DNA of 64,000 nucleotides from Patescibacteria group bacterium (GTDB taxonomy: Bacteria > Patescibacteriota > JACPGU01): assembly GCA_022703645.1 (NCBI GenBank), contig JAKLDG010000001.1, positions 443,277-507,276 of the forward strand. Reading direction: 5' to 3'. The position numbers were made by a program, and so were the translations under genes. Positions 1 to 64,000 of the stretch are shown here, in pieces. Position 1 is the first letter of the stretch. The number at the start of each line of letters is the position of its first letter. Below the pieces are notes generated by a model, which saw only the letters and a list, made by a program, of their open reading frames with translations, had not been told where the DNA came from and did not search any database.

Positions 1-173
1 AACTATTTTATAAAAATAGCGGTTTAAGTCAGTTTTTAATAAAAATACTTGCCAAGGTTATTTATTTGTGTTATAATTACTGATGTTCAAACAAATGGGG
101 GAGGGGAAGAGTGCTTCGAACGCACTCATCTTAATTCAAATAAACCCAAAAATATAACTAAAATAAGACAAAT

Positions 174-734
174 ATGACACCAAACAACAAAAAAGAGGCG
201 AGTATCGACCTTGATATTGTGCGACATTTATTAGAATCTGCCGAGGCCCAAATAAGATCGGCAAAACAACTCTTATCTGAATCTGACGGTAAACCAACCA
301 AAAGATTAAAAAGAACTAATTTTGATGAGAAAGCAGCTGATTTGAATATTCTTTCTGAAGGACGAATTATTGAAGGAATTTTTGACGGTGAAATGATGAT
401 CGGACCTGATAAGAAAAAATATCCCGTACCGGCAAACTACGCAAGCAAATCAAAATTTGTTGCTGGAGATGTTCTAAAATTAACTATTGAAGATGATGGA
501 TCTTTTATTTATAAACAAATAAAGCCAGTTGACAGAAAGCGCCTAGTAGGTTCATTATTGTATGAAGAAGGGCAATACAAAGTTCTGGCCGGTGGCAAAG
601 CATATAAAGTGCTTTTAGCTTCTGTAACATACTTCAAATTGCAACCGGGCGACAGTGTTACTGTAGCAGTTCCATCCGAAGATGATTCTGATTGGGCGGC
701 AATTGAAAGCGCGGCAATTAACCAAGAAGAATAA
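174..734 (+). CDS. hypothetical protein (charged, no recognisable domain)
   Basis: 186-aa ORF on the rare plus strand; lysine-rich N-terminus; no motif I can assign. Confidence 0.5.
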   Translation: MTPNNKKEASIDLDIVRHLLESAEAQIRSAKQLLSESDGKPTKRLKRTNFDEKAADLNILSEGRIIEGIFDGEMMIGPDKKKYPVPANYASKSKFVAGDVLKLTIEDDGSFIYKQIKPVDRKRLVGSLLYEEGQYKVLAGGKAYKVLLASVTYFKLQPGDSVTVAVPSEDDSDWAAIESAAINQEE

Positions 735-783
735 AAGTTTATTTATAGTTTTTAAATTAAAAAAATAATAATAAGCCACCCAA

Positions 784-3264
784 ATGAAAGCTACAAAAAC
801 ATTGTTTATTGCTCTATTTTTTTCGCTATTATTCCTTTGCATTCCTTCTGTAAAAGCCGATTCTCTAATATCGAATATTGCTGCCGGAACAAAACCGGTC
901 GCGATCGCAGTCAACCAGACGACGAATAAGATCTATGTGGCCAACCAAACAAGCGGCAATGTTTCGGTTATTAATGGCGCAACTAATGCGTGGATAAAAA
1001 ACATTACTGTCGGCACGGGCCCCAGAGCAATCGCGGTTAACTCAGTTACTAATCGAATTTTTGTAGCAAATACTAGCTCAAATAATGTATCAGTTATTGA
1101 TGGATCAACTGATACTCTGATTTCAAATATCGCAACAGGTAATAATCCTTTATCATTAGATATCAATACTGCGACAAATAAGGTTTATGTTGCAAACAGC
1201 GGACTAAGTAAAAACGTTACTATTATTGACGGCGCAACTCTTACAACAACAAATGTTGGTGTTGGAACTTATCCGACCGATATTATAGTAAACCAAGCAG
1301 CAAATAAAATTTATGTTGTTAATAATGGCGATAGCACTGTAAGCGTTATTAACGGCGCAACAGGGACAGTTTCCAAAACTATCAGCGCGGCTGGTTTTTA
1401 TATTGCTTTTAATTCAGCAACAAATAAATTCTATTTATCTACAACAAGCAATGGAAATATCAGCGTTATCAATGGCGCAACTGATACTCTTTCCTCAACT
1501 ATAGCTGTAACAGGAGGATTTGGGATGTATAAACCATCAGTCAACATAACTACTAATAAGATTTATCTTGCTGATCCATTTGCAAATAGTGTTTTTATTC
1601 TTGATGGCGCAACCGATGCTCTTTCTACTCAAATAAGTTTGGGAGCAGGAAACAGCCCGCGCTACGTTTCATATAATCCCATAACAAATAAAATCTACGT
1701 AACGAATTCCGCTACCAATTTATTAAAAGTTTATGATGGGTCATCAAATAATCTGGTAAGTTCTTTGACTACCGGAGCATATCCAATGGCTATCGGAATT
1801 AATCAAGCTACAAGTAAAATTTATGTTCTCAATCAAAACGGAAGTAACGTTTCAATCTTTGATGGAAGTATTCCAACTATCACGACATTAACTCCAAATT
1901 CAGGTATTGTAGGCTCTTCTGTAACGATTTCTGGAACTGGTTTTGGGTCTGTACAGGGAACTTCCACAGTTAAATTTAATGGTATAACTGCGACAGTTAC
2001 CAGCTGGTCAGCAACAAGTATTGTTGTTACAGTACCAACTGGAGCAACAACTGGAAATGTTATTGTAACGACAAGCGCGGGAACGAGTAATGGAATATCC
2101 TTTACCGTAACTGTTCCTTCAAGTCCATTACAAAACCTGCAAGGTGGGGCTTACTATATGGTAGGTGACAAAAACCAAGGAAAAATTTACGCGCTAATGG
2201 CACTGGACACTTTTAAATTCGCAATTATTGACCATGCAACTGGAAGTGTATCTTATAAAAATGTTTCCGGTTTTGCGCCGAAAGAAACTGCTGCTCTTCA
2301 TTTTTCCATCAACCCGACAACAAGCAAGATCTATCTCCCATATTCTAAACCCAATTCATCAATGAAAAACAATCTGGCTATTATAGACGAAAACACATTT
2401 AAAACCATAAAAGATTTTAAAAATCTTGCTTCAATTGATATTAAAAAAATCGTTGTCGATGAGACTGGAAATCGAATTTTTGTCCTTGACGGCAGCGGAA
2501 CAATAACCGTAATTTCTGGTTCAACAAATAAAACAGTTACTGAACTTTCGGTTTCTACTGGATATTCCTATGTAGCAACAGATATTGAATATGATCCCAT
2601 TAGAAACAAAATTTATACTATTGGTTATAATAATTCCGCAAAAACAAAATCCATGACTGTAGTAAATGGAGCTACATACAAAATCTTGAAATCAATGGTT
2701 TTTACGGGAAAATTAAACCCTGGAGGACAGATATTTTTAGATAGCACAAATGCAAAAGTGTATGTAAATTTTCCAGTATCAGCATATCCTTCAAGCGGAT
2801 TGGTTTTTGCGATTGACGGTATATCAGATACTATAACTAAAACTATCACCTTACCAGACTTTTTTGTAGGGTTATCAATAGATTCAGCCCACGGCAAGGT
2901 TTATATATTAACTAGCTACAAGATTATCGTTATTAATGCCGGCACTTTGGCTGATATTACCACAATTACAAGCACCGATCGTAATTTCCTTATCACAGCA
3001 AACCAGCAAACAGGTAAAATCTATGTCTTTCAAGATTCCGTTTCTGCACCAATTCATGACGGTACTGGATATCAAGTAAAAGTTTATGATGGCACAAGTT
3101 ATTCATTGATAGATACTAAAACCTTTCCGTATCCAGTTGCAGCCGGAACGTCTTGCAATAAATTAGCAATAGAGTTTAATAATAAGTACTATATTATTGG
3201 CACAGTTGCTTGGCAGTATGCAAAAGTCAGCAGCGCACCAGCATACTTGATGATTGCTAATTAA
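784..3264 (+). CDS. secreted surface protein with tandem YVTN-type beta-propeller repeats and an IPT/TIG-like domain
   Basis: N-terminal signal peptide MKATKTLFIALFFSLLFLCIPSVKA. More than 10 copies of a ~40-aa unit 'NKIYVANxxSGNVSVI(N/D)GATN' (YVTN beta-propeller signature). Segment 'SGIVGSSVTISGTGFG..TVKFNGITATVTSWSATSIVVTVPTGATTGNVIVTT' is a typical IPT/TIG fold signature. Confidence 0.75.
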   Translation: MKATKTLFIALFFSLLFLCIPSVKADSLISNIAAGTKPVAIAVNQTTNKIYVANQTSGNVSVINGATNAWIKNITVGTGPRAIAVNSVTNRIFVANTSSNNVSVIDGSTDTLISNIATGNNPLSLDINTATNKVYVANSGLSKNVTIIDGATLTTTNVGVGTYPTDIIVNQAANKIYVVNNGDSTVSVINGATGTVSKTISAAGFYIAFNSATNKFYLSTTSNGNISVINGATDTLSSTIAVTGGFGMYKPSVNITTNKIYLADPFANSVFILDGATDALSTQISLGAGNSPRYVSYNPITNKIYVTNSATNLLKVYDGSSNNLVSSLTTGAYPMAIGINQATSKIYVLNQNGSNVSIFDGSIPTITTLTPNSGIVGSSVTISGTGFGSVQGTSTVKFNGITATVTSWSATSIVVTVPTGATTGNVIVTTSAGTSNGISFTVTVPSSPLQNLQGGAYYMVGDKNQGKIYALMALDTFKFAIIDHATGSVSYKNVSGFAPKETAALHFSINPTTSKIYLPYSKPNSSMKNNLAIIDENTFKTIKDFKNLASIDIKKIVVDETGNRIFVLDGSGTITVISGSTNKTVTELSVSTGYSYVATDIEYDPIRNKIYTIGYNNSAKTKSMTVVNGATYKILKSMVFTGKLNPGGQIFLDSTNAKVYVNFPVSAYPSSGLVFAIDGISDTITKTITLPDFFVGLSIDSAHGKVYILTSYKIIVINAGTLADITTITSTDRNFLITANQQTGKIYVFQDSVSAPIHDGTGYQVKVYDGTSYSLIDTKTFPYPVAAGTSCNKLAIEFNNKYYIIGTVAWQYAKVSSAPAYLMIAN

Positions 3265-3295
3265 AATAATTCAAAGAAAATTATATCTAATGCAA

Positions 3296-3318
3296 AAACC
3301 GCCGAATGGCGGTTTTTG
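3296..3318 (+). terminator. rho-independent terminator of the beta-propeller gene
   Basis: Perfect hairpin ACCGCC-GAAT-GGCGGT (3298-3313) followed by TTTTT, about 30 nt after the stop at 3264. Confidence 0.75.
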
Positions 3319-3921
3319 CATTTCCAAAATTTGTATTTTTTAACATTCTCTATAATTCCTATTTGAATTTTCAATCTCAAATGAACAAATACTCGTCAAA
3401 TTATAGAAAATCGATTCTAGAGCATTTAAACGCGAAATAGTCATTTTTCCAGGTTCAATTAGGGTGAGATTAGTAGGATTTATAGGATTTTTAAGACATT
3501 TTTGACATTTGAGAAAAAAATTAAAAAATGAGTAGGGGAGACTAGAGTAGATTTTGCGACATTCGCGGAATCCAAACGAATGTGCGCAAAATCTACGATA
3601 TGTTATGTGACAATGAAGAAGGGGAGCGAAAGCAAAAATATTTTTAATTTCCAAAATATTTATTGTAAATTTGAATAGCGGGGAATAAACCTTTTCTAAA
3701 TGAAACCCTTCTTCAGTGTCGCATAACATATATTGTGCGACGTACTAAAACTGTTACCCTATCTCAATTTGTCACGTTTTTTTATGCGCAACAAAATGCG
3801 CATTTTTTTGACCCCCCTACTCCCCAGCTCAATCATTCCTATAAAATTCCAGATTTTTCGGTATTTATATATTGCAACATATTCCCCTATTTTGTCAAGT
3901 ATTACTATTTTCAAAATAACA

Positions 3922-3938
3922 GGGCGCTTTTGGCGCCC
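3922..3938 (-). terminator. terminator downstream of the DAHP synthase gene
   Basis: GGGCGC-TTTTG-GCGCCC hairpin; on the minus strand it is followed by a T-rich run (TGTTATTTTG). Confidence 0.5.
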
Positions 3939-3965
3939 CATTTAAAAATGAAAATTTAAAAATAC

Positions 3966-4991
3966 TTAGATAGCCTTATCAAATACCGGAGCAATGCGCT
4001 TCAGCTCGCTCATAAGTTTTCCAAATTTTTCTATCGTAAGGCTTTGCGGACCATCGCAAAGTGCCTCCCATGGTTTGGGATGAACTTCGACCAATAATCC
4101 ATCAAACCCCCCTGCGACCGCCATTTTTGTGCTAATAGCGATCAGCTCGCGTATTCCAGTACCATGCGAAGGATCTATTATAACAGGCAGGTGTGTCATA
4201 ACAGTTTTCAGATATGCCGCGCCACCAAGATCTAGGGTGTTGCGCGTAGCTGTTTCAAAAGTACGTATTCCCCTCTCGCAAAGAATAACATTGGGATTAC
4301 CTTCCGATAAAATGTATTCTGCACTTTGCATTAATTCGTCCAGCGTCATTGAAAGTCCTCTTTTTAGAACCACTGGACGGACTCCCCTGCCGACTTCTTT
4401 CAGCAGATCGGAATTCTGCGCATTACGCGCGCCAATTTGCAAAATATCAACTACTTCACTCATTTTCTCGACCATCTGAGGTCTTGTGATCTCTGAAACA
4501 ATTGGCAAACCAATTTCTCCTTTAAGGCCATGAACGATCTCTATGCCCTCTTCTTCCATCCCCTGAAAAGCATACGGACCAGTTCTGGGCTTGTAAATGC
4601 CAACTCGCAGCATTGCGGCACCAGCCGCTTTTACCCCAGCTGCAGCGCTCATGAGCTGTTCCGGCGATTCCAGAGCGCAGGGACCGGCAATTACCACAAA
4701 TCTACCGTTGCCTATTTCTACATCCCCTACATGAATCTTTGTTTGAATCTTCGCCGCTTTTGCCGTAAGCTTGTAAGGCTTTGTTATTGGAGTTACTCTT
4801 TCCACCCCGTCCATTTGGGAAAAATGATCGATTAGTGGCTGCCTCTGATTGGTATCAATTATACCAATTATGGCAACCACAACGTTTTCTTTTCCCCTAT
4901 TCTCAACCACTTCAAAGCCCCTTGCCTCAACTTCCTTGCGAACCGTAGAGATATGTGATTCGCTTGCGCCACTTCTCATAATAATAACCAT
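3966..4991 (-). CDS. 3-deoxy-7-phosphoheptulonate (DAHP) synthase, class I-beta, with N-terminal ferredoxin-like/ACT regulatory domain (KDO8P synthase not fully excluded)
   Basis: 341 aa. N-terminal ~70-aa regulatory domain, then a catalytic core with 'RFVVIAGPCALES', 'LRVGIYKPRTGPYAFQG', 'VSEI', 'LQIGARN', 'VILCERGIRTFE' and 'IIDPSHG', characteristic of the DAHPS/KDO8PS TIM-barrel family. Architecture resembles Thermotoga/Bacillus-type DAHPS. Confidence 0.7.
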   Translation of the reverse strand: MVIIMRSGASESHISTVRKEVEARGFEVVENRGKENVVVAIIGIIDTNQRQPLIDHFSQMDGVERVTPITKPYKLTAKAAKIQTKIHVGDVEIGNGRFVVIAGPCALESPEQLMSAAAGVKAAGAAMLRVGIYKPRTGPYAFQGMEEEGIEIVHGLKGEIGLPIVSEITRPQMVEKMSEVVDILQIGARNAQNSDLLKEVGRGVRPVVLKRGLSMTLDELMQSAEYILSEGNPNVILCERGIRTFETATRNTLDLGGAAYLKTVMTHLPVIIDPSHGTGIRELIAISTKMAVAGGFDGLLVEVHPKPWEALCDGPQSLTIEKFGKLMSELKRIAPVFDKAI

Positions 4992-5200
4992 CTTCTTCCT
5001 ATCCTCCTTGTATTTTTTGATTTTTTAATGAACAAATAAAAAACTGACCGTTTTCGATCAGCTTTATACTTATTTAATCGATGATAAATAAAAGTTAGCT
5101 GATCGGTTGGTCAGTAAAGAAAAAGAAATACCAGCTATTCAACCTAACTATATTTTTCATAAAATTAATTATAATATAATATTCAAAGTCTTGTCAAATA

Positions 5201-8191
5201 TTAATGCAATTGAATTGATCCACCGGGATGAATAACGTTCTCATCTTTTTTATCTTCCTCTTCTGGCTGCGGCACTTGGGTATTTACAACTACCGTCCCC
5301 TGGTCTTCGTTTGAATCTTTTTTCATTATTTCAATACTGCCAAAATCCTTTGCAAGTTCTTCTTCGTTTGGTTTTTTATCGGCTGGTTCGGTATTTACTA
5401 CCACTCCCCCACTCTCCATTAGATTTTGAACCTGTTGAACAGGTTTAGTTTCCGTTTTTTCTTGCGGAATTTCTTTAATTTCCTCTTTAATTTCTTCCTT
5501 TTCCCCTTTTCCCTGTTTCTCTTCTAAATTCGTTATTCCAGATTCTAGATTCTTCTCCGCCTTCTTTTTTGCATACCAAATCCCACCTACTTTATCCTTA
5601 ATTTCACGGAATTTTTCGCCTGGTTTTTCTGTCACTTCTGGCAAAGATTCAGCGTCAATTAACTTGCCAAATCCCTTTTTATCTCCGAAATCTTTTTTCT
5701 TACCTTCAAGCTCCGCCATCTGAGCTGACCAAGTTAAAATAGCTTGTTCAACATCAGCTCTTGGCACAGCATATTTTGCGCGGGACTCTGCAATTATTCT
5801 ATCTCCAAGACCTTGAAACTTTCTAATATCTTTGAAATAAACGGTAGTAGCAGAAAAAGCTGGGTTTACCGCACCGTCAATTGTCATCTTCACGTAAATA
5901 TGTCTGTTGCTAAGATTTACCAAGTCAACTTCATCAAACACTGGTTCAAATGTTTTCTTAAATACTGGAGCATCATCCACGCTCACACGGAATGCGATAG
6001 TATTTCCTACGTTACCAAATACGGCATCACGGATTTCCGGATCCATTTGCGCGACATATTGGTGAGCCATTATTAGATTCAATTTATATTTTCTAGCCTC
6101 TGCAAGAATTGTTGCAAAAGAAGTGGTCGCAAAGTTCTGGAACTCGTCAACGTATAAGTAAAAGTCTTTCATATCTTCTTCTCTCATCGTTGATCTTTCC
6201 ATAGCGGTCAGCTGAATTTTGGTAATAATCATTGCACCAAGTAGAGCCATATTATCTTCACCGATTTCACCCTTGGAAATTTTTACCAAGAGGATTTTTT
6301 GATTATCCATTATATCTTTGATATCAAAAGTGCTTTGCGGCTGGCCAACAATATTACGAATCGATGGAACAGACAAAAATTGTCCAATTTTATTTTGAAT
6401 CGGAGCAATCGCTTCGGTAGCAAAACGCGGATTGGTTTTGAGTTGTACCTCATATTCATCTGTCCAAAATGCTTTTACGACTGGATCAGCAATATTATCC
6501 ACAATCATTTTGCGATAACCAGTATTCGTCAACATCTTGGTGGCTGAAAGCATTGTCGTTCCAGGTGTTTCCATGAGAGCGAGAATGATGTTTTTCATGA
6601 TATATTCCATACGCGCAGACCAGACGCCTTCCCATATTTTTTTGAATATACTCATCATCCCGGATGCTAATATTTCCCTCTTATGAACATCCACATTTTC
6701 GAGCAGATTGAATCCAAGACTGTATTCTCTATCTCCAGGATTTAGGTAGACAACATCATTAATACGTTTTTCCGGAATATAATCGAGCGCGGTATCCACA
6801 AATTCTCCGTGCGGATCAATAATCGCCAATCCCCTGCCCTCATCAATATCATCAAGTACCATGTTCTTCATCACGGTTGTTTTACCGGTTCCAGTTTGAC
6901 CAATGATATACATATGACGTCTGCGATCATCCATCTTAATTCCAAAATTCATATCTTTATCGCGGAAATTAACTTTACCAAAAACAGTCAAATCCTGTGA
7001 ATCCACAACTCCTTCCAAAGGCAATGTTGCAGGAGGCTCGCCTTTTTTGCTGCCTGCCCAATCGATGGTTGGAGTCTCTACAGTAACAGTTGGCAAGTGG
7101 AAAAGTGATGCCAACTCCTCAATATTAAATATGAACCCAGATTCTTCAAAATGTCTGGCTTGTACTGCATTAAGGTATTCGAAATCATCAAAATAAAGTC
7201 CTTTTGCCGCAAATCCATTGAGGTTTGAAGCATTAAATTGTTTAAAAGCTCCAACGATTGACTGCATTTTTATTTTCAGTTCTTCTGAAGATTTATTTGA
7301 TAAAAATGTTAAACGAATTTTTGTTTCATAACCAAGTTTGGTTGATTTTTCTTCAATCGCTTTCACTGCTTGTTCTACTGGACCGGGTAATTTAAAATCT
7401 TTTGATCCTTTACTTAAAGCTTCGGGAGATGCCAACAATTTAAAAAATAAAAATACTATTGAAAATAACTTCTTAATTATCCCCATTCCTGTAAAGGTAA
7501 ATTTAGAATCAGGTTTTTTACCAGATTTAATATCCGATACATATTTCATTGCACTTTGCTGCCATAAATCATCGACAGGACGGGTCAAAATCTGGATCCA
7601 AATCTGCTCGCCTTCATTCAATTGTGATATTACTCCGGTTATACTCGCCAAGGGATCCACTTCGAAATTTTGAAAAGATTTAATCGGATAAAAACTATTT
7701 CTGTTTAATATCAATTCTGTTCCGACAAAATGTATTCCCTCCGGCCTTTTGACTAATGTATAGTCTTCAACTTCTGATATTTCTACTGTCGGATATTGAG
7801 CATAAATCTGACCTTGAACAAAATCAACAAGATGTACCGGCACATAAACATAGAACCGCAGGTATTTATCTGAAGATACGATTTCAAAACTGATATGCTC
7901 CTGAAAAGATCCTTCTTCTAGTTTTTCTTTGGTACTTTTATGAATACCATGAAGAGACGCAAACATCATTTGTGCCGAAAGTGGCCCTTTTTCGTTCGCC
8001 CGAGGAACCTTAATAAGTAATGTGGTGTATTTTTGCTTTACTAGCCAAAGTCTTTTTCTACGCTTGCTATAAGCTTTTATAATTAACGAAAAACCAAAAA
8101 TCCAACCACCTATGATTAGTAAATAAAAAATGATTCGAAATGCGCCGAATAAGATGTCGGAGAAACTAAAACCATTAGATATTGATTCCAT
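5201..8191 (-). CDS. membrane-anchored P-loop ATPase of the type IV coupling protein (VirD4/TraG/TrwB-like) family
   Basis: 996 aa. N-terminal transmembrane segment (FGAFRIIFYLLIIGGWIFGFSLII). Walker A 'HMYIIGQTGTGKTTVMKNMVLDDIDEGRGLAIIDPHGEF' parallels TrwB 'GxTGxGKS...IVDPNG'. Walker B 'YLYVDEFQNF'. Long acidic/lysine-rich C-terminal tail. Confidence 0.65.
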   Translation of the reverse strand: MESISNGFSFSDILFGAFRIIFYLLIIGGWIFGFSLIIKAYSKRRKRLWLVKQKYTTLLIKVPRANEKGPLSAQMMFASLHGIHKSTKEKLEEGSFQEHISFEIVSSDKYLRFYVYVPVHLVDFVQGQIYAQYPTVEISEVEDYTLVKRPEGIHFVGTELILNRNSFYPIKSFQNFEVDPLASITGVISQLNEGEQIWIQILTRPVDDLWQQSAMKYVSDIKSGKKPDSKFTFTGMGIIKKLFSIVFLFFKLLASPEALSKGSKDFKLPGPVEQAVKAIEEKSTKLGYETKIRLTFLSNKSSEELKIKMQSIVGAFKQFNASNLNGFAAKGLYFDDFEYLNAVQARHFEESGFIFNIEELASLFHLPTVTVETPTIDWAGSKKGEPPATLPLEGVVDSQDLTVFGKVNFRDKDMNFGIKMDDRRRHMYIIGQTGTGKTTVMKNMVLDDIDEGRGLAIIDPHGEFVDTALDYIPEKRINDVVYLNPGDREYSLGFNLLENVDVHKREILASGMMSIFKKIWEGVWSARMEYIMKNIILALMETPGTTMLSATKMLTNTGYRKMIVDNIADPVVKAFWTDEYEVQLKTNPRFATEAIAPIQNKIGQFLSVPSIRNIVGQPQSTFDIKDIMDNQKILLVKISKGEIGEDNMALLGAMIITKIQLTAMERSTMREEDMKDFYLYVDEFQNFATTSFATILAEARKYKLNLIMAHQYVAQMDPEIRDAVFGNVGNTIAFRVSVDDAPVFKKTFEPVFDEVDLVNLSNRHIYVKMTIDGAVNPAFSATTVYFKDIRKFQGLGDRIIAESRAKYAVPRADVEQAILTWSAQMAELEGKKKDFGDKKGFGKLIDAESLPEVTEKPGEKFREIKDKVGGIWYAKKKAEKNLESGITNLEEKQGKGEKEEIKEEIKEIPQEKTETKPVQQVQNLMESGGVVVNTEPADKKPNEEELAKDFGSIEIMKKDSNEDQGTVVVNTQVPQPEEEDKKDENVIHPGGSIQLH

Positions 8192-8255
8192 AATATTATA
8201 ATACCAGAATTGTAAATGTATTTAAAGTGGATTTGATATCAAGATTGATATCATT

Positions 8256-8280
8256 CGGGCCGCGCTAAAAGCGCGGCCCG
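8256..8280. terminator. GC-rich hairpin (terminator-like) between the sigma-like gene and the coupling-protein gene
   Basis: Perfect 10-bp stem CGGGCCGCGC-TAAAA-GCGCGGCCCG, striking in an AT-rich intergenic region; A-rich upstream and TTTTTT downstream on the plus strand. Confidence 0.5.
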
Positions 8281-8322
8281 AATTATTCTATTTTTTGATT
8301 AATTGTTTTATTGCTTTTATGT

Positions 8323-9411
8323 TTATTTTTTCACTATGTAACCTTCGGCTGTTTTGCTGAATTTTGGTGAGTTTTGCAGGTTTATGAGTACCGTTGCTTT
8401 CTTAACTTTCTTTTTCTTCATAACTTCTTCGACTATATCTTCCTGACTCATTGGCTGCCCTTTAGTTAATATCTTTTCAATAACTTCTTCTACAGTTCCA
8501 GGTTCAAATCCCCAGTCGGATAGTCCGTACAACCCCCTGCCAACAAGTATAAAGCGTTTGTCAGAGATCAGTTCATTATGAATTGTTTGTACAGTAGCGT
8601 TCTTTTGATCAAAGGAAGCGTTTTTTATTGAATTAAATATCTCAGTAAAATGCATTGGTTCATTCTTTTTTGACAAAACATAGAATATCTTGTCGCGAAT
8701 GGTTTTTGGTTTTACCCAAGGCCAGCTTGTCAAGCCTCTTTTACCATCTTCAGTAGCGTGTAGCTTTTTTGATATATCAATAGTTGATTTTAGGAATTCC
8801 GGATTAACGTATTTCGCATGTTTTTGTGCCACAGCATGTTTTAAAACTTCAGCCATTATAATTTCATCATTCATAGTTTCTTTTCTGCTATCAAGAATTT
8901 CACCAAAAGCTTTCACAATGTCTTCTATCACCTCTTTTTTATAAGTTGCAAGAGCCCATCCAGATTTAGTATGTTCCGTTTCTTCGATAGTTTGAATTTC
9001 ATTGCTCAAAAGCAAAAGGAATTTTAAAATCTTTTTGATTTCTTCGGTTCTGTTCTGCTCAAGATCAAGAATTAATTCATTAACTAGTTTATCTTCTTGG
9101 ATAACTCCCCCATTATTTTCGATAATAGTCTTTATTTTATCAAAAACCGGTTTATTGTGCTCTAAAATAACAAGTTTTCTTAACTTATTCAAAGAAGCAA
9201 CTTCTATCTGACGAATTCTTTCTCTGGTAACACCAAACTCCTTCCCTATTGCATCTAGAGTTATTTTCTTTCTGCCAGAAAGACCAAAACGTTTCATGAG
9301 AACCTTTTGCTGTTTTTCTTTCAGGTTGGAAACAAGATCACGAGCAAACTGATTAAAATGAGAATCTTTGATCCTTATTTCTCCTCCTACGTTTTTGGTT
9401 GTATTAGCCAT
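8323..9411 (-). CDS. DNA-binding protein: sigma-70 region-4-like HTH (N-terminal) fused to a HARE-HTH domain (C-terminal)
   Basis: 362 aa. The N-terminal stretch 'RFGLSGRKKITLDAIGKEFGVTRERIRQIEVASLNKLRK' is a canonical sigma-70 region 4.2 HTH. The C-terminal stretch 'EPMHFTEIFNSI...TVQTIHNELISDKRFILVGRGLYGLSDWG' matches the HARE-HTH pattern of RNA polymerase delta (RpoE) N-terminal domains. Confidence 0.6.
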   Translation of the reverse strand: MANTTKNVGGEIRIKDSHFNQFARDLVSNLKEKQQKVLMKRFGLSGRKKITLDAIGKEFGVTRERIRQIEVASLNKLRKLVILEHNKPVFDKIKTIIENNGGVIQEDKLVNELILDLEQNRTEEIKKILKFLLLLSNEIQTIEETEHTKSGWALATYKKEVIEDIVKAFGEILDSRKETMNDEIIMAEVLKHAVAQKHAKYVNPEFLKSTIDISKKLHATEDGKRGLTSWPWVKPKTIRDKIFYVLSKKNEPMHFTEIFNSIKNASFDQKNATVQTIHNELISDKRFILVGRGLYGLSDWGFEPGTVEEVIEKILTKGQPMSQEDIVEEVMKKKKVKKATVLINLQNSPKFSKTAEGYIVKK

Positions 9412-9555
9412 ATTACCACTTCTTATTTATAAGTAAACTCTCCTTTAAAAAAATAAGGCAAATCAAGCCATATTTGATTTATGCGAATATTATAACATGC
9501 CAGAAAAACCCTGTCAACACTTTTTTATTTCAGTACTGCTAATCTGTACAAAATA

Positions 9556-9580
9556 TAACAAAAAAGGGCTTTTGGCCCTT
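9556..9580 (-). terminator. rho-independent terminator of the small membrane protein gene
   Basis: AAGGGC-TTTTG-GCCCTT hairpin (9564-9580); on the minus strand it is followed by TTTTTG. Confidence 0.6.
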
Positions 9581-9604
9581 AATCATAAACCTTATAAAAC
9601 ATTA

Positions 9605-9976
9605 TTATAGAATAGTCCCCTTTTCATCTTTTTCTTTATCTTTGAGAAATCTCTTAAAGTAAAAATCACTCAAAACTCCAATATTTTGCATAATTCGGAA
9701 CATAAAAACCACTATTATTCCTAGGTATAGATCAAGATTAAGTTTATCACCAAGATAAACAAAAAAGGTTGCCAAGAACATATAGAATAAAAGGCTCACA
9801 ATAAAGTTTGCAATGCGGAACTCTTTCTTTGACTGTGCGCAGATGGCCCCAATTATTGAATCAAGTATTGCAAGAATGGCTACGGCAGTATAGCGAGAAT
9901 AATCTACAGGAATATTGAAAGGTATAAAAACCCCAAGAACTGTACCAGCTAAAATCCCTAGAAGTGCATAAAGCAT
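9605..9976 (-). CDS. small integral membrane protein (DUF1290 / small-basic-protein-like)
   Basis: 123 aa, 3-4 predicted TM helices, basic C-terminal tail; resembles Bacillus Sbp-type small basic proteins. Family assignment is tentative. Confidence 0.5.
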   Translation of the reverse strand: MLYALLGILAGTVLGVFIPFNIPVDYSRYTAVAILAILDSIIGAICAQSKKEFRIANFIVSLLFYMFLATFFVYLGDKLNLDLYLGIIVVFMFRIMQNIGVLSDFYFKRFLKDKEKDEKGTIL

Positions 9977-10046
9977 ATTTTGTGTTTATTTATTATCTAA
10001 TACCCATTAGTGATAATTCGTCTTAATTCGAGATAATTCGCGATTC

Positions 10047-10937
10047 CTAAATTTTCGTGCCCTTGTGCCAGAGAACCATTATAACTGAAGCAACGAATAT
10101 TGATGAATAGGTACCAACTATAATACCGATAAATAGTGCAAATATGAACCAAAAAGTTGAAGCTCCGCCGAAGAGTAATAACGCTAAAAGGGTAAAAAGA
10201 ACTGTTGCTGAAGTACTGATCGATCGGCTCATCGTCTCTGTAATACTTTTATTTGTGATATAAACCAAATCTCCCGAAGTAGTTTTCAGATTTTCCCTGA
10301 TTCTATCAAATACCACAATCGTATCATGCACTGAGAAACCCATAATCGTCAGAAGCGCGGTAATAAAAAGCGTATCAACCTCAACATTCATAAAATGCCC
10401 TAGGATTGCAAATATGCCAATTATGGTAATCAGATCATGAACAAGCGCAATAACGGCTGAGATACCAAATTTCCAAGAGCTAAGAGGCTTTGGTACGGAT
10501 CGGAAAGCCCAAGCGATATAAATAATAATCATTATAGAGGCCAAAACTAATGCCCAGACAGCTTTTGTTGCAAGATCCTTACTAACAGTTGGCCCTACAG
10601 TCTCATATTTTACCTCTTTTGTGGTTCCTATTTTTTCTGTCAAAGCTTTATTCAGATCAAGATATTGCGCATGATCAATAACGTGAGTTCGGGAAAGAAA
10701 AGAATTTTTACTCGTTAATGAAATCTGCGCGTTTTTTATTTCCTTATCTGCAAACACTTTGCTAATTTCATCAACAGTTACGCTTTGTTTGCTTGGAAAT
10801 TGGATTTCAATAAGAGTACCACCAGAAAAATCAATACCAAGATTCAAACCATAAACAGACAATGCTATAACCCCAGGAATAATTACTATAAGCGAAAGCG
10901 CAATCCATATTTTCCATTTTTCAATAATTTTTATCAT
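10047..10937 (-). CDS. secF: protein translocase subunit SecF
   Basis: 296 aa. N-terminal 'LNLGIDFSGGTLIEIQF' SecF signature, six TM helices, immediately downstream of secD. Confidence 0.9.
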   Translation of the reverse strand: MIKIIEKWKIWIALSLIVIIPGVIALSVYGLNLGIDFSGGTLIEIQFPSKQSVTVDEISKVFADKEIKNAQISLTSKNSFLSRTHVIDHAQYLDLNKALTEKIGTTKEVKYETVGPTVSKDLATKAVWALVLASIMIIIYIAWAFRSVPKPLSSWKFGISAVIALVHDLITIIGIFAILGHFMNVEVDTLFITALLTIMGFSVHDTIVVFDRIRENLKTTSGDLVYITNKSITETMSRSISTSATVLFTLLALLLFGGASTFWFIFALFIGIIVGTYSSIFVASVIMVLWHKGTKI

Positions 10938-10958
10938 ATTTATTTGCTTAATTATTAA

Positions 10959-12236
10959 TTAGTAATCTTTTTTATTTACTTTATTATTCAAGAATAAATA
11001 AAGCAGATTTCTGGTAACTGTTATCGCTGTAAACAAACTAACCAATATACCAAGTGCAAGAGTAACAGCAAAACCTTTTACAACTCCCGTACCGAATATG
11101 AATAATATTGTACAGGTTATAAGAGATGAGACGTTTGAATCACGGATAGATGTCCAAGCTCTTGCAAAACCCGTTTTAATAGACGAAGAATAATTTCTAC
11201 CCCTTCGAAGTTCTTCTTTCATTCTTTCAAATATTAGGATATTCGCGTCCACAGCCATACCTATCGAGAGGATAAATCCGGCAATGCCAGCTAAAGTTAA
11301 GGTAATTGCAAATACTTTAAATAGAGCAAGAGTAATTAATGAATAAATAATCAGAGCCATACAAGCAATAAACCCTGGGAAACGATAGCGGATAACCATG
11401 AATAACATTACGAATAGAATACCAAGAAGTCCTGCAATAAAACTTTTATGAATAGAATCTTTACCAAGAGTAGCGCCAACATTTCTCTGCGCAATTAATT
11501 TTGCTGGAACCGGTAGCATACCCTCGTTTAACCTTTTTGCAAGATTCTGCGCTTCAGCTATATCATTATTACCAGTAATCACTGCTTCACCGTTTTCAAT
11601 CGCGGATTGAACTGTTGGAGCGGATACAATCTTATTATCTAGAACAATTGCTACCCTTTTTTGTAAATTATCAGTAGTTAATTTTTTGAAAAGTTCTTTT
11701 CCGGCATCGTCAAATTTTATTGCAACTACAACTGATAAATCAGATTGAGATTGAACTGACGCGCTAACGAGATTTTTACCTGATAATTCAGATGGTTTCC
11801 AGTATCCGGGATATGTAACATTAGCGTTTGTATAATCCTTATAGATCTGACCATCCTCTTTTGTGCCTTCGGTCATAAATTTCAGGTCATAGGTCTGTCC
11901 TATTCTTTCAATCGCTTGATTTATATCACTGATACCTGGTAATCCGATAATTATTCTGTTTGAACCAGCAGTTTGAATCGATGGTTCTGAAACACCAAAC
12001 TCATTTATACGCGCCTCAAATACCCCAGAAAGATTTTCAATATCCGCGCTCGCATTTTTTGATTTGGAAACATCCGCTTCATAAGTAAGCTCCGTTCCGC
12101 CAACCAGATCAAGCCCTTGATGAACTTTCAGGTTCTTGATGTACTTTATATTCGGTTCCTTGGGATAGCTTAGCAATCCCGCAACTACTGTAATAATCAA
12201 AATCAAAACAATATTAATCCAGATTTTCTTTCGCAT
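10959..12236 (-). CDS. secD: protein translocase subunit SecD
   Basis: 425 aa. 'GLDLVGGTELTYEAD' periplasmic-domain signature; C-terminal RND-like TM bundle. Confidence 0.9.
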   Translation of the reverse strand: MRKKIWINIVLILIITVVAGLLSYPKEPNIKYIKNLKVHQGLDLVGGTELTYEADVSKSKNASADIENLSGVFEARINEFGVSEPSIQTAGSNRIIIGLPGISDINQAIERIGQTYDLKFMTEGTKEDGQIYKDYTNANVTYPGYWKPSELSGKNLVSASVQSQSDLSVVVAIKFDDAGKELFKKLTTDNLQKRVAIVLDNKIVSAPTVQSAIENGEAVITGNNDIAEAQNLAKRLNEGMLPVPAKLIAQRNVGATLGKDSIHKSFIAGLLGILFVMLFMVIRYRFPGFIACMALIIYSLITLALFKVFAITLTLAGIAGFILSIGMAVDANILIFERMKEELRRGRNYSSSIKTGFARAWTSIRDSNVSSLITCTILFIFGTGVVKGFAVTLALGILVSLFTAITVTRNLLYLFLNNKVNKKDY

Positions 12237-12424
12237 AGTAAAGAAGTTACTTTTAGTTATATATGCATTGTAATGAAGTTCTTCACATTTTGCAAGAAGA
12301 AAAACGGGAAATTGTTAGCTTGTTATCTTGCTAACTTGCTAAGAGATTATAAACAAGATAACAATCTGCATATTTTAACAATCCATTGTATCGCCAATTA
12401 TAGCTTGTTTTAATTAAAAACTAT

Positions 12425-12453
12425 TGACACGTGAGCTATTTTATGATATATTT
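12425..12453 (+). promoter_or_regulatory. near-consensus sigma-70 promoter for the plus-strand secreted-protein gene
   Basis: TTGACA, 17-nt spacer, TATATT; perfect AGGAGG Shine-Dalgarno at 12584-12589, 8 nt before the ATG at 12598. Inverted repeat GTTATCTTG...CAAGATAAC (12328-12362) lies upstream as a possible operator. Confidence 0.55.
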
Positions 12454-12597
12454 ATTATATAATTTTTTAATCCGTATTGTAACTTAATATCTAATTTTTG
12501 GCTATTAAACCCTATTTTTGGGTTTTAATATAAACAAAAGCTATAACTTCCCTCGTCCGCTGGACAGGGATGAAAAAATTTTACAGGAGGTTCAGTA

Positions 12598-13368
12598 ATG
12601 AAAAAACTGACCATTATAGCAATCGTGGCAATCGTGTTAAGCACCATCGCCATCACGGGAACAACATCCGTCCGCGCCGACGACATTTCACAGGCTGTAT
12701 TTACAGCTTACAATGCCGATCCGAGCGGCGGCGCGTTCAAGGCAACAGGATATGCTTGCCTCAGCGCTGTAGATCCTATTCAGGGCGCTGAATCCGAATC
12801 CGATTACGGCATTACATATGCCCTGAGAGTGTGTTCCGGAGATTCACCCGCCCAGTATAATAAACGCGCCTGCAAGTCGCTAAAGTCGGGAGTAAACCGC
12901 ACAGCGGTTTATATGCGCGGAAAAGACGCTAAACTCGTCATTATGGATTGCCATTCAGCAATGAATGGCAGTCATATCTTCTTCCAAGAAAAAGAAAGTA
13001 TGGGGGAAGCAACCTTTGGCGACATGGACGAGTTCATGGGCGGACAGAAAACGGTCAACGGGAAAATTGTCGCGAACCAAAAGCAAATTCTCGACAACAT
13101 GGAAGCCGACACTTATAACAAAGGTGAAGCGAACAAAGTTCGCGTCGCAGCCGTGAAAAAGTCCTACAAGAAGATGGGAGTGACGAGAATTATCAACCTC
13201 GGCACATCCTTCATCAAGGACGAAGACACGCGCCGGGCAGTTGAGGCCGGAGCCGATTTCCTCGGCTACGACTACAACGCAATAACCGCTAATAACAGTA
13301 TCAAATCGCTGGAAGGAGATATTATCTCCGACGGCGGATTGCCCGAAGAAGAAACCGAGGAGCAATAA
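12598..13368 (+). CDS. secreted hypothetical protein (GC-rich ORFan)
   Basis: 256 aa. Signal peptide MKKLTIIAIVAIVLSTIAITGTTSVRADD. Four Cys, acidic C-terminus. Local GC is far above the window average. Plus strand in a minus-strand region. Confidence 0.7.
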   Translation: MKKLTIIAIVAIVLSTIAITGTTSVRADDISQAVFTAYNADPSGGAFKATGYACLSAVDPIQGAESESDYGITYALRVCSGDSPAQYNKRACKSLKSGVNRTAVYMRGKDAKLVIMDCHSAMNGSHIFFQEKESMGEATFGDMDEFMGGQKTVNGKIVANQKQILDNMEADTYNKGEANKVRVAAVKKSYKKMGVTRIINLGTSFIKDEDTRRAVEAGADFLGYDYNAITANNSIKSLEGDIISDGGLPEEETEEQ

Positions 13369-13399
13369 CCTCGGCAACAACATCAACTTTTAAATTTAA

Positions 13400-13428
13400 A
13401 AGCGACCCCGCAAGGGCCGCTTTTTTAT
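13400..13428 (+). terminator. rho-independent terminator
   Basis: GCGACCC-CGCAA-GGGCCGC hairpin (one mismatch) followed by TTTTTT. Confidence 0.65.
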
Positions 13429-14168
13429 TTCAAAATTTTCTTTAAATCCTCCGGCAAATCCGAATTGAAAAATAATTTCTTTCCAGTAACAGGATGTTTG
13501 AACGTTAACTCCGTTGCATGCAAGAATTGCCGGCTTAGTCCAATATTTTTTGAAAATACCTCCGAATCTCTATTTTTATATACCTGATCCCCAACTACCG
13601 GATGTCCAATCGCAAACATATGCGCGCGAATTTGATGAGTGCGTCCGGTCTCAATTTGAACTTTCAATAACGATATTGGATATTGGATATCGGATATCGG
13701 ATATTTTTTGTAATCGGATACTTCGTAGTGAGTTATTGCTAATTTTGCATCCTTTGATTTAGAAGCCACAAATCTTGTTCTATTTTTCAGATCCCGCTTT
13801 AATGCAATATTTATAGTCCCCTTCTTTGGTTCCAGCTTTCCAAATACTAATGCTGAGTAAATTTTCAAAACTCTATGAGAAGCAAATTGGTTTTGTAGAT
13901 TTATGAGAGCCTCTTTTGTCTTTGCGATGACCATTAAACCCGATGTATCGCGGTCAAGCCGATGGACTATACCGGATCTGGGCAGATCGATTCCAAAGTC
14001 TTTTTTCAATATAGTTTCAAGCGTTTGGTCATCTTTTTTTTGTGATTCAACAATAAGACCGGCTGGCTTGTTAATAACAAGTAAGCATGGATCTTGATAA
14101 ACAATGTTTAAATTTTCTTTAGCCATTAGTTGCAAAAAAATACTCAATGCCCAATTTCCAATACCCAA
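13425..14168 (-). CDS. RluA-family 23S rRNA pseudouridine synthase
   Basis: 247 aa. 'HRLDRDTSGLMVIAK' catalytic-Asp motif, 'VYQDPCLLVINKPAG', 'THQIRAHM'. Contains an in-frame heptamer repeat at 13667-13705. Confidence 0.85.
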   Translation of the reverse strand: MGIGNWALSIFLQLMAKENLNIVYQDPCLLVINKPAGLIVESQKKDDQTLETILKKDFGIDLPRSGIVHRLDRDTSGLMVIAKTKEALINLQNQFASHRVLKIYSALVFGKLEPKKGTINIALKRDLKNRTRFVASKSKDAKLAITHYEVSDYKKYPISDIQYPISLLKVQIETGRTHQIRAHMFAIGHPVVGDQVYKNRDSEVFSKNIGLSRQFLHATELTFKHPVTGKKLFFNSDLPEDLKKILK

Positions 14169-14230
14169 TTAGATATTAAATCATTGGATATTGATTGAAT
14201 ATTGAGTATTGGTTATTGGATATTATTAAC

Positions 14231-14908
14231 TTATTTATTCTTTCCGTTCTTTTTCTTCTTCTTGAAATTTTTATCTATAATTTTGAAAGCTTCTTCAGCT
14301 GTATTTACAAGCTCAAATAGTTTCAAATCTGCTTTGTCGATCGTTGCATAATCATCTAACATTTTTTCTTTTAGTACATCAATAAATGGTTTCCAAAAAT
14401 CTTTTCCTATCAATATCAGAGGTATACTTTCAATTTTTTTTGTCTGAACTAAAGTTACAATCTCAAAAAATTCATCAAAAGTACCATATCCGCCCGGAAA
14501 ATATACGAAAGCATTTGCTGAAAAACTCATACAAACTTTTCGCGTGAAAAAGTAATGAAAAGCCATTGATCTCTCGACATATGGATTTACCCTTTGTTCT
14601 TTTGGAAGTTGAATGTTTAATCCGATACTGTCCCCTGGAGTTCCACCAAATGCCCCGCGATTAGCCGCTTCCATAATACCAGGACCTCCACCAGTTACCA
14701 CATGGTAGCCTTTTTTTGTTAACATTAGGGCTAATTTTTGTGTCTCTTTGTACCAGTGATTGGTTTCATGAATTCTTGCCGAACCGAAAATAGTAACCGA
14801 ATTTTTTAGTTTTGAAATAAATTCGAAACCATTTGTAAATTCACCCATAATGCGGAACATTCTCCATGCCGCATTTTCTGCATAATCAAATTCTTGTGGT
14901 GCTTTCAT
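14231..14908 (-). CDS. LOG-family (TIGR00730) Rossmann-fold nucleotide phosphoribohydrolase
   Basis: 225 aa. 'VTGGGPGIMEAANRGA', 'PGGYGTFDEFFEI' and 'HYFFTRK' are LOG/YvdD hallmarks. Confidence 0.8.
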   Translation of the reverse strand: MKAPQEFDYAENAAWRMFRIMGEFTNGFEFISKLKNSVTIFGSARIHETNHWYKETQKLALMLTKKGYHVVTGGGPGIMEAANRGAFGGTPGDSIGLNIQLPKEQRVNPYVERSMAFHYFFTRKVCMSFSANAFVYFPGGYGTFDEFFEIVTLVQTKKIESIPLILIGKDFWKPFIDVLKEKMLDDYATIDKADLKLFELVNTAEEAFKIIDKNFKKKKKNGKNK

Positions 14909-14949
14909 TTTTATTTTTTATTTTTATTATTTAATTTACTTTTTTAATA

Positions 14950-15846
14950 TTATACTTCAAATAATCCCGTACTCAAATATTTTTCTCCCCTATCCGGGAA
15001 AATAGTTATAATATTCCCGCTTTTAATTTTATCAGCTATTTTTTTCGCAGCTAACATAGCCGCGCCCGAACTCATTCCTACAAAAATTCCTTCCTTTCGA
15101 ACGATATCTCGCGCCATTTCATAAGCCTCTTCGGTATCAATCATTATAATATCATCAAGTTTTGATTTATCGTAAATTGATGGCACAATCGCCTCTTCCA
15201 TGTTTTTCAAACCTTGGATATAATGCCCTACTACCGGTTCTGCGCTCACTACTTTTATTTTCGGATTATATTTCTTTAAGCTTTCTGAAACTCCCATCAA
15301 AGTCCCAGACGTCCCGATGGCCGCAATAAAATAATCAACGTTTCCGCCCGTTTGTTCCCAAATTTCGCGCGCTGTTGTTTCATAATGCGCGACCGCATTG
15401 TATTCGTTGGAAAACTGATCGGTATGATAATACTTGCCCGGATTTTGTTTAACTAATTCTTGAACTTTTTTTATTGCCCCATCTGTACCAAACCTTCCGT
15501 CTGTTAAAGTGATTTTTGCGCCATAAGCTTTAATCGTATTTTGTCTTTCAATCGACACAGCAGAGCTCATGACAATTTCAACTTTGTAACCTTTTACTGC
15601 GCCAATCATAGCCAGTGCGATTCCCGTATTGCCGCTGGTTGCTTCGATAATGGTTTTTTCTTTAGTGAGTAAACCCGCTTCTTCAGCTTTTTCAATCATT
15701 TTCAAAGCAATTCTGTCTTTAATGCTTCCACCCGGATTTACTCCTTCTATTTTCGCGTAAATATTAACACCAGGCTTGTTGATAAGCTTGTTAATTTTCA
15801 CTAACGGAGTATTGCCAATTGTTTCGAGAATATTATTATATAACAT
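14950..15846 (-). CDS. cysK: cysteine synthase (O-acetylserine sulfhydrylase), PLP-dependent
   Basis: 298 aa. 'IGNTPLVKINKL', 'EATSGNTGIALAMIGAVKGYK' (PLP-Lys region), 'GTSGT' loop. Confidence 0.85.
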   Translation of the reverse strand: MLYNNILETIGNTPLVKINKLINKPGVNIYAKIEGVNPGGSIKDRIALKMIEKAEEAGLLTKEKTIIEATSGNTGIALAMIGAVKGYKVEIVMSSAVSIERQNTIKAYGAKITLTDGRFGTDGAIKKVQELVKQNPGKYYHTDQFSNEYNAVAHYETTAREIWEQTGGNVDYFIAAIGTSGTLMGVSESLKKYNPKIKVVSAEPVVGHYIQGLKNMEEAIVPSIYDKSKLDDIIMIDTEEAYEMARDIVRKEGIFVGMSSGAAMLAAKKIADKIKSGNIITIFPDRGEKYLSTGLFEV

Positions 15847-15847
15847 A

Positions 15848-15918
15848 AATTTTCAATTTTACAATTTTCAATTTAATACATCGCGAAGCGATACTTACAA
15901 TGGAAATTGGAAATTTTT
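15848..15918. repeat. intergenic inverted-repeat element: (AATTTTC)n arm, ATCGCGAAGCGAT mini-hairpin, (GAAATTG)n arm
   Basis: AAATTTTCAATTTTACAATTTTCAATTT ... ATCGC-GAA-GCGAT (15880-15892) ... GGAAATTGGAAATTTTTT. Same architecture recurs at 22481-22592 and 29161-29272. Confidence 0.7.
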
Positions 15919-15948
15919 TGCAATAAATATTTTATAAGTCAAAAAACG

Positions 15949-16551
15949 TTAGTAGGCTTTACGTCCTTCCAAAGACTTGTTCAAAGTTACTTCATCTGCA
16001 TATTCTATATCTCCGCCAAAAGGAATCCCACGCGCAATTCTAGTGATGTTAATTCCAAGCGGATATATGAGGCGGTGAATATACATAGCAGTCGCTTCCC
16101 CTTCGGTCGTTGGGTTTGTTGCAAGAATTATTTCTTTAATTTCAGAATCTTTTCCAATACGCTCAAGTAATTCTTTAATTTTCAAGTCATCCGGACCGAT
16201 ACCGTCAACTGGTGAAATCGATCCTTGTAATACATGGTAAAGTCCTTTGAAATAACCAGATTTTTCAAAAGCTAATATATCGAGCGGTTCTTCAACAACG
16301 CAAATAATAGATCTATCGCGACTGGCGTCAGAACAAATAGCGCATCTCCCCGAGTCAGAAATATTCTGACACTCTGCGCAAATATTTATATTTTTCTTGA
16401 GACCCATTATTGCCTGGCCAATGTCCTCGCTGTATTTTTTATCTCTTCGCAAAAGATAGAAAGCAAGCCTTTGGGCTGTTTTTGGCCCAATTCCAGGAAG
16501 GGAACCAAATGCGTCTATGGCTTTTTGTATCGATTCAGGTAGTGTTTTCAT
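15949..16551 (-). CDS. recR: recombination protein RecR
   Basis: 200 aa. 'LPGIGPKTAQRLAFYLL' HhH motif, C4 zinc finger (CAECQNISDSGRCAICSD), Toprim domain. Confidence 0.9.
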   Translation of the reverse strand: MKTLPESIQKAIDAFGSLPGIGPKTAQRLAFYLLRRDKKYSEDIGQAIMGLKKNINICAECQNISDSGRCAICSDASRDRSIICVVEEPLDILAFEKSGYFKGLYHVLQGSISPVDGIGPDDLKIKELLERIGKDSEIKEIILATNPTTEGEATAMYIHRLIYPLGINITRIARGIPFGGDIEYADEVTLNKSLEGRKAY

Positions 16552-16612
16552 GGCTTCTATTATATATGAATAATAATATTTAGTAAATAAAAAAGGGAAG
16601 GTTTTGATATCA

Positions 16613-17359
16613 TCAATCCCTTCCCTTTGTTTTTCTTAAATGGCTGAATTTAATAATTTGGGCGTTATCATCCTCATTGCCCCGCGATCCTTTTTTTGGA
16701 TGTATATCAAGATCCTCTCCCGGTAATTTCTTAATTTTGTGAAATTTTTCCGCAATCCTCTTTACTGCTTTATCAATGTCTGCTCCCTTTTCACTATCTC
16801 GCCTATCAAGATAGCTGATAACATCTTCGATGTCATTCGCGCATTCTTGTTTGACGTCTTTCATGAGAGAGTCTGCGTTGAAAGTTTTATATGCTACATC
16901 AAAATGATGCATAAGCTGGTCAGCAAGCGCGGCATAGGCGAAAACTTTTGAAGTTCCTCCTTTATGTATGAGCTTGTTTAGCATCTTTCTTCGCGCAGTG
17001 CTTCTTGTGATCACAAGAAACGCAGAGGACATATTAGCATAGATCCGTAAAAAATCCGCGAACTTTGCTAACTTAATCTTGCTTTCATCCAGATCATCGA
17101 GAGCAGTAATATCAATAATGAAGATAAAGCTTTTGACCGATGCCATTTTTTTCTGCAATTCGGCAAGAGCTAAACCCGAGACTGACAAATCTATCTCGGA
17201 ACTACACCCCAGTTCACAAACAAATTTAGCAATCGAAAATCGTTTGCAGTAATCATAGACTGCTTGCGGTGGCGGGTATGCTACTTTCCAGTATTCTTTC
17301 GTATTCATATGTCTATTCTCCTTATTTTCAATTTTTAAACAACGTCTTTGCACCATCAT
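16613..17359 (-). CDS. hypothetical protein
   Basis: 248-aa ORF; probable true start at the internal MNTKEYW. No recognisable motif. Confidence 0.5.
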   Translation of the reverse strand: MMVQRRCLKIENKENRHMNTKEYWKVAYPPPQAVYDYCKRFSIAKFVCELGCSSEIDLSVSGLALAELQKKMASVKSFIFIIDITALDDLDESKIKLAKFADFLRIYANMSSAFLVITRSTARRKMLNKLIHKGGTSKVFAYAALADQLMHHFDVAYKTFNADSLMKDVKQECANDIEDVISYLDRRDSEKGADIDKAVKRIAEKFHKIKKLPGEDLDIHPKKGSRGNEDDNAQIIKFSHLRKTKGRD

Positions 17360-17424
17360 AAAAGATGCTAGTTTCTATTATTTTAGAACTAATTTATAAA
17401 TATGTCAATACTTATTACTATATT

Positions 17425-18735
17425 TTACCTAATAGAACCAAAAACACCTTTCCCCTTAAATATCGCTCTATCACCCAATTCCTCTTCTATTCTTAAAATC
17501 TGGTTGTATTTTGATACCCTCTCGCTACGTGATAATGACCCCGTTTTTATTTGTCCAGTGCCAGCGCCAACAACAAAGTCTGCTATAAAGGAATCTTCTG
17601 TTTCACCGCTCCTATGTGAAACAATGGCCGTATACTTATTTTCTAAAGCTAAATTTATAGTCTCACAGGTTTCGGAAACACTGCCAATCTGATTTAATTT
17701 AATTAATATTGAATTTGCCACACATTTCTGAATTCCAGTTCGCAGTCTTTCCGTGTTTGTCACAAAAAGATCATCTCCAACCAATTGTACTCTATGCTTA
17801 AGATTTTCCGTCAATTTTACCCAACCTTCCCAATCATCTTCGGACAAACCGTCTTCAAGCGAAATAATTGGATATTTACCTATCCAATCCTCATAAAGCG
17901 CAATCATTTCATTACTGTTTCGGATAGAACCATCTTTAAATATATATTTGCCATTTTCAAAGAAAGACGAAGCAGCTGGATCGAGCGCAATAAAAATCTG
18001 CTCACCAGGCAGATACCCTGCATTTTTTATTGCTTGGACCAAAAACTTTAATCCTTCTTCATTATTTTTTAGATTAGGCGCAAATCCCCCTTCATCTCCA
18101 ACACCAGTAGATAAACCTTCTTTTTTTAATATATCTTTCAAGGCGTAAAAAGTTTCTGAACCAGCTCTTAGAGCCTCACGGAACGAATTAAATCCTGCCG
18201 GAACAATCATCATTTCTTGTATATCAACACTGCTGTCAGCATGTTTTCCGCCATTTAGAACATTCATCATAGGGACCGGCATAGTATATACATCTCGATA
18301 CACATCGCGCACATCAAGGTTAAACACAGTTCGAATGAATTGATAAAGTGGGATTTTTTTTGAACTTGCTTTTGCTTTTGCCAAAGCCATACTCGTGCCA
18401 AGTATCGCATTAGCACCAAGTTTGCTTTTATTAATAGTACCATCAAGAGCTATCATCATCCGATCCATTGCGCGAAGTTTTCCTACATCTTGCCCGACTA
18501 GTAAGTCGCGGATCGAATCATTAACATTTTTTACAGCAGTTAAAACCCCCTTACCACCATATCTATTTGGATCGCCATCGCGCAATTCTAATGCTTCGTG
18601 TATTCCGGTTGATGCGCCTGATGGAACGCTAGCTCTACCAAATCCACCGTCGTCAAATGTAACATCAACCTCAACAGTTGGGTTTCCACGTGAATCTAAT
18701 ATTTCTCTCGCACGAATGTCTTTAATTGTTGGCAT
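17425..18735 (-). CDS. eno: enolase (phosphopyruvate hydratase)
   Basis: 436 aa. '[22 protein letters not shown]', '[15 protein letters not shown]', '[14 protein letters not shown]', '[18 protein letters not shown]'. Confidence 0.93.
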
Positions 18736-18775
18736 AGTTTTTGTTTTATTGTTTTTTGCTTTTTTGTTTTATTAA

Positions 18776-19288
18776 TTATCTATGTTCATCTACCTTCTTC
18801 ATTAATTCGTCTTTCAACGTTTTTGCATCATTAATCGCGACCGCAACCAAGACTGCAGCAGCTTCCTCTTCCTCCCCTTCCCCCGCAGTCTTTATATCCA
18901 TTCGTCCTAATCCTAATAATCTTAGAAATATATCTTGGATAACTTCAACATCCTGAATATTATCATAGGGAATAGAAATAAATTCTTTTGAAATAACTCC
19001 AAACTCTTGCTTAAAACTGTCAGCCGTCATTTCATAACTATAGCTGTTGTAAAACAACAATGCCCATGTATATAAAGCGCCAATGTATAAAAAGAAAACT
19101 ATTAAAGATACTGTTAGAGGCATCGCATATGAACTACTAATCAGATCTGCGCTAACCCCAGAAGCTGTACTGAAATTTGCTGTGATAATGAAAAATATTA
19201 CTGCGCAAAAAACTATAGCAAAAACACCCGTCTTAAAAAGATATTGTAAAAAAAATAATCCAATTGCTTTATGATCAAGCTTTTTCAT
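18776..19288 (-). CDS. membrane protein with bacterial PH domain (bPH_2/DUF304, YdbS-like)
   Basis: 170 aa. Two N-terminal TM helices, then 'YEMTADSFKQEFGVISKEFISIPYDNIQDVEVIQDIFLRLLGLGRMDIKTAG'. Confidence 0.6.
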   Translation of the reverse strand: MKKLDHKAIGLFFLQYLFKTGVFAIVFCAVIFFIITANFSTASGVSADLISSSYAMPLTVSLIVFFLYIGALYTWALLFYNSYSYEMTADSFKQEFGVISKEFISIPYDNIQDVEVIQDIFLRLLGLGRMDIKTAGEGEEEEAAAVLVAVAINDAKTLKDELMKKVDEHR

Positions 19289-19330
19289 TTTTATTTTCTT
19301 AATTGATTTATTGCTTTTTTGTTTTCCTGA

Positions 19331-20296
19331 TTACTTGTCCCGATATTGCATTAATATCTGATGCTCTTCGCACGTCGGGCATAGTCCATAAATTTCAATG
19401 TTAGCATCGCATATTTTTTGCAGTTTTTTAATAATTTTTTTTCCTTCATCATTTTTGAACAGATGCTTGTAGCGTCCTTGTAAAGCCAAGTAATCCTCAA
19501 TCTTTGGTTTTAAGGCTGAAGTTTTTAAAACTTTTATTACATCTCCATTGATAATTTCTAAAACCGGATAAAATCCAGTTGTTGCGGCAAGCCGTGCCAC
19601 CTCAACTGTTTTAGATGGATCTATACCCCATCCTGGAACACAAGGTACAAGAATCTGGATATATTTTGGACCCTGATATTTCATCGACTCGCGGATTTTA
19701 TTCTCTATATCTTTCGGATAAGCAGCAGTAGAAGTCGCGACGTAAACCGCACCCATACTAACCGCAAATGCGACCATATTCTTTTTTTGTTGATCTGCCC
19801 CCCAAGACATTTTTCCTATTGGAGTCGTTGTAGTCTCTGTACCAAGCGGTGAAGACCCAGAAGCCTGCGCGCCGGTGTTTTGGTACCCTTCATTATCAAA
19901 ACAAATATATGTAATATTTTCTCTTCTTTCAAACATTCCCGCAAGCAGCCCAAACCCAATATCGAATGTTGAACCGTCGCCTGCAAAGACAACTACATTC
20001 GGCATTTCTGATTCTTGATTTGTTGTTTTTTTGTTTTCTTGTTTTCTTGATTTCAACGCTGCCAAAATTCCTGATGCTACCGCGGATGGATTCTCGAAAA
20101 GTGAATGTATATATGGAACATTCCATGCGCTTTCACCATATTTCGTCGTTGTAACTTCCAGACACCCTGTCGCGTCAGATACAATAGTATTTGGTCCAAA
20201 AGCGTTGATCACATGGATAGCGGTCATATTCTGCCCGCAACCAGCGCAAGCGGTGTGGCCGGGAAAAAGTAAGTTGTTATTTTTGTATTTTGCCAT
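19331..20296 (-). CDS. porB: pyruvate:ferredoxin oxidoreductase beta subunit (TPP-binding)
   Basis: 321 aa. 'CAGCGQ', 'GDGSTFDIGFGLLAGMFERRENITYICFDNEGYQNTG' (TPP fold); last gene of a porGDAB-type cluster. Confidence 0.85.
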   Translation of the reverse strand: MAKYKNNNLLFPGHTACAGCGQNMTAIHVINAFGPNTIVSDATGCLEVTTTKYGESAWNVPYIHSLFENPSAVASGILAALKSRKQENKKTTNQESEMPNVVVFAGDGSTFDIGFGLLAGMFERRENITYICFDNEGYQNTGAQASGSSPLGTETTTTPIGKMSWGADQQKKNMVAFAVSMGAVYVATSTAAYPKDIENKIRESMKYQGPKYIQILVPCVPGWGIDPSKTVEVARLAATTGFYPVLEIINGDVIKVLKTSALKPKIEDYLALQGRYKHLFKNDEGKKIIKKLQKICDANIEIYGLCPTCEEHQILMQYRDK

Positions 20297-20314
20297 GTTC
20301 TAAGTTAATATTTA

Positions 20315-21070
20315 TTATTTCGCGAATACTTTAAATGTTTCCTGCCAAGCTGGCTCATTCTCAACTGCTATGTAATACTGGCCAATACTAAAAAAGAAGA
20401 ATCTGTCGGGATTATTTTGATCCATCATAAATGCTCTTATGCCGTTTGTTGCTGCGTATTCTTTTGGACAATCACCCATATTTACAAAAAAAGGATCTTC
20501 TGGATTTGTTGGTACTGGGTATTTTAACGCACTCGTAAAAATATAGCTTTTTGGATATTCAACCGCATTAAAAAAATTAAGCGTTCCCGATGGGGCGGCA
20601 GTCTGGTTCGCCCAGCATTTATCTTTTGAAATTCCCTGCAAAAGTTTTTTCTCAATCGCTTGAACCAAAGTGTCACGTTTATCTTTATTAAAAACTTCTA
20701 CAAACTGCCCATCTGAAATAGGACGACCCTCAAAATTGATAAAAATCTTATCGCCCTCTTCTATAACAACAACTCCGATGCTTGAATCAGGATTTTTTAT
20801 TGTTTTGGGGTAACAAAAGCCAACCCCCAAATTATTAGAAATATATTCAGTGTAATTTTTAGGACAGTTAAGAGATGCTCCGTTATTCGTTTCCGGTTTT
20901 ACAGTAATACTTTGATTAAGATTGCTTTGATTCGCCTTCAAATCATCAATTGCTTTTTGAAGCATAGCTTTCTCTTTGTCAAAAATACTTTTTTGCCAAT
21001 ACCATACTCCGTAGCTGGAAAGCCCTGCCGCAAGAATAATTAAAAAAATTATAAAAAATATTTTTTTCAT
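20315..21070 (-). CDS. membrane-anchored hypothetical protein inserted between porA and porB
   Basis: 251 aa. N-terminal signal anchor MKKIFFIIFLIILAAGLSSYGVWYW, no known domain. Start overlaps the porA stop by 4 nt (ATGA), suggesting translational coupling. Confidence 0.6.
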   Translation of the reverse strand: MKKIFFIIFLIILAAGLSSYGVWYWQKSIFDKEKAMLQKAIDDLKANQSNLNQSITVKPETNNGASLNCPKNYTEYISNNLGVGFCYPKTIKNPDSSIGVVVIEEGDKIFINFEGRPISDGQFVEVFNKDKRDTLVQAIEKKLLQGISKDKCWANQTAAPSGTLNFFNAVEYPKSYIFTSALKYPVPTNPEDPFFVNMGDCPKEYAATNGIRAFMMDQNNPDRFFFFSIGQYYIAVENEPAWQETFKVFAK

Positions 21071-22161
21071 ACTAATAGATTTTTTATATCTTCCACACTG
21101 ACATTTCTTCCACCAAGCCCAACTATCTCATCGGCAATTTTCACTTTGCATTTTCCATAAAGAGCTTTTTTTATTTCAGTGGTGAGAATTCCTTCCGCGC
21201 CAAGAGAAACTGCGCGGTTTATCACAATCACTTTCTTCATCTTGCTGAGTACCGCCAAAATCTCTTTATCAGGAAAAGGCCGGAACATATTTATCGCTAC
21301 CAACCCAACCGGTTTTCCGGATTTTCTCAATTCATCTACTGCGATTTTGGCGGTTCCATAAATCGAACCCATACAAACATAAACTGTCTTCGCTCCAGCC
21401 GTTTTATAAGTGCTAACAGGTTCTAAGGTTCTTCCAAAACTATTTTTGAAATCCTTCATCGTTTTAATAATCAAGGACCTTGAATTTTTAACCTTTTCGT
21501 GTAGTTGGAGGCGGATCTCTTGGTATTCTTTCTGCGTTGCAAGATAACCAAAAGTTTTGGGATTTTTTACATCAAGAAAATCTACCGGTTTAAATTTTGG
21601 TAAAAACCTGTCAACATTGGTTTGTTCTGGTATATTCACTTCTTCCATCGTATGTGTCAGATAAAAACCATCCATATTCACCATCACGCTTTGATTTATC
21701 CCTTCGGCAACTTTATAAGCAACAAGATGAAGGTCAACCGCTTCTTGAATATTTTTGGCAAAGAGCATTATCCAACCAGTGTCGCGTACCGTCATCGCAT
21801 CTTGCTGATCGTTCCAAATATTTATCGGCGCGCCGACCGCTCGATTGGCGCAAGTCATCACTACCGGCAATTCCAATCCGGCAATATTGTATAAAACTTC
21901 GAGCATGAGAAGTAACCCCTGGGAAGTTGTCGCAGTATATGTTCGTGTGCCAGCGGCAGATGCGCCAAGTACGACAGAAGCAGCCGCAAACTCGCTTTCG
22001 GTGCGCACGAATTCATACTCCGCTTCCCCATCGGCTTTGAGTTTTGCCAAATCTTCAACTATATGCGTTTGCGGGGTTATCGGATACGCGCTAACAACTC
22101 CCGGTTTGCACCGGTTAATTATCTGCGCGATAGCTTGTGAACCTTCTAAAAGTTTTTTCAT
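21067..22161 (-). CDS. porA: pyruvate:ferredoxin oxidoreductase alpha subunit
   Basis: 364 aa. 'GSQAIAQIINRCKPGVVSAYPITPQTHIVE' N-terminal PFOR domain I signature. Confidence 0.85.
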   Translation of the reverse strand: MKKLLEGSQAIAQIINRCKPGVVSAYPITPQTHIVEDLAKLKADGEAEYEFVRTESEFAAASVVLGASAAGTRTYTATTSQGLLLMLEVLYNIAGLELPVVMTCANRAVGAPINIWNDQQDAMTVRDTGWIMLFAKNIQEAVDLHLVAYKVAEGINQSVMVNMDGFYLTHTMEEVNIPEQTNVDRFLPKFKPVDFLDVKNPKTFGYLATQKEYQEIRLQLHEKVKNSRSLIIKTMKDFKNSFGRTLEPVSTYKTAGAKTVYVCMGSIYGTAKIAVDELRKSGKPVGLVAINMFRPFPDKEILAVLSKMKKVIVINRAVSLGAEGILTTEIKKALYGKCKVKIADEIVGLGGRNVSVEDIKNLLV

Positions 22162-22162
22162 A

Positions 22163-22453
22163 TTAATTTTGTTTCTCCATTCTAATACATTTCACTGGAC
22201 AAACTTCAGCACAAATACCGCAGCCTTTGCAATAATCCAGATCCGCTTCGTAATATTTCCCCTTCAGGCTTGGTTGTTTTGTTTTTACGCTATCAAATTG
22301 CAGGATACAACCTTCAGGACAATAATTGGCGCAAGTTGCACAATTAATACAACTACTTTTATCTACAATAGGATAATATGTTCTCCAACCGCCAGTTTTA
22401 TTCTTCAGCGAACCGCCCGGGTTGTCAAAATTTTGATATTTTGTTTTATTCAT
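22163..22453 (-). CDS. porD: pyruvate:ferredoxin oxidoreductase delta subunit (2x[4Fe-4S] ferredoxin)
   Basis: 96 aa. Two CxxCxxCxxxCP motifs (CINCATCANYCP, CKGCGICAEVCP). Confidence 0.85.
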   Translation of the reverse strand: MNKTKYQNFDNPGGSLKNKTGGWRTYYPIVDKSSCINCATCANYCPEGCILQFDSVKTKQPSLKGKYYEADLDYCKGCGICAEVCPVKCIRMEKQN

Positions 22454-22480
22454 AATTATTTCTTTTTCTAAATTATTTTT

Positions 22481-22592
22481 GAAATTTTCAATTTTCAGTT
22501 TTCACTGTAGGTATCGCTTCGCGATATATTTAATTAAAAAATCGGATTATTGAAACATTGGTTGAAAATTGGAAATTGTAAAATTGAAAATT
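22481..22592. repeat. intergenic inverted-repeat element with central TATCGCTTCGCGATA hairpin, between porG and porD
   Basis: GAAATTTTCAATTTTCAGTTTTCAC ... TATCGC-TTC-GCGATA (22512-22526) ... TTGAAAATTGGAAATTGTAAAATTGAAAATTTG. Confidence 0.7.
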
Positions 22593-22596
22593 TGCT

Positions 22597-23253
22597 TTAA
22601 CTGTCTACCACCATTTTGTCTTCATCAACCACAGCCAGATGCTGTTCCCCCGGTATAACTACAAACTGTTTGTGCGGATCAAAATGATCATAAGCTTTTT
22701 GCGCAAGTTCGATATTTTTATTAACCATTTCGGGACCTTTATCGCCAAGTTTTTCTTCAATGGCAGCCCTCACAGCTTTCATGTCAAAAATCCCTGTGCA
22801 AAATGCAAACGCGCCAAGCAATGCCGTATTTACTATCGGTTTTCCAATGATATCGATAGCTAGAGTAACTGCATCAATACACTTAATTTTGACATCCGGA
22901 TATATTGAAAATATCTTTTTTATCTCATCTTCGCCTTTGGAAGAGTTAATCAAAACCATGTCTCCTTTATCAAGACCATTCAACATACCTTTGTTTTCAA
23001 GCAATGTCGGATCGAGAATTACCAGGTAATCCGGATTTGCAATATGATCGCGTCTGGAAATCTCTTTTTCACTAATTCGCACATAAGCTTCCACGGGAGC
23101 GCCTCGTCTTTCTACACCAAAAGAAGGAAAAGCTTGAACAACTTTCCTAGAATTGTAAGCACAAAGAGCTATCATCTCTGCCATCGTCACAGCTCCCTGC
23201 CCTCCTCTGCCATGTATGCGAACTTCTTTTAGCATATAAAAATTATAACACAA
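22597..23253 (-). CDS. porG: pyruvate:ferredoxin oxidoreductase gamma subunit
   Basis: 'MLKEVRIHGRGGQGAVTMAEMIA' gamma-subunit N-terminus. Likely true start is the second Met (about 23235). Confidence 0.82.
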   Translation of the reverse strand: MCYNFYMLKEVRIHGRGGQGAVTMAEMIALCAYNSRKVVQAFPSFGVERRGAPVEAYVRISEKEISRRDHIANPDYLVILDPTLLENKGMLNGLDKGDMVLINSSKGEDEIKKIFSIYPDVKIKCIDAVTLAIDIIGKPIVNTALLGAFAFCTGIFDMKAVRAAIEEKLGDKGPEMVNKNIELAQKAYDHFDPHKQFVVIPGEQHLAVVDEDKMVVDS

Positions 23254-23325
23254 ATAAAATGAATGGGAATAACAAAAATCCCCCGATTACTCGGGGGATT
23301 TATTAACGATTTTTCCAAGAAGTTT

Positions 23326-26061
23326 TTATTTTGACTTAAATATATCTTTTAAGTTAATACTTTTGGTCTTTGTTTGTTTCTTCTCAGAGGTACTTGCGGT
23401 TTGAGTAGTCTTAGTTCCCATTTGTTCCTTAGTCTTCTTCTTGGTAGCAGAAGTCATTTTAACAGTCTTTATTTTGCCTTGATGATTTAGTTTTAGCGTT
23501 GAATCGACATTAAATTCTTTTGGACTACCAATGTCACTTACTTCAAATGCGACTATTTTCGATGTATTAGCAATAAATGTTTGCATACAGCTAGAAGTAG
23601 AAACCAACTGCCCATTTTCATCATAAGCCCCGACCACCTTGTAACCATTTGGTACTGATGCGCAGACATCAGCTGACCAATCAGAATCAGAAGTAAAAAT
23701 GTATGGATATATATAGTTCTGAACGCCTTCCTCCCAACTTACATTTTGCGGGTAAACAACCGATAGCAAAGAACCTGTATATTCATCCTCATCAGCTGGA
23801 TTAATCTGGATACAAATCTTGGATGGGTTATTTTTTACACAATTATCTTTTATTGCTTTAAGAACTGTCGTCTTTACTTGAGCTACTGGATCGGATATTT
23901 TATCGCCATTGTAATCAAAATTAAACTTATCGGGGCTACTAATCTTACGACAAACAGTTGCAATTCTAGTTAAACCATCAATTGGGTCAGCTATTTCCAC
24001 TCTTTCAGCTACAATGTATTTATCTTTTGCTGATACACCAACTAGATCTGGACTTGAATCTAATTGCGCCTGAGTTACAGGAGTTACCTTTATATCCTTT
24101 TTGTAAGTAGTTGTGACTTGATCATAAATATCTGCGCAAGAATTTTTATAACTGCTTTCATAATCCTTATCAAAGTCATTTTTAGGACTACCGAATTTAG
24201 CTTTGACTTTTTCATAAGAGAACACCTTTGCAGTTACTGAATTAATTATCTCACCTCGAGAATCCCCTACTGGTCCCGGTATCATAGCGATTTTACTTGA
24301 ATTTTTTTGTTTGCCATTACTATCAGTTCCGGCATAACCGCTAGTTTTACCGGAATAGACAATGTGTAGATATCCTTTAATTGAAATAGCTGCTGGACAT
24401 CCTTGGAATTCAGGTTTGCCATTCATATTTGAACAGTTGTCAAAGTTATCATAGATACCATCGCCATCAGAGTCTTTGTCGATCTTAATCACTAACATCT
24501 TGTTTTCTTCCCTATTGCCAGCATTATCAGTAGAGTAATAGTAGAAGTTGTTTACTCCAAGAGTATTAACTGTAACCGGACTAGTGTATTCAGAGAAACT
24601 CCCCGTATCTCCTATTCGATAATAAGTTTTATCTACACCGGAAACGACAGGACCTGTGGTGGTTGGAGGAATGATTACTGGAACCGAATTTTGTATTATT
24701 ATTGAACCTTCTGTTGAAACCGGAAGTGTCGCTGAGATATAGTTACTTCCTGAGCCAGTGTAAACTTTTGCAAAGGCATCAGTAACTATATCAAAACCAA
24801 AGCTTTGTAATTGCATCATAATACTTGCAAAAGTATCTGGCCCCATACTATACCAAGTCCAGTGGAACACAAGCGGATCTGGGTTGCCCATTGCGCCAGC
24901 AGGAATAGTAAGGGTGGTTAAATAAGCGTAAAGATCAGGAAGCGGCTGAGGAATTGGGAGCACTGCGGGAAGAGGCTTTGGTCCTTCATTACCCCAAACC
25001 AAAACACCGGCAGGACTGCCATCCACAAACGGATAAGGTTCATTGTAATCAATTCCATTGACGCTTAAACCGGTAGCGCTAAAAAGATAACCGGCTGAAG
25101 TGCCCGAACTTGAAACAAGCAGGTTGGAGTTGATATTATCCCAACTAGTAATGATTTTGTTATTTTGATTATCATTGCGTACTCCAAATGAAACTCTCGA
25201 TAAACCGCTCCAAGGGGTAAAACTGGTCCATAGAGAAGAGCTGTTAGATGTGCCGTCCATATCCGTATCAACCATGAATCGCACCTGGCTTTGATCATTA
25301 ATCTCAAGTCGAAGTCTAATTGTTTGTCCTATTGAAATCGGATAGGTAGTAAGGAATTCATGTACTTCCGATCCACCATCCATTATATTATACATAACCC
25401 TGCCATTACCATTTTGGGAAAAATCAATACTAAACTGCAGGGCTTTACTATTATCACTGCCTCCGCTTTCCAGACCAAAAGATATTCTACCATTAGCAAT
25501 ATCAAGTTCATTAATCGTAAGATCAGTTTCAAGGAATATTGGTTTTGGGTTATTGTTTAAGTCAACATAATATGAAGGATCACTATAGAAAAATATTGAT
25601 GAATTTACTCCATTTACAGTTGTATCTAACACACCGTTATTCACGCTATAGTTTGCATCGCCATTAGTAGAATAGTCCCAAATATTACTATTGAAACCAC
25701 CATCGAAATTATCAGAAAAAGTCTGTGTGCCGGGTTGAGCTTCTTGATAAGTAGCTGAGAGATCGGGCGCACCGGCAGCTTTACTGATTTGCGGCACTTC
25801 GCCACCACCATCACCTGGATCGGTAGCTGATAGAGTTACTACCGCTTGGTCTTTGTACCAATCAGCAAAAGGCGCTATTTCTTTATCGCCTGTTACAGTT
25901 GCGGTTGTTACGGGAGCGGTAATGTCTGAACTAGCGCGAGTATAAATAATTCCCGCTACTATGACTACCAATACCAATACTCCTGCCCATAACCATTTTG
26001 GATTCATTTTCTTCTTCATTTTTTTTGTTTTTATTAGTATTTTTACCCTGCCAAACAACAC
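23326..26061 (-). CDS. large secreted hypothetical protein (911 aa) with lysine-rich C-terminal tail
   Basis: N-terminal anchor MNPKWLWAGVLVLVVIVAGII (probable start at MKKKMNPKW); Gly/Ser/Thr/Asn-rich extracellular body with a predicted Ca-binding-like 'DKDSDGDGIYDNFDNCSN' stretch; KKK-rich C-terminus. Confidence 0.7.
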   Translation of the reverse strand: MLFGRVKILIKTKKMKKKMNPKWLWAGVLVLVVIVAGIIYTRASSDITAPVTTATVTGDKEIAPFADWYKDQAVVTLSATDPGDGGGEVPQISKAAGAPDLSATYQEAQPGTQTFSDNFDGGFNSNIWDYSTNGDANYSVNNGVLDTTVNGVNSSIFFYSDPSYYVDLNNNPKPIFLETDLTINELDIANGRISFGLESGGSDNSKALQFSIDFSQNGNGRVMYNIMDGGSEVHEFLTTYPISIGQTIRLRLEINDQSQVRFMVDTDMDGTSNSSSLWTSFTPWSGLSRVSFGVRNDNQNNKIITSWDNINSNLLVSSSGTSAGYLFSATGLSVNGIDYNEPYPFVDGSPAGVLVWGNEGPKPLPAVLPIPQPLPDLYAYLTTLTIPAGAMGNPDPLVFHWTWYSMGPDTFASIMMQLQSFGFDIVTDAFAKVYTGSGSNYISATLPVSTEGSIIIQNSVPVIIPPTTTGPVVSGVDKTYYRIGDTGSFSEYTSPVTVNTLGVNNFYYYSTDNAGNREENKMLVIKIDKDSDGDGIYDNFDNCSNMNGKPEFQGCPAAISIKGYLHIVYSGKTSGYAGTDSNGKQKNSSKIAMIPGPVGDSRGEIINSVTAKVFSYEKVKAKFGSPKNDFDKDYESSYKNSCADIYDQVTTTYKKDIKVTPVTQAQLDSSPDLVGVSAKDKYIVAERVEIADPIDGLTRIATVCRKISSPDKFNFDYNGDKISDPVAQVKTTVLKAIKDNCVKNNPSKICIQINPADEDEYTGSLLSVVYPQNVSWEEGVQNYIYPYIFTSDSDWSADVCASVPNGYKVVGAYDENGQLVSTSSCMQTFIANTSKIVAFEVSDIGSPKEFNVDSTLKLNHQGKIKTVKMTSATKKKTKEQMGTKTTQTASTSEKKQTKTKSINLKDIFKSK

Positions 26062-26147
26062 TTTACAGTGATTTTGCGAAAAGCAAAATTGTTCAACAGG
26101 ATCAATATGACTTAATTAAATAATTTTAAAATATTTTACACAAAAAG

Positions 26148-26231
26148 TTATCCACAAATGGTAATCATTTGCATTTATAATAACATATTTAAAATATAGA
26201 GCAAGCTATATAAAATATTTTCTGTGGATAA
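26148..26231. promoter_or_regulatory. pair of inverted DnaA-box 9-mers (TTATCCACA at 26148-26156; TGTGGATAA at 26223-26231) upstream of the 911-aa secreted protein gene
   Basis: Two perfect 9-mers 66 bp apart in opposite orientation; both in the extended form AGTTATCCACA(A/G)A. Confidence 0.5.
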
Positions 26232-26828
26232 CTATATCCTATAAACGTAGATGTTTTTTAGGCTTCCCTTAGCGATAAAATACGTCCAGATTGGTTCCAT
26301 ATTCTGGAAACAAAATGTATTGCAAATAATGTACGTTCCAGTTTTGCACTCTTTTTTGATTTTTTCTTCAAGCTTCTCCACAATCTCAGGGAATAAATAT
26401 AGATATATTATATCCGCCTTCGAAAGATCTGTTTTGAAAAAATTGCCAAATTTTATCTTTGAGTTTTTTCTTACCTTTGATCCCGATATCAGTCTTTTGA
26501 CTTTTGCATAAAGCAGAACAGCAGGATTGATTTCAAAGCCTGTACTTTTTACCGGAAATTTTTTCGTTAAAGCAAACAGAGCCATTCCCCTCCCGCATCC
26601 GAGATCATAAAGTACCTTACCCTGGACAAATATGTCTTTGAAATATGGGTCATCGATTATTTTTTTGATAACAAATTTGTTGCTGCTCAGACTCGGCACG
26701 CGAATCATAATCATGGAAAATATAATATCGAACAGTATAAAGACTGTCGCCCCAAAAAGTATCAACATAAAAATAATATAAAGTATCTGCATAAAATGAT
26801 TATAACATAAAAAATAAAAAGGACGCAT
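26232..26828 (-). CDS. class I SAM-dependent methyltransferase with N-terminal TM helix
   Basis: 198 aa. 'VLYDLGCGRGMALFAL' motif I; 'ADIIYLYLFPE' motif-II-like. Confidence 0.75.
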   Translation of the reverse strand: MRPFYFLCYNHFMQILYIIFMLILFGATVFILFDIIFSMIMIRVPSLSSNKFVIKKIIDDPYFKDIFVQGKVLYDLGCGRGMALFALTKKFPVKSTGFEINPAVLLYAKVKRLISGSKVRKNSKIKFGNFFKTDLSKADIIYLYLFPEIVEKLEEKIKKECKTGTYIICNTFCFQNMEPIWTYFIAKGSLKNIYVYRI

Positions 26829-26852
26829 ACAATGCGCCCCTACAAATTAATC

Positions 26853-29162
26853 TTAATCTTTTTTCTCCTCTTCCTTGTTTTCTTGATTTTTTGTTTTTAT
26901 GTTTTCTTGCCCCTTAGTCGGATCTTCCCAACTTGCCCATTTACAATCAGGATAAGCGGAACATCCCCAGAATTTTTTGCGGCGTTTTGTAAATTTTACA
27001 ACAACATCACCTTTGCCGCAGTCTGGACACTTCATATCAAGTTTTTGCTCATTCATAGACTTTACATTTTTGCATTTTGGGTAAGCCGAACAAGCCAGAA
27101 ATTTTCCAAATCGTCCTTGCTTGATTACCATTTCAGAACCGCATTTTTCGCATTTTCCTCCGTTAGATTCTTTAACTGCCTCCGCTTCTTCTTTCGTTTC
27201 TTCGAGAGGCTGAGTATGTTTGCAATCCGGGAATCCTGTACAAGCAAGAAATTTACCGAACCGTCCAAATTTTTCTTTCAGCGGTTTCCCGCACTTTGGA
27301 CACATTATATCAGTAATTTTCTCTTCTCCCATAATATCTTCTTTTGAAATATCTTTATCTTTTTCTTCCAGATTTTTTTCAAATGGTCCATAGAAATCTT
27401 TAATCATTTTGTGCCAATCCTCTTTGCCTTCTGCGATATCATCAAATTCTTCTTCTACCTTCGCTGTAAAACCAATATCAACTATCTGCGGAAAATGTTC
27501 TACCAAAACATCATTCACGATTAATCCAATTTCTTGCGGATGAAATTTTTTCTCAATTAGTGTCACATATCCCCTATCTTGAATTGTCGCAAGAGTCGGA
27601 GCGTATGTGGATGGACGTCCGATTTCATTTTTTTCGAGTTCTTTTACCAGAGATGCTTCGGTAAATCTTGGCGGCGGTTGAGTAAATTTTTGTTGAGGAT
27701 CTAGATTTACCAGATCAAGATTATCCTTTTCATTAAGAGGTGGTAAAAATCCTTCTTTATCCTCTTCATCGATCTTGTCACCTTCGTCAATATCCTCTAT
27801 ATATACCTTTATAAAACCGGGAAATTTTACCACTGAACCTGTAGCGCGGAACATATAGTTTTTCGCATTAATATCTACCGATGTAGTGTCCATAACGGCC
27901 GGAACCATTTGAGATGCAACGGCTCTTTTCCAGATGAGAGTGTATAGACGAATCTGATCTTTATCTAGATATGCTTCTACATCATCAGGAGACAATTCCG
28001 GATGAGATGGGCGGATAGCTTCATGCGCTTCCTGCGCGCCCTTTGATTTATTTTTATAAAAATTTGCGTTATCCGGCAAGTATTCTTTGCCAAACTTATC
28101 ATTTATTTGTTGGCGAATAGCGGTTAGTGCTTCGCTCGCTAAGTTTAGCGAATCAGTACGCATATATGTTATCAAACCAAGATGTCCATGGGAACCCAAA
28201 TTCATACCTTCATAAAGCCTTTGCGCCACCATCATAGTTTTCTTTGCAGAGAACCCAAGTTTGCGCGCTGCTTCCTGCTGAAGTGTTGAGGTAGTAAATG
28301 GCGGAGATGGATAGCGGTTTTTTTCTTTCCTGCGAACTTCACCAACTACATAATCAGCCTTCTCTAATTCATTTAAAATCTGATCCGCCTGTTCTTTATT
28401 GACTACTTTTAATTCTTTACCATCCTTCTTAATCAATTTCGCTTGAAATTTTTCTTCTTGTTTTTTTGCTTTTTTGCTTTCTTGTTTAATTAATTCCGCT
28501 ATCAATTCCCAATATTCTTCAGGATTAAACGCCTGAATTTCGCGTTCTCTTTCAACAACTAATCGAACCGCAACAGATTGAACTCTGCCGGCTGAAAGAC
28601 CTTTTTTTACTTTTCTCCATAGAAATGGTGAAAGTTTGTAACCTACAAGACGGTCAAGGACTCTGCGAGCCTGCTGAGCATTCACAAGATTTATATCTAG
28701 TTCTCTTGGATTTGCAACCGCATCCTTCACCGCACTATCAGTTATCTGGTTAAATACAATCCTATGAACTTTAATATCATCGCTTGGCGATTCCTTAACT
28801 TTTAACTTTGAACTTTTAACTTTTAACTTCTTGGCATTTAATCCTAATGCAATACTTAAATGCCAAGCGATGGCCTCTCCTTCTCGGTCCAAGTCCGTCG
28901 CAAGATAAAGAGTTTTCACTTTTTTCAGGTCTTCTTTGAGTGCCGATACAGTTTTCTTCGCTTTTGTCGGTATTATATATTGAGGCTCAAAATCGTGTTC
29001 AACATCAACACCGAGCTTGCTTTTCGGCAAATCGCGAACATGTCCGTAACTCGCACGAACCATAAAATCTTTCCCCAATATTTTTTCGATCGTTCCTGCT
29101 TTTGCTGGGGACTCTACAATTACCAAGTTCTTACTCATAAAAGTATTTATTATAATTTTCAA
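26853..29162 (-). CDS. topA: DNA topoisomerase I with C-terminal zinc-ribbon repeats
   Basis: 769 aa. 'LVIVESPAKAGTIEKILG' Toprim, 'YLATDLDREGEAIAWH', catalytic Tyr region 'GLITYMRTDS', C4 zinc ribbons (CPKCGK...C..C). In-frame (AACTTTT)n repeat at 28786-28830. Confidence 0.92.
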   Translation of the reverse strand: MKIIINTFMSKNLVIVESPAKAGTIEKILGKDFMVRASYGHVRDLPKSKLGVDVEHDFEPQYIIPTKAKKTVSALKEDLKKVKTLYLATDLDREGEAIAWHLSIALGLNAKKLKVKSSKLKVKESPSDDIKVHRIVFNQITDSAVKDAVANPRELDINLVNAQQARRVLDRLVGYKLSPFLWRKVKKGLSAGRVQSVAVRLVVEREREIQAFNPEEYWELIAELIKQESKKAKKQEEKFQAKLIKKDGKELKVVNKEQADQILNELEKADYVVGEVRRKEKNRYPSPPFTTSTLQQEAARKLGFSAKKTMMVAQRLYEGMNLGSHGHLGLITYMRTDSLNLASEALTAIRQQINDKFGKEYLPDNANFYKNKSKGAQEAHEAIRPSHPELSPDDVEAYLDKDQIRLYTLIWKRAVASQMVPAVMDTTSVDINAKNYMFRATGSVVKFPGFIKVYIEDIDEGDKIDEEDKEGFLPPLNEKDNLDLVNLDPQQKFTQPPPRFTEASLVKELEKNEIGRPSTYAPTLATIQDRGYVTLIEKKFHPQEIGLIVNDVLVEHFPQIVDIGFTAKVEEEFDDIAEGKEDWHKMIKDFYGPFEKNLEEKDKDISKEDIMGEEKITDIMCPKCGKPLKEKFGRFGKFLACTGFPDCKHTQPLEETKEEAEAVKESNGGKCEKCGSEMVIKQGRFGKFLACSAYPKCKNVKSMNEQKLDMKCPDCGKGDVVVKFTKRRKKFWGCSAYPDCKWASWEDPTKGQENIKTKNQENKEEEKKD

Positions 29163-29272
29163 TTATCAATTCACAATTTTCAATCAATGATACAATTAAC
29201 AATTTTCAAATTTAAGAATTGAAACATTGAAAATTTATTGAGAACTGAAAATTGAAAATTGAAAATTTTTTA
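29161..29272. repeat. intergenic inverted-repeat element of (AATTTTC)n / (GAAAATT)n heptamer arrays between dprA and topA
   Basis: AATTTTCAATCAATGATACAATTAACAATTTTCAAATTT ... GAAAATTGAAAATTGAAAATTTTTT. Confidence 0.65.
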
Positions 29273-29402
29273 ACTTTCCCTTTATATCACACTTACCAAT
29301 GTCTTGTCAAAAAATATTTAATTATTTGATATTAGGAATTAGAGCTTAGAAATTTTTTGCAACAAAATACCATGATGCATAAAAACTTTACAAAAGTAGA
29401 AA

Positions 29403-30536
29403 TCATCTCTTCGCTCTCATGTAGTTTCCCCCGCCTACATTCCTCACTAACCCCTTCATTTCCATTGTCACGAGCGTACCGTTCAAATCTGAAATCGCAA
29501 TCCCCGCTTCGCGCGCTATTTCATCAATATGCTTGCTTTCTAATTCCAAAACCTTCAAAACTTTTTCTTCATTTTCGTTTTCTGGAATTATTTCATGAGC
29601 TTCAATATTTTCTGCCACATTTTTCAAGTGCAACTCTTCCAGAATATCATCAACTCTTTCAACTAATTTTGCGCCTTTTTTTATCAGCGCATTTGGACCT
29701 GATGCGTTTTTATTATAAATCGAGCCCGGAACCGCAAAAACATCTCTCCCCTGTTCCAGCGCAAATTGTCCAGTGATCAGCGATCCGCTTACCTCCGTCG
29801 CTTCGACGACTAATACGCCAAGCGAAAGCCCGGAAATAATTCTATTTCTTGCTGGAAAATTTTGTTTGAGCGGTGGCGTAAATATCGGATATTCTGATAT
29901 TATCGCTCCTCTCCCATTAATAATTTCGGCTGCCAGAGCACGGTTTTCTGTGGGGTAAATACTCGCATCGTCAATTCCACAACCCAAGACCGCGATCGTT
30001 CTGGCATCTTTAATTGCAAGAGCCGCTTGATGCGCGATTCCGTCTATGCCTGCAGCTAACCCTGAAATAATCGTTATTTTATTTTGCGCCAAACCGGTTA
30101 CTAATTCTTTAGTAACCTGCCTGCCGTAATCAGAGCAACGTCTAGCTCCCACAACCGCAAAGGCAAACTCATCTTCACTTTTCAGCTCACCTCGAACATA
30201 AAGCAAAAACGGCGGGTTATAAATCTCTTTCAACAATTTCGGATAATTTTTATCTTTGATCGTAATCAAGCGAATCCCCTCTTTCTCGATTTTTTCCATC
30301 TCAATATCAAGATTTATTTCGCCGCGCGCTTTTTTTATTTCAGTGATAATAGTCTCTTCAATTCCTGCGCGAGAGAGATCGGAATCGCTCGCTTTCCAAG
30401 CATTTTCCATAGAATCAAAAAAGCTCACCAAACGATTCCCGCGAGCAGCCCCAATTCCCGGTATCATTGAAAATCCAACCCAATATTTTAGATCGTCTTT
30501 TTTCATATTTTCAGCGTAACATAAATTTTTTACCAA
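29403..30536 (-). CDS. dprA: DNA-processing protein DprA (Smf)
   Basis: 377 aa. 'AFAVVGARRCSDYG', 'IISGLAAGIDGIAHQAAL', 'AVLGCGID' Rossmann DprA core, C-terminal winged-helix. Confidence 0.88.
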   Translation of the reverse strand: MVKNLCYAENMKKDDLKYWVGFSMIPGIGAARGNRLVSFFDSMENAWKASDSDLSRAGIEETIITEIKKARGEINLDIEMEKIEKEGIRLITIKDKNYPKLLKEIYNPPFLLYVRGELKSEDEFAFAVVGARRCSDYGRQVTKELVTGLAQNKITIISGLAAGIDGIAHQAALAIKDARTIAVLGCGIDDASIYPTENRALAAEIINGRGAIISEYPIFTPPLKQNFPARNRIISGLSLGVLVVEATEVSGSLITGQFALEQGRDVFAVPGSIYNKNASGPNALIKKGAKLVERVDDILEELHLKNVAENIEAHEIIPENENEEKVLKVLELESKHIDEIAREAGIAISDLNGTLVTMEMKGLVRNVGGGNYMRAKR

Positions 30537-30629
30537 ACCAAGTAAAATAAAATAATCTTTACATATTGGCTTATTTATGCTATAATTTAAAGCATTAGGA
30601 AGAACATTACAAATTCAAGGAGGGCTAAA

Positions 30630-31304
30630 ATGCCTGAAAAAAAGAAGGTATTTCTGACAGATCCAAACTGGAGGGTGTTCGAAATTTCTTGGACGCCAAA
30701 AGACTATGGGGAAATAAAAAAGAAAAAAATCTCCAAGTTTTTAGCGGAACATCAGGACGGATGGTTCATGAATATCCTTTCACTGTCCAACGGAACGCTG
30801 ACTTTCCGCATCAAGGCAACTAAGAAAGAAAAAGAAAGTATTAGCTCACCGGTTTTCATCGGGAGAATTCTGACAAGAGCACAGAAAACTCTCTCCGGAG
30901 AAAAAATGGGGTTTATCGATGCCGATACCCATATTCGTGAAGAAGACTGCTCCATAAAAATCTTATACGTTTTCATAATTTCCGGAGACAACCTTCTTTA
31001 CCCGGTAAAAAGAATCGGCACTTCTGAAAAAAAAGTCTTGCTCGCACTAAACCCAGGCCGCGAAATCGTCAACATGAAGGTCTCAAAAGAAGAGCTGAAA
31101 GGAACATCAGCAGAATTCGCACCAACACTTCGGTCCTGCAAGAAAAATATCTGCTGGAAAAAAGAGTTCCCGATCGCGAAAGCCATCGAGGAAGAAATGC
31201 GCGAGCATCAAGAAAAAAAAGCATCAAACGCGAATACTCCTGCGAAAAAAGGTAGAAAGAAAGAAAGGTATGCAATCCCGGGTCAAGGAAATCTTGATCT
31301 ATAA
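30630..31304 (+). CDS. hypothetical protein (plus-strand ORFan with elevated GC)
   Basis: 224 aa, basic. Preceded by an extended -10 (TGCTATAAT at ~30580) and an AGGAGG SD 7 nt before the ATG. Confidence 0.6.
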   Translation: MPEKKKVFLTDPNWRVFEISWTPKDYGEIKKKKISKFLAEHQDGWFMNILSLSNGTLTFRIKATKKEKESISSPVFIGRILTRAQKTLSGEKMGFIDADTHIREEDCSIKILYVFIISGDNLLYPVKRIGTSEKKVLLALNPGREIVNMKVSKEELKGTSAEFAPTLRSCKKNICWKKEFPIAKAIEEEMREHQEKKASNANTPAKKGRKKERYAIPGQGNLDL

Positions 31305-31344
31305 CAATGCCACTTTTCCCTCAGTCTTTTTAGACTGCCGGGAA

Positions 31345-31366
31345 TTGCCTTCCGAAAGGGAGGCAT
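31345..31366 (+). terminator. rho-independent terminator between convergent genes
   Basis: GCCTTCC-GAAA-GGGAGGC hairpin then ATTTTTATTTT; sits between the stops at 31304 (+) and 31369 (-). Confidence 0.6.
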
Positions 31367-31368
31367 TT

Positions 31369-34300
31369 TTATTTTGCAAGATCCTCAATCAGGTTTTCCA
31401 ACTTTCTCAGCCAATCACTTCCTAACTTTTCCAAATCAATACGAACCAACATATTGCCAAAATACCAATAGCCATTTGTCGCAACAATTTTTCGTGATTC
31501 TTCTTTTGTTAAAACATGGTCAAATTCGATATATAATTTTTTGACCTTTACATCCGCAATCGATAAAACATCCTTTACGACCATAGATTTAATTCCAGCG
31601 GCCTTTGCAAGAATTTTTAATTTAATCAGTTCGAATAAATTATCAAACTTTTGTGGTATTTTACTTTCCTGATTTATAATTTCCTCCTTAATTTCCTCAA
31701 TTTCTTCAATTTCATCTATGCTTGCCAATTTCTGATACATTTTTATCTTATCCTCTTCCTTTTCATAAAATCCATCCGGAATTAACGCGGAAATCGGTAA
31801 ATCAATCTTAATTTCATCCTCGCTTTTTGCAAATGTCGATTTGCCTTCTTTAATATTCCCCACTGCTTCTTCGAGTAATCGAAGGTAGTATCCAACACCA
31901 ACCATTTGCATCGATCCATGCTGTTCTTTTCCAAGTATGTTTCCGGAACCTCTGATATCAAGATCTTCAAGTGATAACTGGTAGCCGGAACCAAGATCGC
32001 CTTTTTCGGTAATAGTTTTAAGCCGTCTTGCGGCATTGCCAACCAAGTCCTTCGAATCATAAAGAAAATATGCGTATGCTTGGCGGAAGCTTCTACCGAT
32101 TCTCCCGCGAAGTTGATGCAGTTGGGATAGACCAAACTTTGTCGCTTTGTCCACTATGAGAGTATTAACGGTTGAAATATCCAGCCCCGACTCAATAATC
32201 GTAGAACAAACCAAAACTTGGAATTTCCCTGCGGCAAAATCATTCATCACGTGAGCTAAAGCTTCCTCCCCCATTTGTCCATGTCCAATTCCAAAAGTCA
32301 CTTTTGGCAATAATGTTTTTAGTTTTCCCGCCAAGGCAGTAATTGTCCGCACTTCATTATGAACGAAGTAAACTTGTCCATCACGATCAATTTCTCTTTG
32401 AATTGCTTCTCGTATAATCTCTTCATCACCTTTTATCACGATGGTTTTTATTGGCAGTCTTCCTTCCGGCGGAGTCGCAATAACGCTAATATCTTTCAGC
32501 CCTGATAAACCCATGTAAAGAGTTCTTGGAATTGGGGTCGCAGTCATAGTGAGAATGTCCACTTTGTCGCGCAATTTTTTGAGCTTTTCCTTATGCTTTA
32601 CGCCGAATTTTTGTTCCTCATCAATAACTATCAACATGAGATTTTTGAATTTCATATCAGATGATAATAATCTGTGGGTCCCGATCACAATATCCACGTT
32701 TCCGCTTGCAATTTTTTTCACAATCTCTTTCTGCTCAGTAGTACTATGAAACCTAGACAAAGATTCTATATTGCAATGCAGAAATTCCAATCTTTCTCGG
32801 AATGTCTGCAGATGCTGCTCAGCAAGAATTGTTGTTGGTGTTAATACTGCAACTTGTCCACCCGAATCAATGACACGAGCAGCAGCGCGAATTGCCACTT
32901 CTGTCTTGCCATAGCCGACGTCTCCGCAGACAAGCCTATCCATCGGCTTTGCTTCCATCATGTCAGAAAGCACATCATCAATCGCTTTTTGCTGATCTGG
33001 CGTCGTTTTGTAAGCAAAGCTACGAGAAAGAGCGTCTTGCTCCTTCGCATCATTAATATATCGGTAAGGTTTTTCTCCAGATCGCAAAGCTTGCGTTTCG
33101 ATTAATTCTTTAGCGATTTTTTCAACATTTTCCTGAACTTTTTTACGGACTTTTAGCCAGTTTCCGGATTTCAAAGATGATAAAAGAGGACTTTGATTCC
33201 CAACGCTGATATATTTTGTTATTTTATCTGCCTGATCGAGTGGAACAAAAATCTTATCTCCTCCTCCGTATTCAATGAAAATATATTCCCGGCTGATTTT
33301 GTCTACTGTGATTTCCCCGAATCCGGTAAAAATACCAATACCATGATCAATATGCACGACATACTCACCTTTCTTCAGGTTTGTAATTGCCGAAAAATCT
33401 ATCTTTTTTTTCTTCCTGTTTTTAAATTGGCCAAATATCTCTTTATCACTAAAAATCGTGATGCCAAGACTTCCAAGATCAACTCCCTCGCTAAGATGCC
33501 CTCCAATAATTTGTACGGCCGAATGGCTGTTTGACCCTACTTCAATAGAGTTTTCCAATAAAAATTTCTTCATCTCATCTATCTTCTCGGTAACAATAAA
33601 AACCTCCCTCTCTTTTGTTTTATTGTTTTCTTGTTTTATTGTTTTCTTGATTTCATGAACAAATTCCATCACCGCGCCTTTATAGTTTTTCGGCGCAAAC
33701 CAAGAAAGGTTCACACCCTTTTTTTCATCTACATGGAATGGTTCAATATAAACAACCTTTTGTTTTTTTACAAAAGCCTCAAGATCTTTAAGTTTTTCGA
33801 TTTCGTCTTCGGTAACTTTATAATCATCAGATGAAAAATACGAAAAGAAACTGTTATTAAATTGATCTTCACCATCAACCAAAAAAACAAAACCGTCAAG
33901 ATATTTGAGAAAAAAATCACTTCCTTCTGTAATTTTATTTGGGTAGACTTCAATTTTCTCAAACTCTTTTTCGTTTACCAAGTCTGAAATTTTTTCAACT
34001 TCATCTCCAAAAAATTCAATTCTATATTGCTTTTCAAAAATATTTATCTCAAGAACATCTCCTTTCACACCAAACTCTCCCCTACTGCCGACTTTTTTCA
34101 CTTTTTCATATCCGTTTTTAACCAACTGATCCGGAATCTGATGCGCGATATCATATTTCTCGCCCTTTTTGATTTCAAAAAAACTCTCTTTGTAGTTTTC
34201 GATTGGAATGACGCGAGTAAATAGTGTTTCGAAATCGATAAATACCGCCTTATTTTTATTCTCCGGCAAGTACAATTCTTCAACGTTGTCTGTTCTTAAC

Positions 34301-34566
34301 CAAAAAAAGCTGTCAAACCCAAGAGTTTTAGTGTTGCTAATTATATCCCCGGAATCGAGAATCTTTTTACTTGATAGGAAAACCACTCTCTTTTTATCCG
34401 CTTTACCGGGTATTTCATAGAGCTCGTTATGAAAATAACTTAGCAATATAGACTTGCTTATATCCCCTACTTCACCAATAAAAAAAGGCGTAGGTACACG
34501 AACCCCCGCCTCAAATAGTTTTGAGTTGGTTATTTTCTCTGAAATTTGTTTTGCTAAATTCTTCAT
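31369..34566 (-). CDS. mfd: transcription-repair coupling factor Mfd
   Basis: 1065 aa. RecG-like helicase core 'LVCGDVGYGKTEVAIRAA', 'DEEQKFGV', 'TATPIPRT'; N-terminal UvrB-homology and C-terminal TRCF domains. Confidence 0.9.
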   Translation of the reverse strand: MKNLAKQISEKITNSKLFEAGVRVPTPFFIGEVGDISKSILLSYFHNELYEIPGKADKKRVVFLSSKKILDSGDIISNTKTLGFDSFFWLRTDNVEELYLPENKNKAVFIDFETLFTRVIPIENYKESFFEIKKGEKYDIAHQIPDQLVKNGYEKVKKVGSRGEFGVKGDVLEINIFEKQYRIEFFGDEVEKISDLVNEKEFEKIEVYPNKITEGSDFFLKYLDGFVFLVDGEDQFNNSFFSYFSSDDYKVTEDEIEKLKDLEAFVKKQKVVYIEPFHVDEKKGVNLSWFAPKNYKGAVMEFVHEIKKTIKQENNKTKEREVFIVTEKIDEMKKFLLENSIEVGSNSHSAVQIIGGHLSEGVDLGSLGITIFSDKEIFGQFKNRKKKKIDFSAITNLKKGEYVVHIDHGIGIFTGFGEITVDKISREYIFIEYGGGDKIFVPLDQADKITKYISVGNQSPLLSSLKSGNWLKVRKKVQENVEKIAKELIETQALRSGEKPYRYINDAKEQDALSRSFAYKTTPDQQKAIDDVLSDMMEAKPMDRLVCGDVGYGKTEVAIRAAARVIDSGGQVAVLTPTTILAEQHLQTFRERLEFLHCNIESLSRFHSTTEQKEIVKKIASGNVDIVIGTHRLLSSDMKFKNLMLIVIDEEQKFGVKHKEKLKKLRDKVDILTMTATPIPRTLYMGLSGLKDISVIATPPEGRLPIKTIVIKGDEEIIREAIQREIDRDGQVYFVHNEVRTITALAGKLKTLLPKVTFGIGHGQMGEEALAHVMNDFAAGKFQVLVCSTIIESGLDISTVNTLIVDKATKFGLSQLHQLRGRIGRSFRQAYAYFLYDSKDLVGNAARRLKTITEKGDLGSGYQLSLEDLDIRGSGNILGKEQHGSMQMVGVGYYLRLLEEAVGNIKEGKSTFAKSEDEIKIDLPISALIPDGFYEKEEDKIKMYQKLASIDEIEEIEEIKEEIINQESKIPQKFDNLFELIKLKILAKAAGIKSMVVKDVLSIADVKVKKLYIEFDHVLTKEESRKIVATNGYWYFGNMLVRIDLEKLGSDWLRKLENLIEDLAK

Positions 34567-34675
34567 TCATAAATATTATACCAGTATCAATGTAAAACTC
34601 AAGGTTATCGTTAGTTAAATATAGCCCAAGAGTACTAAATCCTATCATCCTAATCCCCGTAACCTATTCTAAAAG

Positions 34676-34684
34676 TTATCCACA
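34676..34684 (+). promoter_or_regulatory. DnaA-box 9-mer TTATCCACA in the mfd upstream region; box-like variants at 34786-34810
   Basis: Perfect TTATCCACA ~110 bp upstream of the mfd start. Nearby TTGTGGACAA and TTATCCATT, and an inverted repeat TGGTCAATT...AATTGACCA. Confidence 0.45.
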
Positions 34685-34859
34685 GTGGTCAATTTATATG
34701 CTATTTTTTAATTGACCAGTGTGTAAAATATTCAAGTATATTTGTCCATCTATTACATAATAATGGCTTAATTAAGTCAATATTATTTGTGGACAAATTA
34801 TCCATTGACAATTAGAAATCATTGTGCTATATTATAAGCAAAATTCAGTATCGAAAGAA

Positions 34860-35460
34860 AGCACATTCATAAAAAATCTATATCACTTCTCACTAACTTT
34901 AGACATATGGAGTTGGTAGAGAAAGTGCTAGTCACGAAGAGTCAGTCTGGTCTCAAAGAAAATTTATTTCCTTTGTCTCCTCTCTAACTTTCTCGCGGTT
35001 AGCACTCTCTCTACCAATACTTAGAAAAAATTTTCAAGAGGTTCGCCTTTTGAAAAAATATCAAAGTTGTTTGTGGAGAGAAAACTACTTGCGAACTCTC
35101 AACGCAAGTTGAGATTCGGAAAATCTTTTAGCCCTCCTTTAAGAAATTCCTACTCGCAAGTAGTACTCTCCCCATTAGCACCCACGCACTAGCTCAGAAA
35201 TCCTATTGGAGGAGCTAGGGTCAAAATAATGTCGCCTAGACAGAATAGTTTGGGAATTCTGCTAGTGAGGAGTAATTTGGACGGATCGTCCCGGATGTAA
35301 AGGTCTCATAGCCTACCAAAATAAAAATAAAACTATAAATACATTAATATGAGGCCTCCCCACCCAGGAGGATCCGTCCAAAACATCTACACCACCTCCA
35401 AATCTCTCAACACCGAAGTAGCACCTTCGGAGCCAGCGCCAAGCTGGCTACTACTCGTAC
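34860..35460. ncRNA. candidate structured noncoding RNA of unknown family (ORF-free, hairpin-rich, GC-elevated region between mfd and pth)
   Basis: No ORF of 60 aa or more on any frame across ~960 bp. Multiple GNRA-capped hairpins (TCTCAAC-GCAA-GTTGAGA; TACTC-GCAA-GTAGTA). Local helices CCGAAG..CTTCGG and AGCCAGC-GCCAA-GCTGGCT. Long-range complementarities GGTAGAGAAAGTGCTAG / TTAGCACTCTCTCTACC and GACGGATC...GATCCGTC. Region ends just upstream of a perfect bidirectional terminator. Confidence 0.35.
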
Positions 35461-35465
35461 AAAAA

Positions 35466-35485
35466 AACCGGTCATTCGACCGGTT
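35466..35485 (-). terminator. bidirectional rho-independent terminator (pth terminator; may also close the upstream structured region)
   Basis: AACCGGTC-ATTC-GACCGGTT perfect 8-bp stem flanked by A7 upstream and TTTTTATTTTT downstream. Confidence 0.75.
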
Positions 35486-35533
35486 TTTATTTTTGATTTT
35501 TTGATTTCTTGCTTTCTTGTTTAATTGTCTCCC

Positions 35534-36097
35534 CTACATTCCCAAATACTGAATTCCATTTATCAATAAATCCTCAATGACGTTTTCAATAATCTCCTTT
35601 TCACTAACCTTTAGAGCCTGCAAAACCCAATCTTCAATCTTTGTTAATTCATCCTCTGGTCTGCCGATACCGATTCTGACGCGTATAAAGCGCTCTGTAC
35701 CGAGATTATCTATAATAGACTGTAATCCTCGATGGCCCGCAGAAGAACCTTCAGCGCGCATTTTTATCTTCCCCAAAGGAATATCTATGTCATCGTATAT
35801 AACTATCAAGTCTTTTTCTGGGTTTACTTTATAAAAATCAACTACTTTACGCACTGCAATTCCGGAATTATTCATAAAAGTCTGCGGTTTGACGAGGATT
35901 ATATCTTCCTTGCCCAATTTTAACTTTGCAACCTCCGCATCAAACTTTTTTTCAAGCTTAAATTCTTGGATAATCGAAACCTTGCTTTCTTGTTTTTTTG
36001 TTTTATTGATTATTTGTTCCAACCCCAAAAACCCCACATTATGTCGTGTGTTTGTGTATTTCTTCCCCGGATTTCCCAACCCAACTATTATTTTCAT
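35534..36097 (-). CDS. pth: peptidyl-tRNA hydrolase
   Basis: 187 aa. 'IIVGLGNPGKKYTNTRHNVGF', 'LGKIKMRAEGSSAGHRGLQSI'. Confidence 0.92.
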   Translation of the reverse strand: MKIIVGLGNPGKKYTNTRHNVGFLGLEQIINKTKKQESKVSIIQEFKLEKKFDAEVAKLKLGKEDIILVKPQTFMNNSGIAVRKVVDFYKVNPEKDLIVIYDDIDIPLGKIKMRAEGSSAGHRGLQSIIDNLGTERFIRVRIGIGRPEDELTKIEDWVLQALKVSEKEIIENVIEDLLINGIQYLGM

Positions 36098-36101
36098 ATA
36101 T

Positions 36102-36114
36102 TGTCGCGAAGCGA
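36102..36114. promoter_or_regulatory. GTCGC-GAA-GCGAC mini-hairpin immediately upstream of the pth start codon
   Basis: Same GCGAAGC-centred palindrome as in the elements at 15880 and 22512; 5 nt from the pth ATG. Confidence 0.4.
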
Positions 36115-36136
36115 CTCCAAAACTTTTAACTTCTTC

Positions 36137-36445
36137 CTACATCCCCAATCCCCCCATTAGCCCATCAAGTCCGCCCATTTCTTTCATTTTATTTGCAGCG
36201 ACTTGCTGTGCTTGGGAGAGGCCTGAAGACATAACATTCTTCAATTGAAATTCTAATTGCTCTTTCTTTTCAGCAACAAGGTAACTCTCATCAATCAGGA
36301 TAGATTGAATTTTCAGATCCGCGCTAACTTCAATTTTTATCAAATCATCTGGGCTTGTCGCTTCAATTATAGTCTGCGCTAATACTTTTTGCAGCGCGGT
36401 CGCCTGTTGTTTCAATTTATATAAGTCTTTTACTTTGTCAAACAT
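36137..36445 (-). CDS. ybaB: YbaB/EbfC family nucleoid-associated protein
   Basis: 102 aa. Pattern 'KLKQQATALQ...EATSPDDLIKIEVSADLKIQSILID...' and Gly/Met-rich C-terminus match the YbaB family. Confidence 0.75.
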   Translation of the reverse strand: MFDKVKDLYKLKQQATALQKVLAQTIIEATSPDDLIKIEVSADLKIQSILIDESYLVAEKKEQLEFQLKNVMSSGLSQAQQVAANKMKEMGGLDGLMGGLGM

Positions 36446-36464
36446 TTAAATACCTCCGGAATTT

Positions 36465-36565
36465 TTAATTTTTAATTTTTGAATTTTTAAAGAATGCTTT
36501 AAATTCAAATTTTTAAAAATTAAGATTTATTTATAAAATTAAAAATTACAAAATTAAAAATTTAG
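36465..36565. repeat. AT-only tandem repeat tract (AATTTTT/AAAAATT units) between rplI and ybaB
   Basis: TTAATTTTTAATTTTTGAATTTTTAAAG...AATTAAAAATTACAAAATTAAAAATTT. Confidence 0.5.
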
Positions 36566-36567
36566 AA

Positions 36568-37014
36568 CTATACCTGCGGTTCGATCTTTAATTTCAGAAT
36601 ACCTTTTTTATCGCCAGCTTTCACCTCAACCTCATATTCTCCAACCTTTTTAATTGGCTCCTTCAACATAATATATTCCTCGTCAATACTTTTGCTAATC
36701 TTTTTTGCTAATTCTTCAACTATATCAGCCGCATGAATTGAAGCAAAGAGATTCCCTTTTTCGTTTGCTTTTGCCTTAATAGCTAATTCAACTCCTTCAA
36801 GCTCTTTAATGAAAGCTACCATGGCAGAATCATCAACAACAGCTGCTTTATCGAATTTACGTGATCTTATTTTTGCTTCTTTAATTAATCCCGGCGTAGC
36901 TGGTGTAGCAAAACCTTGTGGAATAAGAAAATTCGTCGCATAACCGCGGGCAACGTTTTTAACCTCTCCCGGATTACCTAATGTTTTTACCTTCTTTACT
37001 AAAACGATTTGCAT
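36568..37014 (-). CDS. rplI: 50S ribosomal protein L9
   Basis: 148 aa. 'MQIVLVKKVKTLGNPGEVKNVARGYATNFLIPQG'. Confidence 0.9.
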   Translation of the reverse strand: MQIVLVKKVKTLGNPGEVKNVARGYATNFLIPQGFATPATPGLIKEAKIRSRKFDKAAVVDDSAMVAFIKELEGVELAIKAKANEKGNLFASIHAADIVEELAKKISKSIDEEYIMLKEPIKKVGEYEVEVKAGDKKGILKLKIEPQV

Positions 37015-37031
37015 GGCATTCTCCTTTTAAA

Positions 37032-38279
37032 TTATTTAATTAGTTTTTTAATCTCTTCAACTGCTCGATCTAATTGATTGTCTTTATTAATATCACTGCT
37101 ATCTTCATATTTTACCTCAATATCCGGATTTAGTCCATTCTTGTCTATCGTTGTACCATTTGGAGTGAGCCATTTCGCTACCGTTATTTTAAGAGCGCCG
37201 CCAGTGGTTAGAGGCGTCATTTCCTGCACAGATCCTTTACCGAATGTTTTTTCACCAATGAGCAATCCCCTCTTTAGATCTTTGATTGCGCCAGCAACTA
37301 TTTCTGAACCAGAAGCGCTTCCTTCATTAACCAAAACATTCATTGGGATATCAAAGAAGTTTCCCTTTCCTGTCGCATTTATCGTATCGCGCCTTCCATC
37401 TTTGTATTGTTCTATGACAATAGGACCATCTTTAATAAATTCAGAAGAAAGATCTACCGCCGCGTCCAGATAACCTCCGGGATTATTCCGAAGATCAAGA
37501 ATTAATCCTTTACTACCATTCTTTTTTATTTCAGAAACAAAAAGATCGAATAGGCTTTTTGTGGTATTGTCAAATCTCAAAACCCTGACATAAGCAACCC
37601 CGCCATCAAGCTGTTTATATTCCACGCTTTTTACATTAATAACATCGCGTTTTATGGTTAATTCAATTGGTTTTTCTGTTCCTCTAATTATAGATAATTT
37701 GACTTCCGTTCCTTTCTTGCCGCGCATCATGAGAATCGCTTCATCAATAGTCATACTGGATACATCTTTCCCATCAATCAGACCGATGATATCTCCAGGC
37801 TTTACTCCCGCTTTTTCGGCTGGGGCTCCTTCCAGTGGAGCTATTACAACCAATTTACCATCACGCGCTGTTACTTCTGCTCCGATTCCCTCAAAAGTAC
37901 CCGTCACCTCGCTATTAAATAGTCCGAGTGTTTTTGTATCAAAATATGTTGTAAATGGGTCACCGAGACTTGCGGTCATTCCAGCAATTGCGCCATCAAC
38001 TAATTTACTGTAATCAACATCTCCGATATATTTAGCTTCAAGCATTCCTACCGCTTCCCAGAATCTACTAAAATCAATGTCTTTATATTTTACCGGGGCT
38101 TGCGTATTTACTAATTTTTGCTTAACAATATCCGGAGATTTTGTTGCAAAATATGCTCCAATAATAAAAAATCCAATGGCATTTGCGATAAAAGCCATTA
38201 TCACAATAACAACAATAAATCTGTTTGATCCATTGCGCTTTTCTTTCGGATCAATTTTTACGATCTCTTCTTGTACCAT
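37032..38279 (-). CDS. ctpA: carboxy-terminal processing protease (S41 family, PDZ domain)
   Basis: 415 aa. N-terminal TM helix; PDZ domain 'GVKPGDIIGLIDGKDV'; S41 catalytic region 'LRNNPGGYLDAAVDLSSEF' and 'VLVNEGSASGSEIVAGAIKD'. Confidence 0.88.
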   Translation of the reverse strand: MVQEEIVKIDPKEKRNGSNRFIVVIVIMAFIANAIGFFIIGAYFATKSPDIVKQKLVNTQAPVKYKDIDFSRFWEAVGMLEAKYIGDVDYSKLVDGAIAGMTASLGDPFTTYFDTKTLGLFNSEVTGTFEGIGAEVTARDGKLVVIAPLEGAPAEKAGVKPGDIIGLIDGKDVSSMTIDEAILMMRGKKGTEVKLSIIRGTEKPIELTIKRDVINVKSVEYKQLDGGVAYVRVLRFDNTTKSLFDLFVSEIKKNGSKGLILDLRNNPGGYLDAAVDLSSEFIKDGPIVIEQYKDGRRDTINATGKGNFFDIPMNVLVNEGSASGSEIVAGAIKDLKRGLLIGEKTFGKGSVQEMTPLTTGGALKITVAKWLTPNGTTIDKNGLNPDIEVKYEDSSDINKDNQLDRAVEEIKKLIK

Positions 38280-38314
38280 ATAAAAATTCTAACCTATTTT
38301 TTCAGAAATAACAA

Positions 38315-38340
38315 GAGGAATGCTTTTTAAGGCATTCCTC
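38315..38340 (-). terminator. terminator hairpin after the M23 peptidase gene
   Basis: GAGGAATGC...GCATTCCTC 9-bp stem; T-rich run follows on the minus strand. Confidence 0.55.
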
Positions 38341-38344
38341 TTTA

Positions 38345-38386
38345 TTCTAGATTCTAGATTCTAAATTCTAGATTCTAGATTCTTGC
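38345..38386. repeat. (TTCTAGA)6 heptamer microsatellite
   Basis: TTCTAGATTCTAGATTCTAAATTCTAGATTCTAGATTCTTG between the peptidase stop codon and its terminator hairpin. Confidence 0.8.
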
Positions 38387-38388
38387 CC

Positions 38389-39660
38389 TTAGAACAATGG
38401 TGGCAATATACTTAAGTAGTTGTGTGGGTTTATTGAATTTCCTTTGTAGTCATCTATCTCGAAGTGTAAGTGTGATCCGGTGGTAAACACACCCGCTCCA
38501 TGTGATCCAGGAGCGCCACCAGAAGCGCCAATCGTATCTCCCGTATTAACTATATCGCCATTCTTCACATAGATCGCGCTAACATGCAAGTATTTTGTGA
38601 CTAATCCATTTCCATGATCGATAGCGATATATGATAATCCAGTACCGCCACTATCGTGAGCAACCAATACTGTACCTGCGCCTGCTGCTAATACTGGAGT
38701 ACCTTGTTTTGCAGCTAAGTCAACTCCTGTATGAGGGAATCCCATTCCATATGATGGATCCATATAGTCACCACCAGTAATACTAATTCTATTTGAACCA
38801 GGTAATGGGTAGCCGAATCCACCTTTATTAACAACTTGCTCACGGCCTTCACGCCCAGCTACCGCAGCTTCTCTTTGACGTCTTGCCTGTTCTTGAACAA
38901 GGTTGGTAATCTCTGAAGCAATAGCCTGCTCTTCAGCGTTTGCTTTTGCTAATTGTGATTGATAAGCAGATTCCTGACCTTTGGTTGCCTGCATAATCTG
39001 AAGTTTTGCTGCTTTCTGATCTTCAAGACCTGTTTCTTCAACTTGTTTATCACTCTTTAATTGTTCCAGATCTTTTGACTTCTTATCCAATTCTACCTTT
39101 TGCTTTTCAAGTTCGGTCTTTAAAGTATTTAGTTTATCAATGTTTAATTTTAGTTGAGCGCGGATGCGAGTTAGGTATTCAGTTCTTTCTACCAACTCAG
39201 AAAAGCTTGTAGAAGATACGATAACTGCCAATAAGCTATTATCTTTCTCCATATATATTTCTCTGATTACGAGGTTAATATTCGATCTTTGTTTCTCAAT
39301 CTCAACCTCTTTTTGCTTGATATCATTCTCGTTCTTCTCTATTTCAGCGTTCGTCTTCTCTATTTCAGCTTGAGTGGATTGCAATTGCAATTGAATTAAC
39401 TCCACTCGGCTGTCAATTACTGCAAGCTGGCTGTTCAAAGATGAAATTTCTTTCTGCTTGCTATCAATGAAGCTTTTTAACTCTTGAATTTTTTTGGTAG
39501 TAGAATTTATCTGAGCCTGTTTTGCAGCAATAGCATTAGATAGGTCATCAGCTTTTGCTGGCTGTATAAATGCCGCGCCAATTGAGAAAACCATTGATAG
39601 AGAGACAATCCCCATTAATAGTTTGGCAGTAGCTGATTTTTTGTTTTGTATTGTTTTCAT
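38389..39660 (-). CDS. M23 family metallopeptidase with N-terminal coiled-coil (EnvC-like, FtsEX-associated)
   Basis: 423 aa. Signal peptide; ~250-aa coiled coil; C-terminal LytM domain 'HTGVDLAAKQGTPVLAAGAGTV...HLHFEI'. Directly downstream of ftsE-ftsX. Confidence 0.85.
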   Translation of the reverse strand: MKTIQNKKSATAKLLMGIVSLSMVFSIGAAFIQPAKADDLSNAIAAKQAQINSTTKKIQELKSFIDSKQKEISSLNSQLAVIDSRVELIQLQLQSTQAEIEKTNAEIEKNENDIKQKEVEIEKQRSNINLVIREIYMEKDNSLLAVIVSSTSFSELVERTEYLTRIRAQLKLNIDKLNTLKTELEKQKVELDKKSKDLEQLKSDKQVEETGLEDQKAAKLQIMQATKGQESAYQSQLAKANAEEQAIASEITNLVQEQARRQREAAVAGREGREQVVNKGGFGYPLPGSNRISITGGDYMDPSYGMGFPHTGVDLAAKQGTPVLAAGAGTVLVAHDSGGTGLSYIAIDHGNGLVTKYLHVSAIYVKNGDIVNTGDTIGASGGAPGSHGAGVFTTGSHLHFEIDDYKGNSINPHNYLSILPPLF

Positions 39661-39974
39661 TATTACCTTTCCTTATATATTATTTGATACGAAAGGGCTT
39701 ACTTTTTGGGTGTGGATTTTCTCCACAACCCTTTTTGAGCAAACCATATCAGTGTATCATAAAAAATCGAGCTTGTCAACCTTATTCGATGGTTAACACA
39801 CTTTTTTCGTGTTATATATTTACATTCAGTTTATGTGAAAATCAGGTTAAAATAGCTATATATAGCGATTTTTCCATACAAAAAGGGCGCGATGTGCCCC
39901 CCTAAAATACCAAATTTCGCTTATTTACCTTATTAGTAGTATAGCATGGTATTTTATAATAAAAAACTGTGGAG

Positions 39975-39983
39975 TTATCCACA
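39975..39983 (+). promoter_or_regulatory. DnaA-box 9-mer TTATCCACA inside the palindrome CTGTGGAGTTATCCACAG, upstream of the M23 peptidase gene
   Basis: Perfect 9-mer; flanking sequence forms a 7-bp inverted repeat. Confidence 0.45.
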
Positions 39984-40023
39984 GTTACCTTTTCCCCACT
40001 TACTCACATTTTGAGAATGGTTA

Positions 40024-40929
40024 TCACCCTTTCAGATATCTACTTATTGCAATAAACGCGCTGACTACGCTAACAGCAATACTGATGCCGAACTGCCAAG
40101 CGATAATCATAACACCATATGAATAAATTGAATTATAGAAATTCGAACCAAATTCAGAGAAATATGACCGAATTGATGGCTCGCCAAGACGCAGCGCTAT
40201 AATAACCGCGGCCGAAGCAAAAAGCATTGATATCAGCCCATAAAAAGCTCCTTCAAGAATAAATGGCCAGCGAATATACCAATTCGTCGCGCCAACAAGT
40301 TTCATAATTTCAATCTCCTCTTTTCTCGTATACATTGTCATACGAATAGTATTTAAGACCACAATCAAGCTCGTAATAATAAATATCAAGCTCAAAACAA
40401 TGCCGCCTTTATTTACATATCCGCCAAAAGAAATTAATTTTTGCACTACATTTCGATTTTTTTCATAGCTGGTATTGTATACCATCGCGTCATATTTCCC
40501 TCCGCGGAAAAGCGCGTTGATCTTTTCCGTATCCTCCGCTTTGGTTACATTTATACGAAGCGAGGCTGGAATTGGGTTATCTTTTTCCGTAATAGTTTCA
40601 TAAAGCGCCGGATCATTTTTATTCGATTCTTTAAAATCTTGGAAAGCCTGTTCTTTCGAAATATATTTAATATCCTTGATCTCCGGCATATTTGAAATAT
40701 CTCGCTTTACATTTAGAATGTCTGTTTCGGCAATGTTATCATTGAAATATACTTCAAGATCGATCTTTGACTTTACTGTATCGATAGTCGAATTAATCAA
40801 AATACTAAGAATAATAAAAACACTCACCGTAAAAAGTGTCAATGTCATTACAGTAACAGTGGCAAATGTAAGCCATTTGTTTCGTATGAGACTATGAACT
40901 GCATTTTTGAAAGTTTTGTAGCTAAACAT
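40024..40929 (-). CDS. ftsX: cell division permease FtsX
   Basis: 301 aa. N-terminal TM, large periplasmic loop, three C-terminal TM helices; adjacent to ftsE. Confidence 0.88.
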   Translation of the reverse strand: MFSYKTFKNAVHSLIRNKWLTFATVTVMTLTLFTVSVFIILSILINSTIDTVKSKIDLEVYFNDNIAETDILNVKRDISNMPEIKDIKYISKEQAFQDFKESNKNDPALYETITEKDNPIPASLRINVTKAEDTEKINALFRGGKYDAMVYNTSYEKNRNVVQKLISFGGYVNKGGIVLSLIFIITSLIVVLNTIRMTMYTRKEEIEIMKLVGATNWYIRWPFILEGAFYGLISMLFASAAVIIALRLGEPSIRSYFSEFGSNFYNSIYSYGVMIIAWQFGISIAVSVVSAFIAISRYLKG

Positions 40930-40934
40930 ATTTT

Positions 40935-41615
40935 TTATAATTGGTATCGTCCTAATTTCTTATCACTGATTAATTTTCCATCTTCTAAAACTATCACTCT
41001 TTTGCGCAGGTTATCAACGACATCTTTATTGTGAGTAGCCAGAATTACAGTAGTGCCAAGCTTATTAATTTTCAAAAGCAATTTTACAATGTCTTCGGTA
41101 TTTACCGGGTCCAGATTTCCTGTTGGCTCATCAGCTATCAGCAGATGCGGGTCATGCACCAAGGCGCGGGCTATTGCCGCTCTTTGAATTTCTCCACCTG
41201 ACAATTCTCTTGGAAAACGATCTTCTTTACCTTCAAGGCCTACTAATTTTAATATTTTTGGTACGCGTGCATTTATTTCCGCTTGAGATTTTTCCACTAC
41301 CTCAAGCGCATAAGCGACATTTTCAAAAATAGTTTTATTCTGTAATAATTTAAAATCCTGCCAGACCACGCCAATCTTTCTACGATAATAAGGAACATGA
41401 CGACGGCTTAAACGAGTAATATCTTTATCCCCAATCAAAATCTGGCCTTTTGTAGGACGTTCTTGCGCTATCAACATTCGGATAAGAGTTGATTTGCCAG
41501 CGCCAGAGGGGCCAACCAAAGAAATAAATTCTCCAGATTCAATCTGCGCGGAGAAATCATCAAGCGCTATAATTTTTGGCGGATAAACTTTGGTTAGATT
41601 CTTTATAACAATCAT
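40935..41615 (-). CDS. ftsE: cell division ATP-binding protein FtsE
   Basis: 226 aa. 'GPSGAGKSTL' Walker A, 'LSGGEIQRAAIARAL' ABC signature, 'LLIADEPTGNLD' Walker B. Confidence 0.9.
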   Translation of the reverse strand: MIVIKNLTKVYPPKIIALDDFSAQIESGEFISLVGPSGAGKSTLIRMLIAQERPTKGQILIGDKDITRLSRRHVPYYRRKIGVVWQDFKLLQNKTIFENVAYALEVVEKSQAEINARVPKILKLVGLEGKEDRFPRELSGGEIQRAAIARALVHDPHLLIADEPTGNLDPVNTEDIVKLLLKINKLGTTVILATHNKDVVDNLRKRVIVLEDGKLISDKKLGRYQL

Positions 41616-41678
41616 CGCATTTCGTTATTACTTTTTTACCATTATACATCAAATTACAATTGAGGCAAGGCAGCAAAT

Positions 41679-41802
41679 GTCAAATTTCAAATTTCCAATT
41701 TCAAATTAATGACTAAATTTCAAATGATAAAATAATACGCTCATAAATTTGACATTAAACATTTGACATTGATTTGACATTTGTCATTTTTAATTTGTCA
41801 TT
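41679..41802. repeat. (CAAATTT)n heptamer array followed by five direct TTGWCAT repeats upstream of ftsE
   Basis: CAAATTTCAAATTTCCAATTTCAAATT ... CATTTGACATTAAACATTTGACATTGATTTGACATTTGTCATTTTTAATTTGTCATT. Confidence 0.6.
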
Positions 41803-41823
41803 AAAAAGAATTTAAAGAATATT

Positions 41824-42858
41824 TTATTTTTTCCTGCGAAGCTCCTCATCTATAAACTCCTCAATATCTCCATCGAGAACTGCGTCCACATCTCCGACTT
41901 CAAAATCCGTTCTGTGATCTTTCACCATTCTATATGGATGCAGTACATATGAACGGATCTGATGTCCCCATGAAGCCTGCACATTTTCACTCTTTAATTT
42001 TTTTACCTCAGACTCTTTTTGTTGTTCAAGAAGCAATGCCAAACGCGACTTCAAAACTTTCATCGCTCTTTCTTTATTTTGATGCTGGCTTCTTTCTGAC
42101 TGACAGCTGACTGTGATGCCGGTCGGTATATGGACAATTCGTACTGCGCTATCAGTGACATTTACTTTTTGTCCACCTTTTCCAGACGCGCGGAACGTAT
42201 CAATTCGTAGGTCTTTTTCATCAATATCGATTTCGCTTTCATCTGCCAAGACTGGTAGAACTTCAACCAGCGCAAAAGATGTCTGACGCAGATTTTGTGA
42301 ATTAAATGGCGATTTTCGGACTAACCTATGAACTCCATATTCGTTTTTCAGTAACCCATATGCATAAACACCTTTAATTTCTATTGTTACGCTTTTTATG
42401 CCCGCTTCCTCTCCTGCTGAAATATGCAGGATCTCTGTGCTCCAACCTTTGCTCTCAGCATAACGAAGGTACATGCGCATTAGCATTTCCGACCAATCCA
42501 TCGCGTCCACTCCTCCCGTTCCGGAATGGATTGAAAGTATCGCATCTCCCCTATCATATTTTCCATTGAGAAAAGTTTTGACTTCAAGCGCCGCAAAACG
42601 CTTGTTAAGATTTTCTATTTCAGTATTATCAACCGCGCCCGTACAATCCAATTCCAATTGCTCCCAATCCCCTACTTCTTTCTGTAAATCAGCCAACTCA
42701 CGCATAATCTTACCGGCAGTTTCGCTATTCTGCCAGAAAGATTGATCGGTTGATAATTTTTCCAGTTCTGATATCCTATCATAAATACCCTTCTCTTTGA
42801 GAAAGGTTTTGTTGCGGTCTATTTCGAGTAATAATTCTTCGAGGGAAAGTATGTTCAT
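41824..42858 (-). CDS. prfB: peptide chain release factor 2, encoded without the programmed +1 frameshift
   Basis: 344 aa. 'RKSPFNS' (SPF tripeptide = RF2), '[24 protein letters not shown]' (GGQ). The N-terminal 25 codons read straight through (…[10 protein letters not shown]…) with no CTT TGA site. Confidence 0.85.
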
Positions 42859-43015
42859 AAAAAATTAAAATATTATGAAAATATTACAGAATATTTCAAA
42901 ATATTATTTCTTTAATATTTTACAATATTTTACAATATTTTCAAACCGCTTTTACCAAAACAAAAAACCTCAGGTTTTAACCTAAGGTTTTTTGTCTCAC
43001 TTAATGCGAGTGTAA

Positions 43016-45073
43016 TTATCTATTGATTACTTTCAAAGCTTTGTCCAAATTACCACTTTCTTTCATATAGATGTAAGAAGCGATAGAGATGAATGCAGCT
43101 AATAGTATCAATGCAAGAACTGTTTCAGAAGTTCCTGAGCTTGGCAAAGTTGTTACAGCTCCACCACCCAAATTGATGGTAACTAAGCTTGAAACAGATG
43201 TAATGCCATCAGCGGTACCGTTTGCAGAGTAAGTCAATTGAGAGATATTACTTGGAGTATCACTCTTCACCTTTGCAGAAAATTCATAATACCCAGTAGC
43301 ACCCACGCTTAAGTCGCCTAGACTTATACCATTTGAGAATGAGCTGTCAGCAGTAGAGGTTGTGTTACCAGATAAAACTACTTTTACTGAACCAGCAACA
43401 AACTCCATATTTTTTGGCAACGCATTTGTTAACTTAACGTTAGCAAGCTCAGCATTTCCAACGTTTGCGAAATCAACATGGAATTTGATAACATCGCCTC
43501 TGTTTGCAGAAACAACATTATTGAATCCAATTGATTTTGCAGCTGTTGAATTATATGCAGTAGCATTTACGAATAAGTTCTTTGCAGCTGTAGGTTCACC
43601 GCTTACTGTAATAATACCATTGTTATCTGATAATGAAATTCCAGAACCAATTACTTGGTTGTCAGCAGCATATGTACCAGCAGCAGTGTTACCAGAAACC
43701 TTAACTTTATAAGTTAAGTAAAACCAGTGAGCACCTGCTAAATCAGGTAATATAACACCATTACCAGCACCATTGATAGCGTCAGCTAATGGCATAACTT
43801 GGTCAGTACCTGTCGCATCTTCATAATACAATTTTGAAAATCCTGGAACGTATTCAATTCCAGCTGGCATTATAGCGCGAGCGTGAAGAATTGTAGCAGC
43901 TGAGCTACCACGGTTTGTGATAGTCATTCTGTAGATTAATTCGTCGCCTGGGTTTGCATTAACGCTTTGTGTGTAAGCTTTGTCTCCCTTTGTAAGATTA
44001 TACAAAGATGAAGCCAAAGTTACATTTGTGTTGATAGTTGTACCAACAGCAATCAAGCCATTGTTATCTGATAATGAAATTCCAGAACCAATTACTTGGT
44101 TGTCAGCAGCATATGTACCAGCAGCAGTGTTACCAGAAACCTTAACTTTATAAGTTAAGTAAAACCAGTGAGCACCTGCTAAATCAGGTAATATAACACC
44201 ATTACCAGCACCATTGATAGCGTCAGCAATTGGAATAACTTGGTCAGTACCTGTCGCATCTTCATAATACAATTTTGCAAATCCTGGAACGTATTCAATT
44301 CCAGCTGGCATTATAGCGCGAGCGTGAAGAATTGTAGCAGCTGAGCTACCACGGTTTGTGATAGTCATTCTGTAGATTAATTCGTCGCCAGCAGATGCAT
44401 TAACGCTAGGGTTATAAGCAGTCTCACCTTTTGTTAAATTGTATAGAGATGATGCAAGATATACTTGTGGTTGGCTAGTATTTGTATTGTCACCAACGCT
44501 TGAAGTAGCAGGAGTACCTGTCGTAACGCTTGCAGGTACGCTCGCGCCACCAGCAACAACTGATGCGTTATTTGCTGATAATGCAACTCCGCCATTTGCC
44601 ATTACCTGATTATCAGGGGCAAATGATCCGCTAGCAGCAGAAACAGTAGCTTTGTAAGTTACAAAAGCAGTAGTTCCAGCTGGAATGTCAATTCCAAGAG
44701 AAGTTCCTGCAGCTGAAGCGATAGCATCAGCAACTGGAGCTACTTTGTCAGCACCACTTAAATCTTTGTAATATACTTTTGAATATCCGGCAGTATATTG
44801 TAAACCGGCTGGCATAGTAACTCTTGCCATTACTCCTGTTGCAGGAGTTGCAGAACCATTAGTAATGTTCATTGCAAAAAGCACGCTATTACCATTAGCT
44901 GCATTGACAGAATTTGTCCATACCTTATTTCCAGATGTAATATTTGCTACAGCGGATGTCAAAGACAAACCGGCAGCAGATGTTGCAACTGGAGCAACAA
45001 TAGCGAAAGTCATAAGACCAATCGCTAAATAATTTATTAATTTTTTAATCATTTTTTCTCCTTTTGATAACAT
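43016..45073 (-). CDS. surface protein with DUF11-like repeat domains and LPXTG-like C-terminal sorting signal
   Basis: 685 aa. Signal peptide (probable start MIKKLINYLAIGLMTFAIVAPVATSAAG). Two near-identical ~147-aa internal repeats. C-terminus 'LPSSGTSETVLALILLAAFISIASYIYMKES' = LPxxG, hydrophobic span, charged tail. Confidence 0.7.
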   Translation of the reverse strand: MLSKGEKMIKKLINYLAIGLMTFAIVAPVATSAAGLSLTSAVANITSGNKVWTNSVNAANGNSVLFAMNITNGSATPATGVMARVTMPAGLQYTAGYSKVYYKDLSGADKVAPVADAIASAAGTSLGIDIPAGTTAFVTYKATVSAASGSFAPDNQVMANGGVALSANNASVVAGGASVPASVTTGTPATSSVGDNTNTSQPQVYLASSLYNLTKGETAYNPSVNASAGDELIYRMTITNRGSSAATILHARAIMPAGIEYVPGFAKLYYEDATGTDQVIPIADAINGAGNGVILPDLAGAHWFYLTYKVKVSGNTAAGTYAADNQVIGSGISLSDNNGLIAVGTTINTNVTLASSLYNLTKGDKAYTQSVNANPGDELIYRMTITNRGSSAATILHARAIMPAGIEYVPGFSKLYYEDATGTDQVMPLADAINGAGNGVILPDLAGAHWFYLTYKVKVSGNTAAGTYAADNQVIGSGISLSDNNGIITVSGEPTAAKNLFVNATAYNSTAAKSIGFNNVVSANRGDVIKFHVDFANVGNAELANVKLTNALPKNMEFVAGSVKVVLSGNTTSTADSSFSNGISLGDLSVGATGYYEFSAKVKSDTPSNISQLTYSANGTADGITSVSSLVTINLGGGAVTTLPSSGTSETVLALILLAAFISIASYIYMKESGNLDKALKVINR
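43617..44498. repeat. tandem duplication (2 x 441 bp) within the surface-protein gene
   Basis: 43617-44057 and 44058-44498 are nearly identical over ~330 bp (e.g. CCATTGTTATCTGATAATGAAATTCCAGAACCAATTACTTGG...GTTAAGTAAAACCAGTGAGCACCTGCTAAATCAGG), diverging towards the 3' ends. Period 441 = 147 codons, in frame. Confidence 0.85.
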
Positions 45074-45403
45074 TTTCGTCTATTCTTATTCTCGTGTCAT
45101 CGACCCTCACCAACCTGACACTTCAAAAAATCCCAAGACAAAAACGTACAAATTTAAGTTTATTATTATTTGTTAACTATTATTAATCTATTCTAAAAAA
45201 TATTTAATATAGATTATTATTTTAAGTTATCAAGTTTGTTTGCTCGCTAATTATCACTAATTAATCGCTAATTTCGCTAATGGATTCAAAATTACCCATT
45301 CGTGAAATTCGTGAAAAATTCGCGACAATTCGCATTTCTCTATTATATATATTCAGTTAAGGAAAACAAATTTTTTGCGAATACCTTTATAAAAAATATG
45401 AGT

Positions 45404-45432
45404 GCGGCGAATGGGGAAACCCCCATTCGCCG
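45404..45432 (-). terminator. rho-independent terminator of the GC-rich lipoprotein gene
   Basis: Perfect 13-bp stem GCGGCGAATGGGG-AAA-CCCCATTCGCCGC; T-run follows on the minus strand. Confidence 0.7.
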
Positions 45433-45551
45433 CATACATTTCAAAAGGAATTGCGGTTAAACACTTAACTACTCCGGGGAAGCAGTTTCAGCGCTAACCA
45501 TTGGGTTGAATGTCCTCTCTCGACTGATTTTGCCCATAGGCAGGGTAAAAC

Positions 45552-47060
45552 TCAGAAGAGAGAAGAGTTGCTCTCCGCGGCCGGAGGAGGAGGCGGAGGC
45601 GGAGGAACTACCCCCACCGACGCCACATTCGAAATATTGGTCTTGCCTGAATCCTCAAAACCAGAAGTCTTCACTGCCGACGTCGGATTGGATCGCGGAG
45701 AAGGTTCCGGCCATGCGTTCGCGCCGATAACTGAGGTACTGGTGCCTGCGCCACCGGTCGTACCGGGAGCGGGCTGCCAGTCAGAATCCCATACTTGAGA
45801 ATTCGGAACGTCAGGGGTTATACCCGAGACGTTCGTGGTATCCGCAACATTTCCGCATTTCTCGCAATACTGTCCGGCACCGCCATTGCCGTTTCCTGGT
45901 GTCGGATTCGGGTTCGGATTCGATGCGGGAGGAGGTGGAGGGACAGGCCGATTCTTACCGAAAACATTATCCTGAATCTTCTTCGGCATAATATTTACTG
46001 TGGCATCCCAGAGTAAATAGTCGAAGAAAAGTCCGGCTGGGTTAAGCACGCACTTGCGTCCGTGCATCGACTTCTTGAGGCTCATGTCGCACAGAGGCTT
46101 GTCGATGTACATATCTCCGAGCGTCCCCATGGTTGCGCCGATAATAGTATCTCTTTTGTTCTTCTTCGGCTTGGCCGCGAGCGAGTTGCAGTAGGAGCCA
46201 AGACTTTTGTACCATGTGTTGTTCGGGTCGAGCTCGATGAGTCTGCCGATCATCTTACAAAGAGCGTTCCAGTCACCAGCGTTATATAACGCCCGCGCCT
46301 GATTGTCCAGATCGTTTGCAGTATTGCCTGCGGAGGCTTTTTTCTTCTTGCCCGCTGGCGGTACTGAACCAACTGTCGGTTTCGTGTTCGTCGCGAAGCT
46401 GGGGCTGGTCACGATCTTGTGAATATCGTTGACCTGTTTCCCGGTTTTGATGATCACTGGTTTAGTTTCCCGCACGATCTTGACGGTTTCAGCGGTATCT
46501 TTCTTGATGTCCTTGATACCGGATTTGATTTCCTTGTGGTCGGCTTTGTTTTCGCGCAGTGCGTCGAAAACATTTGGGACATCTTCGCTGGGTACACCAA
46601 GTTTGTCGTCTACGACTTCAATGCCGAACTCGGTCAAGGCGGTATAGACGCACGTCAGATGTTCAATGTCCTTACCCTCTTTCGAAATGCAAGGGTCTAC
46701 GATACGCGCCTTATAATCATTGGGGCAATTAGCAATCATTTTCCTGATCATGTCCGGCTTTGCCTTCTGGGCTACCAGACGCTGAGCGACCTTACCCCCA
46801 GGGGCACAGACCATCGTACATGTTTGCACGAGGCCCTTGTCCACAAGCTCCTCGCATTTAATGATATTCCCCTTGGGAACGACATCCTTTAGGAGTTTGC
46901 TGGCATCTTTCGCTGTCCCCGTGCCGGCGTCCTTTGTGACGACGGTCGGGTTCTTCGATACCTTCTGTGTCTTGGCGCATCCGCCGGCAAAAACCGCTCC
47001 GGCGAGAATCGCAATCATCAGAATCATCGGTAGCAATGCTACCTTGCGCAACCTCTTCAT
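45552..47060 (-). CDS. secreted lipoprotein, hypothetical (GC-rich, Pro/Gly-rich C-terminal half)
   Basis: 502 aa. Lipobox-like 'LAGAVFAGGC'. C-terminal 'PPPPPPAAESNSSLF' and 'PVPPPPPASNPNPNPTPGNGNGGAG'. Strong SD (AGGAGG 9 nt before the ATG). GC far above the window average. Confidence 0.7.
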   Translation of the reverse strand: MKRLRKVALLPMILMIAILAGAVFAGGCAKTQKVSKNPTVVTKDAGTGTAKDASKLLKDVVPKGNIIKCEELVDKGLVQTCTMVCAPGGKVAQRLVAQKAKPDMIRKMIANCPNDYKARIVDPCISKEGKDIEHLTCVYTALTEFGIEVVDDKLGVPSEDVPNVFDALRENKADHKEIKSGIKDIKKDTAETVKIVRETKPVIIKTGKQVNDIHKIVTSPSFATNTKPTVGSVPPAGKKKKASAGNTANDLDNQARALYNAGDWNALCKMIGRLIELDPNNTWYKSLGSYCNSLAAKPKKNKRDTIIGATMGTLGDMYIDKPLCDMSLKKSMHGRKCVLNPAGLFFDYLLWDATVNIMPKKIQDNVFGKNRPVPPPPPASNPNPNPTPGNGNGGAGQYCEKCGNVADTTNVSGITPDVPNSQVWDSDWQPAPGTTGGAGTSTSVIGANAWPEPSPRSNPTSAVKTSGFEDSGKTNISNVASVGVVPPPPPPPPAAESNSSLF

Positions 47061-47692
47061 AGCGTTTTACCTCCTGTTATCCATAGATTTACCTCTTTCA
47101 AAAGTGAATGAGGCGGTGGTTGGGGTTTTCGCTATGTACTATCCCTATGCTTGTCCCCCCGCAGGAAAGCACTTGGAATCAAAAATATGTTTACTGATCC
47201 CTGCCTCAAAAATATCGAGGGCCTATCAGGAATCAGGTAACCTCCTTTCATTTTCTTGCTCCCCTTCCAAATTTGGAAAGAAAGTTTTGTTGTCCTTAAC
47301 TGAATATAATAATAGAATTATTTATTCTTACTCTGCTCGATTTTTAATGTACATATCCTTTTATAAAAACAAAAACCCAAGACAAATAACTATTTGGCCC
47401 GAGTTTCTGTTTTCATTGTGTATTGGCTTTTTTTGTCCATGTTTCCATAGACTTGGCTTTTTGTCATATAAAAGATATTTTGGCTTTTTTAAAAATGATC
47501 CCTTTTACGATATGTGGCCATTTTAACACATTTTTTCAATAACGTCAATAATATTTATGTAAAATAAGCTATTTTATAAAAACAACCTAGAAAAACAAAA
47601 AGGACAAAATAATTTTTGCCCTCCTCAAAAACTTTTTTTCTCTCATTTTTAAATATTTTAGCAAATTTTAAATGGGTAGTCAACGGGATAAA

Positions 47693-48748
47693 TTACAACT
47701 CTTCCTCTCTCGGCCTGTCTACTTCCACTGTACTAATTAATTCCCTTTCAACCCCGCCAATTTTTACGACATCTTTATCGATTTTTGTAAACTCTTTTCT
47801 CGCGCTTTCATAAGCCCCTACCGTAGCGCCAAGATTACTGCCAAGTTTACCCATGTATGCTTCATATTTCCGGATATGCGTATCAAGATCGCCAACTTTT
47901 TTTATAATAGATTTTGTTTGTTCTTCAATTTTGAATGCCCGCAAACCCTGCAAAACGGTTTGCAGATATGCAGCAAATGTAGTTGGGGATACTATAATCA
48001 CCTTTCTTTCTTTGAATGCATAGTCAATTAGACTTCTCGTATTAACAGAAACTTCTCCGACTTCATTTACCAGTAGGTCATAATAAATTGCTTCGGCTGG
48101 GATAAACATGAAAGCAAAGTCCAGCGTCCCCTCTTTTGGCTTTATATATTTACTGGTCTCATCAATTCTTTTTTTCAGATCATTCTTGAATTCTTTTTCG
48201 AGCGCTTTTCTTTTTTCCTTGCTTTCTTCCGCAATAACGCGCGTATAGTTTTCAAGTGAAAACTTCGCATCAACTGGTATAATCCCGTCTTTCGTAAATA
48301 TTGCAGCATCTACCGTATCTCCATCTTTGAAGGAATATTGTAACTGAAATGCGGTTGGCGGTAGAATATTTTCGAGAACTAACTGAAGCCCAGCCTCACC
48401 CAGATTCCCTCTTTGTTTCTGACTAGTCAAAACTTTCTGCAGATTATTCAGTTGTTCCGAAAACCCAATTACCTGTTTATTCGTCTCATCAAGCTTGGTT
48501 AATTTCTCGGTAACTTCAGAAATTATTTTGGCGCTTTGTCCGAATTGCATCTGCATGCTTTTTGTACTTTCGCCTAATTTTGCATCCATAACCTTCGACA
48601 ATTCTTGCAGTTGGTTCTGGATAAGAAGAAATGCTTTATCATCCCCCACCGGTTCGCTCTTCTTTTTATTAAGGGAAACCAAAATATAGACTGATATGAT
48701 AATCAGCACGACCACAAGCACTGTTAAAATTAAAATTGTTGGTTCCAT
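47693..48748 (-). CDS. rmuC: DNA recombination protein RmuC
   Basis: 351 aa. N-terminal TM, long coiled-coil, C-terminal 'FAFMFIPAEAIYYDLL' RmuC nuclease-like core. Confidence 0.8.
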   Translation of the reverse strand: MEPTILILTVLVVVLIIISVYILVSLNKKKSEPVGDDKAFLLIQNQLQELSKVMDAKLGESTKSMQMQFGQSAKIISEVTEKLTKLDETNKQVIGFSEQLNNLQKVLTSQKQRGNLGEAGLQLVLENILPPTAFQLQYSFKDGDTVDAAIFTKDGIIPVDAKFSLENYTRVIAEESKEKRKALEKEFKNDLKKRIDETSKYIKPKEGTLDFAFMFIPAEAIYYDLLVNEVGEVSVNTRSLIDYAFKERKVIIVSPTTFAAYLQTVLQGLRAFKIEEQTKSIIKKVGDLDTHIRKYEAYMGKLGSNLGATVGAYESARKEFTKIDKDVVKIGGVERELISTVEVDRPREEEL

Positions 48749-48849
48749 ATTTATAATCTACCACAAAAAATTAAAACTTTCTACATCAGTTAAAAACCTT
48801 TGACTTTTTCGCTTTTTTATGGTACAATTATACGGTTTTGTCAAAAGCT

Positions 48850-48858
48850 GTGGATAAA
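48850..48858 (-). promoter_or_regulatory. DnaA-box 9-mer (TGTGGATAA) in the divergent promoter region between rmuC and the 192-aa secreted protein gene
   Basis: Perfect reverse-complement box, 27 bp upstream of the plus-strand start at 48885. Confidence 0.45.
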
Positions 48859-48884
48859 GCCAAAAACATAAATAAAAACAAAGA

Positions 48885-49463
48885 ATGAAAGAGCAAACTT
48901 TAAAAAGATTCCTAACAACAATGAGCTTCGTCTTACTAATGTCATTAGCCCACCAGATTGAAGCAAGCGAATTAAAAAACGAGTCAAATCGCGAAACTGA
49001 TGGTATTGCTATTTCTCAAAGACTTGGGAATATTAATATGACTTCAAACGATGAATATCCTGAAATATTACCACTACAACAAGGTATTATTAAAGAAAAT
49101 AAGTTTCTTGATATGGGACAAGTAAAAATAGCGGTTAAGCAGTTTAAACAGGATATTAAAGGAACTGAATTAGAAAACCTAACTGAACAGAACATTTTTG
49201 GTTCGTTATCGCAAAGCAAAAACCTCGGTAAAATCCGCAATTTCCTATCGGAGAAAGAACGTAAGTTGGCAGAAAAAAATTTATATATAGAACATGGCGG
49301 TTTATCTTATAACCCCAAGAAAAACGAAGCAAAGAGTTATGAATTTGTCCTAAACCCAAAAAAAGGTATCACGGCTGGCTATTCAAAGGAGTCGGAGAAC
49401 AAAGCAATGAAAATAAAGGTTGATAAAAACTCAGTAAACTTAGAAAAATCATTTAAGTTTTAA
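48885..49463 (+). CDS. secreted hypothetical protein
   Basis: 192 aa. Signal peptide MKEQTLKRFLTTMSFVLLMSLAHQIEA; Lys/Asn/Glu-rich. Confidence 0.6.
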   Translation: MKEQTLKRFLTTMSFVLLMSLAHQIEASELKNESNRETDGIAISQRLGNINMTSNDEYPEILPLQQGIIKENKFLDMGQVKIAVKQFKQDIKGTELENLTEQNIFGSLSQSKNLGKIRNFLSEKERKLAEKNLYIEHGGLSYNPKKNEAKSYEFVLNPKKGITAGYSKESENKAMKIKVDKNSVNLEKSFKF

Positions 49464-49496
49464 AAGATAAATAGAAAAGAGCCGCGAGGCTCTTTT

Positions 49497-52400
49497 CTAA
49501 ACTACTGAATCATCGCAATATCTGGAGAATGGACAATTTTCACAGTCCATTTTCGATGGAGTAGCTGTAAATTCTTGCGCACGGATACCATTTGAAGCAC
49601 GAATAATATTTTCTTTTACTTTTTCCAGCGACGTTTCGGTCGGAGTAAATGCCCCAACGATACCATTCATGAGAAAGAAAAGCCCCACTCGTTCTGGCAA
49701 TTCCCCTGTTAATTCCTTTATCGCAAGGGCATAAACTCCCAGCTGAGTATTGTCACGCGCCCTATTGTCTGCTTTTTTCTGATCGTCAATCTCAGAAGTC
49801 TTGAAATCAATGATTCCCACTCCCCCATTTGAGGTTTTTTCGAGCGCGTCAATTCGCCCTTCGATAATATTATTTTCTATTTCAAATTTAAAAGGCTTTT
49901 CTATTTCTAAAACCTCAATATTGTTTGAATATTCTGCAACAAACTTTTTTATCACCCCAATACCTTCATCATATCGCTGCTTTTCGTGTTCTGCTGAGAT
50001 GAACCCCTCACTACTCCAGTTTTGTTTATAAATTTCTAAAAGCTGATCCATATTTAATGTTTTTGAATTTTGGATTTGTGATTTGTTTGTAATTTGTAAT
50101 TTGTCATTTGAAATTTTTGCCTTATAGTATTCTTCAATCACTTTGTGAATAGCGCGACCAAATATAATCTGATGATTGGTCATGAGCTTGATCGGAGTAA
50201 TGTGAATAAATTTATATTTGCGTGGACAAGTCAGGTAATCGTCCACTTCAGCGCGTGATAATCTCAATTTCTCATCCTTAAGTTTTAGTCTGGTTGAGTA
50301 AAGCGGAACTTCTTTTGGCGCAAAATGTTCTATTCGCTCGAGCTCCGTCTGCTTTGAATATTCCGGATTTACATTTTCCGTTCCAAGCGCTTCCACAACA
50401 AATCGGCTGATTTTTACTGATTTTTTTCCGCCATAATCACGACCAAATGTCAGATAAAGCCTTTCAGCTGCTCTGGTCATACCAACATAAAAAAGTCTGC
50501 GCTCTTCAGCAAGATGGAGAGTTTTGCTGTCCGGCTCATCCTCATTTTCGTCAACACCAACCCAACCACCTTTTAATTCTTTCGGAAACCTTATTGGGTC
50601 GCCCATATTTCTCGACGGAAATTTCGAATCAGAAAGTCCAACCATAAATACATATTTGAATTCCAGCCCCTTCGCGCCATGAATTGTCAGAATCTTTACT
50701 GCATCATATGTCGGATCGTCCATTTCATCCGTAGGATCTTCGCCGATTTCTAAGAGAAGGTTAAGATATTCCATAAATTTCTGAATACCAACATCCAGAT
50801 TTGCTTCTTGAAACCCAAGAATACGATCAAAAAAATGTGAAATAGAAACTATTTTTTCGCCTGAATTCATATCTCCTTTTTTCTCATTTGTCGCAAGCTT
50901 TTTCAGATATCCACTGTCTGAAATAAATTTGTAGAGAACTTCTCCCGCACTCGCAGTAATACTCTCTCTCCTAATATTTTGTAATATTTCTAATATTTCT
51001 TTAATATTTTCCAGATTCCCCTTTCCTAGGTCTTTTTCTAATACTTTTTCGTCTTCGGTTCTCAAGTACTCCTCAAGCGGAATGTTTTTTGATCGGACTT
51101 TGTGCAATACTACACTAATTCGGTCGAAATCAACCCCTACAAATTCCCCAACCAAGAGATTAAAAAGCGCTAGATTATCGGCTGGGTTTATTAATATTGA
51201 AAAGAAAGCGATCACATTTTTTATAATACTCTTACGAAAAAGCCCTTCGTTTCCCGTAAATAAATAAGGGATTTTTTTGCCAGATAGCGCGTTGGTAAAT
51301 GGTAAAGCCTGATTATTTGACCGAATCAAAATCGCAAAGTCTGAGTATTTAATTTCTTTATTAATTTCTTTTAATTTCCTAATTTCCTCTGCAACATTTG
51401 CTGCTTCCTCTGTAGCGTTTTCAAAGAAAAGCAATTCCGGTTTTTTGCCATTTTGCATGTTTGAATTTAACTTTTTATTGATACCATATTTTGTCTCAAG
51501 ACGATCTGGATTATTGAATTGAATTAATTTATAGCTCGCATCCAGTATTTCCTGAGTATTGCGATAATTTTCCGTTAAAACTACCTGTTTAGTATCCTCC
51601 CAATTTTCTTTAAATTCTAGAATATTTGAAATATCTGCCCCACGAAATTTGTAAATTGACTGGTCATCGTCCCCCACTACAGTAATAGTTGGTAAGTTAT
51701 AAGTTGTAAGTTGTAAGTTTTTAGGATTTTGAATTTTATTGGGTATTGGGCATTGGTCATTGGGAATTTCTAAGGTTAATACCTTTAGCAGTTCATTCTG
51801 CGCAAAATTCGTATCCTGAAATTCATCAACTAATATATATTTATACTTTTTGCGAAAGTTTGAGAGAAGCTGTTCTTTTTCTCTCAATGCTTTGTTCATA
51901 TTAAAAATCAGATCGCCAAAATCCATTCTATCATTGAGAGCCATCAGCTCCTGATATGTTTTATATGAATAAGCCAACTCCAATTGTTGCTCAGCATACT
52001 CTTTCTCAATTTTGCTATCAGCTTTATTTGAAAGATTCTGTGCAAATTCCAGGTATTGATAAGGACCAATAAGCTCGTCTTTGAGATGCGAGAAATGGTG
52101 GATCATATCTTGGACAAAACGCGTAGGATCCCCTAGCGGTCGGTAAACCTTCAGATTAAAATCAAATATATGATCACGAATAAATAATATCTGTTGTGGC
52201 TCGGTGAGAATCTTGAAAGCCGTGGAATATCCGAGAGAATATGCGTTTTCCCGCAAAAATTCTTCGGCTAGAGAATGAAAATTACACGCTTTTACGTCAT
52301 TGTATCCGTATGGTAAAACGATATCTAACCTTTCCTCCATCTCTGCCGCAGCTTTTTTCGTAAATGTGATTGCTAATATTTCCGATGGCTTGGCTTTTTT

Positions 52401-52547
52401 TTCGGAAATTAGATATGCGATTTTGCTGATTATTACTTTTGTTTTCCCGGTACCCGCTCCCGCCACCACCATAAGAGGGCCACCATCGTATGTGACAGCT
52501 TCCCTCTGCGCATCGTTCAACTCTTCAAGAATTTCTTTTGTTTGCAT
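49497..52547 (-). CDS. UvrD/PcrA-like superfamily-1 helicase fused to a C-terminal Fe-S PD-(D/E)XK (RecB/AddB/Cas4-type) nuclease
   Basis: 1016 aa. 'VVAGAGTGKTKVI' (motif I), 'VDEFQDTN' (II), 'VVGDDDQSIYKFRGA' (III), 'TENYRNTQEIL' (IV), 'IHGAKGLEF' and 'VGMTRAAE' (V-VI). C-terminal 'YLTCPRKYKF' + 'GRIDALEK...IIDFKTSE' + 'CENCPFSRYC' = Cys4 RecB-family nuclease. Two in-frame repeat-derived insertions at 50040-50110 and 51700-51790. Confidence 0.85.
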   Translation of the reverse strand: MQTKEILEELNDAQREAVTYDGGPLMVVAGAGTGKTKVIISKIAYLISEKKAKPSEILAITFTKKAAAEMEERLDIVLPYGYNDVKACNFHSLAEEFLRENAYSLGYSTAFKILTEPQQILFIRDHIFDFNLKVYRPLGDPTRFVQDMIHHFSHLKDELIGPYQYLEFAQNLSNKADSKIEKEYAEQQLELAYSYKTYQELMALNDRMDFGDLIFNMNKALREKEQLLSNFRKKYKYILVDEFQDTNFAQNELLKVLTLEIPNDQCPIPNKIQNPKNLQLTTYNLPTITVVGDDDQSIYKFRGADISNILEFKENWEDTKQVVLTENYRNTQEILDASYKLIQFNNPDRLETKYGINKKLNSNMQNGKKPELLFFENATEEAANVAEEIRKLKEINKEIKYSDFAILIRSNNQALPFTNALSGKKIPYLFTGNEGLFRKSIIKNVIAFFSILINPADNLALFNLLVGEFVGVDFDRISVVLHKVRSKNIPLEEYLRTEDEKVLEKDLGKGNLENIKEILEILQNIRRESITASAGEVLYKFISDSGYLKKLATNEKKGDMNSGEKIVSISHFFDRILGFQEANLDVGIQKFMEYLNLLLEIGEDPTDEMDDPTYDAVKILTIHGAKGLEFKYVFMVGLSDSKFPSRNMGDPIRFPKELKGGWVGVDENEDEPDSKTLHLAEERRLFYVGMTRAAERLYLTFGRDYGGKKSVKISRFVVEALGTENVNPEYSKQTELERIEHFAPKEVPLYSTRLKLKDEKLRLSRAEVDDYLTCPRKYKFIHITPIKLMTNHQIIFGRAIHKVIEEYYKAKISNDKLQITNKSQIQNSKTLNMDQLLEIYKQNWSSEGFISAEHEKQRYDEGIGVIKKFVAEYSNNIEVLEIEKPFKFEIENNIIEGRIDALEKTSNGGVGIIDFKTSEIDDQKKADNRARDNTQLGVYALAIKELTGELPERVGLFFLMNGIVGAFTPTETSLEKVKENIIRASNGIRAQEFTATPSKMDCENCPFSRYCDDSVV

Positions 52548-52629
52548 AAAAGTATTATAAATTAATCCTACTAAAATTTCTATTAAATAAAAAAGGCGTC
52601 TAAAAACGCCTTTATAAATTTATTTTTGC

Positions 52630-53001
52630 CTATTTCACTTCTTCAATCTCGCTAACGGTTATCAAAACTCCCCCATCGGTACCTAATTCTTTCGGATCAC
52701 CAGATATTCGAACATTCTTTCCAATGAATTTATCAAGGTTGATACCAGTACCATTTGCCAGAGCGGCAATCGTTATTCCTCCAGCTTCCAAAACATGCGT
52801 TCCCTCGCTGAATTGTCCTTCGGGCATTACGCGAACAATTCCCTCGATCCCTTGTGTATCGTCAGATTCAACTTGCTTTTGGGCAGAACTATCAACAGGC
52901 GTGGCTTTTTTTTGACTAACATTAAAACTCCCTATAAATGGCAGCGACATTGACACTGCCAAGATGACAATGATTGCAATGAATACAGCTCTTTTGTTCA
53001 T
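52630..53001 (-). CDS. small secreted/membrane protein, hypothetical
   Basis: Start placed at MNKRAVFIAIIVILAV to avoid overlap with rnhA; single TM/signal anchor. Confidence 0.5.
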   Translation of the reverse strand: MNKRAVFIAIIVILAVSMSLPFIGSFNVSQKKATPVDSSAQKQVESDDTQGIEGIVRVMPEGQFSEGTHVLEAGGITIAALANGTGINLDKFIGKNVRISGDPKELGTDGGVLITVSEIEEVK

Positions 53002-53038
53002 AAAAATTTTTTCTATAATTAATAGATTTTTTGATTTT

Positions 53039-53446
53039 TTATTTTCTTGCTTGGTTGTCCAAAGCTTCATTTACCAGCTCATCGGCGAGTTTGTTTTTTT
53101 CTCTGGGAATGTGATGATAACTGACTTTTTTGAAATCGCCTTCGGCTTTTTTAACTTTTGCAAAAAGTTCTTTCAATTCTTCGTTTTTTACTTTATATTC
53201 CCCTCTTAATTGTTTCACAACCAATTCACTGTCAAGATTGCATTTTAATTCTTTTATACCCATTTTTGCTGCCACTTGCAATCCACCAAGAATTGCTCGG
53301 TATTCAGCTTGATTATTGGTCAGTGTGTCTCCGAGATATTTACCTTTTGCGAATATCACTTCACCGTCTTTTTTCAAAATAATTCCGACCGCGCCCGGTC
53401 CGGGATTACCGCGCGCTCCCCCATCTGTATATAATTCGTAATTCAT
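53039..53446 (-). CDS. rnhA: ribonuclease HI
   Basis: 135 aa. 'LYTDGGARGNPGPGAVG' (DxG), 'TNNQAEYRAILGGL' (E), 'DSELVVKQL' (D), 'HHIPREKNKLADELVNEA' (H...D). Confidence 0.88.
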   Translation of the reverse strand: MNYELYTDGGARGNPGPGAVGIILKKDGEVIFAKGKYLGDTLTNNQAEYRAILGGLQVAAKMGIKELKCNLDSELVVKQLRGEYKVKNEELKELFAKVKKAEGDFKKVSYHHIPREKNKLADELVNEALDNQARK

Positions 53447-53468
53447 AATTCCTCTTCTTTATTCGATA

Positions 53469-54077
53469 CTAATAATTTCTTGGGCTAACTGACGTAGTCA
53501 ATGTTACAACTGTTGGATTCCTTTTATCAGTACTTTGCGACTTGATAGTTATGTTTAATTTTGGAGGTATCAAAAGTAAAGGATCTGGCGCCGGATTTGT
53601 GGTAATTTCAGGAGTAAATTCATTTATTTTTATATCTGCAGGGTTGTTTAAAATGACCGCTGCGCCACTTGCCCAACCGCTTGTTGCGCCAATGTCTTTT
53701 GTGGAAGTGATTATTTGAAGGTTATTTCCACCTGTCGGTATAAAATATTCGTTTTTTGTAACCTTTCCTGCCAAAACGTCAGTATTTACTATGACAAGTC
53801 TTCCGCTATCAACCTTATAAGCAACACTGACCCTCTCTCCGGCAGAATTTAGTTCACCATTGGCGTTCCTCGCCTCTCTCGTAATTGTTTCAAGAATATA
53901 GCGTGTATTTTCCTGAGTCTGTCTTAGCACGGAAACCTTCTGATCTTGTCTAATAATATCGACCAAAGAAGAAGCGCCAAAAGTAATAAAAACCGCAAAG
54001 ATAGAAACAGCAACAAGAAGCTCTATCAGAGTAAAGCCACTTTCTTTTTGTCTTTTATTATTCTTTGTTTTTTTCAT
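53469..54077 (-). CDS. prepilin-type minor pilin / pseudopilin
   Basis: Leader then 'GFTLIELLVAVSIFAV' class-III signal (cleavage after G, Glu at +5). Confidence 0.75.
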   Translation of the reverse strand: MKKTKNNKRQKESGFTLIELLVAVSIFAVFITFGASSLVDIIRQDQKVSVLRQTQENTRYILETITREARNANGELNSAGERVSVAYKVDSGRLVIVNTDVLAGKVTKNEYFIPTGGNNLQIITSTKDIGATSGWASGAAVILNNPADIKINEFTPEITTNPAPDPLLLIPPKLNITIKSQSTDKRNPTVVTLTTSVSPRNY

Positions 54078-54174
54078 TCTAAAAGTTTATAATTTCTAAA
54101 TTATAAATTATAATTTCTAATTTGAGACTTTGACATTTTATTAGATATTATAATTTAGATATTAGACATTTCCT

Positions 54175-54687
54175 CTAATATTTGCTTTTCCAATCCGTCA
54201 AATATGTTTCCCCTTTCAGTTCCCCATCTTTGTTCCGATCCTTCCATGTAACTATAATAGTAAATTTTTTCTTTAAACCATCTTTTGGAGTTGGAGTTGA
54301 TGCGCCATTAATATAAAGCGGCACTTGCTGAATTGGAGTTATCGTGATCGTAGTAGTAAAATCTTTATTATTAATTCTATCTTTCTTCCCATCTTTGTAT
54401 GATGAAGAAGTTAACCACGCGTCATCCAGATTTGTGTCCCAATTCAAACCATTTGCAATATTTGTATCTCTCACATTATGCAGCTCTTCAATCGTTCTTT
54501 GTACAAGATTATAAGCAGCAGTTTTGCTTTGAGCGTTTTCCCACGTTTGAAAAGTTTGTTGCGCTAAGAAAGTCACAAAAGTAAGGATAAGAATCATTAT
54601 CCCAATACTAACAATTACTTCAACTAACCCAAACCCTGATTGCTTTGAGGAAATAACAGAAAATTGTTTTTTATTTGATATTTTCAT
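54175..54687 (-). CDS. prepilin-type minor pilin (divergent N-terminus GFGLVEV)
   Basis: 'KQSGFGLVEVIVSIGIMILIL' hydrophobic alpha1 segment with Glu at +5. Confidence 0.65.
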   Translation of the reverse strand: MKISNKKQFSVISSKQSGFGLVEVIVSIGIMILILTFVTFLAQQTFQTWENAQSKTAAYNLVQRTIEELHNVRDTNIANGLNWDTNLDDAWLTSSSYKDGKKDRINNKDFTTTITITPIQQVPLYINGASTPTPKDGLKKKFTIIVTWKDRNKDGELKGETYLTDWKSKY

Positions 54688-54689
54688 TT

Positions 54690-55253
54690 CTATGGTATTG
54701 TTGCTAAGGATAATGATATACTATTCGCGGCTTTATTTATATTTACGTTATAAGTATAATTCAAACCTTCTGTTGTTGAATAAACCTGAATATCGATACT
54801 ATTTTTTGCCAGCTCTGTTCCGTTATTATTATAAAACCTTACCAAACCGGAAGTACGGTTATCCCCCACTAAATACGTAATCGTAGCAGAGGTATCCAAA
54901 CCATCCGCCTTAATGTTTTTGATGCATACATTGCTCTTAAGAATTACAGTTTTTAAAGTTTGTGTTGTACTGTCGTTATGTATTTCAGATAAGTTAATCG
55001 TCTGCCCGCAAGTACCTGCGTTTGGCAGTATGATTTTATATTCTGTAGTATTCGCGCTTGATGGCGCCAATGCACGGCTTTGCGCCTCCCATAGCAGAGA
55101 TCTTAATTCTTTTGCGGCGTTTTTTACCTCATTCCTTCTTTGCTGCTGCCGATAGTTAGGGACTGCCATCAAAAAAAGTAAACCCATAATTGAAATAACA
55201 ACTAACAATTCAATTAAAGTGAAGCCTGTTTGTTTTTTGTTTATATTTTTCAT
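54690..55253 (-). CDS. prepilin-type minor pilin
   Basis: 'KKQTGFTLIELLVVISIMGLL'; start moved to the internal Met to remove the overlap with pilD. Confidence 0.75.
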   Translation of the reverse strand: MKNINKKQTGFTLIELLVVISIMGLLFLMAVPNYRQQQRRNEVKNAAKELRSLLWEAQSRALAPSSANTTEYKIILPNAGTCGQTINLSEIHNDSTTQTLKTVILKSNVCIKNIKADGLDTSATITYLVGDNRTSGLVRFYNNNGTELAKNSIDIQVYSTTEGLNYTYNVNINKAANSISLSLATIP

Positions 55254-55258
55254 ATTTA

Positions 55259-56056
55259 TTATCCGCCCAAATACCAATTCACTATATATTTTCCAATAAA
55301 TAAAGCCAATAAAGCGCCAATCACCAAAAATGGTCCAAATGGCACTATGTCTTTGCGCGTTTTTTTCTTTGCTGCTATTAAAATTATACTAACAATACTG
55401 CCAATAGTAAATGAGAAAAATAGTGAAACTAAGATCAATGGATAACCGAGAATAATGCCAATTAATAAACCTAATTTCACATCCCCCCAGCCCATTCCTT
55501 TTTCTTTTGTTGCCAATACCAATATCAAGAATAGCCCCCCACCAATGACAGGCCCTAACAAAATATTGAGAACCTCTGGCTTAAAAATAAAAAAATCCAG
55601 GTGAAAGATTATGTTTATAACCGCTAATACAGCAGATACTACGATAGCCGGTATGACAACTTTATCGGGAATGATATAGTGAAAAATATCAAAGAAAAAA
55701 ACTACGACAAAAATCATGATGACTAAAAGATAAAAGGCAAAAAATAGATAAAGATTTGCGCCGATCAGAACGTCCGCAAAACGAATGTAGAGTAAAGCAA
55801 ATAATAGACCTGTAACCAGCTCCACAAAAGGATAAAATATGCTGATTTTTTCTTTACAATGACGACACTTCCCTTTCAGAACGACAAAAGAAAGCAGCGG
55901 TACCAGCTCATAAGATCTCAATTTATTCTGACACTTCGGACATTTACTTCTGCCAAATATAATAGTCTCGTCTGTTTCCAAACGCGATATAACGACAGAA
56001 AGAAAACTGCCAATCATCAAGCCAAAAACAAAAAATATCAGGGTATTTAATATCAT
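55259..56056 (-). CDS. pilD: prepilin peptidase (A24 family)
   Basis: 265 aa. Multi-pass membrane protein; Cys4 cluster 'CPKCQNKL...CRHCKEKI'; catalytic Asp-containing loops. Confidence 0.85.
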   Translation of the reverse strand: MILNTLIFFVFGLMIGSFLSVVISRLETDETIIFGRSKCPKCQNKLRSYELVPLLSFVVLKGKCRHCKEKISIFYPFVELVTGLLFALLYIRFADVLIGANLYLFFAFYLLVIMIFVVVFFFDIFHYIIPDKVVIPAIVVSAVLAVINIIFHLDFFIFKPEVLNILLGPVIGGGLFLILVLATKEKGMGWGDVKLGLLIGIILGYPLILVSLFFSFTIGSIVSIILIAAKKKTRKDIVPFGPFLVIGALLALFIGKYIVNWYLGG

Positions 56057-56150
56057 GATTTAATTATAATCATTCTATAACAATTCACAAGACATTATAA
56101 AAGCCCGCTTGTTTCCAAGCGGGCTTTTGAATTTAACTTATCAACAAATA

Positions 56151-56606
56151 TTATGAACAGGTTCCTGTATTTGCTGCTTTAACCGGAGTAGAATTATTCC
56201 AATTTTGGTTATCAATACACCATGTACCTCCACCTTTCATTCCTGTAACACTTACTGCCCATTTCTGACCTATAGCGTCAGTCGTACACACTATCGTTCC
56301 TGAACCCGATAGATTTTTCTGAATATTATCACGAATTGTTATAACCGTTGGATCCATGAACATGCTGCCGGCAGCAGTACAACTAGATATTGCAACCGTT
56401 CCATTACCATTATAATTTCCATTTGTATCATAGAATATTTCAGATTGCGCTCTCAGACTATCAAGCCCAGCCCTTACAGCCGAATCAGCTGCTTTGGTTC
56501 TAGCTGAATTTAGTGATGCTAAAGCTATCAATGTTAATAAACCAATGATCGCAATCACCACCAAAAGTTCTATCAATGTAAAACCCCTTTCTCTTTTGTT
56601 CATCAT
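56151..56606 (-). CDS. pilA: type IV major pilin
   Basis: 151 aa. 'RGFTLIELLVVIAIIGLLTLIALASLNSAR' canonical T4a pilin N-terminus; two C-terminal Cys pairs. Confidence 0.85.
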   Translation of the reverse strand: MMNKRERGFTLIELLVVIAIIGLLTLIALASLNSARTKAADSAVRAGLDSLRAQSEIFYDTNGNYNGNGTVAISSCTAAGSMFMDPTVITIRDNIQKNLSGSGTIVCTTDAIGQKWAVSVTGMKGGGTWCIDNQNWNNSTPVKAANTGTCS

Positions 56607-56694
56607 GATTTCTCCTTGTAAAATTAATTAATAATTATTTATATTATAGGCTCATTCATTTATAACTCAAGAGGATTATTTTCCTCAATTAATT

Positions 56695-57909
56695 TTAATA
56701 AACACTTGATAATTGATATATCGGCATTATGATTGCTAAGACTAAGAAAAGTACCGCAACACCTACTATTAACATAATTATTGGTTCAAGCAATGCTGAG
56801 ATTCCTTTTAGAAGATTATTTGTATCTTGCTCATACATTCGAGAAACGTCAGAAAGTATTTTATCAAGCTGCCCTGTCTGCTCGCCCACCGCAATCATTG
56901 ACGATACTAAAGTTGGGAAAATCTTACTTTTCATCATCGGAGTTGATAGTGGTATTCCTTTTTCGACCTCCAAGACCATATGCTTTAATTCTTTTTCAAC
57001 AATTGAATTTCCCAGCGAATCGCTAACCATAGATAGAGATTTGATGATCGGCACTCCTCCGCTAACAAGTAGCGACAGTGTTTTGGAAAAATTTGTTATG
57101 TAAATTCCCCTGTTAATGGTTTTGAAAACTGGCATATTTAGCGCAAGAAAAGCCACCACGTCTTTCCCGGTACTTGTAGCGGAAAGATATTTTATCAAAA
57201 CCCCAAGCCCGATAAGCAATACTATCAATATATACCAATAATTGACCATGAAATTACTTAGACCTATCATTATTTTTGTTAAAAAAGGAAGTTGCGCACC
57301 AGAACTGGTAAAAATATCCTGCAACTGTGGAATAATATACACTAACGCCAAAATTCCAACAGCCGCTACTACTCCAAGAATGAAGGCGGGATAAATCATT
57401 GCTCCTCTGAGTTTTGATTTCATTGCGTAGCTGCTTTCGAGCTGATCAGCCAGATCGAGTAACACTTTGTCGAGCTTACCGCTTGCTTCACCGGATTTAA
57501 CCATATTTATAAAAATCTGTGAAAAAACATCGGGAAATTGAGAAAGAGCAAAAGAAAAGCTCTTGCCATTTTCTATCAAGCCAATAAGCTTAATGATTAT
57601 CTCTGATAATTTTTTGTTTGGGGTTTGTTTGGTGAGATATTTAAGAGAGTCCATTAGGGGCATACCTGCATTAATCATCGTTGAGAGCTGACGTGCAAAA
57701 ATTGCTTTGTCTTTTGCCTTGATCCCACCGAAAAGACCAGAAGCATAAGAAACCACCCTCGCCTCAAACGAAAGAAATGGCTTTATCGTAATAACCGCAA
57801 GCTTATTGTATTTCAGGACATCTTCAGCTGATTCGATACTGTCAGCCTCAATAATGCCTTTTACAATCTTGCCAGCTTGATCCCGCGCTTCGTAAATGAA
57901 TTTATCCAT
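56695..57909 (-). CDS. pilC: type IV pilus assembly platform protein PilC (GspF family)
   Basis: 404 aa; duplicated GspF domains, three TM segments. Confidence 0.88.
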   Translation of the reverse strand: MDKFIYEARDQAGKIVKGIIEADSIESAEDVLKYNKLAVITIKPFLSFEARVVSYASGLFGGIKAKDKAIFARQLSTMINAGMPLMDSLKYLTKQTPNKKLSEIIIKLIGLIENGKSFSFALSQFPDVFSQIFINMVKSGEASGKLDKVLLDLADQLESSYAMKSKLRGAMIYPAFILGVVAAVGILALVYIIPQLQDIFTSSGAQLPFLTKIMIGLSNFMVNYWYILIVLLIGLGVLIKYLSATSTGKDVVAFLALNMPVFKTINRGIYITNFSKTLSLLVSGGVPIIKSLSMVSDSLGNSIVEKELKHMVLEVEKGIPLSTPMMKSKIFPTLVSSMIAVGEQTGQLDKILSDVSRMYEQDTNNLLKGISALLEPIIMLIVGVAVLFLVLAIIMPIYQLSSVY

Positions 57910-57946
57910 TTTGATTTCTTGTTTTTTTGCTTTATTGCTTAATTGT

Positions 57947-59779
57947 TTATAGTGTCGTTACTCTATATACTTCTTCCATAGTTGTCATACCCTTCAAAAC
58001 CTTTATAATACCGTCTTGTTTCATTGTGATCATACCTTCTTTCAAACCTTGATTCAATATATCTGTAGCAGATGCACGCGCGATACAAAGTCTTTGAATT
58101 TCCTCGCTTACCCGCAATAGCTCATAGACACCAAATCTACCTTTGTATCCCCCGCCACCGCAATTGGCACAGCCAACACTTTCATACATTTTTTTATCTT
58201 CTATTTTTAATTCCAATCCTTGTCTATAATGTTCTGGAATTTTATCGTATTCTTCCTTCATATCGTCATAAACCGCTGCGGGAATCTCTACCAGCTTTTT
58301 ACAATCAGGACAAAGCTTACGCACAAGTCTCTGGCCGACTATTGTATGAAGTGATGAGGCAATTAAGAATGGTTCCACTCCCATATCTATGAGACGTGGA
58401 ATTGCCCCAGCAGCATCATTAGTGTGCAATGTTGAAAAAACCAAGTGACCCGTAAGAGCCGATTGAATCGCCATTTCTGCAGTTTCACGATCGCGGATTT
58501 CTCCAACCATTATTATATTTGGATCTTGACGCAGAATTGATCGCAGTCCATTGGCAAAGGTATAACCAATATATGGCTTTACCTGAGATTGATTCACTCC
58601 CACCATCTGATACTCTACAGGATCTTCTAGTGTTACAATATTCACACCTTCTTTATTTATTCGCGAAATTGCCGCATAAAGAGTTGTTGATTTACCGCTA
58701 CCAGTAGGTCCGGTAACGAGCAATATCCCATGTGGAATTTGAATTGCTTCCAAGAAATTATCATAAGATTTACCAGTTAACCCCAGGTCTTCAATCGTTA
58801 TTAATCCTCCTGATTTATCGAGAATTCTCATTACAACTTTTTCGCCGTTAATAGTTGGGAAAGTTGAAATTCTTAAGTCGATTTCTTTTTTACCAAAAAC
58901 AACATCGATACGGCCATCCTGCGGGACACGTTGTTCATCAATTTTTAATTTTGCCAAAATTTTGATGCGCGAAACCAGCGCTGCATGATCTTTTCTGGCA
59001 ATAGTAGCAACTTGGTTTAAAATTCCGTCAATTCTATATCGTATTCTTGTATCCGCGCCTTCCAAAGGCTCGATATGAATATCGGACGCTTTGATAGCAA
59101 CACCATACTTTATTAATGCTGCCACTATACGTGGAACTGCAGAATTTTTAATTATTTCTTCTAATTGTTCTTTTGTTTTGAGGTCTTCTTTTACTAATTC
59201 AGCGATGCGCGAAAAATCAACTTCATCAGTAGCTTTTTCTTCAGGTTTTTTTTCTATTTTTTTCAATATACCTGAGGCTAAATCTGCCTTTGGTGCTGTT
59301 TCCATCCCAGTTTCTTTTTCTACCATTATCGGACTCTTATACTGTTCAATAATTTCATTTAATCCTTTGACACTAACTATATATGGCTCAATATTTAGAT
59401 GATTGCCTTTGCTAATAAAATCAAGCGCTTTTTTGGTTACTGGATCCCAAGGACGTGCTAAACCGACCTTCAGAGTTTGATCATCGGTAATTTCAAATAC
59501 AACCATATTGTATTTTATCGCTACATCTTCTGGAAATTTTGATAAAACCACAAAAGGAACTTTTTTCCCAGAAAGCGAAGCGTAAGGTAGCCCATAAACC
59601 TCGCCTATTGCTTTTACCATATCTTCTTCACGGCCAATCCCTAATGAAAAAATAGCATCTTCCAAATATGCTTTGTTTTCACCTGCGATTTGTTGGGCTT
59701 TTGTAATGTCGCTGGGCGTTACTATCCCCTTTGAAATTAAAACATCAGAGACATTTTGTGTTAAAGATTGATTTGCCAT
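57947..59779 (-). CDS. pilB: type IV pilus assembly ATPase PilB (GspE family)
   Basis: 610 aa. N-terminal GSPII_E_N domains; 'LVTGPTGSGKSTTLYA' Walker A; Asp/His boxes; tetracysteine 'CPDCKK...CANCGG'. Confidence 0.9.
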   Translation of the reverse strand: MANQSLTQNVSDVLISKGIVTPSDITKAQQIAGENKAYLEDAIFSLGIGREEDMVKAIGEVYGLPYASLSGKKVPFVVLSKFPEDVAIKYNMVVFEITDDQTLKVGLARPWDPVTKKALDFISKGNHLNIEPYIVSVKGLNEIIEQYKSPIMVEKETGMETAPKADLASGILKKIEKKPEEKATDEVDFSRIAELVKEDLKTKEQLEEIIKNSAVPRIVAALIKYGVAIKASDIHIEPLEGADTRIRYRIDGILNQVATIARKDHAALVSRIKILAKLKIDEQRVPQDGRIDVVFGKKEIDLRISTFPTINGEKVVMRILDKSGGLITIEDLGLTGKSYDNFLEAIQIPHGILLVTGPTGSGKSTTLYAAISRINKEGVNIVTLEDPVEYQMVGVNQSQVKPYIGYTFANGLRSILRQDPNIIMVGEIRDRETAEMAIQSALTGHLVFSTLHTNDAAGAIPRLIDMGVEPFLIASSLHTIVGQRLVRKLCPDCKKLVEIPAAVYDDMKEEYDKIPEHYRQGLELKIEDKKMYESVGCANCGGGGYKGRFGVYELLRVSEEIQRLCIARASATDILNQGLKEGMITMKQDGIIKVLKGMTTMEEVYRVTTL

Positions 59780-59785
59780 ATTTGA

Positions 59786-60046
59786 TTAAAAATTATATGG
59801 ATTTGATTTGCCCAGTTCATTTGGATCAACATTGATCGGCAACGATTCCGGTCTATTCAAAGCATTAATTTCGCTTTCTAAAGTTGGATTTTCTATCTGT
59901 GGTATAGAAACTATGGGTCGTGTTTTTAGATCCTTGGAACTCGGAATTGTTGTATAGTAAATATACCCGACAAATACAAGCGCTAAAGCATTTAGCGCTA
60001 TTCCTATAATTACTATCAAGTCTGTTTTCTTTTTTATATTTTCCAT
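59786..60046 (-). CDS. small single-pass membrane protein within the pilus operon
   Basis: 86 aa. TM 'LIVIIGIALNALALVFVGYIYY'; start is 7 nt after the stop of the PilO-like gene region. Confidence 0.5.
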   Translation of the reverse strand: MENIKKKTDLIVIIGIALNALALVFVGYIYYTTIPSSKDLKTRPIVSIPQIENPTLESEINALNRPESLPINVDPNELGKSNPYNF

Positions 60047-60071
60047 TGTATTTTATTAAATTATTTTTTTG

Positions 60072-60101
60072 AAAATTGCAAAATTGAAAATTGAAAATTT
60101 A
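60072..60101. repeat. (GAAAATT)4 heptamer array
   Basis: GAAAATTGCAAAATTGAAAATTGAAAATTT between the PilO-like gene and the small membrane protein gene. Confidence 0.7.
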
Positions 60102-60102
60102 T

Positions 60103-60717
60103 TTATTGATAGTATATATATCCGCTGATATTAAACCGCAATACTTCAGATGCTCCAGCTTTGATATTGCCGCCTCCCTTGATAGAAATATTAGATATAT
60201 TTACCGGACGTATATTTACCTCTAACTTCTTCAGAAACTCTTTTAGGTTCGGATAACTGCCAGTAATATCAATCTGCAATGCAACTCTTTTATAATCTGT
60301 TTTTACTACACCTGTTTGACCAGGGATAGGAGTGTCATCAACTATTTTTGGAGTGAAGTTATTTATAAAAAGATTATTATCGGTAGCCAATTTTGAAATC
60401 ATCAGCAATGCTTCAGCAATTTGCGGATCCTGCGGCAGCACCTCTTTTGTTTGATTAATAAAAACTTGTTTCTCTTTTATTGTCTTCTCAAGATTTTGTA
60501 ATTTTGTTTGTTTTTCCTGTAAAACAGACTTATCAATGCTCAAATTTTCAAGCTCTAACCTATTCGCACGATATGCCGATGCAACAGGCATCAAAAAGAA
60601 GTAAACTGCAACAAAAGCAACAATCGCAGCCAAAAGAACCATGACTGGTATTTTTTCCTCTTCTTTTATCTTGATGCTTGTTGAAAAGAAAGATTTCTTT
60701 TTATTTTGTTGTTCCAT
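60103..60717 (-). CDS. PilO-like type IV pilus assembly protein
   Basis: 204 aa. Short cytoplasmic N-terminus, one TM, coiled-coil, then a ~100-aa periplasmic-type domain. Confidence 0.55.
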   Translation of the reverse strand: MEQQNKKKSFFSTSIKIKEEEKIPVMVLLAAIVAFVAVYFFLMPVASAYRANRLELENLSIDKSVLQEKQTKLQNLEKTIKEKQVFINQTKEVLPQDPQIAEALLMISKLATDNNLFINNFTPKIVDDTPIPGQTGVVKTDYKRVALQIDITGSYPNLKEFLKKLEVNIRPVNISNISIKGGGNIKAGASEVLRFNISGYIYYQ

Positions 60718-60788
60718 TTTTTATATTCTTAAAGATATTTTATTTGCATTAAATAACTATTCAACCTACTGCGCTACAAACCTCTCTC

Positions 60789-61595
60789 CTATAATACTGG
60801 CAGAGAACTCCCACTTTCCGGGGTAGTTGTTGGAGCAGGCGTAGGTTCCGGTGTTGGAGTGGTTTCAGGAACTGGAGAAACTTCCGTATTAGTTGTTGGA
60901 TTTTCAGCTGGTGTAGTTTCATTTACGACTGGCGTACTCTCCTCTACCGTAGGTTGTGTAATTGCTGGAGCTGCCGGATAGAGCGCCTGATGACTGATTT
61001 TTTTTGCAACTCCAAAATTAATAACAAAATCAACATATTTATTATTATTTAATGTAACCAAAGAAGCATTAGACAGCGAAACATTCGCAAAAACATTTTT
61101 TGATTGATCCGAACTTTCTTCGTCTTTCATTTGCTGCATTGCGACAACCAAAGTGGACAATGTCGGGTAGTCAGGACTTAGTCCCGCAATCTTCATTGAT
61201 GAAGGAGAATCGGCTTCAAAACCGGAAAAAGTAATACCGGTTGGGACTACTTTTTCAAGTTCATCAAAAACAAAAGACCAATTTGGGTTGTTATTTAGTA
61301 TTATTGCGACGCTATTATTTCTTTTTTCAATTTCTTTTCCCACGCTTTCCACGCTTAACATCCCCTGATTCACGCTCGTTAGTTGCGCAATTTCTTTTTG
61401 CGCCTGTACAACTTGTTTCTTATTCATATTTGAAAAAATCAGAAACGAAAACGCAGCAATAATAAAAATAGTCAAAAAAACTATAGAAAAAATCATAACA
61501 TTTTTCCTTTGCTTTTTTGACTCTTCATTCTCAATAAAACGCGCCGTTGGCTCGCCTATTTCGCTAGCTATTTTAGATACGTCAATGTCTATCAT
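60789..61595 (-). CDS. PilN-like type IV pilus assembly protein with Pro/Thr-rich C-terminal tail
   Basis: 268 aa. Cytoplasmic N-terminus, TM 'MIFSIVFLTIFIIAAFSFLIF', coiled-coil, C-terminal 'PVPETTPTPEPTPAPTTTPE'. Confidence 0.5.
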   Translation of the reverse strand: MIDIDVSKIASEIGEPTARFIENEESKKQRKNVMIFSIVFLTIFIIAAFSFLIFSNMNKKQVVQAQKEIAQLTSVNQGMLSVESVGKEIEKRNNSVAIILNNNPNWSFVFDELEKVVPTGITFSGFEADSPSSMKIAGLSPDYPTLSTLVVAMQQMKDEESSDQSKNVFANVSLSNASLVTLNNNKYVDFVINFGVAKKISHQALYPAAPAITQPTVEESTPVVNETTPAENPTTNTEVSPVPETTPTPEPTPAPTTTPESGSSLPVL

Positions 61596-61655
61596 TTGTT
61601 TTTGTTTATTTATAAATATTTTATAACATGTAGAAATTAATGCAATACTAAAATT

Positions 61656-63209
61656 TTATCCACCAAACATATTCGCGCTAAACCCAGGCGGCGGATTAAA
61701 TAACAATCTTACATCATATTGGAATTGTTCTGCCGGCTGTTTTATCAGATTTCCATTGATATCATAAATACCAAGATAGTTTCGTAGAAGTGTAAATCCT
61801 CTAGCTATAACTGCCCCTTTGATAACCAAAGTATCCTGATCGCCAGCTGGATCGCTTTCAGTTATAAACTTTCCGAGATTAAGATGCGTTGTATCTGAAT
61901 AGATATAGAATACCGCATCAACTTCTTTTACGTTGCTGCTGATAGTAACATTCCCATTTCTCACGATAACTCCTAACATACTATTTGAATTAGCATAGGT
62001 CAAATCTCCAGAAATAGTAACGTCCCCATCAACCAATATCGTATGTCTTCCTGAAATAGTTTCCGATGAAGAAATATTCAATCCATCCTGATACCACCAA
62101 ACTTTTCCTTCTGGAGGAGCGCTCGGATCGCTTGTAAAGTTGTTTGAAATAAATGATGATGATAAAGATTTTATCGCATCAAGAGAATTCGCTTCTGCAA
62201 CCTTTTCTAATTTTGAAATATTATTTTTCATTATCTTGCAGGCAGACCCCGGTACGCAGCCATCCAGGTCTAAATCAGAACCGCTTCCGGGCAATATTTC
62301 ATAACCTTTGATCTTCCAGTCATTCTCACTTGAGTTCGCTGGCGCGATACCTCCTCCTGCTGCAATAATATACTTCGCATTATATACCCCTTTAGTTGGA
62401 TCAGCTGAACGAAGGTTTAGATCGCCTTTCGCATAAATCGTACCGCCAATATTCTCTTGCCCGAAAGCATTAACGATAACATTTAAATCAGAAGCGCTAT
62501 CCTGACTCCCGTTTACTGAAATCTCAACATCATTTTCAACCACATCTGTTTCCAATAAACCCTCGCCATAGCTTGCCGTTACTTTTAAAAAATAATGCAC
62601 GCCAACCAAACTGTCGGGAAGAATATAGGTAAATTTGCGATTTGCTTCAGTATAAGTAGGAGCAATATTGTTGCATATACTTTGATCTGAATTACAATAT
62701 TGGACATTTGTAATACTTAAATTTGAATTTTGCACTTGATTGTTTTTTACATAAATACTGTCCGATATTGTTGCGCCTGAGTAAATGGTGCTGGTGTTAT
62801 TTACATAAAATTCAACATCATAAGTAGTGCTGCTCCTCGGAGCAACATATTCTTTATGATCAGTTTTGGAAATATGCGGTTCGGCTGCAGTGCCGATTGC
62901 CAGAATTTCTGCCGCCGATCGGTACCAATTAATTCCATTTTGCGAAATCTCTGCAACGCCTTTCAAAAGTTGAAGATTTGATAGAGTCCTCTTCGCTGAA
63001 GGAGTAAAAAGTAAAGTTTCAGCCGTAGTAATTGGCAGAGCTTTAAGATTGGAGCTCATATTATCATCTGATTGAGCTAACGCCTTTGAAGAAAAAGCCA
63101 ATATTAAAATCGCAAAAAAAGCCAACATTAAAATCGCAAAAAAAGCCAACATTAAAATCGCAACTGGTTTATTCTGTAAAAAAATAGTTTTTTTACATTT
63201 TCTTGGCAT
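61656..63209 (-). CDS. large extracellular hypothetical protein at the head of the pilus operon
   Basis: 517 aa. N-terminal hydrophobic region carrying a 3 x 8-aa tandem repeat (MLAFFAIL); Asn/Ser/Thr-rich beta-rich body. Confidence 0.65.
   Translation of the reverse strand: MPRKCKKTIFLQNKPVAILMLAFFAILMLAFFAILILAFSSKALAQSDDNMSSNLKALPITTAETLLFTPSAKRTLSNLQLLKGVAEISQNGINWYRSAAEILAIGTAAEPHISKTDHKEYVAPRSSTTYDVEFYVNNTSTIYSGATISDSIYVKNNQVQNSNLSITNVQYCNSDQSICNNIAPTYTEANRKFTYILPDSLVGVHYFLKVTASYGEGLLETDVVENDVEISVNGSQDSASDLNVIVNAFGQENIGGTIYAKGDLNLRSADPTKGVYNAKYIIAAGGGIAPANSSENDWKIKGYEILPGSGSDLDLDGCVPGSACKIMKNNISKLEKVAEANSLDAIKSLSSSFISNNFTSDPSAPPEGKVWWYQDGLNISSSETISGRHTILVDGDVTISGDLTYANSNSMLGVIVRNGNVTISSNVKEVDAVFYIYSDTTHLNLGKFITESDPAGDQDTLVIKGAVIARGFTLLRNYLGIYDINGNLIKQPAEQFQYDVRLLFNPPPGFSANMFGG
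63092..63173. repeat. 24-bp x 3 perfect tandem repeat inside the signal-peptide coding region
   Basis: AAAAAAAGCCAACATTAAAATCGC repeated three times (first copy with one substitution). Confidence 0.85.
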
Positions 63210-63313
63210 ATATTTATTTAAATATTTATAAAAAAGATATTATTAGCCACACTGGTAATCCGTGATTTTAATAATCTGTTTAAAAATTAAAAAATACAAA
63301 ATAAAAAATTTTT

Positions 63314-64000
63314 CTACGGTACTACCGGTGGCGTTACTTTGAATACCACATCATACTCGCCTGGTTTGGCTGTATAATTTGACCAATAAAGTGTTTCGTA
63401 ATTAGTAGTTGTATTAATATGACTTCCCGTGATTCCGTCCGGATTTGGTGCGCCGCTAACCATAGAATTGAAGGCAAATCCCGGCGGCAAACTAAATTTT
63501 AGTTTAACTATCTTTTCAATACTGCTCATATTCGAAACTTTCAAAGTATATGTAATCGCATTAGTATTTATGGGTGTTGTAGTTGTTGAAGCACTCGCAT
63601 CCCCTACTGTTGATGACGGACCTTGCGCTGAAAGATAGACCAGAACTCCAGTCAGACCGTAATCATTATTTACAATGGAAGGTGGCGCAACAGGACAATC
63701 GGATGGACAAGTTGTTGAATTTTCACCGGGATCACAAACCCCATTCCCGCAGGTCGATGTTGGTATTTCCGTTTGAATTATTATTAAATTAGAACCATCC
63801 TGCGAACCGGCGCCACCAGAACTACCGCCTAAAGACCCATCATAATTTGGAGCGCCTGTAACATCCATTATTTGTGAAGGTAATACATTATTAATATTAT
63901 TACCGCTTGCATCAATAAAATTTTGGGTTTTGATAGCGATTCTTCCACCCCCGCCACCACTGCCATTATATGCTACATTCGCACAAGACCCATTCGAGAG
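63314..64000 (-). CDS. secreted hypothetical protein, 5'-partial (reading frame runs off the window end)
   Basis: The frame stays open from 63868 up to 64000 (…GGGGRIAIKTQNFIDASGNNINN…). Gly/Ser/Thr-rich with a Cys-rich 'CGNGVCDPGENSTTCPSDCP' module. Confidence 0.55.
   Translation of the reverse strand, partial: LSNGSCANVAYNGSGGGGGRIAIKTQNFIDASGNNINNVLPSQIMDVTGAPNYDGSLGGSSGGAGSQDGSNLIIIQTEIPTSTCGNGVCDPGENSTTCPSDCPVAPPSIVNNDYGLTGVLVYLSAQGPSSTVGDASASTTTTPINTNAITYTLKVSNMSSIEKIVKLKFSLPPGFAFNSMVSGAPNPDGITGSHINTTTNYETLYWSNYTAKPGEYDVVFKVTPPVVP

Follow-up and report, generated by a model that had tools for sequence, protein, structure and literature searches.

Atypical-composition "genomic islets" and ORFans are attributed to horizontal transfer, as set out in the amelioration framework of Lawrence and Ochman. 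CPR/Patescibacteria episymbionts carry lineage-specific secreted and surface proteins, and SD-poor genomes with a strong-SD minority of genes are known, as are bacteria rich in leaderless mRNAs. We analyzed a 64,000-nt stretch of DNA from a Patescibacteria group bacterium (referred to here as the window), in which an initial annotation had singled out three genes, ORFan1, prot2, and prot3, as GC-rich cassettes of possible horizontal origin. Like genomic islets, these genes combine off-host GC content and codon usage with a patchy distribution, and they form single-gene units encoding family-less accessory proteins. They differ from islets in that ORFan1 has no mobility genes, tRNA site, or direct repeats, in that the anomaly is confined to the CDS, and in that there is no amelioration across a saturated split, whereas the classical model predicts otherwise. 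The likeness to CPR surface proteins lies in the pairing of a small, predicted Sec-exported Cys protein with a putative lipoprotein, both fast-evolving and with no known domains, in a reduced genome with type IV pili and DprA. However, AT-rich genes without an SD encode the remaining exported and hypothetical proteins of the window genome, so that it is composition and SD that set the GC-high genes apart. As in SD-poor genomes, most window genes have no SD, several have TATAAT 6 to 8 nt upstream of the ATG, and strong SDs are limited to a few genes, but here the perfect-SD genes are exactly the compositional outliers and not ribosomal or other housekeeping genes.

The GC content of the window is 37.2%, and the GC3 of 50 background genes is 0.313 ± 0.039, with a maximum of 0.398. 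Measured against these 50 genes, two of the three segments stand out clearly, namely, the ORFan1 CDS (12598-13368, plus strand, 256 aa; GC, 0.495; GC3, 0.564; z = +6.4) and the prot3 CDS (45552-47060, minus strand, 502 aa; GC, 0.529; GC3, 0.606; z = +7.5). The prot2 CDS (30630-31304, plus strand; GC, 0.416; GC3, 0.449; z = +3.5), which encodes a basic protein of 224 aa, is therefore a moderate outlier only. The log-likelihood of synonymous codons under background usage gave z values of -5.0 for ORFan1, -6.1 for prot3, and -2.0 for prot2. A fourth GC-high gene, encoding a Thermotoga-type DAHP synthase whose N-terminal domain is ferredoxin-like (3966-4991, minus strand; GC, 0.46; z = +3.5), is also the fourth gene of the window with an AGGAGG SD. 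The initial annotation had assigned a perfect AGGAGG to all three genes and poor SDs to most native ones, and both points were borne out, with a perfect AGGAGG at 4 of the 54 window genes and no SD-like motif of any kind at 42. The four AGGAGG genes are the same as the four GC-high genes, for which the chance probability is 1/C(54,4), or ~3e-6. We concluded that the GC and SD signature is foreign looking and real, and that it is stronger than the initial annotation had it. The description of ORFan1 and prot2 as the only plus-strand genes in a run of minus-strand genes is correct between ~3.3 and 48.8 kb but not for the whole window, which has a further plus-strand gene at 48885-49463 and two more at its start.

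ORFan1 is preceded on the plus strand by a promoter (12424-12452) consisting of TTGACA, a 17-nt spacer, and TATATT, with a TG before the -10 box (extended -10) and 11 of 12 positions matching the consensus; TATAAT and extended -10 boxes are found at native starts too. Transcription from this promoter would give an AT-rich 5' leader of ~140 nt (12459-12597) that contains a box, TTTTAATCCGTATTGTAACTTAAT (12465-12488), unique within the window, and two small hairpins (12508-12527 and 12551-12569), followed by the AGGAGG SD (12585-12590) 7 nt ahead of the ATG. The GC-high zone of ORFan1 is the CDS only, the promoter and leader having a GC content of 12 to 35%, and since the zone ends at the edges of the CDS, selection on the coding sequence or mRNA fits at least as well as the import of a block of DNA. 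The intrinsic terminator, AAAAGCGaCCC-CGCAA-GGGcCGCTTTTTT (13398-13426, plus strand; -14.2 kcal/mol; z = -4.0), has one A.C mismatch in its stem and was missed by a strict pattern scan. Because an A-run and a T-run flank it on both sides, it is potentially bidirectional and common to ORFan1 and the convergent rluA gene, the stop codon of which lies at 13425.

The ORFan1 protein begins with a Sec signal peptide, MKKLTIIAIVAIVLSTIAITGTTSVRA, followed by DD, which we read from the sequence as residues 1 to 27 (12598-12678) with cleavage between VRA and DD. Its elements, in MKK-LTIIAIVAIVLSTIAI-TGTTSVRA and the DD that follows, are a charged n-region, a hydrophobic h-region, and an AXA-type site. 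This is a textbook signal peptide, and ORFan1 is a predicted Sec-dependent substrate of signal peptidase I. An N-terminal domain (approximately residues 28 to 135) with four conserved cysteines (C54, C79, C92, and C118) is followed by an acidic, divergent C-terminal half. AlphaFold2 gave a pLDDT of 34 for ORFan1 alone and 31 with its single homologue, and neither model was usable.

That homologue, P0005, was the sole relative of ORFan1 in an exhaustive search of 1.84 billion cluster representatives, which stand for ~15 billion proteins. The two proteins match with an E value of 1e-22 and are 42% identical over residues 1 to 163, all four cysteines are invariant, and the N-terminus of P0005 is built in the same way. 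The pN of the pair is 0.39 against a pS of 0.78, values that fit a genuine protein-coding gene subject to purifying selection. A second candidate, the 3,398-aa repeat protein P0006 (E = 4.5e-5), was rejected as a repeat-inflated chance match in which six stretches fall on ORFan1 residues 135 to 172. The contig of P0005 (L083) comes from sample SRR22387874, which also yielded homologues of prot3, and it carries a homologous promoter, leader, AGGAGG SD, and GC-hairpin terminator. The -35 box, the TG, the -10 box, and the leader box are all kept in L083, and the equivalent terminator has a perfect 9-bp stem at the same position. Folding of the leader is weakly better than that of shuffled sequences in both the window (z = -1.2) and L083 (z = -2.1). 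The L083 CDS has a GC3 of 0.715 inside AT-rich flanks (31 to 36% GC).

Directly behind the P0005 gene, as in the window, lies the 3' end of a convergent rluA. This fragment (83 codons; GC3, 0.30) is 73% identical to the window rluA at the amino acid level, with a dS of ~1.5, and codon identity at conserved residues between the window and L083 is at chance level, so that synonymous sites are saturated. Divergence of this order means that ORFan1 predates a deep split or that the site was hit repeatedly. The positional orthology applies to ORFan1 and is defined on one side, that of rluA, by the 83-codon fragment. The dN is 0.56 for the N-terminal part of ORFan1 and 0.38 for prot3, against 0.21 for the rluA fragment, and the two proteins thus diverge faster than the neighboring one. 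Among the matches listed, the closest species representatives (SecD 56 to 59% identical) keep the order rluA-X-secD-secF without ORFan1, and the slot between rluA and secD is taken up by a same-strand gene for a protein of 207 to 208 aa or by gmk plus manC, none of which was found elsewhere in the window. ORFan1 is thus missing from these more distant relatives but occupies the same site in a sister organism across a deep split, which points to an old resident and not a fresh insertion.

The prot3 unit lies on the minus strand. Both of its homologues are metagenomic (P0003, 53% identical, and P0004, 62% identical over the C-terminal part), and comparison with them gave a pN of 0.30 and a pS of 0.71. 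Residues 300 to 377 form a highly conserved block, and the Pro-rich tail ends PPPPPPPP...F. The N-terminal signal sequence includes ...AVFAGGC28, which fits the looser PROSITE-type lipobox, but the Cys is neither aligned nor conserved in P0003 and P0004. The claim that all three proteins are secreted thus stands as a prediction for ORFan1 and, as far as a signal sequence goes, for prot3, but not for prot2, in which we found no signal peptide, its N-terminus, MPEKKKVFLTDPNWRVFEISW, having no hydrophobic segment. A single TPR-like motif (approximately residues 250 to 291) was detected in prot3 by comparison with designed CTPR proteins (E = 9e-5, three-sequence profile), with no Pfam TPR match. 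Scanning metagenomes with the prot3 profile brought up only L085, a contig already known, and L087, which was rejected as a TPR-bearing kinase.

Upstream of prot3, a 5' leader of ~245 nt (47061-47316) is homologous to the leader of the sister contig L084 and contains the AGGAGG SD (47070-47075). Its hairpins are kept despite loop changes with respect to the L084 leader (z = -2.4 and -2.6), and 28 nt are identical between the two at the promoter/inverted-repeat arm. The near-consensus promoter that the initial annotation gave to each gene was recovered for ORFan1 and prot2 (11 of 12 matches each), but the start of the prot3 leader yielded no such -35/-10 pair. Downstream, a 3' untranslated region of ~117 nt (45435-45551; 47% GC), with blocks that match the L084 3' flank by eye, leads to a terminator (45403-45434) with a perfect 14-bp GC-rich stem and a T-run (-32.2 kcal/mol; z = -7.1), the strongest terminator-like hairpin within the window. 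As to the unusually GC-rich terminators described for all three genes, the hairpins do fold and that of prot3 is extreme, but the others are not exceptional, since native GC hairpins with T-runs that equal or exceed them in strength are present at 8286 (-28 kcal/mol), 16594/16626, 23278, 38341, and 42964.

The 1.98-kb prot3 unit is bracketed by an inverted repeat of 36 to 37 nt, which occurs in 2 copies in 64 kb where 0 are expected. The right arm, within the leader (47281-47316), takes in TATTATATT, which resembles a -10 box, together with the first part of the conserved leader, and the left arm, TCTATTATATATATTCAGTTAAGGAAAACAAATTTTT (45339-45375, plus strand), is 89% complementary to it over 28 nt and extends to ~36 nt with a 1-nt indel. 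The left arm is thus a second, convergent copy of the prot3 promoter/transcript-start sequence, aimed into the 3' end of prot3. The statement that no integrase or repeat boundary is visible therefore holds for an integrase among the neighbors scanned but, at prot3, not for repeats. Inverted repeats are carried by invertible switches (fimS, hin/hix, and the promoter inversions of Bacteroides) and by MITE/IS elements, which the prot3 unit resembles in its bracketing. It differs from them in having no recombinase or transposase nearby, no target-site duplication, a single copy, and one orientation in all seven contigs examined (four places listed). Moreover, the repeat holds the promoter itself, so that inversion would not obviously switch expression.

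Prot2 has a promoter, TTTACA-17-TATAAT with a TG (30558-30586, plus strand), an AGGAGG SD (30618-30623, plus strand), and a terminator region (31316-31375, plus strand; -28.2 kcal/mol; z = -5.8) with two tandem hairpins, the second of which has an 8-bp GC stem (31346-31365) followed by a T-run. A protein search returned no homologue of prot2 other than itself, and tblastn against phages and plasmids was empty. The flanks of ORFan1 and prot2 contained no convincing repeats, whether direct or inverted, and there was no tRNA in the window and no integrase or direct-repeat boundary at ORFan1.

The view that the three proteins belong to no recognizable family was upheld. Pfam, NCBIfam, PHROGs, and PADLOC contained no family for any of them, and PDB sequence searches with a profile or single sequence returned only the prot3 TPR-like motif. 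No Rfam family matched the window at gathering score, and permissive searches of leaders and untranslated regions gave subthreshold matches at chance level. No phage or plasmid match was found for ORFan1, prot2, or prot3, and scans of viral contigs with both protein profiles and two DNA motifs found no relatives, the 16-mer and 18-mer matches having no extended homology.

Taken together, these results suggest that the two to four GC-high genes at issue are clade-restricted and probably anciently acquired and that the exported proteins among their products evolve fast and would each be made from an autonomous, SD-led unit. In its fuller form, to which we give about an even chance, this reading holds that they are clade-restricted accessory genes that were acquired before the split between the window organism and its sister, that they have been kept at fixed sites, and that their GC-richness has been maintained or renewed. 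A wastewater Patescibacteria (CPR) lineage would have gained the genes horizontally before its members in the window and in SRR22387874 diverged, and they would since have occupied fixed chromosomal sites as one-gene units, each transcribed from a promoter of the sigma-70 type and equipped with a long 5' leader, a perfect SD, and a hairpin terminator. ORFan1 would be exported by Sec, cut after VRA27, and act outside the cell, and its four cysteines may be disulfide bonded. Prot3, with its conserved C-terminal domain and proline-rich tail, would be exported to the envelope and possibly anchored there by a lipid, and prot2, for which the case is weaker, would be a cytoplasmic basic protein. A role of the exported proteins in the interactions of an episymbiont at its cell surface, with a host, or with phages is plausible. 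On the cautious reading, they would form two tiny families, both new and fast-evolving and specific to a wastewater CPR clade, and would be candidates for the still little-understood surface biology of episymbiotic ultrasmall bacteria.

In this early-acquisition reading, the GC-rich codon usage would be actively maintained or renewed and would not be a decaying relic. Under a two-state decay model (rluA dS of at least ~1.5; host equilibrium GC3 of ~0.31), ~30 to 40% of any initial excess would be left per lineage, so that even an ancestor at 100% GC3 would now stand at ~0.5 to 0.6. The GC3 values observed in the homologues are above this expectation (0.715 in L083 and 0.64 to 0.71 in L084 and L085), and the 0.56 to 0.61 of the window is hardly compatible with it. 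No donor lineage was identifiable, ~15 billion proteins having been searched for ORFan1, and homologues are confined to a few metagenomic sequences, so that composition and the SD are what carry the case for a foreign origin.

A tentative alternative, which we consider rather unlikely, is that the genes were never imported and that selection on mRNA or translation holds the genes for a small set of exported proteins at a GC-rich codon equilibrium of their own, with a perfect, SD-dependent start amid SD-less or leaderless genes, a "second genomic dialect" confined to the CDS through saturated divergence. Prot3 would add to this its conserved, structured leader and its convergent duplicate promoter, possibly for antisense control. 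Possible reasons for such a regime would be an mRNA that better resists AU-specific RNases, fewer spurious AT-rich promoters, terminators, or silencers, and a separate SD-led initiation channel. The CDS-only GC-richness amid an AT-rich conserved promoter and leader fits it, as do its persistence in each of the five family members although synonymous divergence is saturated, the retention of the SD in every homologue, and the missing donor. So does a second AT-rich CPR locus (L072), in which three GC-rich family-less genes encode one signal-peptide protein and two lipobox proteins; across 46 AT-rich CPR loci, enrichment of signal peptides among GC3-high genes was not significant (P = 0.29), in a comparison that used a crude predictor prone to false positives and in which the short outliers are mostly spurious ORFs. 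However, the native and presumably well-expressed genes for enolase, L9, pilin, and PFOR have no GC3 or C-ending bias, and the remaining exported proteins of the window are encoded by AT-rich genes. In addition, Arg codon choice in the GC-high genes shifts toward CGC, in the manner of a separate genomic dialect and not of simple optimization; the DAHP synthase, a well-conserved enzyme and a plausible transfer, shares the signature; and the genes are missing from more distant relatives. An explanation of why GC-rich codons are kept or renewed in a handful of genes, within a genome that is AT-rich and nearly SD-free, would bear on the coexistence of translation-initiation modes and of codon dialects in reduced genomes.

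Recurrent replacement at hot spots, in which the window organism and its sister would each have taken up different, distantly related GC-rich alleles after the split by natural transformation and homologous recombination through the AT-rich flanks, would make the GC-richness young, and we regard it as unlikely. The GC3 values, which exceed what neutral amelioration since the split would have left, agree with it, as do the variable rluA-secD slot, the inverted repeat that bounds the prot3 cassette, and the presence of dprA, which is encoded in the window together with type IV pilus genes. Yet it demands an exact CDS-for-CDS swap that preserved homology in the promoter, the leader box, the SD, and the position of the terminator, and the GC-rich source pool that it calls for is absent from ~15 billion proteins. 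The alleles are also more diverged than the flanking gene, no recombinase, transposase, integrase, or target-site duplication was found among the scanned neighbors, and no copies turned up in viral contigs.

A recent horizontal gain of self-contained cassettes by this genome only, which the initial annotation had favored, now seems improbable. The strong deviation in composition and codon usage, the perfect SDs, and the absence of the genes from the closest GTDB representatives among the matches listed speak in its favor, but it is contradicted for ORFan1 by P0005, whose gene occupies the corresponding site, next to homologous regulatory DNA, in a sister at saturated divergence. The host-like AT-richness of the ORFan1 promoter and leader and the terminators, of a type native to the genome, also count against it. 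Of the two observations that had been named as arguing against horizontal acquisition, conservation at the same locus was found in part (ORFan1 and L083), whereas codon statistics are clearly not native-like. Because the position of ORFan1 is conserved across a saturated split, inferring "recent HGT" from composition can mislead here.

Finally, an assembly or binning artefact, in which GC-rich foreign fragments were joined into an AT-rich contig, has only the sharp GC boundaries in its favor and can practically be dismissed, since ENA, JGI, NCBI, and Logan samples yielded seven or eight independent contigs (those of the window organism being 99.96 to 100% identical) with an identical arrangement and the sister contig has the same AT-GC-AT layout. 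The only sample accession that we traced in the literature, SRR5007146, is a New York City wastewater virome run.

Measured against the 50 other genes of the window, whose GC content at third codon positions (GC3) was 0.313 ± 0.039 with a maximum of 0.398, all three genes singled out in the initial annotation proved to deviate in composition: ORFan1, a 256-aa gene at 12598-13368 on the plus strand, had a GC3 of 0.564 (z = +6.4); prot3, a 502-aa gene at 45552-47060 on the minus strand, 0.606 (z = +7.5); and prot2, a 224-aa gene at 30630-31304 on the plus strand, 0.449 (z = +3.5). The window itself, from a Patescibacteria (CPR) metagenome-assembled genome, is 37.2% GC, with negative GC skew throughout. 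A fourth and milder outlier was the minus-strand DAHP synthase gene at 3966-4991 (GC 0.46), which encodes a Thermotoga-type enzyme with a ferredoxin-like regulatory domain, carries a perfect AGGAGG and was itself probably acquired horizontally. The GC-high genes have a codon dialect in which CGC is used for arginine and C-ending codons are preferred, and the GC-high zone of ORFan1 coincides with the start and end of its coding sequence, the promoter and leader being 12-35% GC.

The anomaly is sharper than first described because GC-richness is exclusively tied to the Shine-Dalgarno (SD) site. An SD-like motif is missing in 42 of the 54 window genes, and AGGAGG occurs in exactly four, which are the same four as the GC-high genes (by our own arithmetic, the chance of this coincidence is ~3e-6). 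The ribosome-binding site is the distinguishing mark of these genes. In several genes (e.g., those on the minus strand with starts at 8191, 16551, 23235, 34566, 52547 and 56056), TATAAT or TGnTATAAT ends 6-8 nt ahead of the ATG, a proximity that suggests widespread leaderless mRNAs. Near-consensus promoters had been ascribed to all three cassettes; those of ORFan1 and prot2 each match 11 of 12 consensus positions and carry a TG extension, but none comparable was found for prot3, and extended -10 boxes were also seen at native genes. The terminator hairpins of all three genes fold well. They had been considered unusual, but a window-wide scan found GC-rich hairpins with T runs to be normal (e.g., at 8286, 16594, 23278, 38341 and 42964), so that terminators are no distinguishing mark, that of prot3 alone being exceptional. 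A 14-bp, almost entirely G-C hairpin (-28 kcal/mol) lies at 8250-8290 between the DUF87 ATPase and sigma-factor-like genes, showing such terminators to be native here.

Apart from one TPR-like motif in prot3, none of the three proteins had a relative in Pfam, NCBIfam, PHROGs, PADLOC or PDB sequences. Several AT-rich window genes are also family-less, so ORFan status by itself is nothing special here; one of them, a plus-strand gene at 48885-49463 (GC 0.33) encoding a 192-aa protein with a signal peptide, is the ordinary-composition counterpart of ORFan1. The proposal that the three proteins are secreted is upheld, by prediction from signal sequences, for two: ORFan1 starts with a classical Sec signal peptide, cleavage being predicted between VRA27 and DD, and the signal sequence of prot3 includes a lipobox-like FAGGC, the cysteine of which is not kept in the prot3 homologues, but prot2 has no signal peptide. 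A word-indexed search of 5.8 billion proteins with ORFan1 returned only the query itself, and scanning all 1.84 billion cluster representatives with HMMER identified a single true relative, P0005 (269 aa, E = 1.3e-22), which is 42% identical over residues 1-163. Both proteins carry the signal peptide, and four cysteines are invariant between them, their C-terminal halves being essentially unalignable; pN of 0.39 against pS of 0.78 indicates that ORFan1 is a genuine coding gene on which purifying selection acts. A search for relatives of prot2 found none. Two were found for prot3, P0003 (53% identical over 94% of the length) and P0004 (62% over the C-terminal 40%); both have a nearly invariant block (residues ~300-377) and, like prot3, a poly-proline tail ending in F.

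P0005 and P0003 both derive from run SRR22387874, implying one sister organism that carries both genes. The 1.47-kb contig encoding P0005 (L083) has the same layout as the ORFan1 locus: an AT-rich 5' flank (31% GC), a promoter with TTGACA and TG-extended TATATT, an early-leader box conserved with the window (TTTTAATCCGyyTTGyAwCTTAAT), an AGGAGG SD, a coding sequence with GC 0.563 and GC3 0.715, a GC-hairpin terminator and, on the opposite strand, the 3' end of rluA (73% amino acid identity to the window rluA, GC3 0.30). The position of ORFan1 is thus shared by two AT-rich organisms. The divergence is deep: for the rluA fragment, pS was 0.65 and dS about 1.5, and the number of identical codons at conserved amino acids is what codon usage predicts by chance (observed versus expected, 29 versus 28.3 for ORFan1, 31 versus 26.4 for rluA and 124 versus 103 for prot3 and P0003). 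The exported-type proteins diverged faster, with dN of 0.56 for ORFan1 and 0.38 for prot3 against 0.21 for the rluA fragment. Outside this pair, a SecD scan in which each GTDB species was represented by one genome gave best SecD identities of 56-59% among the matches listed, and the order rluA-X-secD-secF (-DUF1290) was kept in at least six relatives. Slot X held a same-strand gene of 207-208 aa in three of these, a 4-kb insert in one, and guanylate kinase with mannose-1-phosphate guanylyltransferase in two; an ORFan1 homologue occupied it in none of the six, and none of their slot genes was present in the window. The rluA-secD slot is therefore variable across the wider group, ORFan1 being there, among the matches listed, only in the window organism and its sister. 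From these comparisons, ORFan1 appears not to have arrived recently but to have long resided, at a conserved position and evolving fast, in a narrow clade.

The signature of the GC-rich genes, a GC-rich codon dialect and, in a genome with few SD sites, a perfect SD, is of a foreign DNA type, and DAHP synthase, an enzyme for which transfer is plausible, has it too. For its persistence we made a simple two-state decay argument, assuming a host equilibrium GC3 of ~0.31 and, in each lineage, 0.75 or more synonymous substitutions per site, of which half to two-thirds alter GC. With the neighbor data coming from the 83-codon rluA fragment, only 30-40% of an initial GC3 excess should survive, so that the observed values of 0.56-0.72 would require ancestors close to 100% or higher. 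We infer that GC-richness is either under active maintenance, whether by selection acting on the mRNA or translation or by biased conversion, or restored through repeated replacement. Ranked first, with middling confidence, is that the genes would have been acquired anciently and then inherited vertically, their GC-richness being maintained in a manner as yet unexplained. That they are native genes in a special regime seems rather unlikely; ordinary translational selection is opposed by well-expressed native genes without such codon bias. Recurrent replacement at hot spots, which would renew the excess, is more doubtful still, as the GC boundaries limited to the coding sequence and the conserved AT-rich promoter and leader make precise replacement awkward; the same features speak against biased gene conversion and simple block import. 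Recent transfer into the window genome only, which the foreign-type signature might suggest, is very improbable given ORFan1 at the same locus in the sister organism with deeply diverged synonymous sites. Thus, of the original picture of recent, self-contained cassettes for secreted effectors, the anomaly and the predicted export of two of the three proteins survive, but ORFan1 appears old, the terminators and -10 boxes are of native type and one cassette has a repeat boundary. An assembly or binning artefact is hardly credible; DNA identical to the window was found in ENA, JGI, NCBI and Logan assemblies, including run SRR5007146, which a paper on the New York City wastewater virome cites (PMC7300365).

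The boundary of the prot3 cassette, earlier reported as not visible, is a 36- to 37-nt inverted repeat, TCTATTAT(A)TATATTCAGTTAAGGAMAACAAA, with exactly two copies in 64 kb that bracket the GC-rich prot3 unit. The right arm (47281-47316, minus strand) takes in a -10-like region together with the beginning of the prot3 leader, and 28 of its nucleotides recur unchanged in sister contig L084. The left arm (45339-45375, plus strand) is a convergent copy pointing through the terminator into the prot3 3' end. Neither a mobile element nor an invertible switch is supported: no recombinase or transposase and no target-site duplication turned up at the cassette, the opposite orientation was not seen, and a search of viral contigs found no copies. 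The repeat is possibly a duplicated promoter, perhaps antisense, and the left arm is a candidate driver of an antisense transcript. Just upstream of that arm, about four direct copies of TCRCTAAT (45243-45283) and about four of ATTCGYGA at 9- to 11-nt spacing (45297-45335) were noted by eye; both arrays resemble operator or iteron-like binding sites. The ~245-nt prot3 leader (47061-47300, minus strand) is homologous in L084 (1-226) and partly in L085 (1-155), has a fold somewhat more stable than that of shuffled sequence (z = -2.4 and -2.6) and keeps several hairpins despite loop and stem changes, three sequences being too few for covariation statistics. The ~117-nt 3' UTR (45435-45551, minus strand) looks conserved by eye, and neither it nor the leader matched an Rfam family.

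Among 652 ORFs in the other CPR loci retrieved, there was one strong GC3-high outlier, a signal-peptide protein gene in the AT-rich locus L072 (GC3 0.74 versus a locus median of 0.26) with a GC-hairpin terminator. Two more GC-rich genes, for lipobox proteins, adjoin it, all three (3409-5893) being family-less, with GC of 0.50-0.64 and AT-rich DNA between them. This is an anecdote of the pattern recurring rather than proof, and in a broader, cruder test signal-peptide enrichment among GC3-high ORFs was not significant.

Nearly all window genes lie on the minus strand, among them secDF, rluA, recR, enolase, PFOR, topA, dprA, mfd, pth, L9, ftsEX, prfB, rmuC, a UvrD-type helicase and a type IV pilus cluster. 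Adjoining prot3, the DUF11/CLIPPER surface-protein gene (43016-45073, minus strand) contains internal ~420-bp repeats that are 92-94% identical, and three of four independent contigs (L088-L091) end within it, suggesting an assembly-breaking repeat or a strain-variable region. Inside rluA, a tandem TATTGGATAT/TATCGGATAT repeat encodes a repeated YPISDIQ segment, and an extra, intergenic copy lies between rluA and LOG (13674-13704 and 14207-14223).

What the first reader, a model, noticed from the sequence alone, without database searches (positions are those of the whole stretch)
15848..15918. Dispersed intergenic inverted-repeat elements built from GAAAATT heptamer arrays, several centred on a GCGAAGC-type mini-hairpin
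The same architecture recurs at 15848-15918 (recR/cysK), 22481-22592 (porG/porD) and 29161-29272 (dprA/topA), with a one-armed version at 60072-60101. A left arm of (AATTTTC)n repeats and a right arm of (GAAAATT/GGAAATT)n repeats form an inverted repeat 70-110 bp long. In two copies the arms flank a short perfect GC palindrome, ATCGC-GAA-GCGAT or its complement TATCGC-TTC-GCGATA. The same GTCGC-GAA-GCGAC palindrome also sits 5 nt upstream of the pth ATG (36102-36114). d(GCGAAGC) is the classic hyper-stable DNA/RNA mini-hairpin. The elements lie between co-directional minus-strand genes, in either orientation, which suggests a DNA-level (MITE-like or REP-like) element or a combined terminator/promoter module rather than an oriented RNA.
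Basis: seen in the sequence. Interest (0 to 1): 0.65.

Follow-up and report, generated by a model that had tools for sequence, protein, structure and literature searches.

The report
Palindromic dispersed repeats made of heptamers
The GAAAATT inverted repeats are real and belong to one of several families of small, hairpin-forming dispersed repeats built from 7-base tandem units that riddle this tiny Patescibacteria genome, even inside essential genes; they are a new example of the long-known but unexplained excess of 7-base repeats in bacteria.

Summary
The window comes from a Patescibacteria (CPR3/Microgenomates-like) genome of about 867 kb.

The (AATTTTC)n...(GAAAATT)n inverted repeats at 15847-15918, 22481-22596 and 29152-29268 are true paralogues. 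They share irregular stretches that independent slippage would not reproduce.

In 118 kb of the same genome I found at least 6 full copies, 2 one-armed copies and 3 array fragments inside genes. GAAAATT-derived 12-mers are the commonest oligomers in that sample.

Copies lie in either orientation in every kind of intergenic spacer: 5' UTR, operon-internal and convergent. Copies 2 and 3 are missing from the orthologous sites of some relatives.

At least four other families with different 7-nt units have the same architecture. Each related genome has its own dominant unit.

Heptamer arrays also sit in frame inside topA, tgt, mnmA and other genes.

Folding shows no sense-strand bias, and there is no terminator or promoter signature.

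The best reading is a DNA-level, REPIN/MITE-like palindromic repeat that grows by 7-nt slippage. Two RAYT-type transposase genes are in the genome, but their flanks lack the element.

The GCGAAGC mini-hairpin is a separate module of about 25 nt, present in only 2 of the 6 full copies.

Exact (GAAAATT)3 also occurs in many phyla, including 65%-GC Acidobacteria.

The parts
15847..15918 (.). Family A copy 1 (recR/cysK spacer). Left arm 15847-15874 abuts the cysK ATG, the mini-hairpin module ATCGCGAAGCGAT is at 15880-15892, and the right arm (GGAAATT)2 is at 15902-15915.
   Evidence: Aligns with copy 2 on the opposite strand, including the irregular AAATTTTCAATTTTACAATTT and 15 nt around the hairpin.
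22481..22596 (.). Family A copy 2 (porG/porD spacer, inside the por operon), inverted relative to copy 1. Arms at 22483-22504 and 22562-22592, mini-hairpin at 22513-22525, and an extra 35 nt.
   Evidence: The orthologous spacer is only about 15-36 nt in relatives L123, L211 and L209.
29152..29268 (.). Family A copy 3 (dprA/topA spacer). A 57+57 nt imperfect palindrome without a GC hairpin, lying in the predicted 5' UTR of topA.
   Evidence: I1. Sense-strand fold -29.2 kcal/mol, z -6.5. 78-84% identical over 85-119 nt to L207 27-140, L215 4298-4408 and L215 20434-20518.
29300..29336 (-). Approximate position of the predicted topA promoter (TTGACA, about 17-18 nt, TGaTATAAA), upstream of copy 3.
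   Evidence: Read. The same promoter sequence is conserved in L208, L209 and L211, where the leader is about 35 nt in L209 and L211. This is an inference with no transcript data, and the coordinates were read by eye.
60069..60099 (+). One-armed family A array (GAAAATT x4.3) between pilO and an 86-aa gene, 3 nt from the upstream stop codon.
   Evidence: Similar to a one-armed copy just beyond the window end, at position 927-957 of the reverse complement of L205 1-3909.
36103..36115 (+). Solitary mini-hairpin module GTCGCGAAGCGAC, 5 nt upstream of pth and preceded on the sense strand by AAGAAGTTAAAAGTT.
   Evidence: Relative L208 has GGAATCGCTTCGCGAT downstream of ybaB, preceded by an (AAATCTC) array.
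28767..28829 (-). In-frame insertion in topA. On the sense strand it reads (AAGTTAA)x5, with one unit changed to AAGTTCA that removes a stop codon, then GGAATCGCCAAGCGATGATATTAAAGTT. It adds about 16 residues (LKVKSSKLKVKESPSD).
   Evidence: Absent from L123 and from four of thirteen close TopA homologues. 28 of 28 nt are identical to an array inside tgt (L207 447-474).
36458..36564 (.). Family B palindrome (AATTTTT)n...(AAAAATT)n in the L9/ybaB spacer.
   Evidence: Paralogues at L215 1680-1816. A homologous element in L208 is flipped relative to the genes. L123 has a palindrome with a different unit at the same site.
41672..41802 (.). Family D palindrome (CAAATTT)n...(ATTTGAC)n.
   Evidence: Paralogues at L207 8606-8730 and L215 4833-4934.
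54084..54172 (.). Family C palindrome (TTTATAA/ATTTCTA)n...(TATTAGA)n.
   Evidence: Paralogues at L215 903-971 and 19900-20011.
42866..42943 (.). Palindrome built from 10-nt units, (AAAATATTAT)n...(AATATTTTAC)n.
   Evidence: (I6).
38344..38383 (+). One-armed (ATTCTAG)x5.7 array next to an ordinary G+C terminator hairpin.
   Evidence: A related unit follows the stop codon of RAYT-like gene 1 (L212 10531-10564).
13672..13705 (-). Heptamer array (ATATCCG/ATATCCA on the sense strand) inside the pseudouridine synthase gene.
50069..50116 (-). Heptamer array (ACAAATT and variants on the sense strand) inside the UvrD-like helicase gene. Two more arrays lie at 51687-51768.

Best explanation
The finding is family A of a set of small (70-130 nt), non-coding, palindromic dispersed repeats whose arms are degenerate tandem arrays of a 7-nt unit, here AATTTTC/GAAAATT. 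The host is a Patescibacteria genome.

Shown:
- The copies descend from one another by duplication to new sites. They are not independent slippage products.
- They sit in either orientation in any kind of intergenic spacer, and fragments sit in frame inside genes.
- They are missing from orthologous sites in some relatives.
- The genome and its relatives are saturated with period-7 arrays, and each genome has its own dominant unit.

Inferred:
- The elements behave as selfish or near-neutral DNA of the REPIN/MITE type. The palindrome as a whole is copied to new sites, probably as a single-stranded DNA hairpin. The candidate agent is one of the two RAYT-type HUH/Y1 transposases encoded in the genome.
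- Arms then lengthen, shorten and diverge in 7-nt steps by replication slippage, and recombination between the arms flips the element.
- Because the elements fill transcribed spacers they must add long A+U-rich hairpins to 5' UTRs and intercistronic RNA. That is a side effect, not the selected function.
- The GC mini-hairpin ((A/T)ATCGC-TTC-GCGAT plus flanks) is a second, smaller repeated module that happens to be nested in two copies.
For: Paralogy:
- Copy 1 (+) and copy 2 (-) share AAATTTTCAATTTTACAATTTYCAATTT, including an irregular 8-mer, and AATAYATCGCGAAGCGATACYTACARTG.
- A third copy upstream of tgt carries the same irregular arm (29 nt, 96.5%).
- Full-length alignments of 85-119 nt at 78-84% identity link copy 3 with three copies elsewhere in the genome.

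Abundance:
- 45 period-7 arrays in 118 kb. Eleven are of the GAAAATT class.
- AATTTTCAATTT is the commonest 12-mer in the sample, with 18 occurrences.

Empty sites:
- The porG/porD spacer is 15-36 nt in L123, L211 and L209, against 143 nt in the window.
- The topA leader is about 35 nt in L209 and L211 behind the same conserved promoter.

Every spacer type and both orientations:
- Copies occur in a 5' UTR, inside an operon and between convergent genes.
- The L9/ybaB element is flipped between the window and L208.

Coding insertions:
- TopA carries a 16-residue insertion, with one unit mutated to avoid a stop codon.
- The same 28-nt array is found inside tgt.
- TopA homologues carry independent heptamer-encoded insertions at three loops.

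No RNA-strand preference:
- The sense-minus-antisense folding energy is negative in 6 of 12 elements and positive in 6.

Period 7 is specific:
- Perfect arrays in the window number 6, 12 and 0 for periods 6, 7 and 8.
- In L208, 20 of 21 arrays have period 7.

Candidate transposases:
- Two Y1_Tnp/RayT homologues (P0138, P0205) have the same 867,473-bp longest contig as the window's proteins.
Against: - No target-site duplication and no exact insertion boundaries could be defined.
- The flanks of both RAYT-like genes lack family A sequence, so the defining REP-RAYT linkage is not met.
- No autonomous element with matching ends was seen in 118 kb.
- Copies are only 78-84% identical outside the arms. 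Four independent assemblies of this population show no polymorphism at any array. There is therefore no sign of current mobility or of current slippage.
- The same exact (GAAAATT)3 array occurs in many unrelated phyla. There the arms can be perfect while the centres differ completely, which a simple copy-and-paste element does not explain.
- Fragments inside genes are not typical of REPINs.
Confidence: 0.55

Rival explanations
1. Pure simple-sequence-repeat dynamics with no mobility. Heptamer arrays arise in place by replication slippage, which for unknown reasons favours 7-nt units. Palindromic pairs arise by template switching between strands. Similarity between loci comes from convergent seeds or from gene conversion between arrays.
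For: - The period-7 excess is general. In 1.0 Mb of unselected bacterial loci, perfect arrays number 39, 29, 2 and 1 for periods 6-9. The literature reports heptamer SSR over-representation in many bacteria (PMC4692102, citing a 2007 survey).
- Unit sequences differ between loci and between related genomes at the same spacer.
- Arrays occur inside genes.
- In Thermoanaerobaculia the arms are perfect while the centres are unrelated.
- There is no TSD and no linked transposase.
Against: - Non-repetitive irregularities, spacer sequence and array variants are shared between distant loci. Examples are 28 of 28 nt between topA and tgt and 85-119 nt alignments between spacers.
- There is no length polymorphism among four assemblies.
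- A+T-rich GAAAATT arrays in genomes of 61-68% G+C are not what local seeds would give.
Confidence: 0.22
2. A selected cis-regulatory element acting on expression of the flanking genes. It could be an RNA hairpin in 5' UTRs and intercistronic regions that controls mRNA stability, processing (for example by RNase III) or translation. It could instead be arrays of binding sites for a heptad-reading protein: S1/Csp-like proteins on RNA as proposed for TAACTGA repeats, or an omega/RHH-type repressor on DNA.
For: - Elements end flush with start codons (cysK, tgt) or 3-4 nt after stop codons.
- Copy 3 and the tgt copy begin about 10-13 nt after a -10 box, so the whole element is leader RNA.
- The genes behind the elements lack the GGAGG Shine-Dalgarno sequence that other genes here have.
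- In other CPR genomes (GAAAATT)n lies 3-13 nt upstream of start codons.
- All elements fold into long hairpins, z -1.2 to -7.3.
- The palindromic architecture is kept at the L9/ybaB spacer in three genomes while the unit changes.
- MacGregor 2015 (PMC4679880) argued for translational control by TAACTGA repeats.
Against: - The same genes in close relatives manage without the element.
- Either orientation is tolerated, and there is no sense-strand folding advantage.
- Copies occur between convergent genes and inside coding sequence.
- Across 128 arrays from other phyla there is no preference for start over stop or for one strand: 29, 32, 33 and 19 in the four configurations.
- The flanking genes are functionally unrelated.
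Confidence: 0.15
3. A combined bidirectional terminator/promoter module. The hairpin ends the upstream transcript, and the TTGAAA-containing arms supply -35-like elements for the downstream gene.
For: - The unit TTGAAAA contains a 5-of-6 match to TTGACA.
- Elements lie between co-directional genes.
- In Thermoanaerobaculia the arrays extend the A- and T-tracts around G+C-rich centres that look like bidirectional terminators.
Against: - In the window the sense strand has no G+C stem followed by a U-tract at any copy, and the genome has ordinary terminators elsewhere.
- Promoter-like matches are not enriched: 67 against 54.6 +/- 6.8.
- Copy 2 lies inside the por operon, whose genes are about 15 nt apart in relatives.
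- Copy 3 lies downstream of the conserved topA promoter.
- Copy 1 leaves no room for a -10 box and a leader.
Confidence: 0.05

Closest known systems
REPINs (REP doublets forming hairpins) with RAYT transposases (Bertels and Rainey 2011, PMC3116915)
   Same: - A non-coding, multi-copy palindrome of about 100 nt made of two inverted arms and a spacer.
- Predicted hairpin in ssDNA or RNA.
- Several distinct families per genome.
- Single-copy RAYT-type Y1 transposase genes present in the genome.
- Families differ between related genomes.
   Different: - The arms are tandem 7-nt arrays, not a 20-40 nt REP with a GTAG motif.
- The element is not found next to the RAYT genes.
- Fragments occur inside coding sequence.
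Heptanucleotide tandem repeats: cyanobacterial STRR, TAACTGA repeats of Beggiatoaceae/Cyanobacteria/Bacteroidetes (PMC4679880), GGGAATC repeats of Xanthomonas (PMC4692102)
   Same: - Period of exactly 7, mostly intergenic and often within a few nt of start codons.
- Occasional inverted pairs.
- Present in one strain and absent from the same spacer in close relatives.
- Mixed arrays of several heptamers.
- Scattered distribution across phyla, and unknown function.
- TAACTGA arrays co-occur with GAAAATT arrays in loci fetched here.
   Different: - A different unit.
- Here the arrays are organised as whole palindromic elements that are paralogous over 85-119 nt, including non-repeat sequence.
- Patescibacteria have not, to my knowledge, been described as hosts. 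I found no such report in the literature searches.
MITEs and Rickettsia palindromic elements (RPEs)
   Same: - Short palindromic non-autonomous repeats in either orientation.
- Presence/absence between relatives.
- In-frame insertion into protein-coding genes, as with RPEs (comparison from my own knowledge).
   Different: - No target-site duplication and no parent insertion sequence were found.
- The internal sequence is low-complexity heptamer array rather than unique sequence.
DNA uptake sequences (Neisseria DUS, Pasteurellaceae USS)
   Same: - A genome-specific over-represented short motif with lineage 'dialects'.
- Frequent inverted pairs between genes, and also tolerated inside genes.
- The host has type IV pilus and DprA genes. 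The comparison rests on my own knowledge.
   Different: - Uptake sequences are single 9-12-mers, not tandem arrays.
- There is no evidence here for biased uptake. This is only an analogy.
d(GCGAAGC) hyper-stable mini-hairpin
   Same: The exact heptamer closes the centre of copies 1 and 2 and the pth-proximal module.
   Different: - The bare motif is not enriched in the window (8 against 5.7).
- What repeats is a longer module of about 25 nt. One coding copy has the loop CAA instead.
- Four of six full elements lack it.

Membership tests
REPIN / REP-RAYT system | Short sequence repeated many times in the genome | tested here: met
   At least 6 full, 2 one-armed and 3 intragenic family A copies in 118 kb. 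The unit gives the commonest 12-mers.
REPIN / REP-RAYT system | Two inverted arms plus a spacer that fold into a hairpin | tested here: met
   (dG -10.7 to -34.6 kcal/mol; z down to -7.3).
REPIN / REP-RAYT system | RAYT (Y1/HUH) transposase gene in the same genome, single copy of each type | tested here: met
   P0138 and P0205 are 47% identical to each other and 45-58% identical to proteins named RayT or REP-associated tyrosine transposase. They have the same longest contig (867,473 bp) as the window's TopA. That they are in the same genome is an inference.
REPIN / REP-RAYT system | The repeat flanks its RAYT gene | tested here: not met
   The non-coding flanks of both genes hold no family A 12-mer. 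RAYT 1 is followed by an (AATTCTA)-type array of another family.
REPIN / REP-RAYT system | Confined to extragenic space | tested here: not met
   GAAAATT arrays lie inside the mnmA, U32 peptidase and tgt coding sequences.
MITE | Terminal inverted repeats | tested here: met
   The arms AATTTTCAATT...AATTGAAAATT bound the element.
MITE | Target-site duplication of fixed length | tested here: inconclusive
   None is recognisable at copies 1-3. The A+T-rich flanks and diverged empty sites prevent exact boundaries.
MITE | Parent autonomous element with the same ends | tested here: not met
   None found in the 118 kb sampled. The rest of the genome was not examined.
MITE | Presence/absence at orthologous sites | tested here: met
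   Absent from the porG/porD spacer and the topA leader in L123, L209 and L211.
Heptamer SSR arrays (STRR / TAACTGA class) | Head-to-tail 7-nt units, mostly intergenic | tested here: met
   (31 of 45 arrays are intergenic).
Heptamer SSR arrays (STRR / TAACTGA class) | Copy-number change in 7-nt steps between close strains | tested here: not met
   Four assemblies of this population are identical at all arrays. The only indel is in a 24-nt repeat. More distant strains were not available.
Intrinsic terminator | G+C-rich stem followed by a U-tract on the transcribed strand | tested here: not met
   The only hit is on the antisense strand at copy 2, with a weak tail.
Known RNA families (Rfam 15) | Match to a curated covariance model | tested here: not met
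   No match at gathering threshold anywhere in the window.

The most novel reading that the evidence does not exclude
The heptamer arrays are written or propagated by a dedicated, sequence-aware process that is shared across phyla. Candidates are a HUH/RAYT-type enzyme or another DNA-synthesis activity that adds or copies 7-nt units next to DNA hairpins.

This would explain four things:
- why the identical (GAAAATT)n array flanks unrelated G+C-rich centres in 65%-GC Acidobacteria, Bacteroidota and Patescibacteria;
- why each genome has its own dominant 'dialect';
- why arrays adjoin the small GC hairpin module;
- why period 7 is over-represented in bacteria at all.
Probability: 0.1. Interest if true: 0.85.

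Novelty: new variant of a known kind. Interest (0 to 1): 0.5.

Why it matters
Heptanucleotide repeats have been noted in bacteria since about 1990. They were shown to be over-represented genome-wide in 2007, but neither their origin nor their function is known.

- **A tractable case.** This genome is under 0.9 Mb. The arrays are organised into recognisable paralogous palindromes in several families. Related genomes carry different dominant units and empty sites. RAYT genes are present. Origin (transposition or slippage) and effect on expression can therefore be tested by comparison and with a few biochemical assays.
- **Gene remodelling in a minimal genome.** The repeats reshape essential genes such as topA, tgt and mnmA by in-frame, 7-residue-periodic insertions.
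- **A practical caution.** These elements mimic regulatory hairpins, terminators and operators, and could be mis-annotated as such.

Tried and rejected
- **Rfam.** The whole window at gathering threshold gave no hit. The two large non-coding regions at E<=1 gave only chance-level hits. ARAGORN found no tRNA or tmRNA.
- **Promoter/terminator scan of 14-31 kb.** Counts were no different from shuffles, so I dropped the terminator/promoter module.
- **Leaderless-promoter reading of copy 1.** Worked through by eye. No acceptable -35/-10 pair was found.
- **TTG as a -35-like core of all units.** TTG/CAA is in 41% of non-target units against 21% expected. Many of those units are one mutation from GAAAATT, and the main units of L208 and L123 lack TTG. 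Not general.
- **G-U against C-A asymmetry as evidence for an RNA strand.** Copy 1 favours the antisense strand, but over 12 elements there is no bias.
- **Repeated target-site duplication as the source of arrays.** Rejected because the flanking arrays are inverted, not direct.
- **Integron attC analogy for the Thermoanaerobaculia elements.** They have conserved arms and a variable centre, but no RYYYAAC/GTTRRRY cores.
- **Homologue search with the 911-aa neighbour protein.** It returned only itself.
- **RAYT homologues near GAAAATT arrays in other phyla.** None within the 8-kb loci.
- **Strain polymorphism.** None found among the available assemblies.
- **Elhai 2008.** The paper on very small mobile repeats in cyanobacteria is not in the library, so that comparison is not used.
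Full report

Yes. The sequence at all four sites is as described.

- GAAAATTGAAAATT with up to 2 mismatches occurs 31 times in the window. Dinucleotide-preserving shuffles give 7.8 +/- 3.1, and none of 100 reaches 31. The hits cluster at 15848-15915, 22483-22592, 29154-29267 and 60071-60099.
- The repeat tools recover the arms. They also recover a 57+57 nt imperfect palindrome at 29154-29267.
- The GC palindrome ATCGC-GAA-GCGAT is at 15880-15892, and its complement is at 22513-22525.
- GTCGCGAAGCGAC is at 36103-36115, 5 nt from the pth start.
- TCGCGAAGCGA occurs three times exactly. At up to 1 mismatch there are 4 hits against 0.94 expected.
- GCGAAGC alone is not enriched: 8 against 5.7.

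**2. Where the window comes from**

- Identical proteins are on record as 'MAG TPA ... Patescibacteria group bacterium', on contigs up to 867,473 bp.
- The closest TopA relatives (62-80% identity) are labelled candidate division CPR3 and Microgenomates.
- Independent assemblies from ENA, NCBI, JGI and Logan are 99.9-100% identical to the window, so the repeats are not assembly artefacts.

**3. The three full copies are paralogues, not chance low complexity**

- Copy 1 on the + strand aligns with copy 2 on the - strand through AAATTTTCAATTTTACAATTTYCAATTT. That stretch contains an irregular 8-nt unit. The alignment continues through AATAYATCGCGAAGCGATACYTACARTGRAAA.
- I could add 54 kb of the same genome: the flanks of the window and the surroundings of two RAYT-like genes.
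- In the 118 kb now sampled, a self-comparison finds full-length relatives of copy 3 in three places:
  - upstream of tgt (L207 27-140, 78% over 119 nt);
  - between nifU and mnmA (L215 4298-4408, 79% over 113 nt);
  - between the convergent ruvX and a hydrogenase gene (L215 20434-20518, 84% over 85 nt).
- The tgt copy has the same irregular arm as copies 1 and 2 (29 nt, 96.5%).
- There are also one-armed copies (60069-60099 and one just past the window end). Arrays lie inside the coding sequences of mnmA, a U32 peptidase and tgt.
- AATTTTCAATTT is the most frequent 12-mer of the sample, with 18 occurrences.

**4. The family is one of several, and period 7 is the rule**

- Other spacers hold the same architecture with other units:
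  - (AATTTTT)/(AAAAATT) at 36458-36564;
  - (CAAATTT)/(ATTTGAC) at 41672-41802;
  - (TTTATAA)/(TATTAGA) at 54084-54172;
  - a 10-nt version at 42866-42943;
  - a one-armed (ATTCTAG)x5.7 at 38344-38383.
- Three of these four palindrome families (36458-36564, 41672-41802, 54084-54172) have paralogues elsewhere in the genome at 84-100% identity.
- Perfect arrays of at least 2.5 copies number 6, 12 and 0 for periods 6, 7 and 8 in the window. In 1.0 Mb of unselected bacterial loci the counts are 39, 29, 2 and 1 for periods 6-9. Period 7 is therefore a general spike, and it is about 6.5 times denser here.
- TRF finds 45 period-7 arrays in the 118 kb: 31 intergenic and 14 in open reading frames.
- Five relatives with TopA 73-78% identical show the same dominance of period 7, each with its own commonest unit. 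L208 has TTTAAAT-type units, and 20 of its 21 arrays have period 7. L123 has AATCTCA.

**5. Comparison of orthologous sites**

*porG/porD.* The spacer is 143 nt in the window. It is about 15-36 nt in L123, L211 and L209.

*topA.* The promoter TTGACA-N17/18-TGnTATAAG is conserved in the window, L208, L209 and L211.
- The leader behind it is about 35 nt in L209 and L211.
- In the window the leader is expanded by copy 3. In L208 it is expanded by an unrelated heptamer palindrome.
- The window's TAATAAATAC just before the ATG matches L209. This places the right-hand end of the insertion, but no target duplication is visible.

*L9/ybaB.* The window and L208 carry a homologous element that is flipped relative to the genes: alignment score 68 in the flipped orientation against 52.5. 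L123 has a palindrome with a different unit at the same place.

*recR/cysK and porG/porD in L208.* Both spacers are occupied by L208's own family.

*Summary.* The elements come and go, flip, and are replaced, while the genes stay.

**6. Arrays inside genes**

- TopA of the window has a 16-residue insertion (LKVKSSKLKVKESPSD). L123 and four of thirteen close homologues lack it.
- Its DNA is (AAGTTAA)x5 followed by GGAATCGCCAAGCGATGATATTAAAGTT. One unit is changed to AAGTTCA, exactly where the reading frame would otherwise meet TAA.
- Twenty-eight consecutive bases of this array recur inside tgt. The tgt gene carries four arrays, one pair of which is itself a palindrome.
- TopA homologues carry independent insertions at three surface loops. 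Their peptides (NLKSQIS-like) are the three-frame translation of (AATCTCA)n.
- These facts point to a mutational or mobile DNA process that selection merely tolerates. They do not point to a regulatory signal.

**7. The mini-hairpin**

- It is part of a module of about 25 nt. On the sense strand it reads AAGG(A/T)ATCGC-TTC-GCGAT-G(A/T)TATTAAA.
- It is found in copies 1 and 2, alone before pth, and in the topA insertion with loop CAA.
- In relatives it lies inside mfd (L123) and downstream of ybaB (L208). Each time a heptamer array of a different unit lies on its 5' side.
- Four of the six full family A copies lack it.
- I treat it as a second small repeated module. Its association with arrays is unexplained.

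**8. Tests of function**

- On the sense strand no copy has a G+C stem followed by a U-tract. Ordinary terminators are common elsewhere in the window.
- Promoter-like matches are not enriched.
- All twelve palindromes tested fold into long hairpins (z -1.2 to -7.3). The sense strand is the more stable one in only 6 of 12.
- Across 128 (GAAAATT)3 arrays from other genomes there is no preference for starts over stops or for either strand.
- No array differs among four assemblies of the population.
- Nothing here indicates an oriented RNA element or a hypermutable switch.

**9. A possible mobilising enzyme**

- A relative (L211) encodes a 184-residue protein that passes Pfam's Y1_Tnp threshold.
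- Two homologues, P0138 and P0205, lie on the same 867-kb contig as the window's genes. They have the HUH and YY motifs and resemble proteins named RayT.
- This meets one REPIN criterion.
- The decisive criterion, the repeat flanking the RAYT gene, is not met for family A.
- The arrays also occur in genes, which REPINs by definition do not (PMC3116915).

**10. Beyond this lineage**

The hosts include Thermoanaerobaculia, many Bacteroidota, several CPR groups, Oscillospiraceae and cyanobacteria.
- Host loci range from 32 to 68% G+C.
- In Thermoanaerobaculia, perfect arms GGAATT(GAAAATT)3-4...(AATTTTC)3-4AATTCC enclose unrelated G+C-rich centres.
- That topology, GAAAATT first, was seen 19 times. 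The window's topology, AATTTTC first, was seen 3 times, in L014, L019 (both CPR) and L084 (title not seen).
- These loci hold six times more other heptamer arrays than unselected loci. They include the TAACTGA unit described by MacGregor (PMC4679880).
- The literature records heptamer over-representation, occasional inverted pairs, start-codon proximity and absence from close relatives. It records no mechanism (PMC4692102, PMC4679880, PMC6749651).
- I found nothing on Patescibacteria or on palindromic heptamer-array families.

**11. Verdict**

The terminator/promoter reading and the central role of GCGAAGC are not supported.
- I rate the best explanation at 0.55: a dispersed palindromic repeat that spreads as a unit and then evolves by 7-nt slippage, possibly moved by RAYT.
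- The rivals are pure slippage with template switching at 0.22, a selected cis-regulatory role at 0.15, and a terminator/promoter module at 0.05.
- It is a new variant of known kinds (REPIN/MITE and heptamer SSR arrays), of moderate interest.
- The cross-phylum recurrence of one heptamer and the invasion of essential genes are the parts that deserve follow-up.

Noticed in passing
window 18736-18775, 19289-19330, 35484-35526, 35982-36018, 57910-57946; inside genes at 20012-20054, 28449-28491, 33615-33654, 26874-26909: A separate dispersed family of 8-nt arrays, TTGTTTTN on the + strand and (NAAAACAA)n on the sense strand. They lie directly upstream of many start codons and also inside genes, where they encode Lys/Gln/Glu-rich stretches. 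Copies are 88-100% identical over 22-43 nt.
   Followed up: partly
window 34567-35533: A 967-nt gene-free region between pth and mfd with several long G+C-rich hairpins. A gap of 730-970 nt is kept at this place in relatives L208, L210 and L211 (L209 has two genes there), and part of it (35066-35228) is conserved in L123. There is no Rfam match even at E<=1, and no tRNA or tmRNA. It may be an undescribed structured RNA.
   Followed up: partly
window 45074-45551 and 47061-47692: Two further long non-coding regions (478 and 632 nt) flank a 502-aa gene with no Pfam hit. The first holds 10-nt and 9-nt arrays (TCGCTAATTA, ATTCGTGAA) and a G+C hairpin. Rfam gives only chance-level matches.
   Followed up: partly
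window 63092-63163: A 24-nt tandem repeat (3 copies, 97% matches) lies inside the 517-aa gene at 61656-63209. One assembly (ENA k141_273520) has one copy fewer. This is the only indel among all assemblies compared.
   Followed up: yes
window 43617-43966 and 44058-44407: A 350-nt internal duplication (97% identical) lies inside the 685-aa gene at 43016-45073, which has weak CLIPPER/NPCBM-associated hits.
   Followed up: no
L212 10001-10528 and L215 10001-10576 (same genome, outside the window): Two RAYT-type Y1 transposase genes. The first sits between a tyrosine-recombinase (XerC/D-like) gene and obg, and its stop codon is followed at once by an (AATTCTA)-type heptamer array.
   Followed up: partly
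L212 744-1053, 2841-3132, 4116-4425 and related segments (same genome, outside the window): A different repeat of about 310 nt, in at least three copies at 84-91% identity. It is interleaved with small genes of unknown function next to a HaeIII-type restriction-modification pair.
   Followed up: no
reverse complement of L205 1-3909, positions 927-982 (just beyond window position 64000): A (GAAAATT)x4 array is directly followed by a C-rich heptamer array (TCCCCCT-type) in a 37% G+C genome. Similar juxtapositions of A+T-rich and G+C-rich heptamer arrays occur in Bacteroidota loci, for example L053 (GTCGACG) and L114 (CACCCCT).
   Followed up: no
L156 and L157 (GC 0.59-0.61), just upstream of topA: In two unrelated high-G+C metagenome contigs, heptamer arrays (ACTGACN, AGCTGAN) lie immediately before the topA start codon.
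   Followed up: no
window 5201-8191, and L207 6098-8605 with 8759-9136: Two paralogous DUF8128/DUF87/TrwB-type ATPase genes and a T4SS-pilin gene lie near a full type IV pilus cluster (window about 52-63 kb) and dprA. This is the usual DNA-uptake equipment of Patescibacteria.
   Followed up: no

Follow-up and report, generated by a model that had tools for sequence, protein, structure and literature searches.

A 64-kb stretch of DNA from a CPR3-like Patescibacterium (hereafter, the window) carries six perfect copies of TTATCCACA, the ideal form of the asymmetric DnaA-box 9-mer (TTWTNCACA). We consider it fairly likely that each of the five intergenic copies is a single, high-affinity DnaA box that serves as an operator outside oriC. 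Judged from the sequence comparisons, the box is a genuine regulatory site, of a kind already known, since distant relatives have perfect copies in the same places, and its predicted role is most likely to tie gene expression to DNA replication. To our knowledge, CPR3-like Patescibacteria, uncultured organisms with very small genomes, have not been the subject of experimental work on gene regulation, and we found no report of DnaA boxes in uncultured CPR in the literature. A clade-conserved motif that occupies defined promoter positions and matches the site of the replication initiator offers a concrete, testable regulon, one that suggests a connection of replication initiation with cell-wall splitting by FtsEX-M23, surface proteins and transcription-coupled repair.

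Abundance and distribution of the box

The six perfect copies, counted on both strands of the window, compare with an expectation of 0.73 ± 0.83 (Poisson P ~1e-4) and none of 100 shuffled versions of the window reached this number, in agreement with the count in the first-pass annotation of this DNA. That annotation correctly placed four copies at 26148, 26223, 34676 and 39975; its fifth, given as 48850, starts at 48849, and the copy at 6495 was missing from its list. The latter lies inside an ORF and outside the range then covered, so the copies are not all in promoter regions, as had been claimed; with ~0.7 copies expected, it is probably the chance one. The remaining five are intergenic, though intergenic DNA makes up just 11.7% of the window (binomial P = 1.2e-4), and the top intergenic-enriched 9-mer of the window, low-complexity words aside, is TGTGGATAA. 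There is no enrichment of one-mismatch boxes in the whole window (24 versus 18.6 expected), which counts against a DnaA regulon, as such regulons usually include weaker sites.

The comparison set comprised eight genomes, the window and seven relatives with Mfd proteins 48–62% identical. In the 209 kb available from the relatives there are 16 perfect boxes against 2.06 expected (P = 7e-10), and 13 of them are intergenic in DNA that is 14.3% intergenic (P = 4e-9); a lack of intergenic enrichment had been named earlier as evidence against the motif, and the relatives have the opposite pattern. Thus, in both data sets there is one perfect copy per ~10–13 kb, with 81–83% of the copies intergenic. 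The density is ~6 per 64 kb in the window and ~4.9 in the relatives, compared to 0.49 in a control set of 2.37 Mb from distant bacteria and ~0.45 in the 4.64-Mb genome of E. coli, which has 32 perfect boxes (PMC11317965). Consensus DnaA boxes are therefore about 10 times denser in these very small CPR genomes than in E. coli.

Positions relative to genes and promoters

For three of the sites, the box is kept in the orthologous position (see the table for coordinates). Across the eight genomes, box positions and orientation are kept though the surrounding intergenic DNA has diverged and the gaps differ by hundreds of bases. As expected of the operators of a regulon, the boxes are found in promoter regions and are conserved upstream of orthologues. 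Their orientation tracks the gene and not the direction of replication: the box at 48849 is flipped together with its plus-strand gene.

Boxes, related elements and promoters in the window
Feature	Position	Strand	Sequence	Context
Perfect box	6495..6503	+		In VirD4/TrwB-like ORF (5201-8191, -); no neighbouring boxes
Perfect box	26148..26156	+	TGTGGATAAC on gene (-) strand	~+14 to +22 of predicted promoter
Predicted extended -10 promoter, 911-aa gene	26177..26204	-	TTGCTC-16-TGtTATTAT	Consensus match; predicted start
Perfect box, inverted	26223..26231	-		Adjoins methyltransferase stop codon
mfd core promoter	34575..34602	-	TTGAGT-16-TGgTATAAT	TATAAT invariant
Perfect box	34676..34684	+	CTGTGGATAAC on gene strand	~110 nt upstream of mfd ATG
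Conserved sense promoter, pth-mfd gap	34752..34780	-	TTGACT-17-TGTAAT	TTGcCT-17-TATAAT in relatives
Degenerate copy	34788-34796	-	TTGTCCACA	Within 34786-34810
Degenerate copy	34798-34806	+	TTATCCATT	Within 34786-34810
One-mismatch box	39719..39727	+	TTCTCCACA	23 nt past -10 of main M23 promoter; window-specific
Main M23 promoter	39751..39779	-	TTGACA-17-TGaTACACT	-35 and -10 conserved in relatives
Perfect box	39975..39983	+	CTGTGGATAAC on gene strand	Between ftsX and M23/PcsB-like peptidase gene
Second, weaker box	40000..40008	+	TTACTCACA	25 nt from 39975, start to start; shared orientation
One-mismatch box	47077..47085	+	TTATCCATA	Ends 16 nt before ATG of 502-aa lipoprotein-like gene
Predicted strong promoter, 192-aa gene	48800..48828	+	TTGACT-17-TGgTACAAT	Divergent from rmuC
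Perfect box	48849..48857	-	CTGTGGATAA on + strand	Ends 27 nt before ATG of 192-aa gene

Two boxes of the window start exactly 20 nt past the extended -10 element of a promoter recognized as a consensus match, namely the box at 26148, which belongs to the gene for a 911-aa membrane-anchored or secreted protein, and the one at 48849, next to the gene for a 192-aa secreted protein. The geometry of the latter is identical in one relative (L170, position 9859), and the box is missing in the three genomes that do not have the divergent gene. The 911-aa gene has a further box at 26223, 18 nt upstream of the -35 element of its promoter; the two form an inverted pair with a 66-bp gap, just as first described. 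In L083 and L085, the promoter of the large secreted protein has box-like elements at positions different from those in the window, which fits site turnover inside a regulon. The one-mismatch box at 47077 shares the common orientation and is not conserved in the relatives, so that its status is uncertain.

In the gap between pth and mfd, the box is present in all eight genomes, always in one orientation, as a perfect copy in six of them and as TTTTCCACA in two. The distance from the -10 element of the conserved sense promoter to the box is 66–67 nt in five genomes (67 nt in the window; the others are L081, L083, L167 and L168). In L085 and L169, two other genes are inserted before mfd and the box still lies beside conserved promoters. 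The TATAAT of the mfd core promoter is located 4–7 nt ahead of the start codon, so the predicted mfd mRNA is probably leaderless. The degenerate box copies reported at 34786–34810 do exist as sequences; they coincide, though, with a different repeated element, TTGTCCA/GACAAT, which abuts the -35 element of a conserved RNA promoter and, in the relatives, is three mismatches away from a DnaA box.

Two side observations were made. An RNA of ~300–650 nt that is structured, conserved and covarying, with an invariant CCUCCU loop and no entry in Rfam, is encoded in the pth-mfd gap, and promoters of the clade follow the grammar TTGAC-17-TGnTAnAAT. Both the unclassified RNA and the promoter grammar should be useful for annotating these genomes.

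All eight genomes have a perfect box in the gap between ftsX and the M23 peptidase gene. That of the window is embedded in the palindrome CTGTGGAGTTATCCACAG, as noted in the first-pass annotation, and makes up the 5' arm of a hairpin that resembles a terminator and has a U-rich run after it (-12 kcal/mol, z = -3.1, compared to -17.7 kcal/mol and z = -5.9 in L168); the hairpin is not significant in five of the seven genomes tested. At the position orthologous to the weaker box at 40000, five relatives have TTATTCACA, TTGTGCACA or TTATTAACA. The main M23 promoter is ~200 nt downstream of the perfect box, a distance that we count against the reading of this box as an operator. The one-mismatch box at 39719 is close to that promoter and has the orientation common to the other boxes.

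The candidate binder and alternative explanations

The extended 11-mer GTTATCCACAG is the same as the R1 box of E. coli oriC, including the G...G flanks, and the R4 box has GTTATCCACA in common with it. At orthologous sites, the variants are TTTTCCACA, TTATTCACA and TTGTGCACA, with changes confined to positions 3 and 5, that is, the positions left open in the classical DnaA consensus TTWTNCACA; the overall variation fits TTNTNCACA, which is close to the classical degeneracy, although G at position 3 falls outside its W. The identity with R1 and this pattern of variation favour DnaA as the predicted binder, by resemblance to characterized boxes. The earlier suggestion that the motif marks either a DnaA regulon or the sites of another regulator of the same specificity gains support from the orthologous conservation and the promoter spacing, with DnaA as the candidate.

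In the favoured model, DnaA, whose gene is outside the window, would bind GTTATCCACAG and modulate the transcription of a small regulon made up of envelope proteins, a cell-division hydrolase and mfd. At the 911-aa and 192-aa promoters, a protein bound at ~+14 to +22 would get in the way of RNA polymerase as it leaves the promoter or shortly thereafter, and repression is therefore predicted; at the main M23 promoter, a weaker copy occupies a similar place. For mfd, with the box at ~+61 to +69 from the conserved upstream promoter, and for the ftsX-M23 gap, with its box pair 24–25 bp apart, DnaA might gate transcription arriving from upstream. For these promoters, we infer both where transcription starts and whether regulation is positive or negative. 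As a result, the expression of envelope, cell-division and repair genes would be coupled to how much initiator there is or to its nucleotide state, and each bound box would take one DnaA molecule out of the free pool. We regard as quite unlikely a broader version of this scheme, in which isolated consensus boxes, operator and titration site in one, are the main device by which bacteria with these very small CPR genomes link other cellular processes to the cell cycle, with exported envelope proteins, the FtsEX-dependent M23 division hydrolase and mfd as the operator targets. DnaA on the DNA of the ftsX-M23 box, a terminator stem in some genomes, or on its nascent RNA, as proposed for E. coli hisL, would then set ftsEX read-through, and the pth-mfd structured RNA would be under the same replication-linked control.

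The region is not a replication origin, although it has in common with oriC the box sequence and AT-rich surroundings. There is no dnaA in the window (Pfam search of 40 ORFs; tblastn with E. coli DnaA) or in the loci of the relatives examined, the GC skew of the window is uniformly negative with a monotonic cumulative curve and hence no switch, gene orientation is the same on both sides and each site has one or two boxes; we found no dnaN and no box cluster. Both the absence of dnaA and of a strand-bias switch and the conclusion drawn from it earlier are thereby upheld. Double boxes of the E. coli type were not found either: at an offset of 11–12 nt, the best neighbour of each of the 19 perfect sites has 3–7 mismatches. 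The DNA within ±150 nt of a site never contains more than two boxes with ≤1 mismatch (the background, at ≤2 mismatches, is 1.25 per 300 nt), and we rejected assignment to the DBC/datA/DARS class, which requires at least three boxes with ≤1 mismatch within a few hundred bp.

Promoter geometry and conservation are blind to which protein binds, and the 11-mer could be the operator of a non-DnaA regulator with TTATCCACA specificity that controls the envelope proteins, the M23 hydrolase and mfd. Single sites with neither double boxes nor clusters and with no excess of one-mismatch copies would fit a strict repressor better than a cooperative initiator, and the conserved flanks extend out to AAAGTTATCCACAG. 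We still find such a regulator fairly unlikely, as core and flanks are identical to those of characterized DnaA boxes, the variable positions 3 and 5 are those of the DnaA consensus, the site is asymmetric whereas the operators of most dimeric repressors are palindromic, and none of the genomes examined has a candidate regulator gene in linkage with the sites. Distinctly unlikely, in our estimate, is that the boxes bind DnaA mainly to control the initiator itself, by titrating it across the chromosome or by acting on its nucleotide state like datA/DARS, with any effects on neighbouring genes incidental. Their density would make a sizeable sink in a small genome, and non-origin box clusters in B. 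subtilis have been described as restraining initiation (PMC3245932); titration, however, needs no fixed promoter spacing, no gene-relative orientation and no loss of the box together with the gene, and the multi-box arrangement of datA, DARS and the B. subtilis clusters was looked for here and not found.

Very improbable is an element that acts in the transcript or core promoter, as a terminator stem, promoter part or RNA site. The boxes of common orientation are all in DNA predicted to be transcribed, the hairpin and U-rich run at the ftsX-M23 box in the window and L168 would suit a terminator, and a proposal for E. coli is that DnaA also binds RNA, at 'rDnaA boxes' (PMC10989985). The lack of a significant hairpin in most genomes at that box, and of any at the other sites, argues against a role in RNA, and, as a -10 element, TGTGGATAA would have neither the A needed at -11 nor the T needed at -7, and it sits downstream of good -10 elements. 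The window also has genes for DprA and type IV pili, and the word is over-represented near dprA, topA, mfd, rmuC and an addA-like gene, which might suggest a DNA uptake sequence for natural transformation. Many uptake sequences of Neisseria are found within terminator-resembling inverted repeats, as is one copy here. Known uptake sequences, however, occur at ~1 copy per kb and are frequent in coding DNA, compared to ~1 per 10 kb here with coding copies rare (3 of 16 in the relatives), and would not be expected to have fixed orthologous positions, gene-linked orientation or promoter spacing, which makes this explanation hardly credible.

Comparison with known DnaA sites

DnaA is known to work as a transcription factor as well, in E. 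coli, B. subtilis and Caulobacter, with repair and division genes among its targets (PMC11317965, PMC8203912). The sites described here resemble those of this transcription factor in the identical 9-mer, the R1-type flanks, the promoter-proximal position and the repair and division classes of targets. They differ in the genes involved: the non-origin targets of DnaA include dnaA, nrdAB, mioC, polA and purH in E. coli, sda, ywlC and ftsL in B. subtilis, and ftsZ and gcrA in Caulobacter, as opposed to mfd, an FtsEX-associated M23 hydrolase and large exported proteins. They are also single boxes, whereas most E. coli sites need a partner spaced by 2–3 bp; DnaA prefers box pairs 2–3 bp apart and, of 32 consensus single boxes, only 13 are bound in vivo (PMC11317965), which counts against the favoured model.

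Like the DBCs of B. subtilis and datA, DARS1 and DARS2 of E. coli, the boxes of the window are intergenic, lie off oriC and could lower or modulate free DnaA. Those loci, however, have several boxes in a defined arrangement, with IHF sites in datA and DARS2, as compared to one or two boxes per site here.

In E. coli, a DnaA box between asnC and mioC blocks transcribing RNA polymerase (Schaefer and Messer, 1988; 1989; both as cited in PMC10950094), and the title of the 1989 paper describes this blocking as orientation-dependent. The sense strand reads TTTTCCACAGG in E. coli and TGTGGATAAC here, and this precedent is not directly transferable because the orientation is opposite. Nevertheless, the ftsX-M23 and pth-mfd boxes are likewise single, each has a transcription unit upstream of it and the next promoter downstream, and one orientation is kept at these sites.

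The DnaA-box 9-mer in the window and its relatives

The perfect DnaA-box 9-mer TTATCCACA (TGTGGATAA on the other strand) occurs six times on the two strands of the window, compared with 0.73 ± 0.83 occurrences in dinucleotide shuffles, none of which (0/100) reached six. Five of these boxes are intergenic, although the gene map assigns only 11.7% of the window to intergenic DNA (binomial P = 1.2e-4), and TGTGGATAA is the top intergenic-enriched 9-mer of the window when low-complexity words are excluded. One-mismatch boxes showed no enrichment in the window (24 vs 18.6 expected). The first-pass annotation had counted six copies correctly but listed only five positions, one of them off by a base, and placed all copies upstream of gene starts. 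The copy that it missed, at 6495, is the only intragenic perfect box of the window and falls within a 996-aa VirD4/TrwB-like ORF. This coupling ATPase adjoins a protein joining sigma-70 region 4 and HARE-HTH, and the two may be left over from a conjugative or DNA-transfer module.

The Mfd protein encoded in the window is 55–62% identical to proteins of uncultured Patescibacteria, one of them named candidate division CPR3, and RmuC shares 81–91% identity with proteins from the same group. Mfd scans of genome and metagenome contigs returned only distant organisms (33–47% identical). Loci of seven other genomes were collected via homologous proteins and exact-protein look-ups of the encoding contigs; L081 and L172, L083 and L170, and L085 and L171 are pairs from the same genome, whereas L166, L167, L168, L169 and L173 stand for one genome each. 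The conserved gene order is prfB-ftsE-ftsX-[gap]-M23 peptidase-ctpB-L9-ybaB-...-pth-[gap]-mfd-...-dprA-topA. Conservation of the motif upstream of orthologues, which the first-pass annotation had proposed to check, is evident in both gaps: the ftsX–M23 gap contains a perfect box in 8/8 genomes (the window included) and the pth–mfd gap has one in six genomes and TTTTCCACA in two. At both sites the gene strand always reads (C)TGTGGATAA(C), and the DNA around the boxes has diverged, with gaps that differ by hundreds of bases and a mean column identity of 43–58%. The box and mfd are separated in L085 and L169 by an insertion of two or three unrelated genes, and the box is still found beside the conserved upstream promoters. 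The rmuC-side box is kept in L170, the sole relative that also has the divergent gene for a small exported protein, and is missing in three genomes that lack this gene. The site of the large secreted protein (topA side) is not conserved in position; L083 and L085 have merely box-like elements, at other positions, which fits site turnover.

In 209 kb of non-redundant DNA, the relatives carry 16 perfect boxes vs 2.06 expected (Poisson P = 7e-10), 13 of them intergenic, with 14.3% of the sequence falling between genes (binomial P = 4e-9). The control, 2.37 Mb around mfd in distant bacteria, has 0.49 boxes per 64 kb. The boxes are therefore enriched between genes, the opposite of what the first-pass annotation had named as refuting its proposal. 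The statistics and the conservation led us to reject chance as the source of the boxes. We also reject a repeat or mobile element, since the six copies have only the 11-mer in common and, promoter geometry aside, nothing in their flanks.

The exclusion of oriC by the first-pass annotation was confirmed: GC skew is negative along the whole window, almost all genes lie on the minus strand and dnaA is absent from the window (Pfam on 40 ORFs; tblastn with Escherichia coli DnaA). With neither a skew switch nor dnaA, the window does not contain an origin.

Placement of the boxes relative to predicted promoters

Promoters in this clade are recognisable as TTGAC-17-TGnTAnAAT, and several are invariant over the eight genomes. 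At three promoters (those of the genes for the 911-aa and 192-aa secreted proteins and of the L170 orthologue of the latter), the box starts exactly 20 nt past the -10 hexamer, with TGTGGATAA on the non-template strand, and would cover about +14 to +22 relative to the predicted transcription starts. The main promoter in the window of the gene for the M23 (PcsB-like) peptidase has a one-mismatch copy, TGTGGAGAA, 23 nt past its -10. The 911-aa, 192-aa and M23 proteins each carry a signal or anchor sequence at the N terminus. Because box 48849 is flipped along with its plus-strand gene, box orientation goes with transcription rather than replication. The 26204 promoter, that of the 911-aa gene, has a perfect box on either side, since the inverted box 26223 is located 18 nt upstream of its -35. 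The initial transcribed sequence (G/T)ATAYGGTTTKSTCAAAAG, directly after the -10, is common to two unrelated promoters, those of the M23 and 192/203-aa genes, and perhaps represents a conserved leader or discriminator.

A conserved sense promoter precedes the mfd box, with 66–67 nt from its -10 to the box (window, L081, L083, L167 and L168), and the start of mfd follows ~110 nt downstream of the box. An alignment of four genomes reveals an invariant TATAAT 4–7 nt before the ATG, so the mfd mRNA is probably leaderless. In the ftsX–M23 gap, six genomes have a second, weaker box 24–25 nt off in the same orientation; an invariant TTTAATTATAAAATA comes after it, and the main M23 promoter is ~200 nt beyond the box pair. 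If the box were part of a terminator, this would fit the window and L168, in which a strong terminator-like hairpin has the box as its 5' arm. These are the two most divergent genomes, and between them the 3' arm has changed and the box has stayed fixed. However, five other genomes have no hairpin at this box, and for this reason we reject termination as a general explanation. Between M23 and ctpB there is also a short tandem repeat of GAATCTAGA-type units (four copies, offsets 7 and 14 nt), adjoined by a terminator-like hairpin.

Coordinates of the boxes and other intergenic features (window positions unless a locus is named)
Feature	Location	Strand	Sequence or remark
Perfect boxes	6495, 26148, 34676, 39975	+	
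Perfect boxes	26223, 48849	-	
VirD4/TrwB module	5201-9411		
911-aa gene promoter	window	-	TTGCTC-16-TGtTATTAT; box 26148
192-aa gene promoter	window	+	TTGACT-17-TGgTACAAT; box 48849
192-aa gene orthologue promoter	L170		TTGATT-17-TGgTATACT; box 20 nt past -10
(G/T)ATAYGGTTTKSTCAAAAG	39723-39750, 48829-48848; L170 around 9868-9887; M23 promoters of L083, L085		
mfd TATAAT region	34566-34602	-	
TTGTC(C/T)A element	34690-34810		
RNA candidate	34805-35490	+	
RNA promoter	34805-34833		TTGACA-17-TGtGCTATAtT, invariant
RNA core	35070-35374		
RNA terminator	35463-35488		bidirectional
M23–ctpB hairpin	38313-38342		
M23–ctpB tandem repeat	38346-38382		
ftsX–M23 box hairpin	39955-39995; L168 1934-1974		
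685-aa gene repeats	45240-45330, 45400-45435; L171 around 11300-11480		
Post-rmuC gap	47061-47692		
Post-rmuC promoters	-35 at 47683 and 47548	-	

A structured RNA candidate and other intergenic elements

In the 967-bp pth–mfd gap, the strand opposite to the genes encodes a candidate for a conserved structured RNA. An nhmmer profile detects it in 8/8 CPR3-like genomes (E = 1e-42 to 1e-83) and has no hit in some 160 further mfd loci; the RNA has no match in Rfam 15, and Rfam searches of the gaps gave terminator-like noise only. The 63-pair structure is 91.6% paired, vs 41–48% with the partners slid, and has 25 pairs with compensatory changes, vs 4–9 when slid; none of 500 shuffles reached the observed value on four of five measures and 16 did so when further pair types were counted. 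The structure is thus strongly covarying. The RNA is probably read from the promoter strand: among pairs predicted on both strands, G-U outnumber A-C (18 vs 6), although one helix favours the other strand. An invariant 20-mer, CUUUUAGCCCUCCUUUAAGG, puts an anti-Shine-Dalgarno-like CCUCCU in a hairpin loop, and the RNAs of the window and L081 have extra inserted hairpin domains.

The supposed degenerate DnaA boxes of the first-pass annotation at 34786-34810 turned out to be part of a different element, TTGTC(C/T)A / (T/G)(A/G)GACAAT, which recurs four to six times in the stretch separating the RNA promoter from the perfect box, and likewise in the same region of L081, L083, L085, L166, L167, L168 and L169. 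In relatives, a GACAATTGTC palindrome of this element covers the -35 of the RNA promoter. The element probably binds another regulator.

The long gap after rmuC is conserved in relatives (632–965 nt). Two promoters with extended -10 elements lie in it, TTGACTA-N-TGcTAAAAT as well as TTGACg-N-TGTGTTAAAAT, which is nearly invariant. A hairpin with a T-run comes after each of them, and their products are probably small RNAs; the gap has no match in Rfam. Upstream of the gene for a 685-aa CLIPPER/DUF11 surface protein there are direct repeats, ATTAGCGA and AATTCG(T/C)GA, alongside a GC-rich hairpin (GCGGCGAATGGGG-AAA-CCCCATTCGCCGC), and a similar run of AATTCGCG repeats is found in a different gap of a relative (L171).

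The likely binding protein and known DnaA-box systems

The extended consensus of the boxes is (A/G)GTTATCCACAG. Direct comparison with the oriC sequence of E. coli MG1655 gives cCTGTGGATAACa for R1, which reads GTTATCCACAG on the other strand, and gaGTTATCCACA for R4. Variants at orthologous sites (TTTTCCACA at mfd; TTATTCACA or TTGTGCACA at the second ftsX–M23 box) alter positions 3 and 5, the open positions of the classical DnaA consensus TTWTNCACA, with the position-3 G of TTGTGCACA falling outside W; the window's own second ftsX–M23 box, TTACTCACA, alters position 4 too. Given this identity with known DnaA boxes, together with the enrichment, intergenic location, conservation, constant orientation and fixed spacing to predicted promoters, the best-supported interpretation is that the boxes are single high-affinity DnaA operators.

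The other possibility raised by the first-pass annotation, that a regulator other than DnaA shares this specificity and binds the boxes, appears unlikely; the box is not symmetric as the operators of most dimeric repressors are, and no regulator gene is linked to the box sites in the window or in the relatives' loci. Pure titration of DnaA, or a datA/DARS-like role, is somewhat less likely still and leaves the promoter spacing and the gene-linked orientation unexplained. We reject a -10 or -35 promoter element on its sequence requirements and on the position of the boxes, and a DNA uptake sequence on box density. If the boxes are DnaA operators, those at +14 to +22 would impede RNA polymerase as it leaves the promoter and thereby repress, those at mfd and in the ftsX–M23 gap would gate transcription arriving from upstream, and titration of DnaA would be an unavoidable side effect.

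In vivo, E. coli DnaA binds 13 of 32 consensus boxes and prefers pairs 2–3 bp apart (PMC11317965). We looked for such double boxes and for B. subtilis-type box clusters and found neither at any of the 19 perfect sites. The E. coli asnC/mioC box is reported to block RNA polymerase (cited in PMC10950094), but its orientation is opposite to that of the sites described here, and this orientation-dependent roadblock is therefore no direct precedent. Full-text literature searches for DnaA boxes in Patescibacteria or CPR returned no paper. The use of non-origin DnaA boxes for regulation is well known (PMC8203912), and what is new here is the lineage and the target genes.
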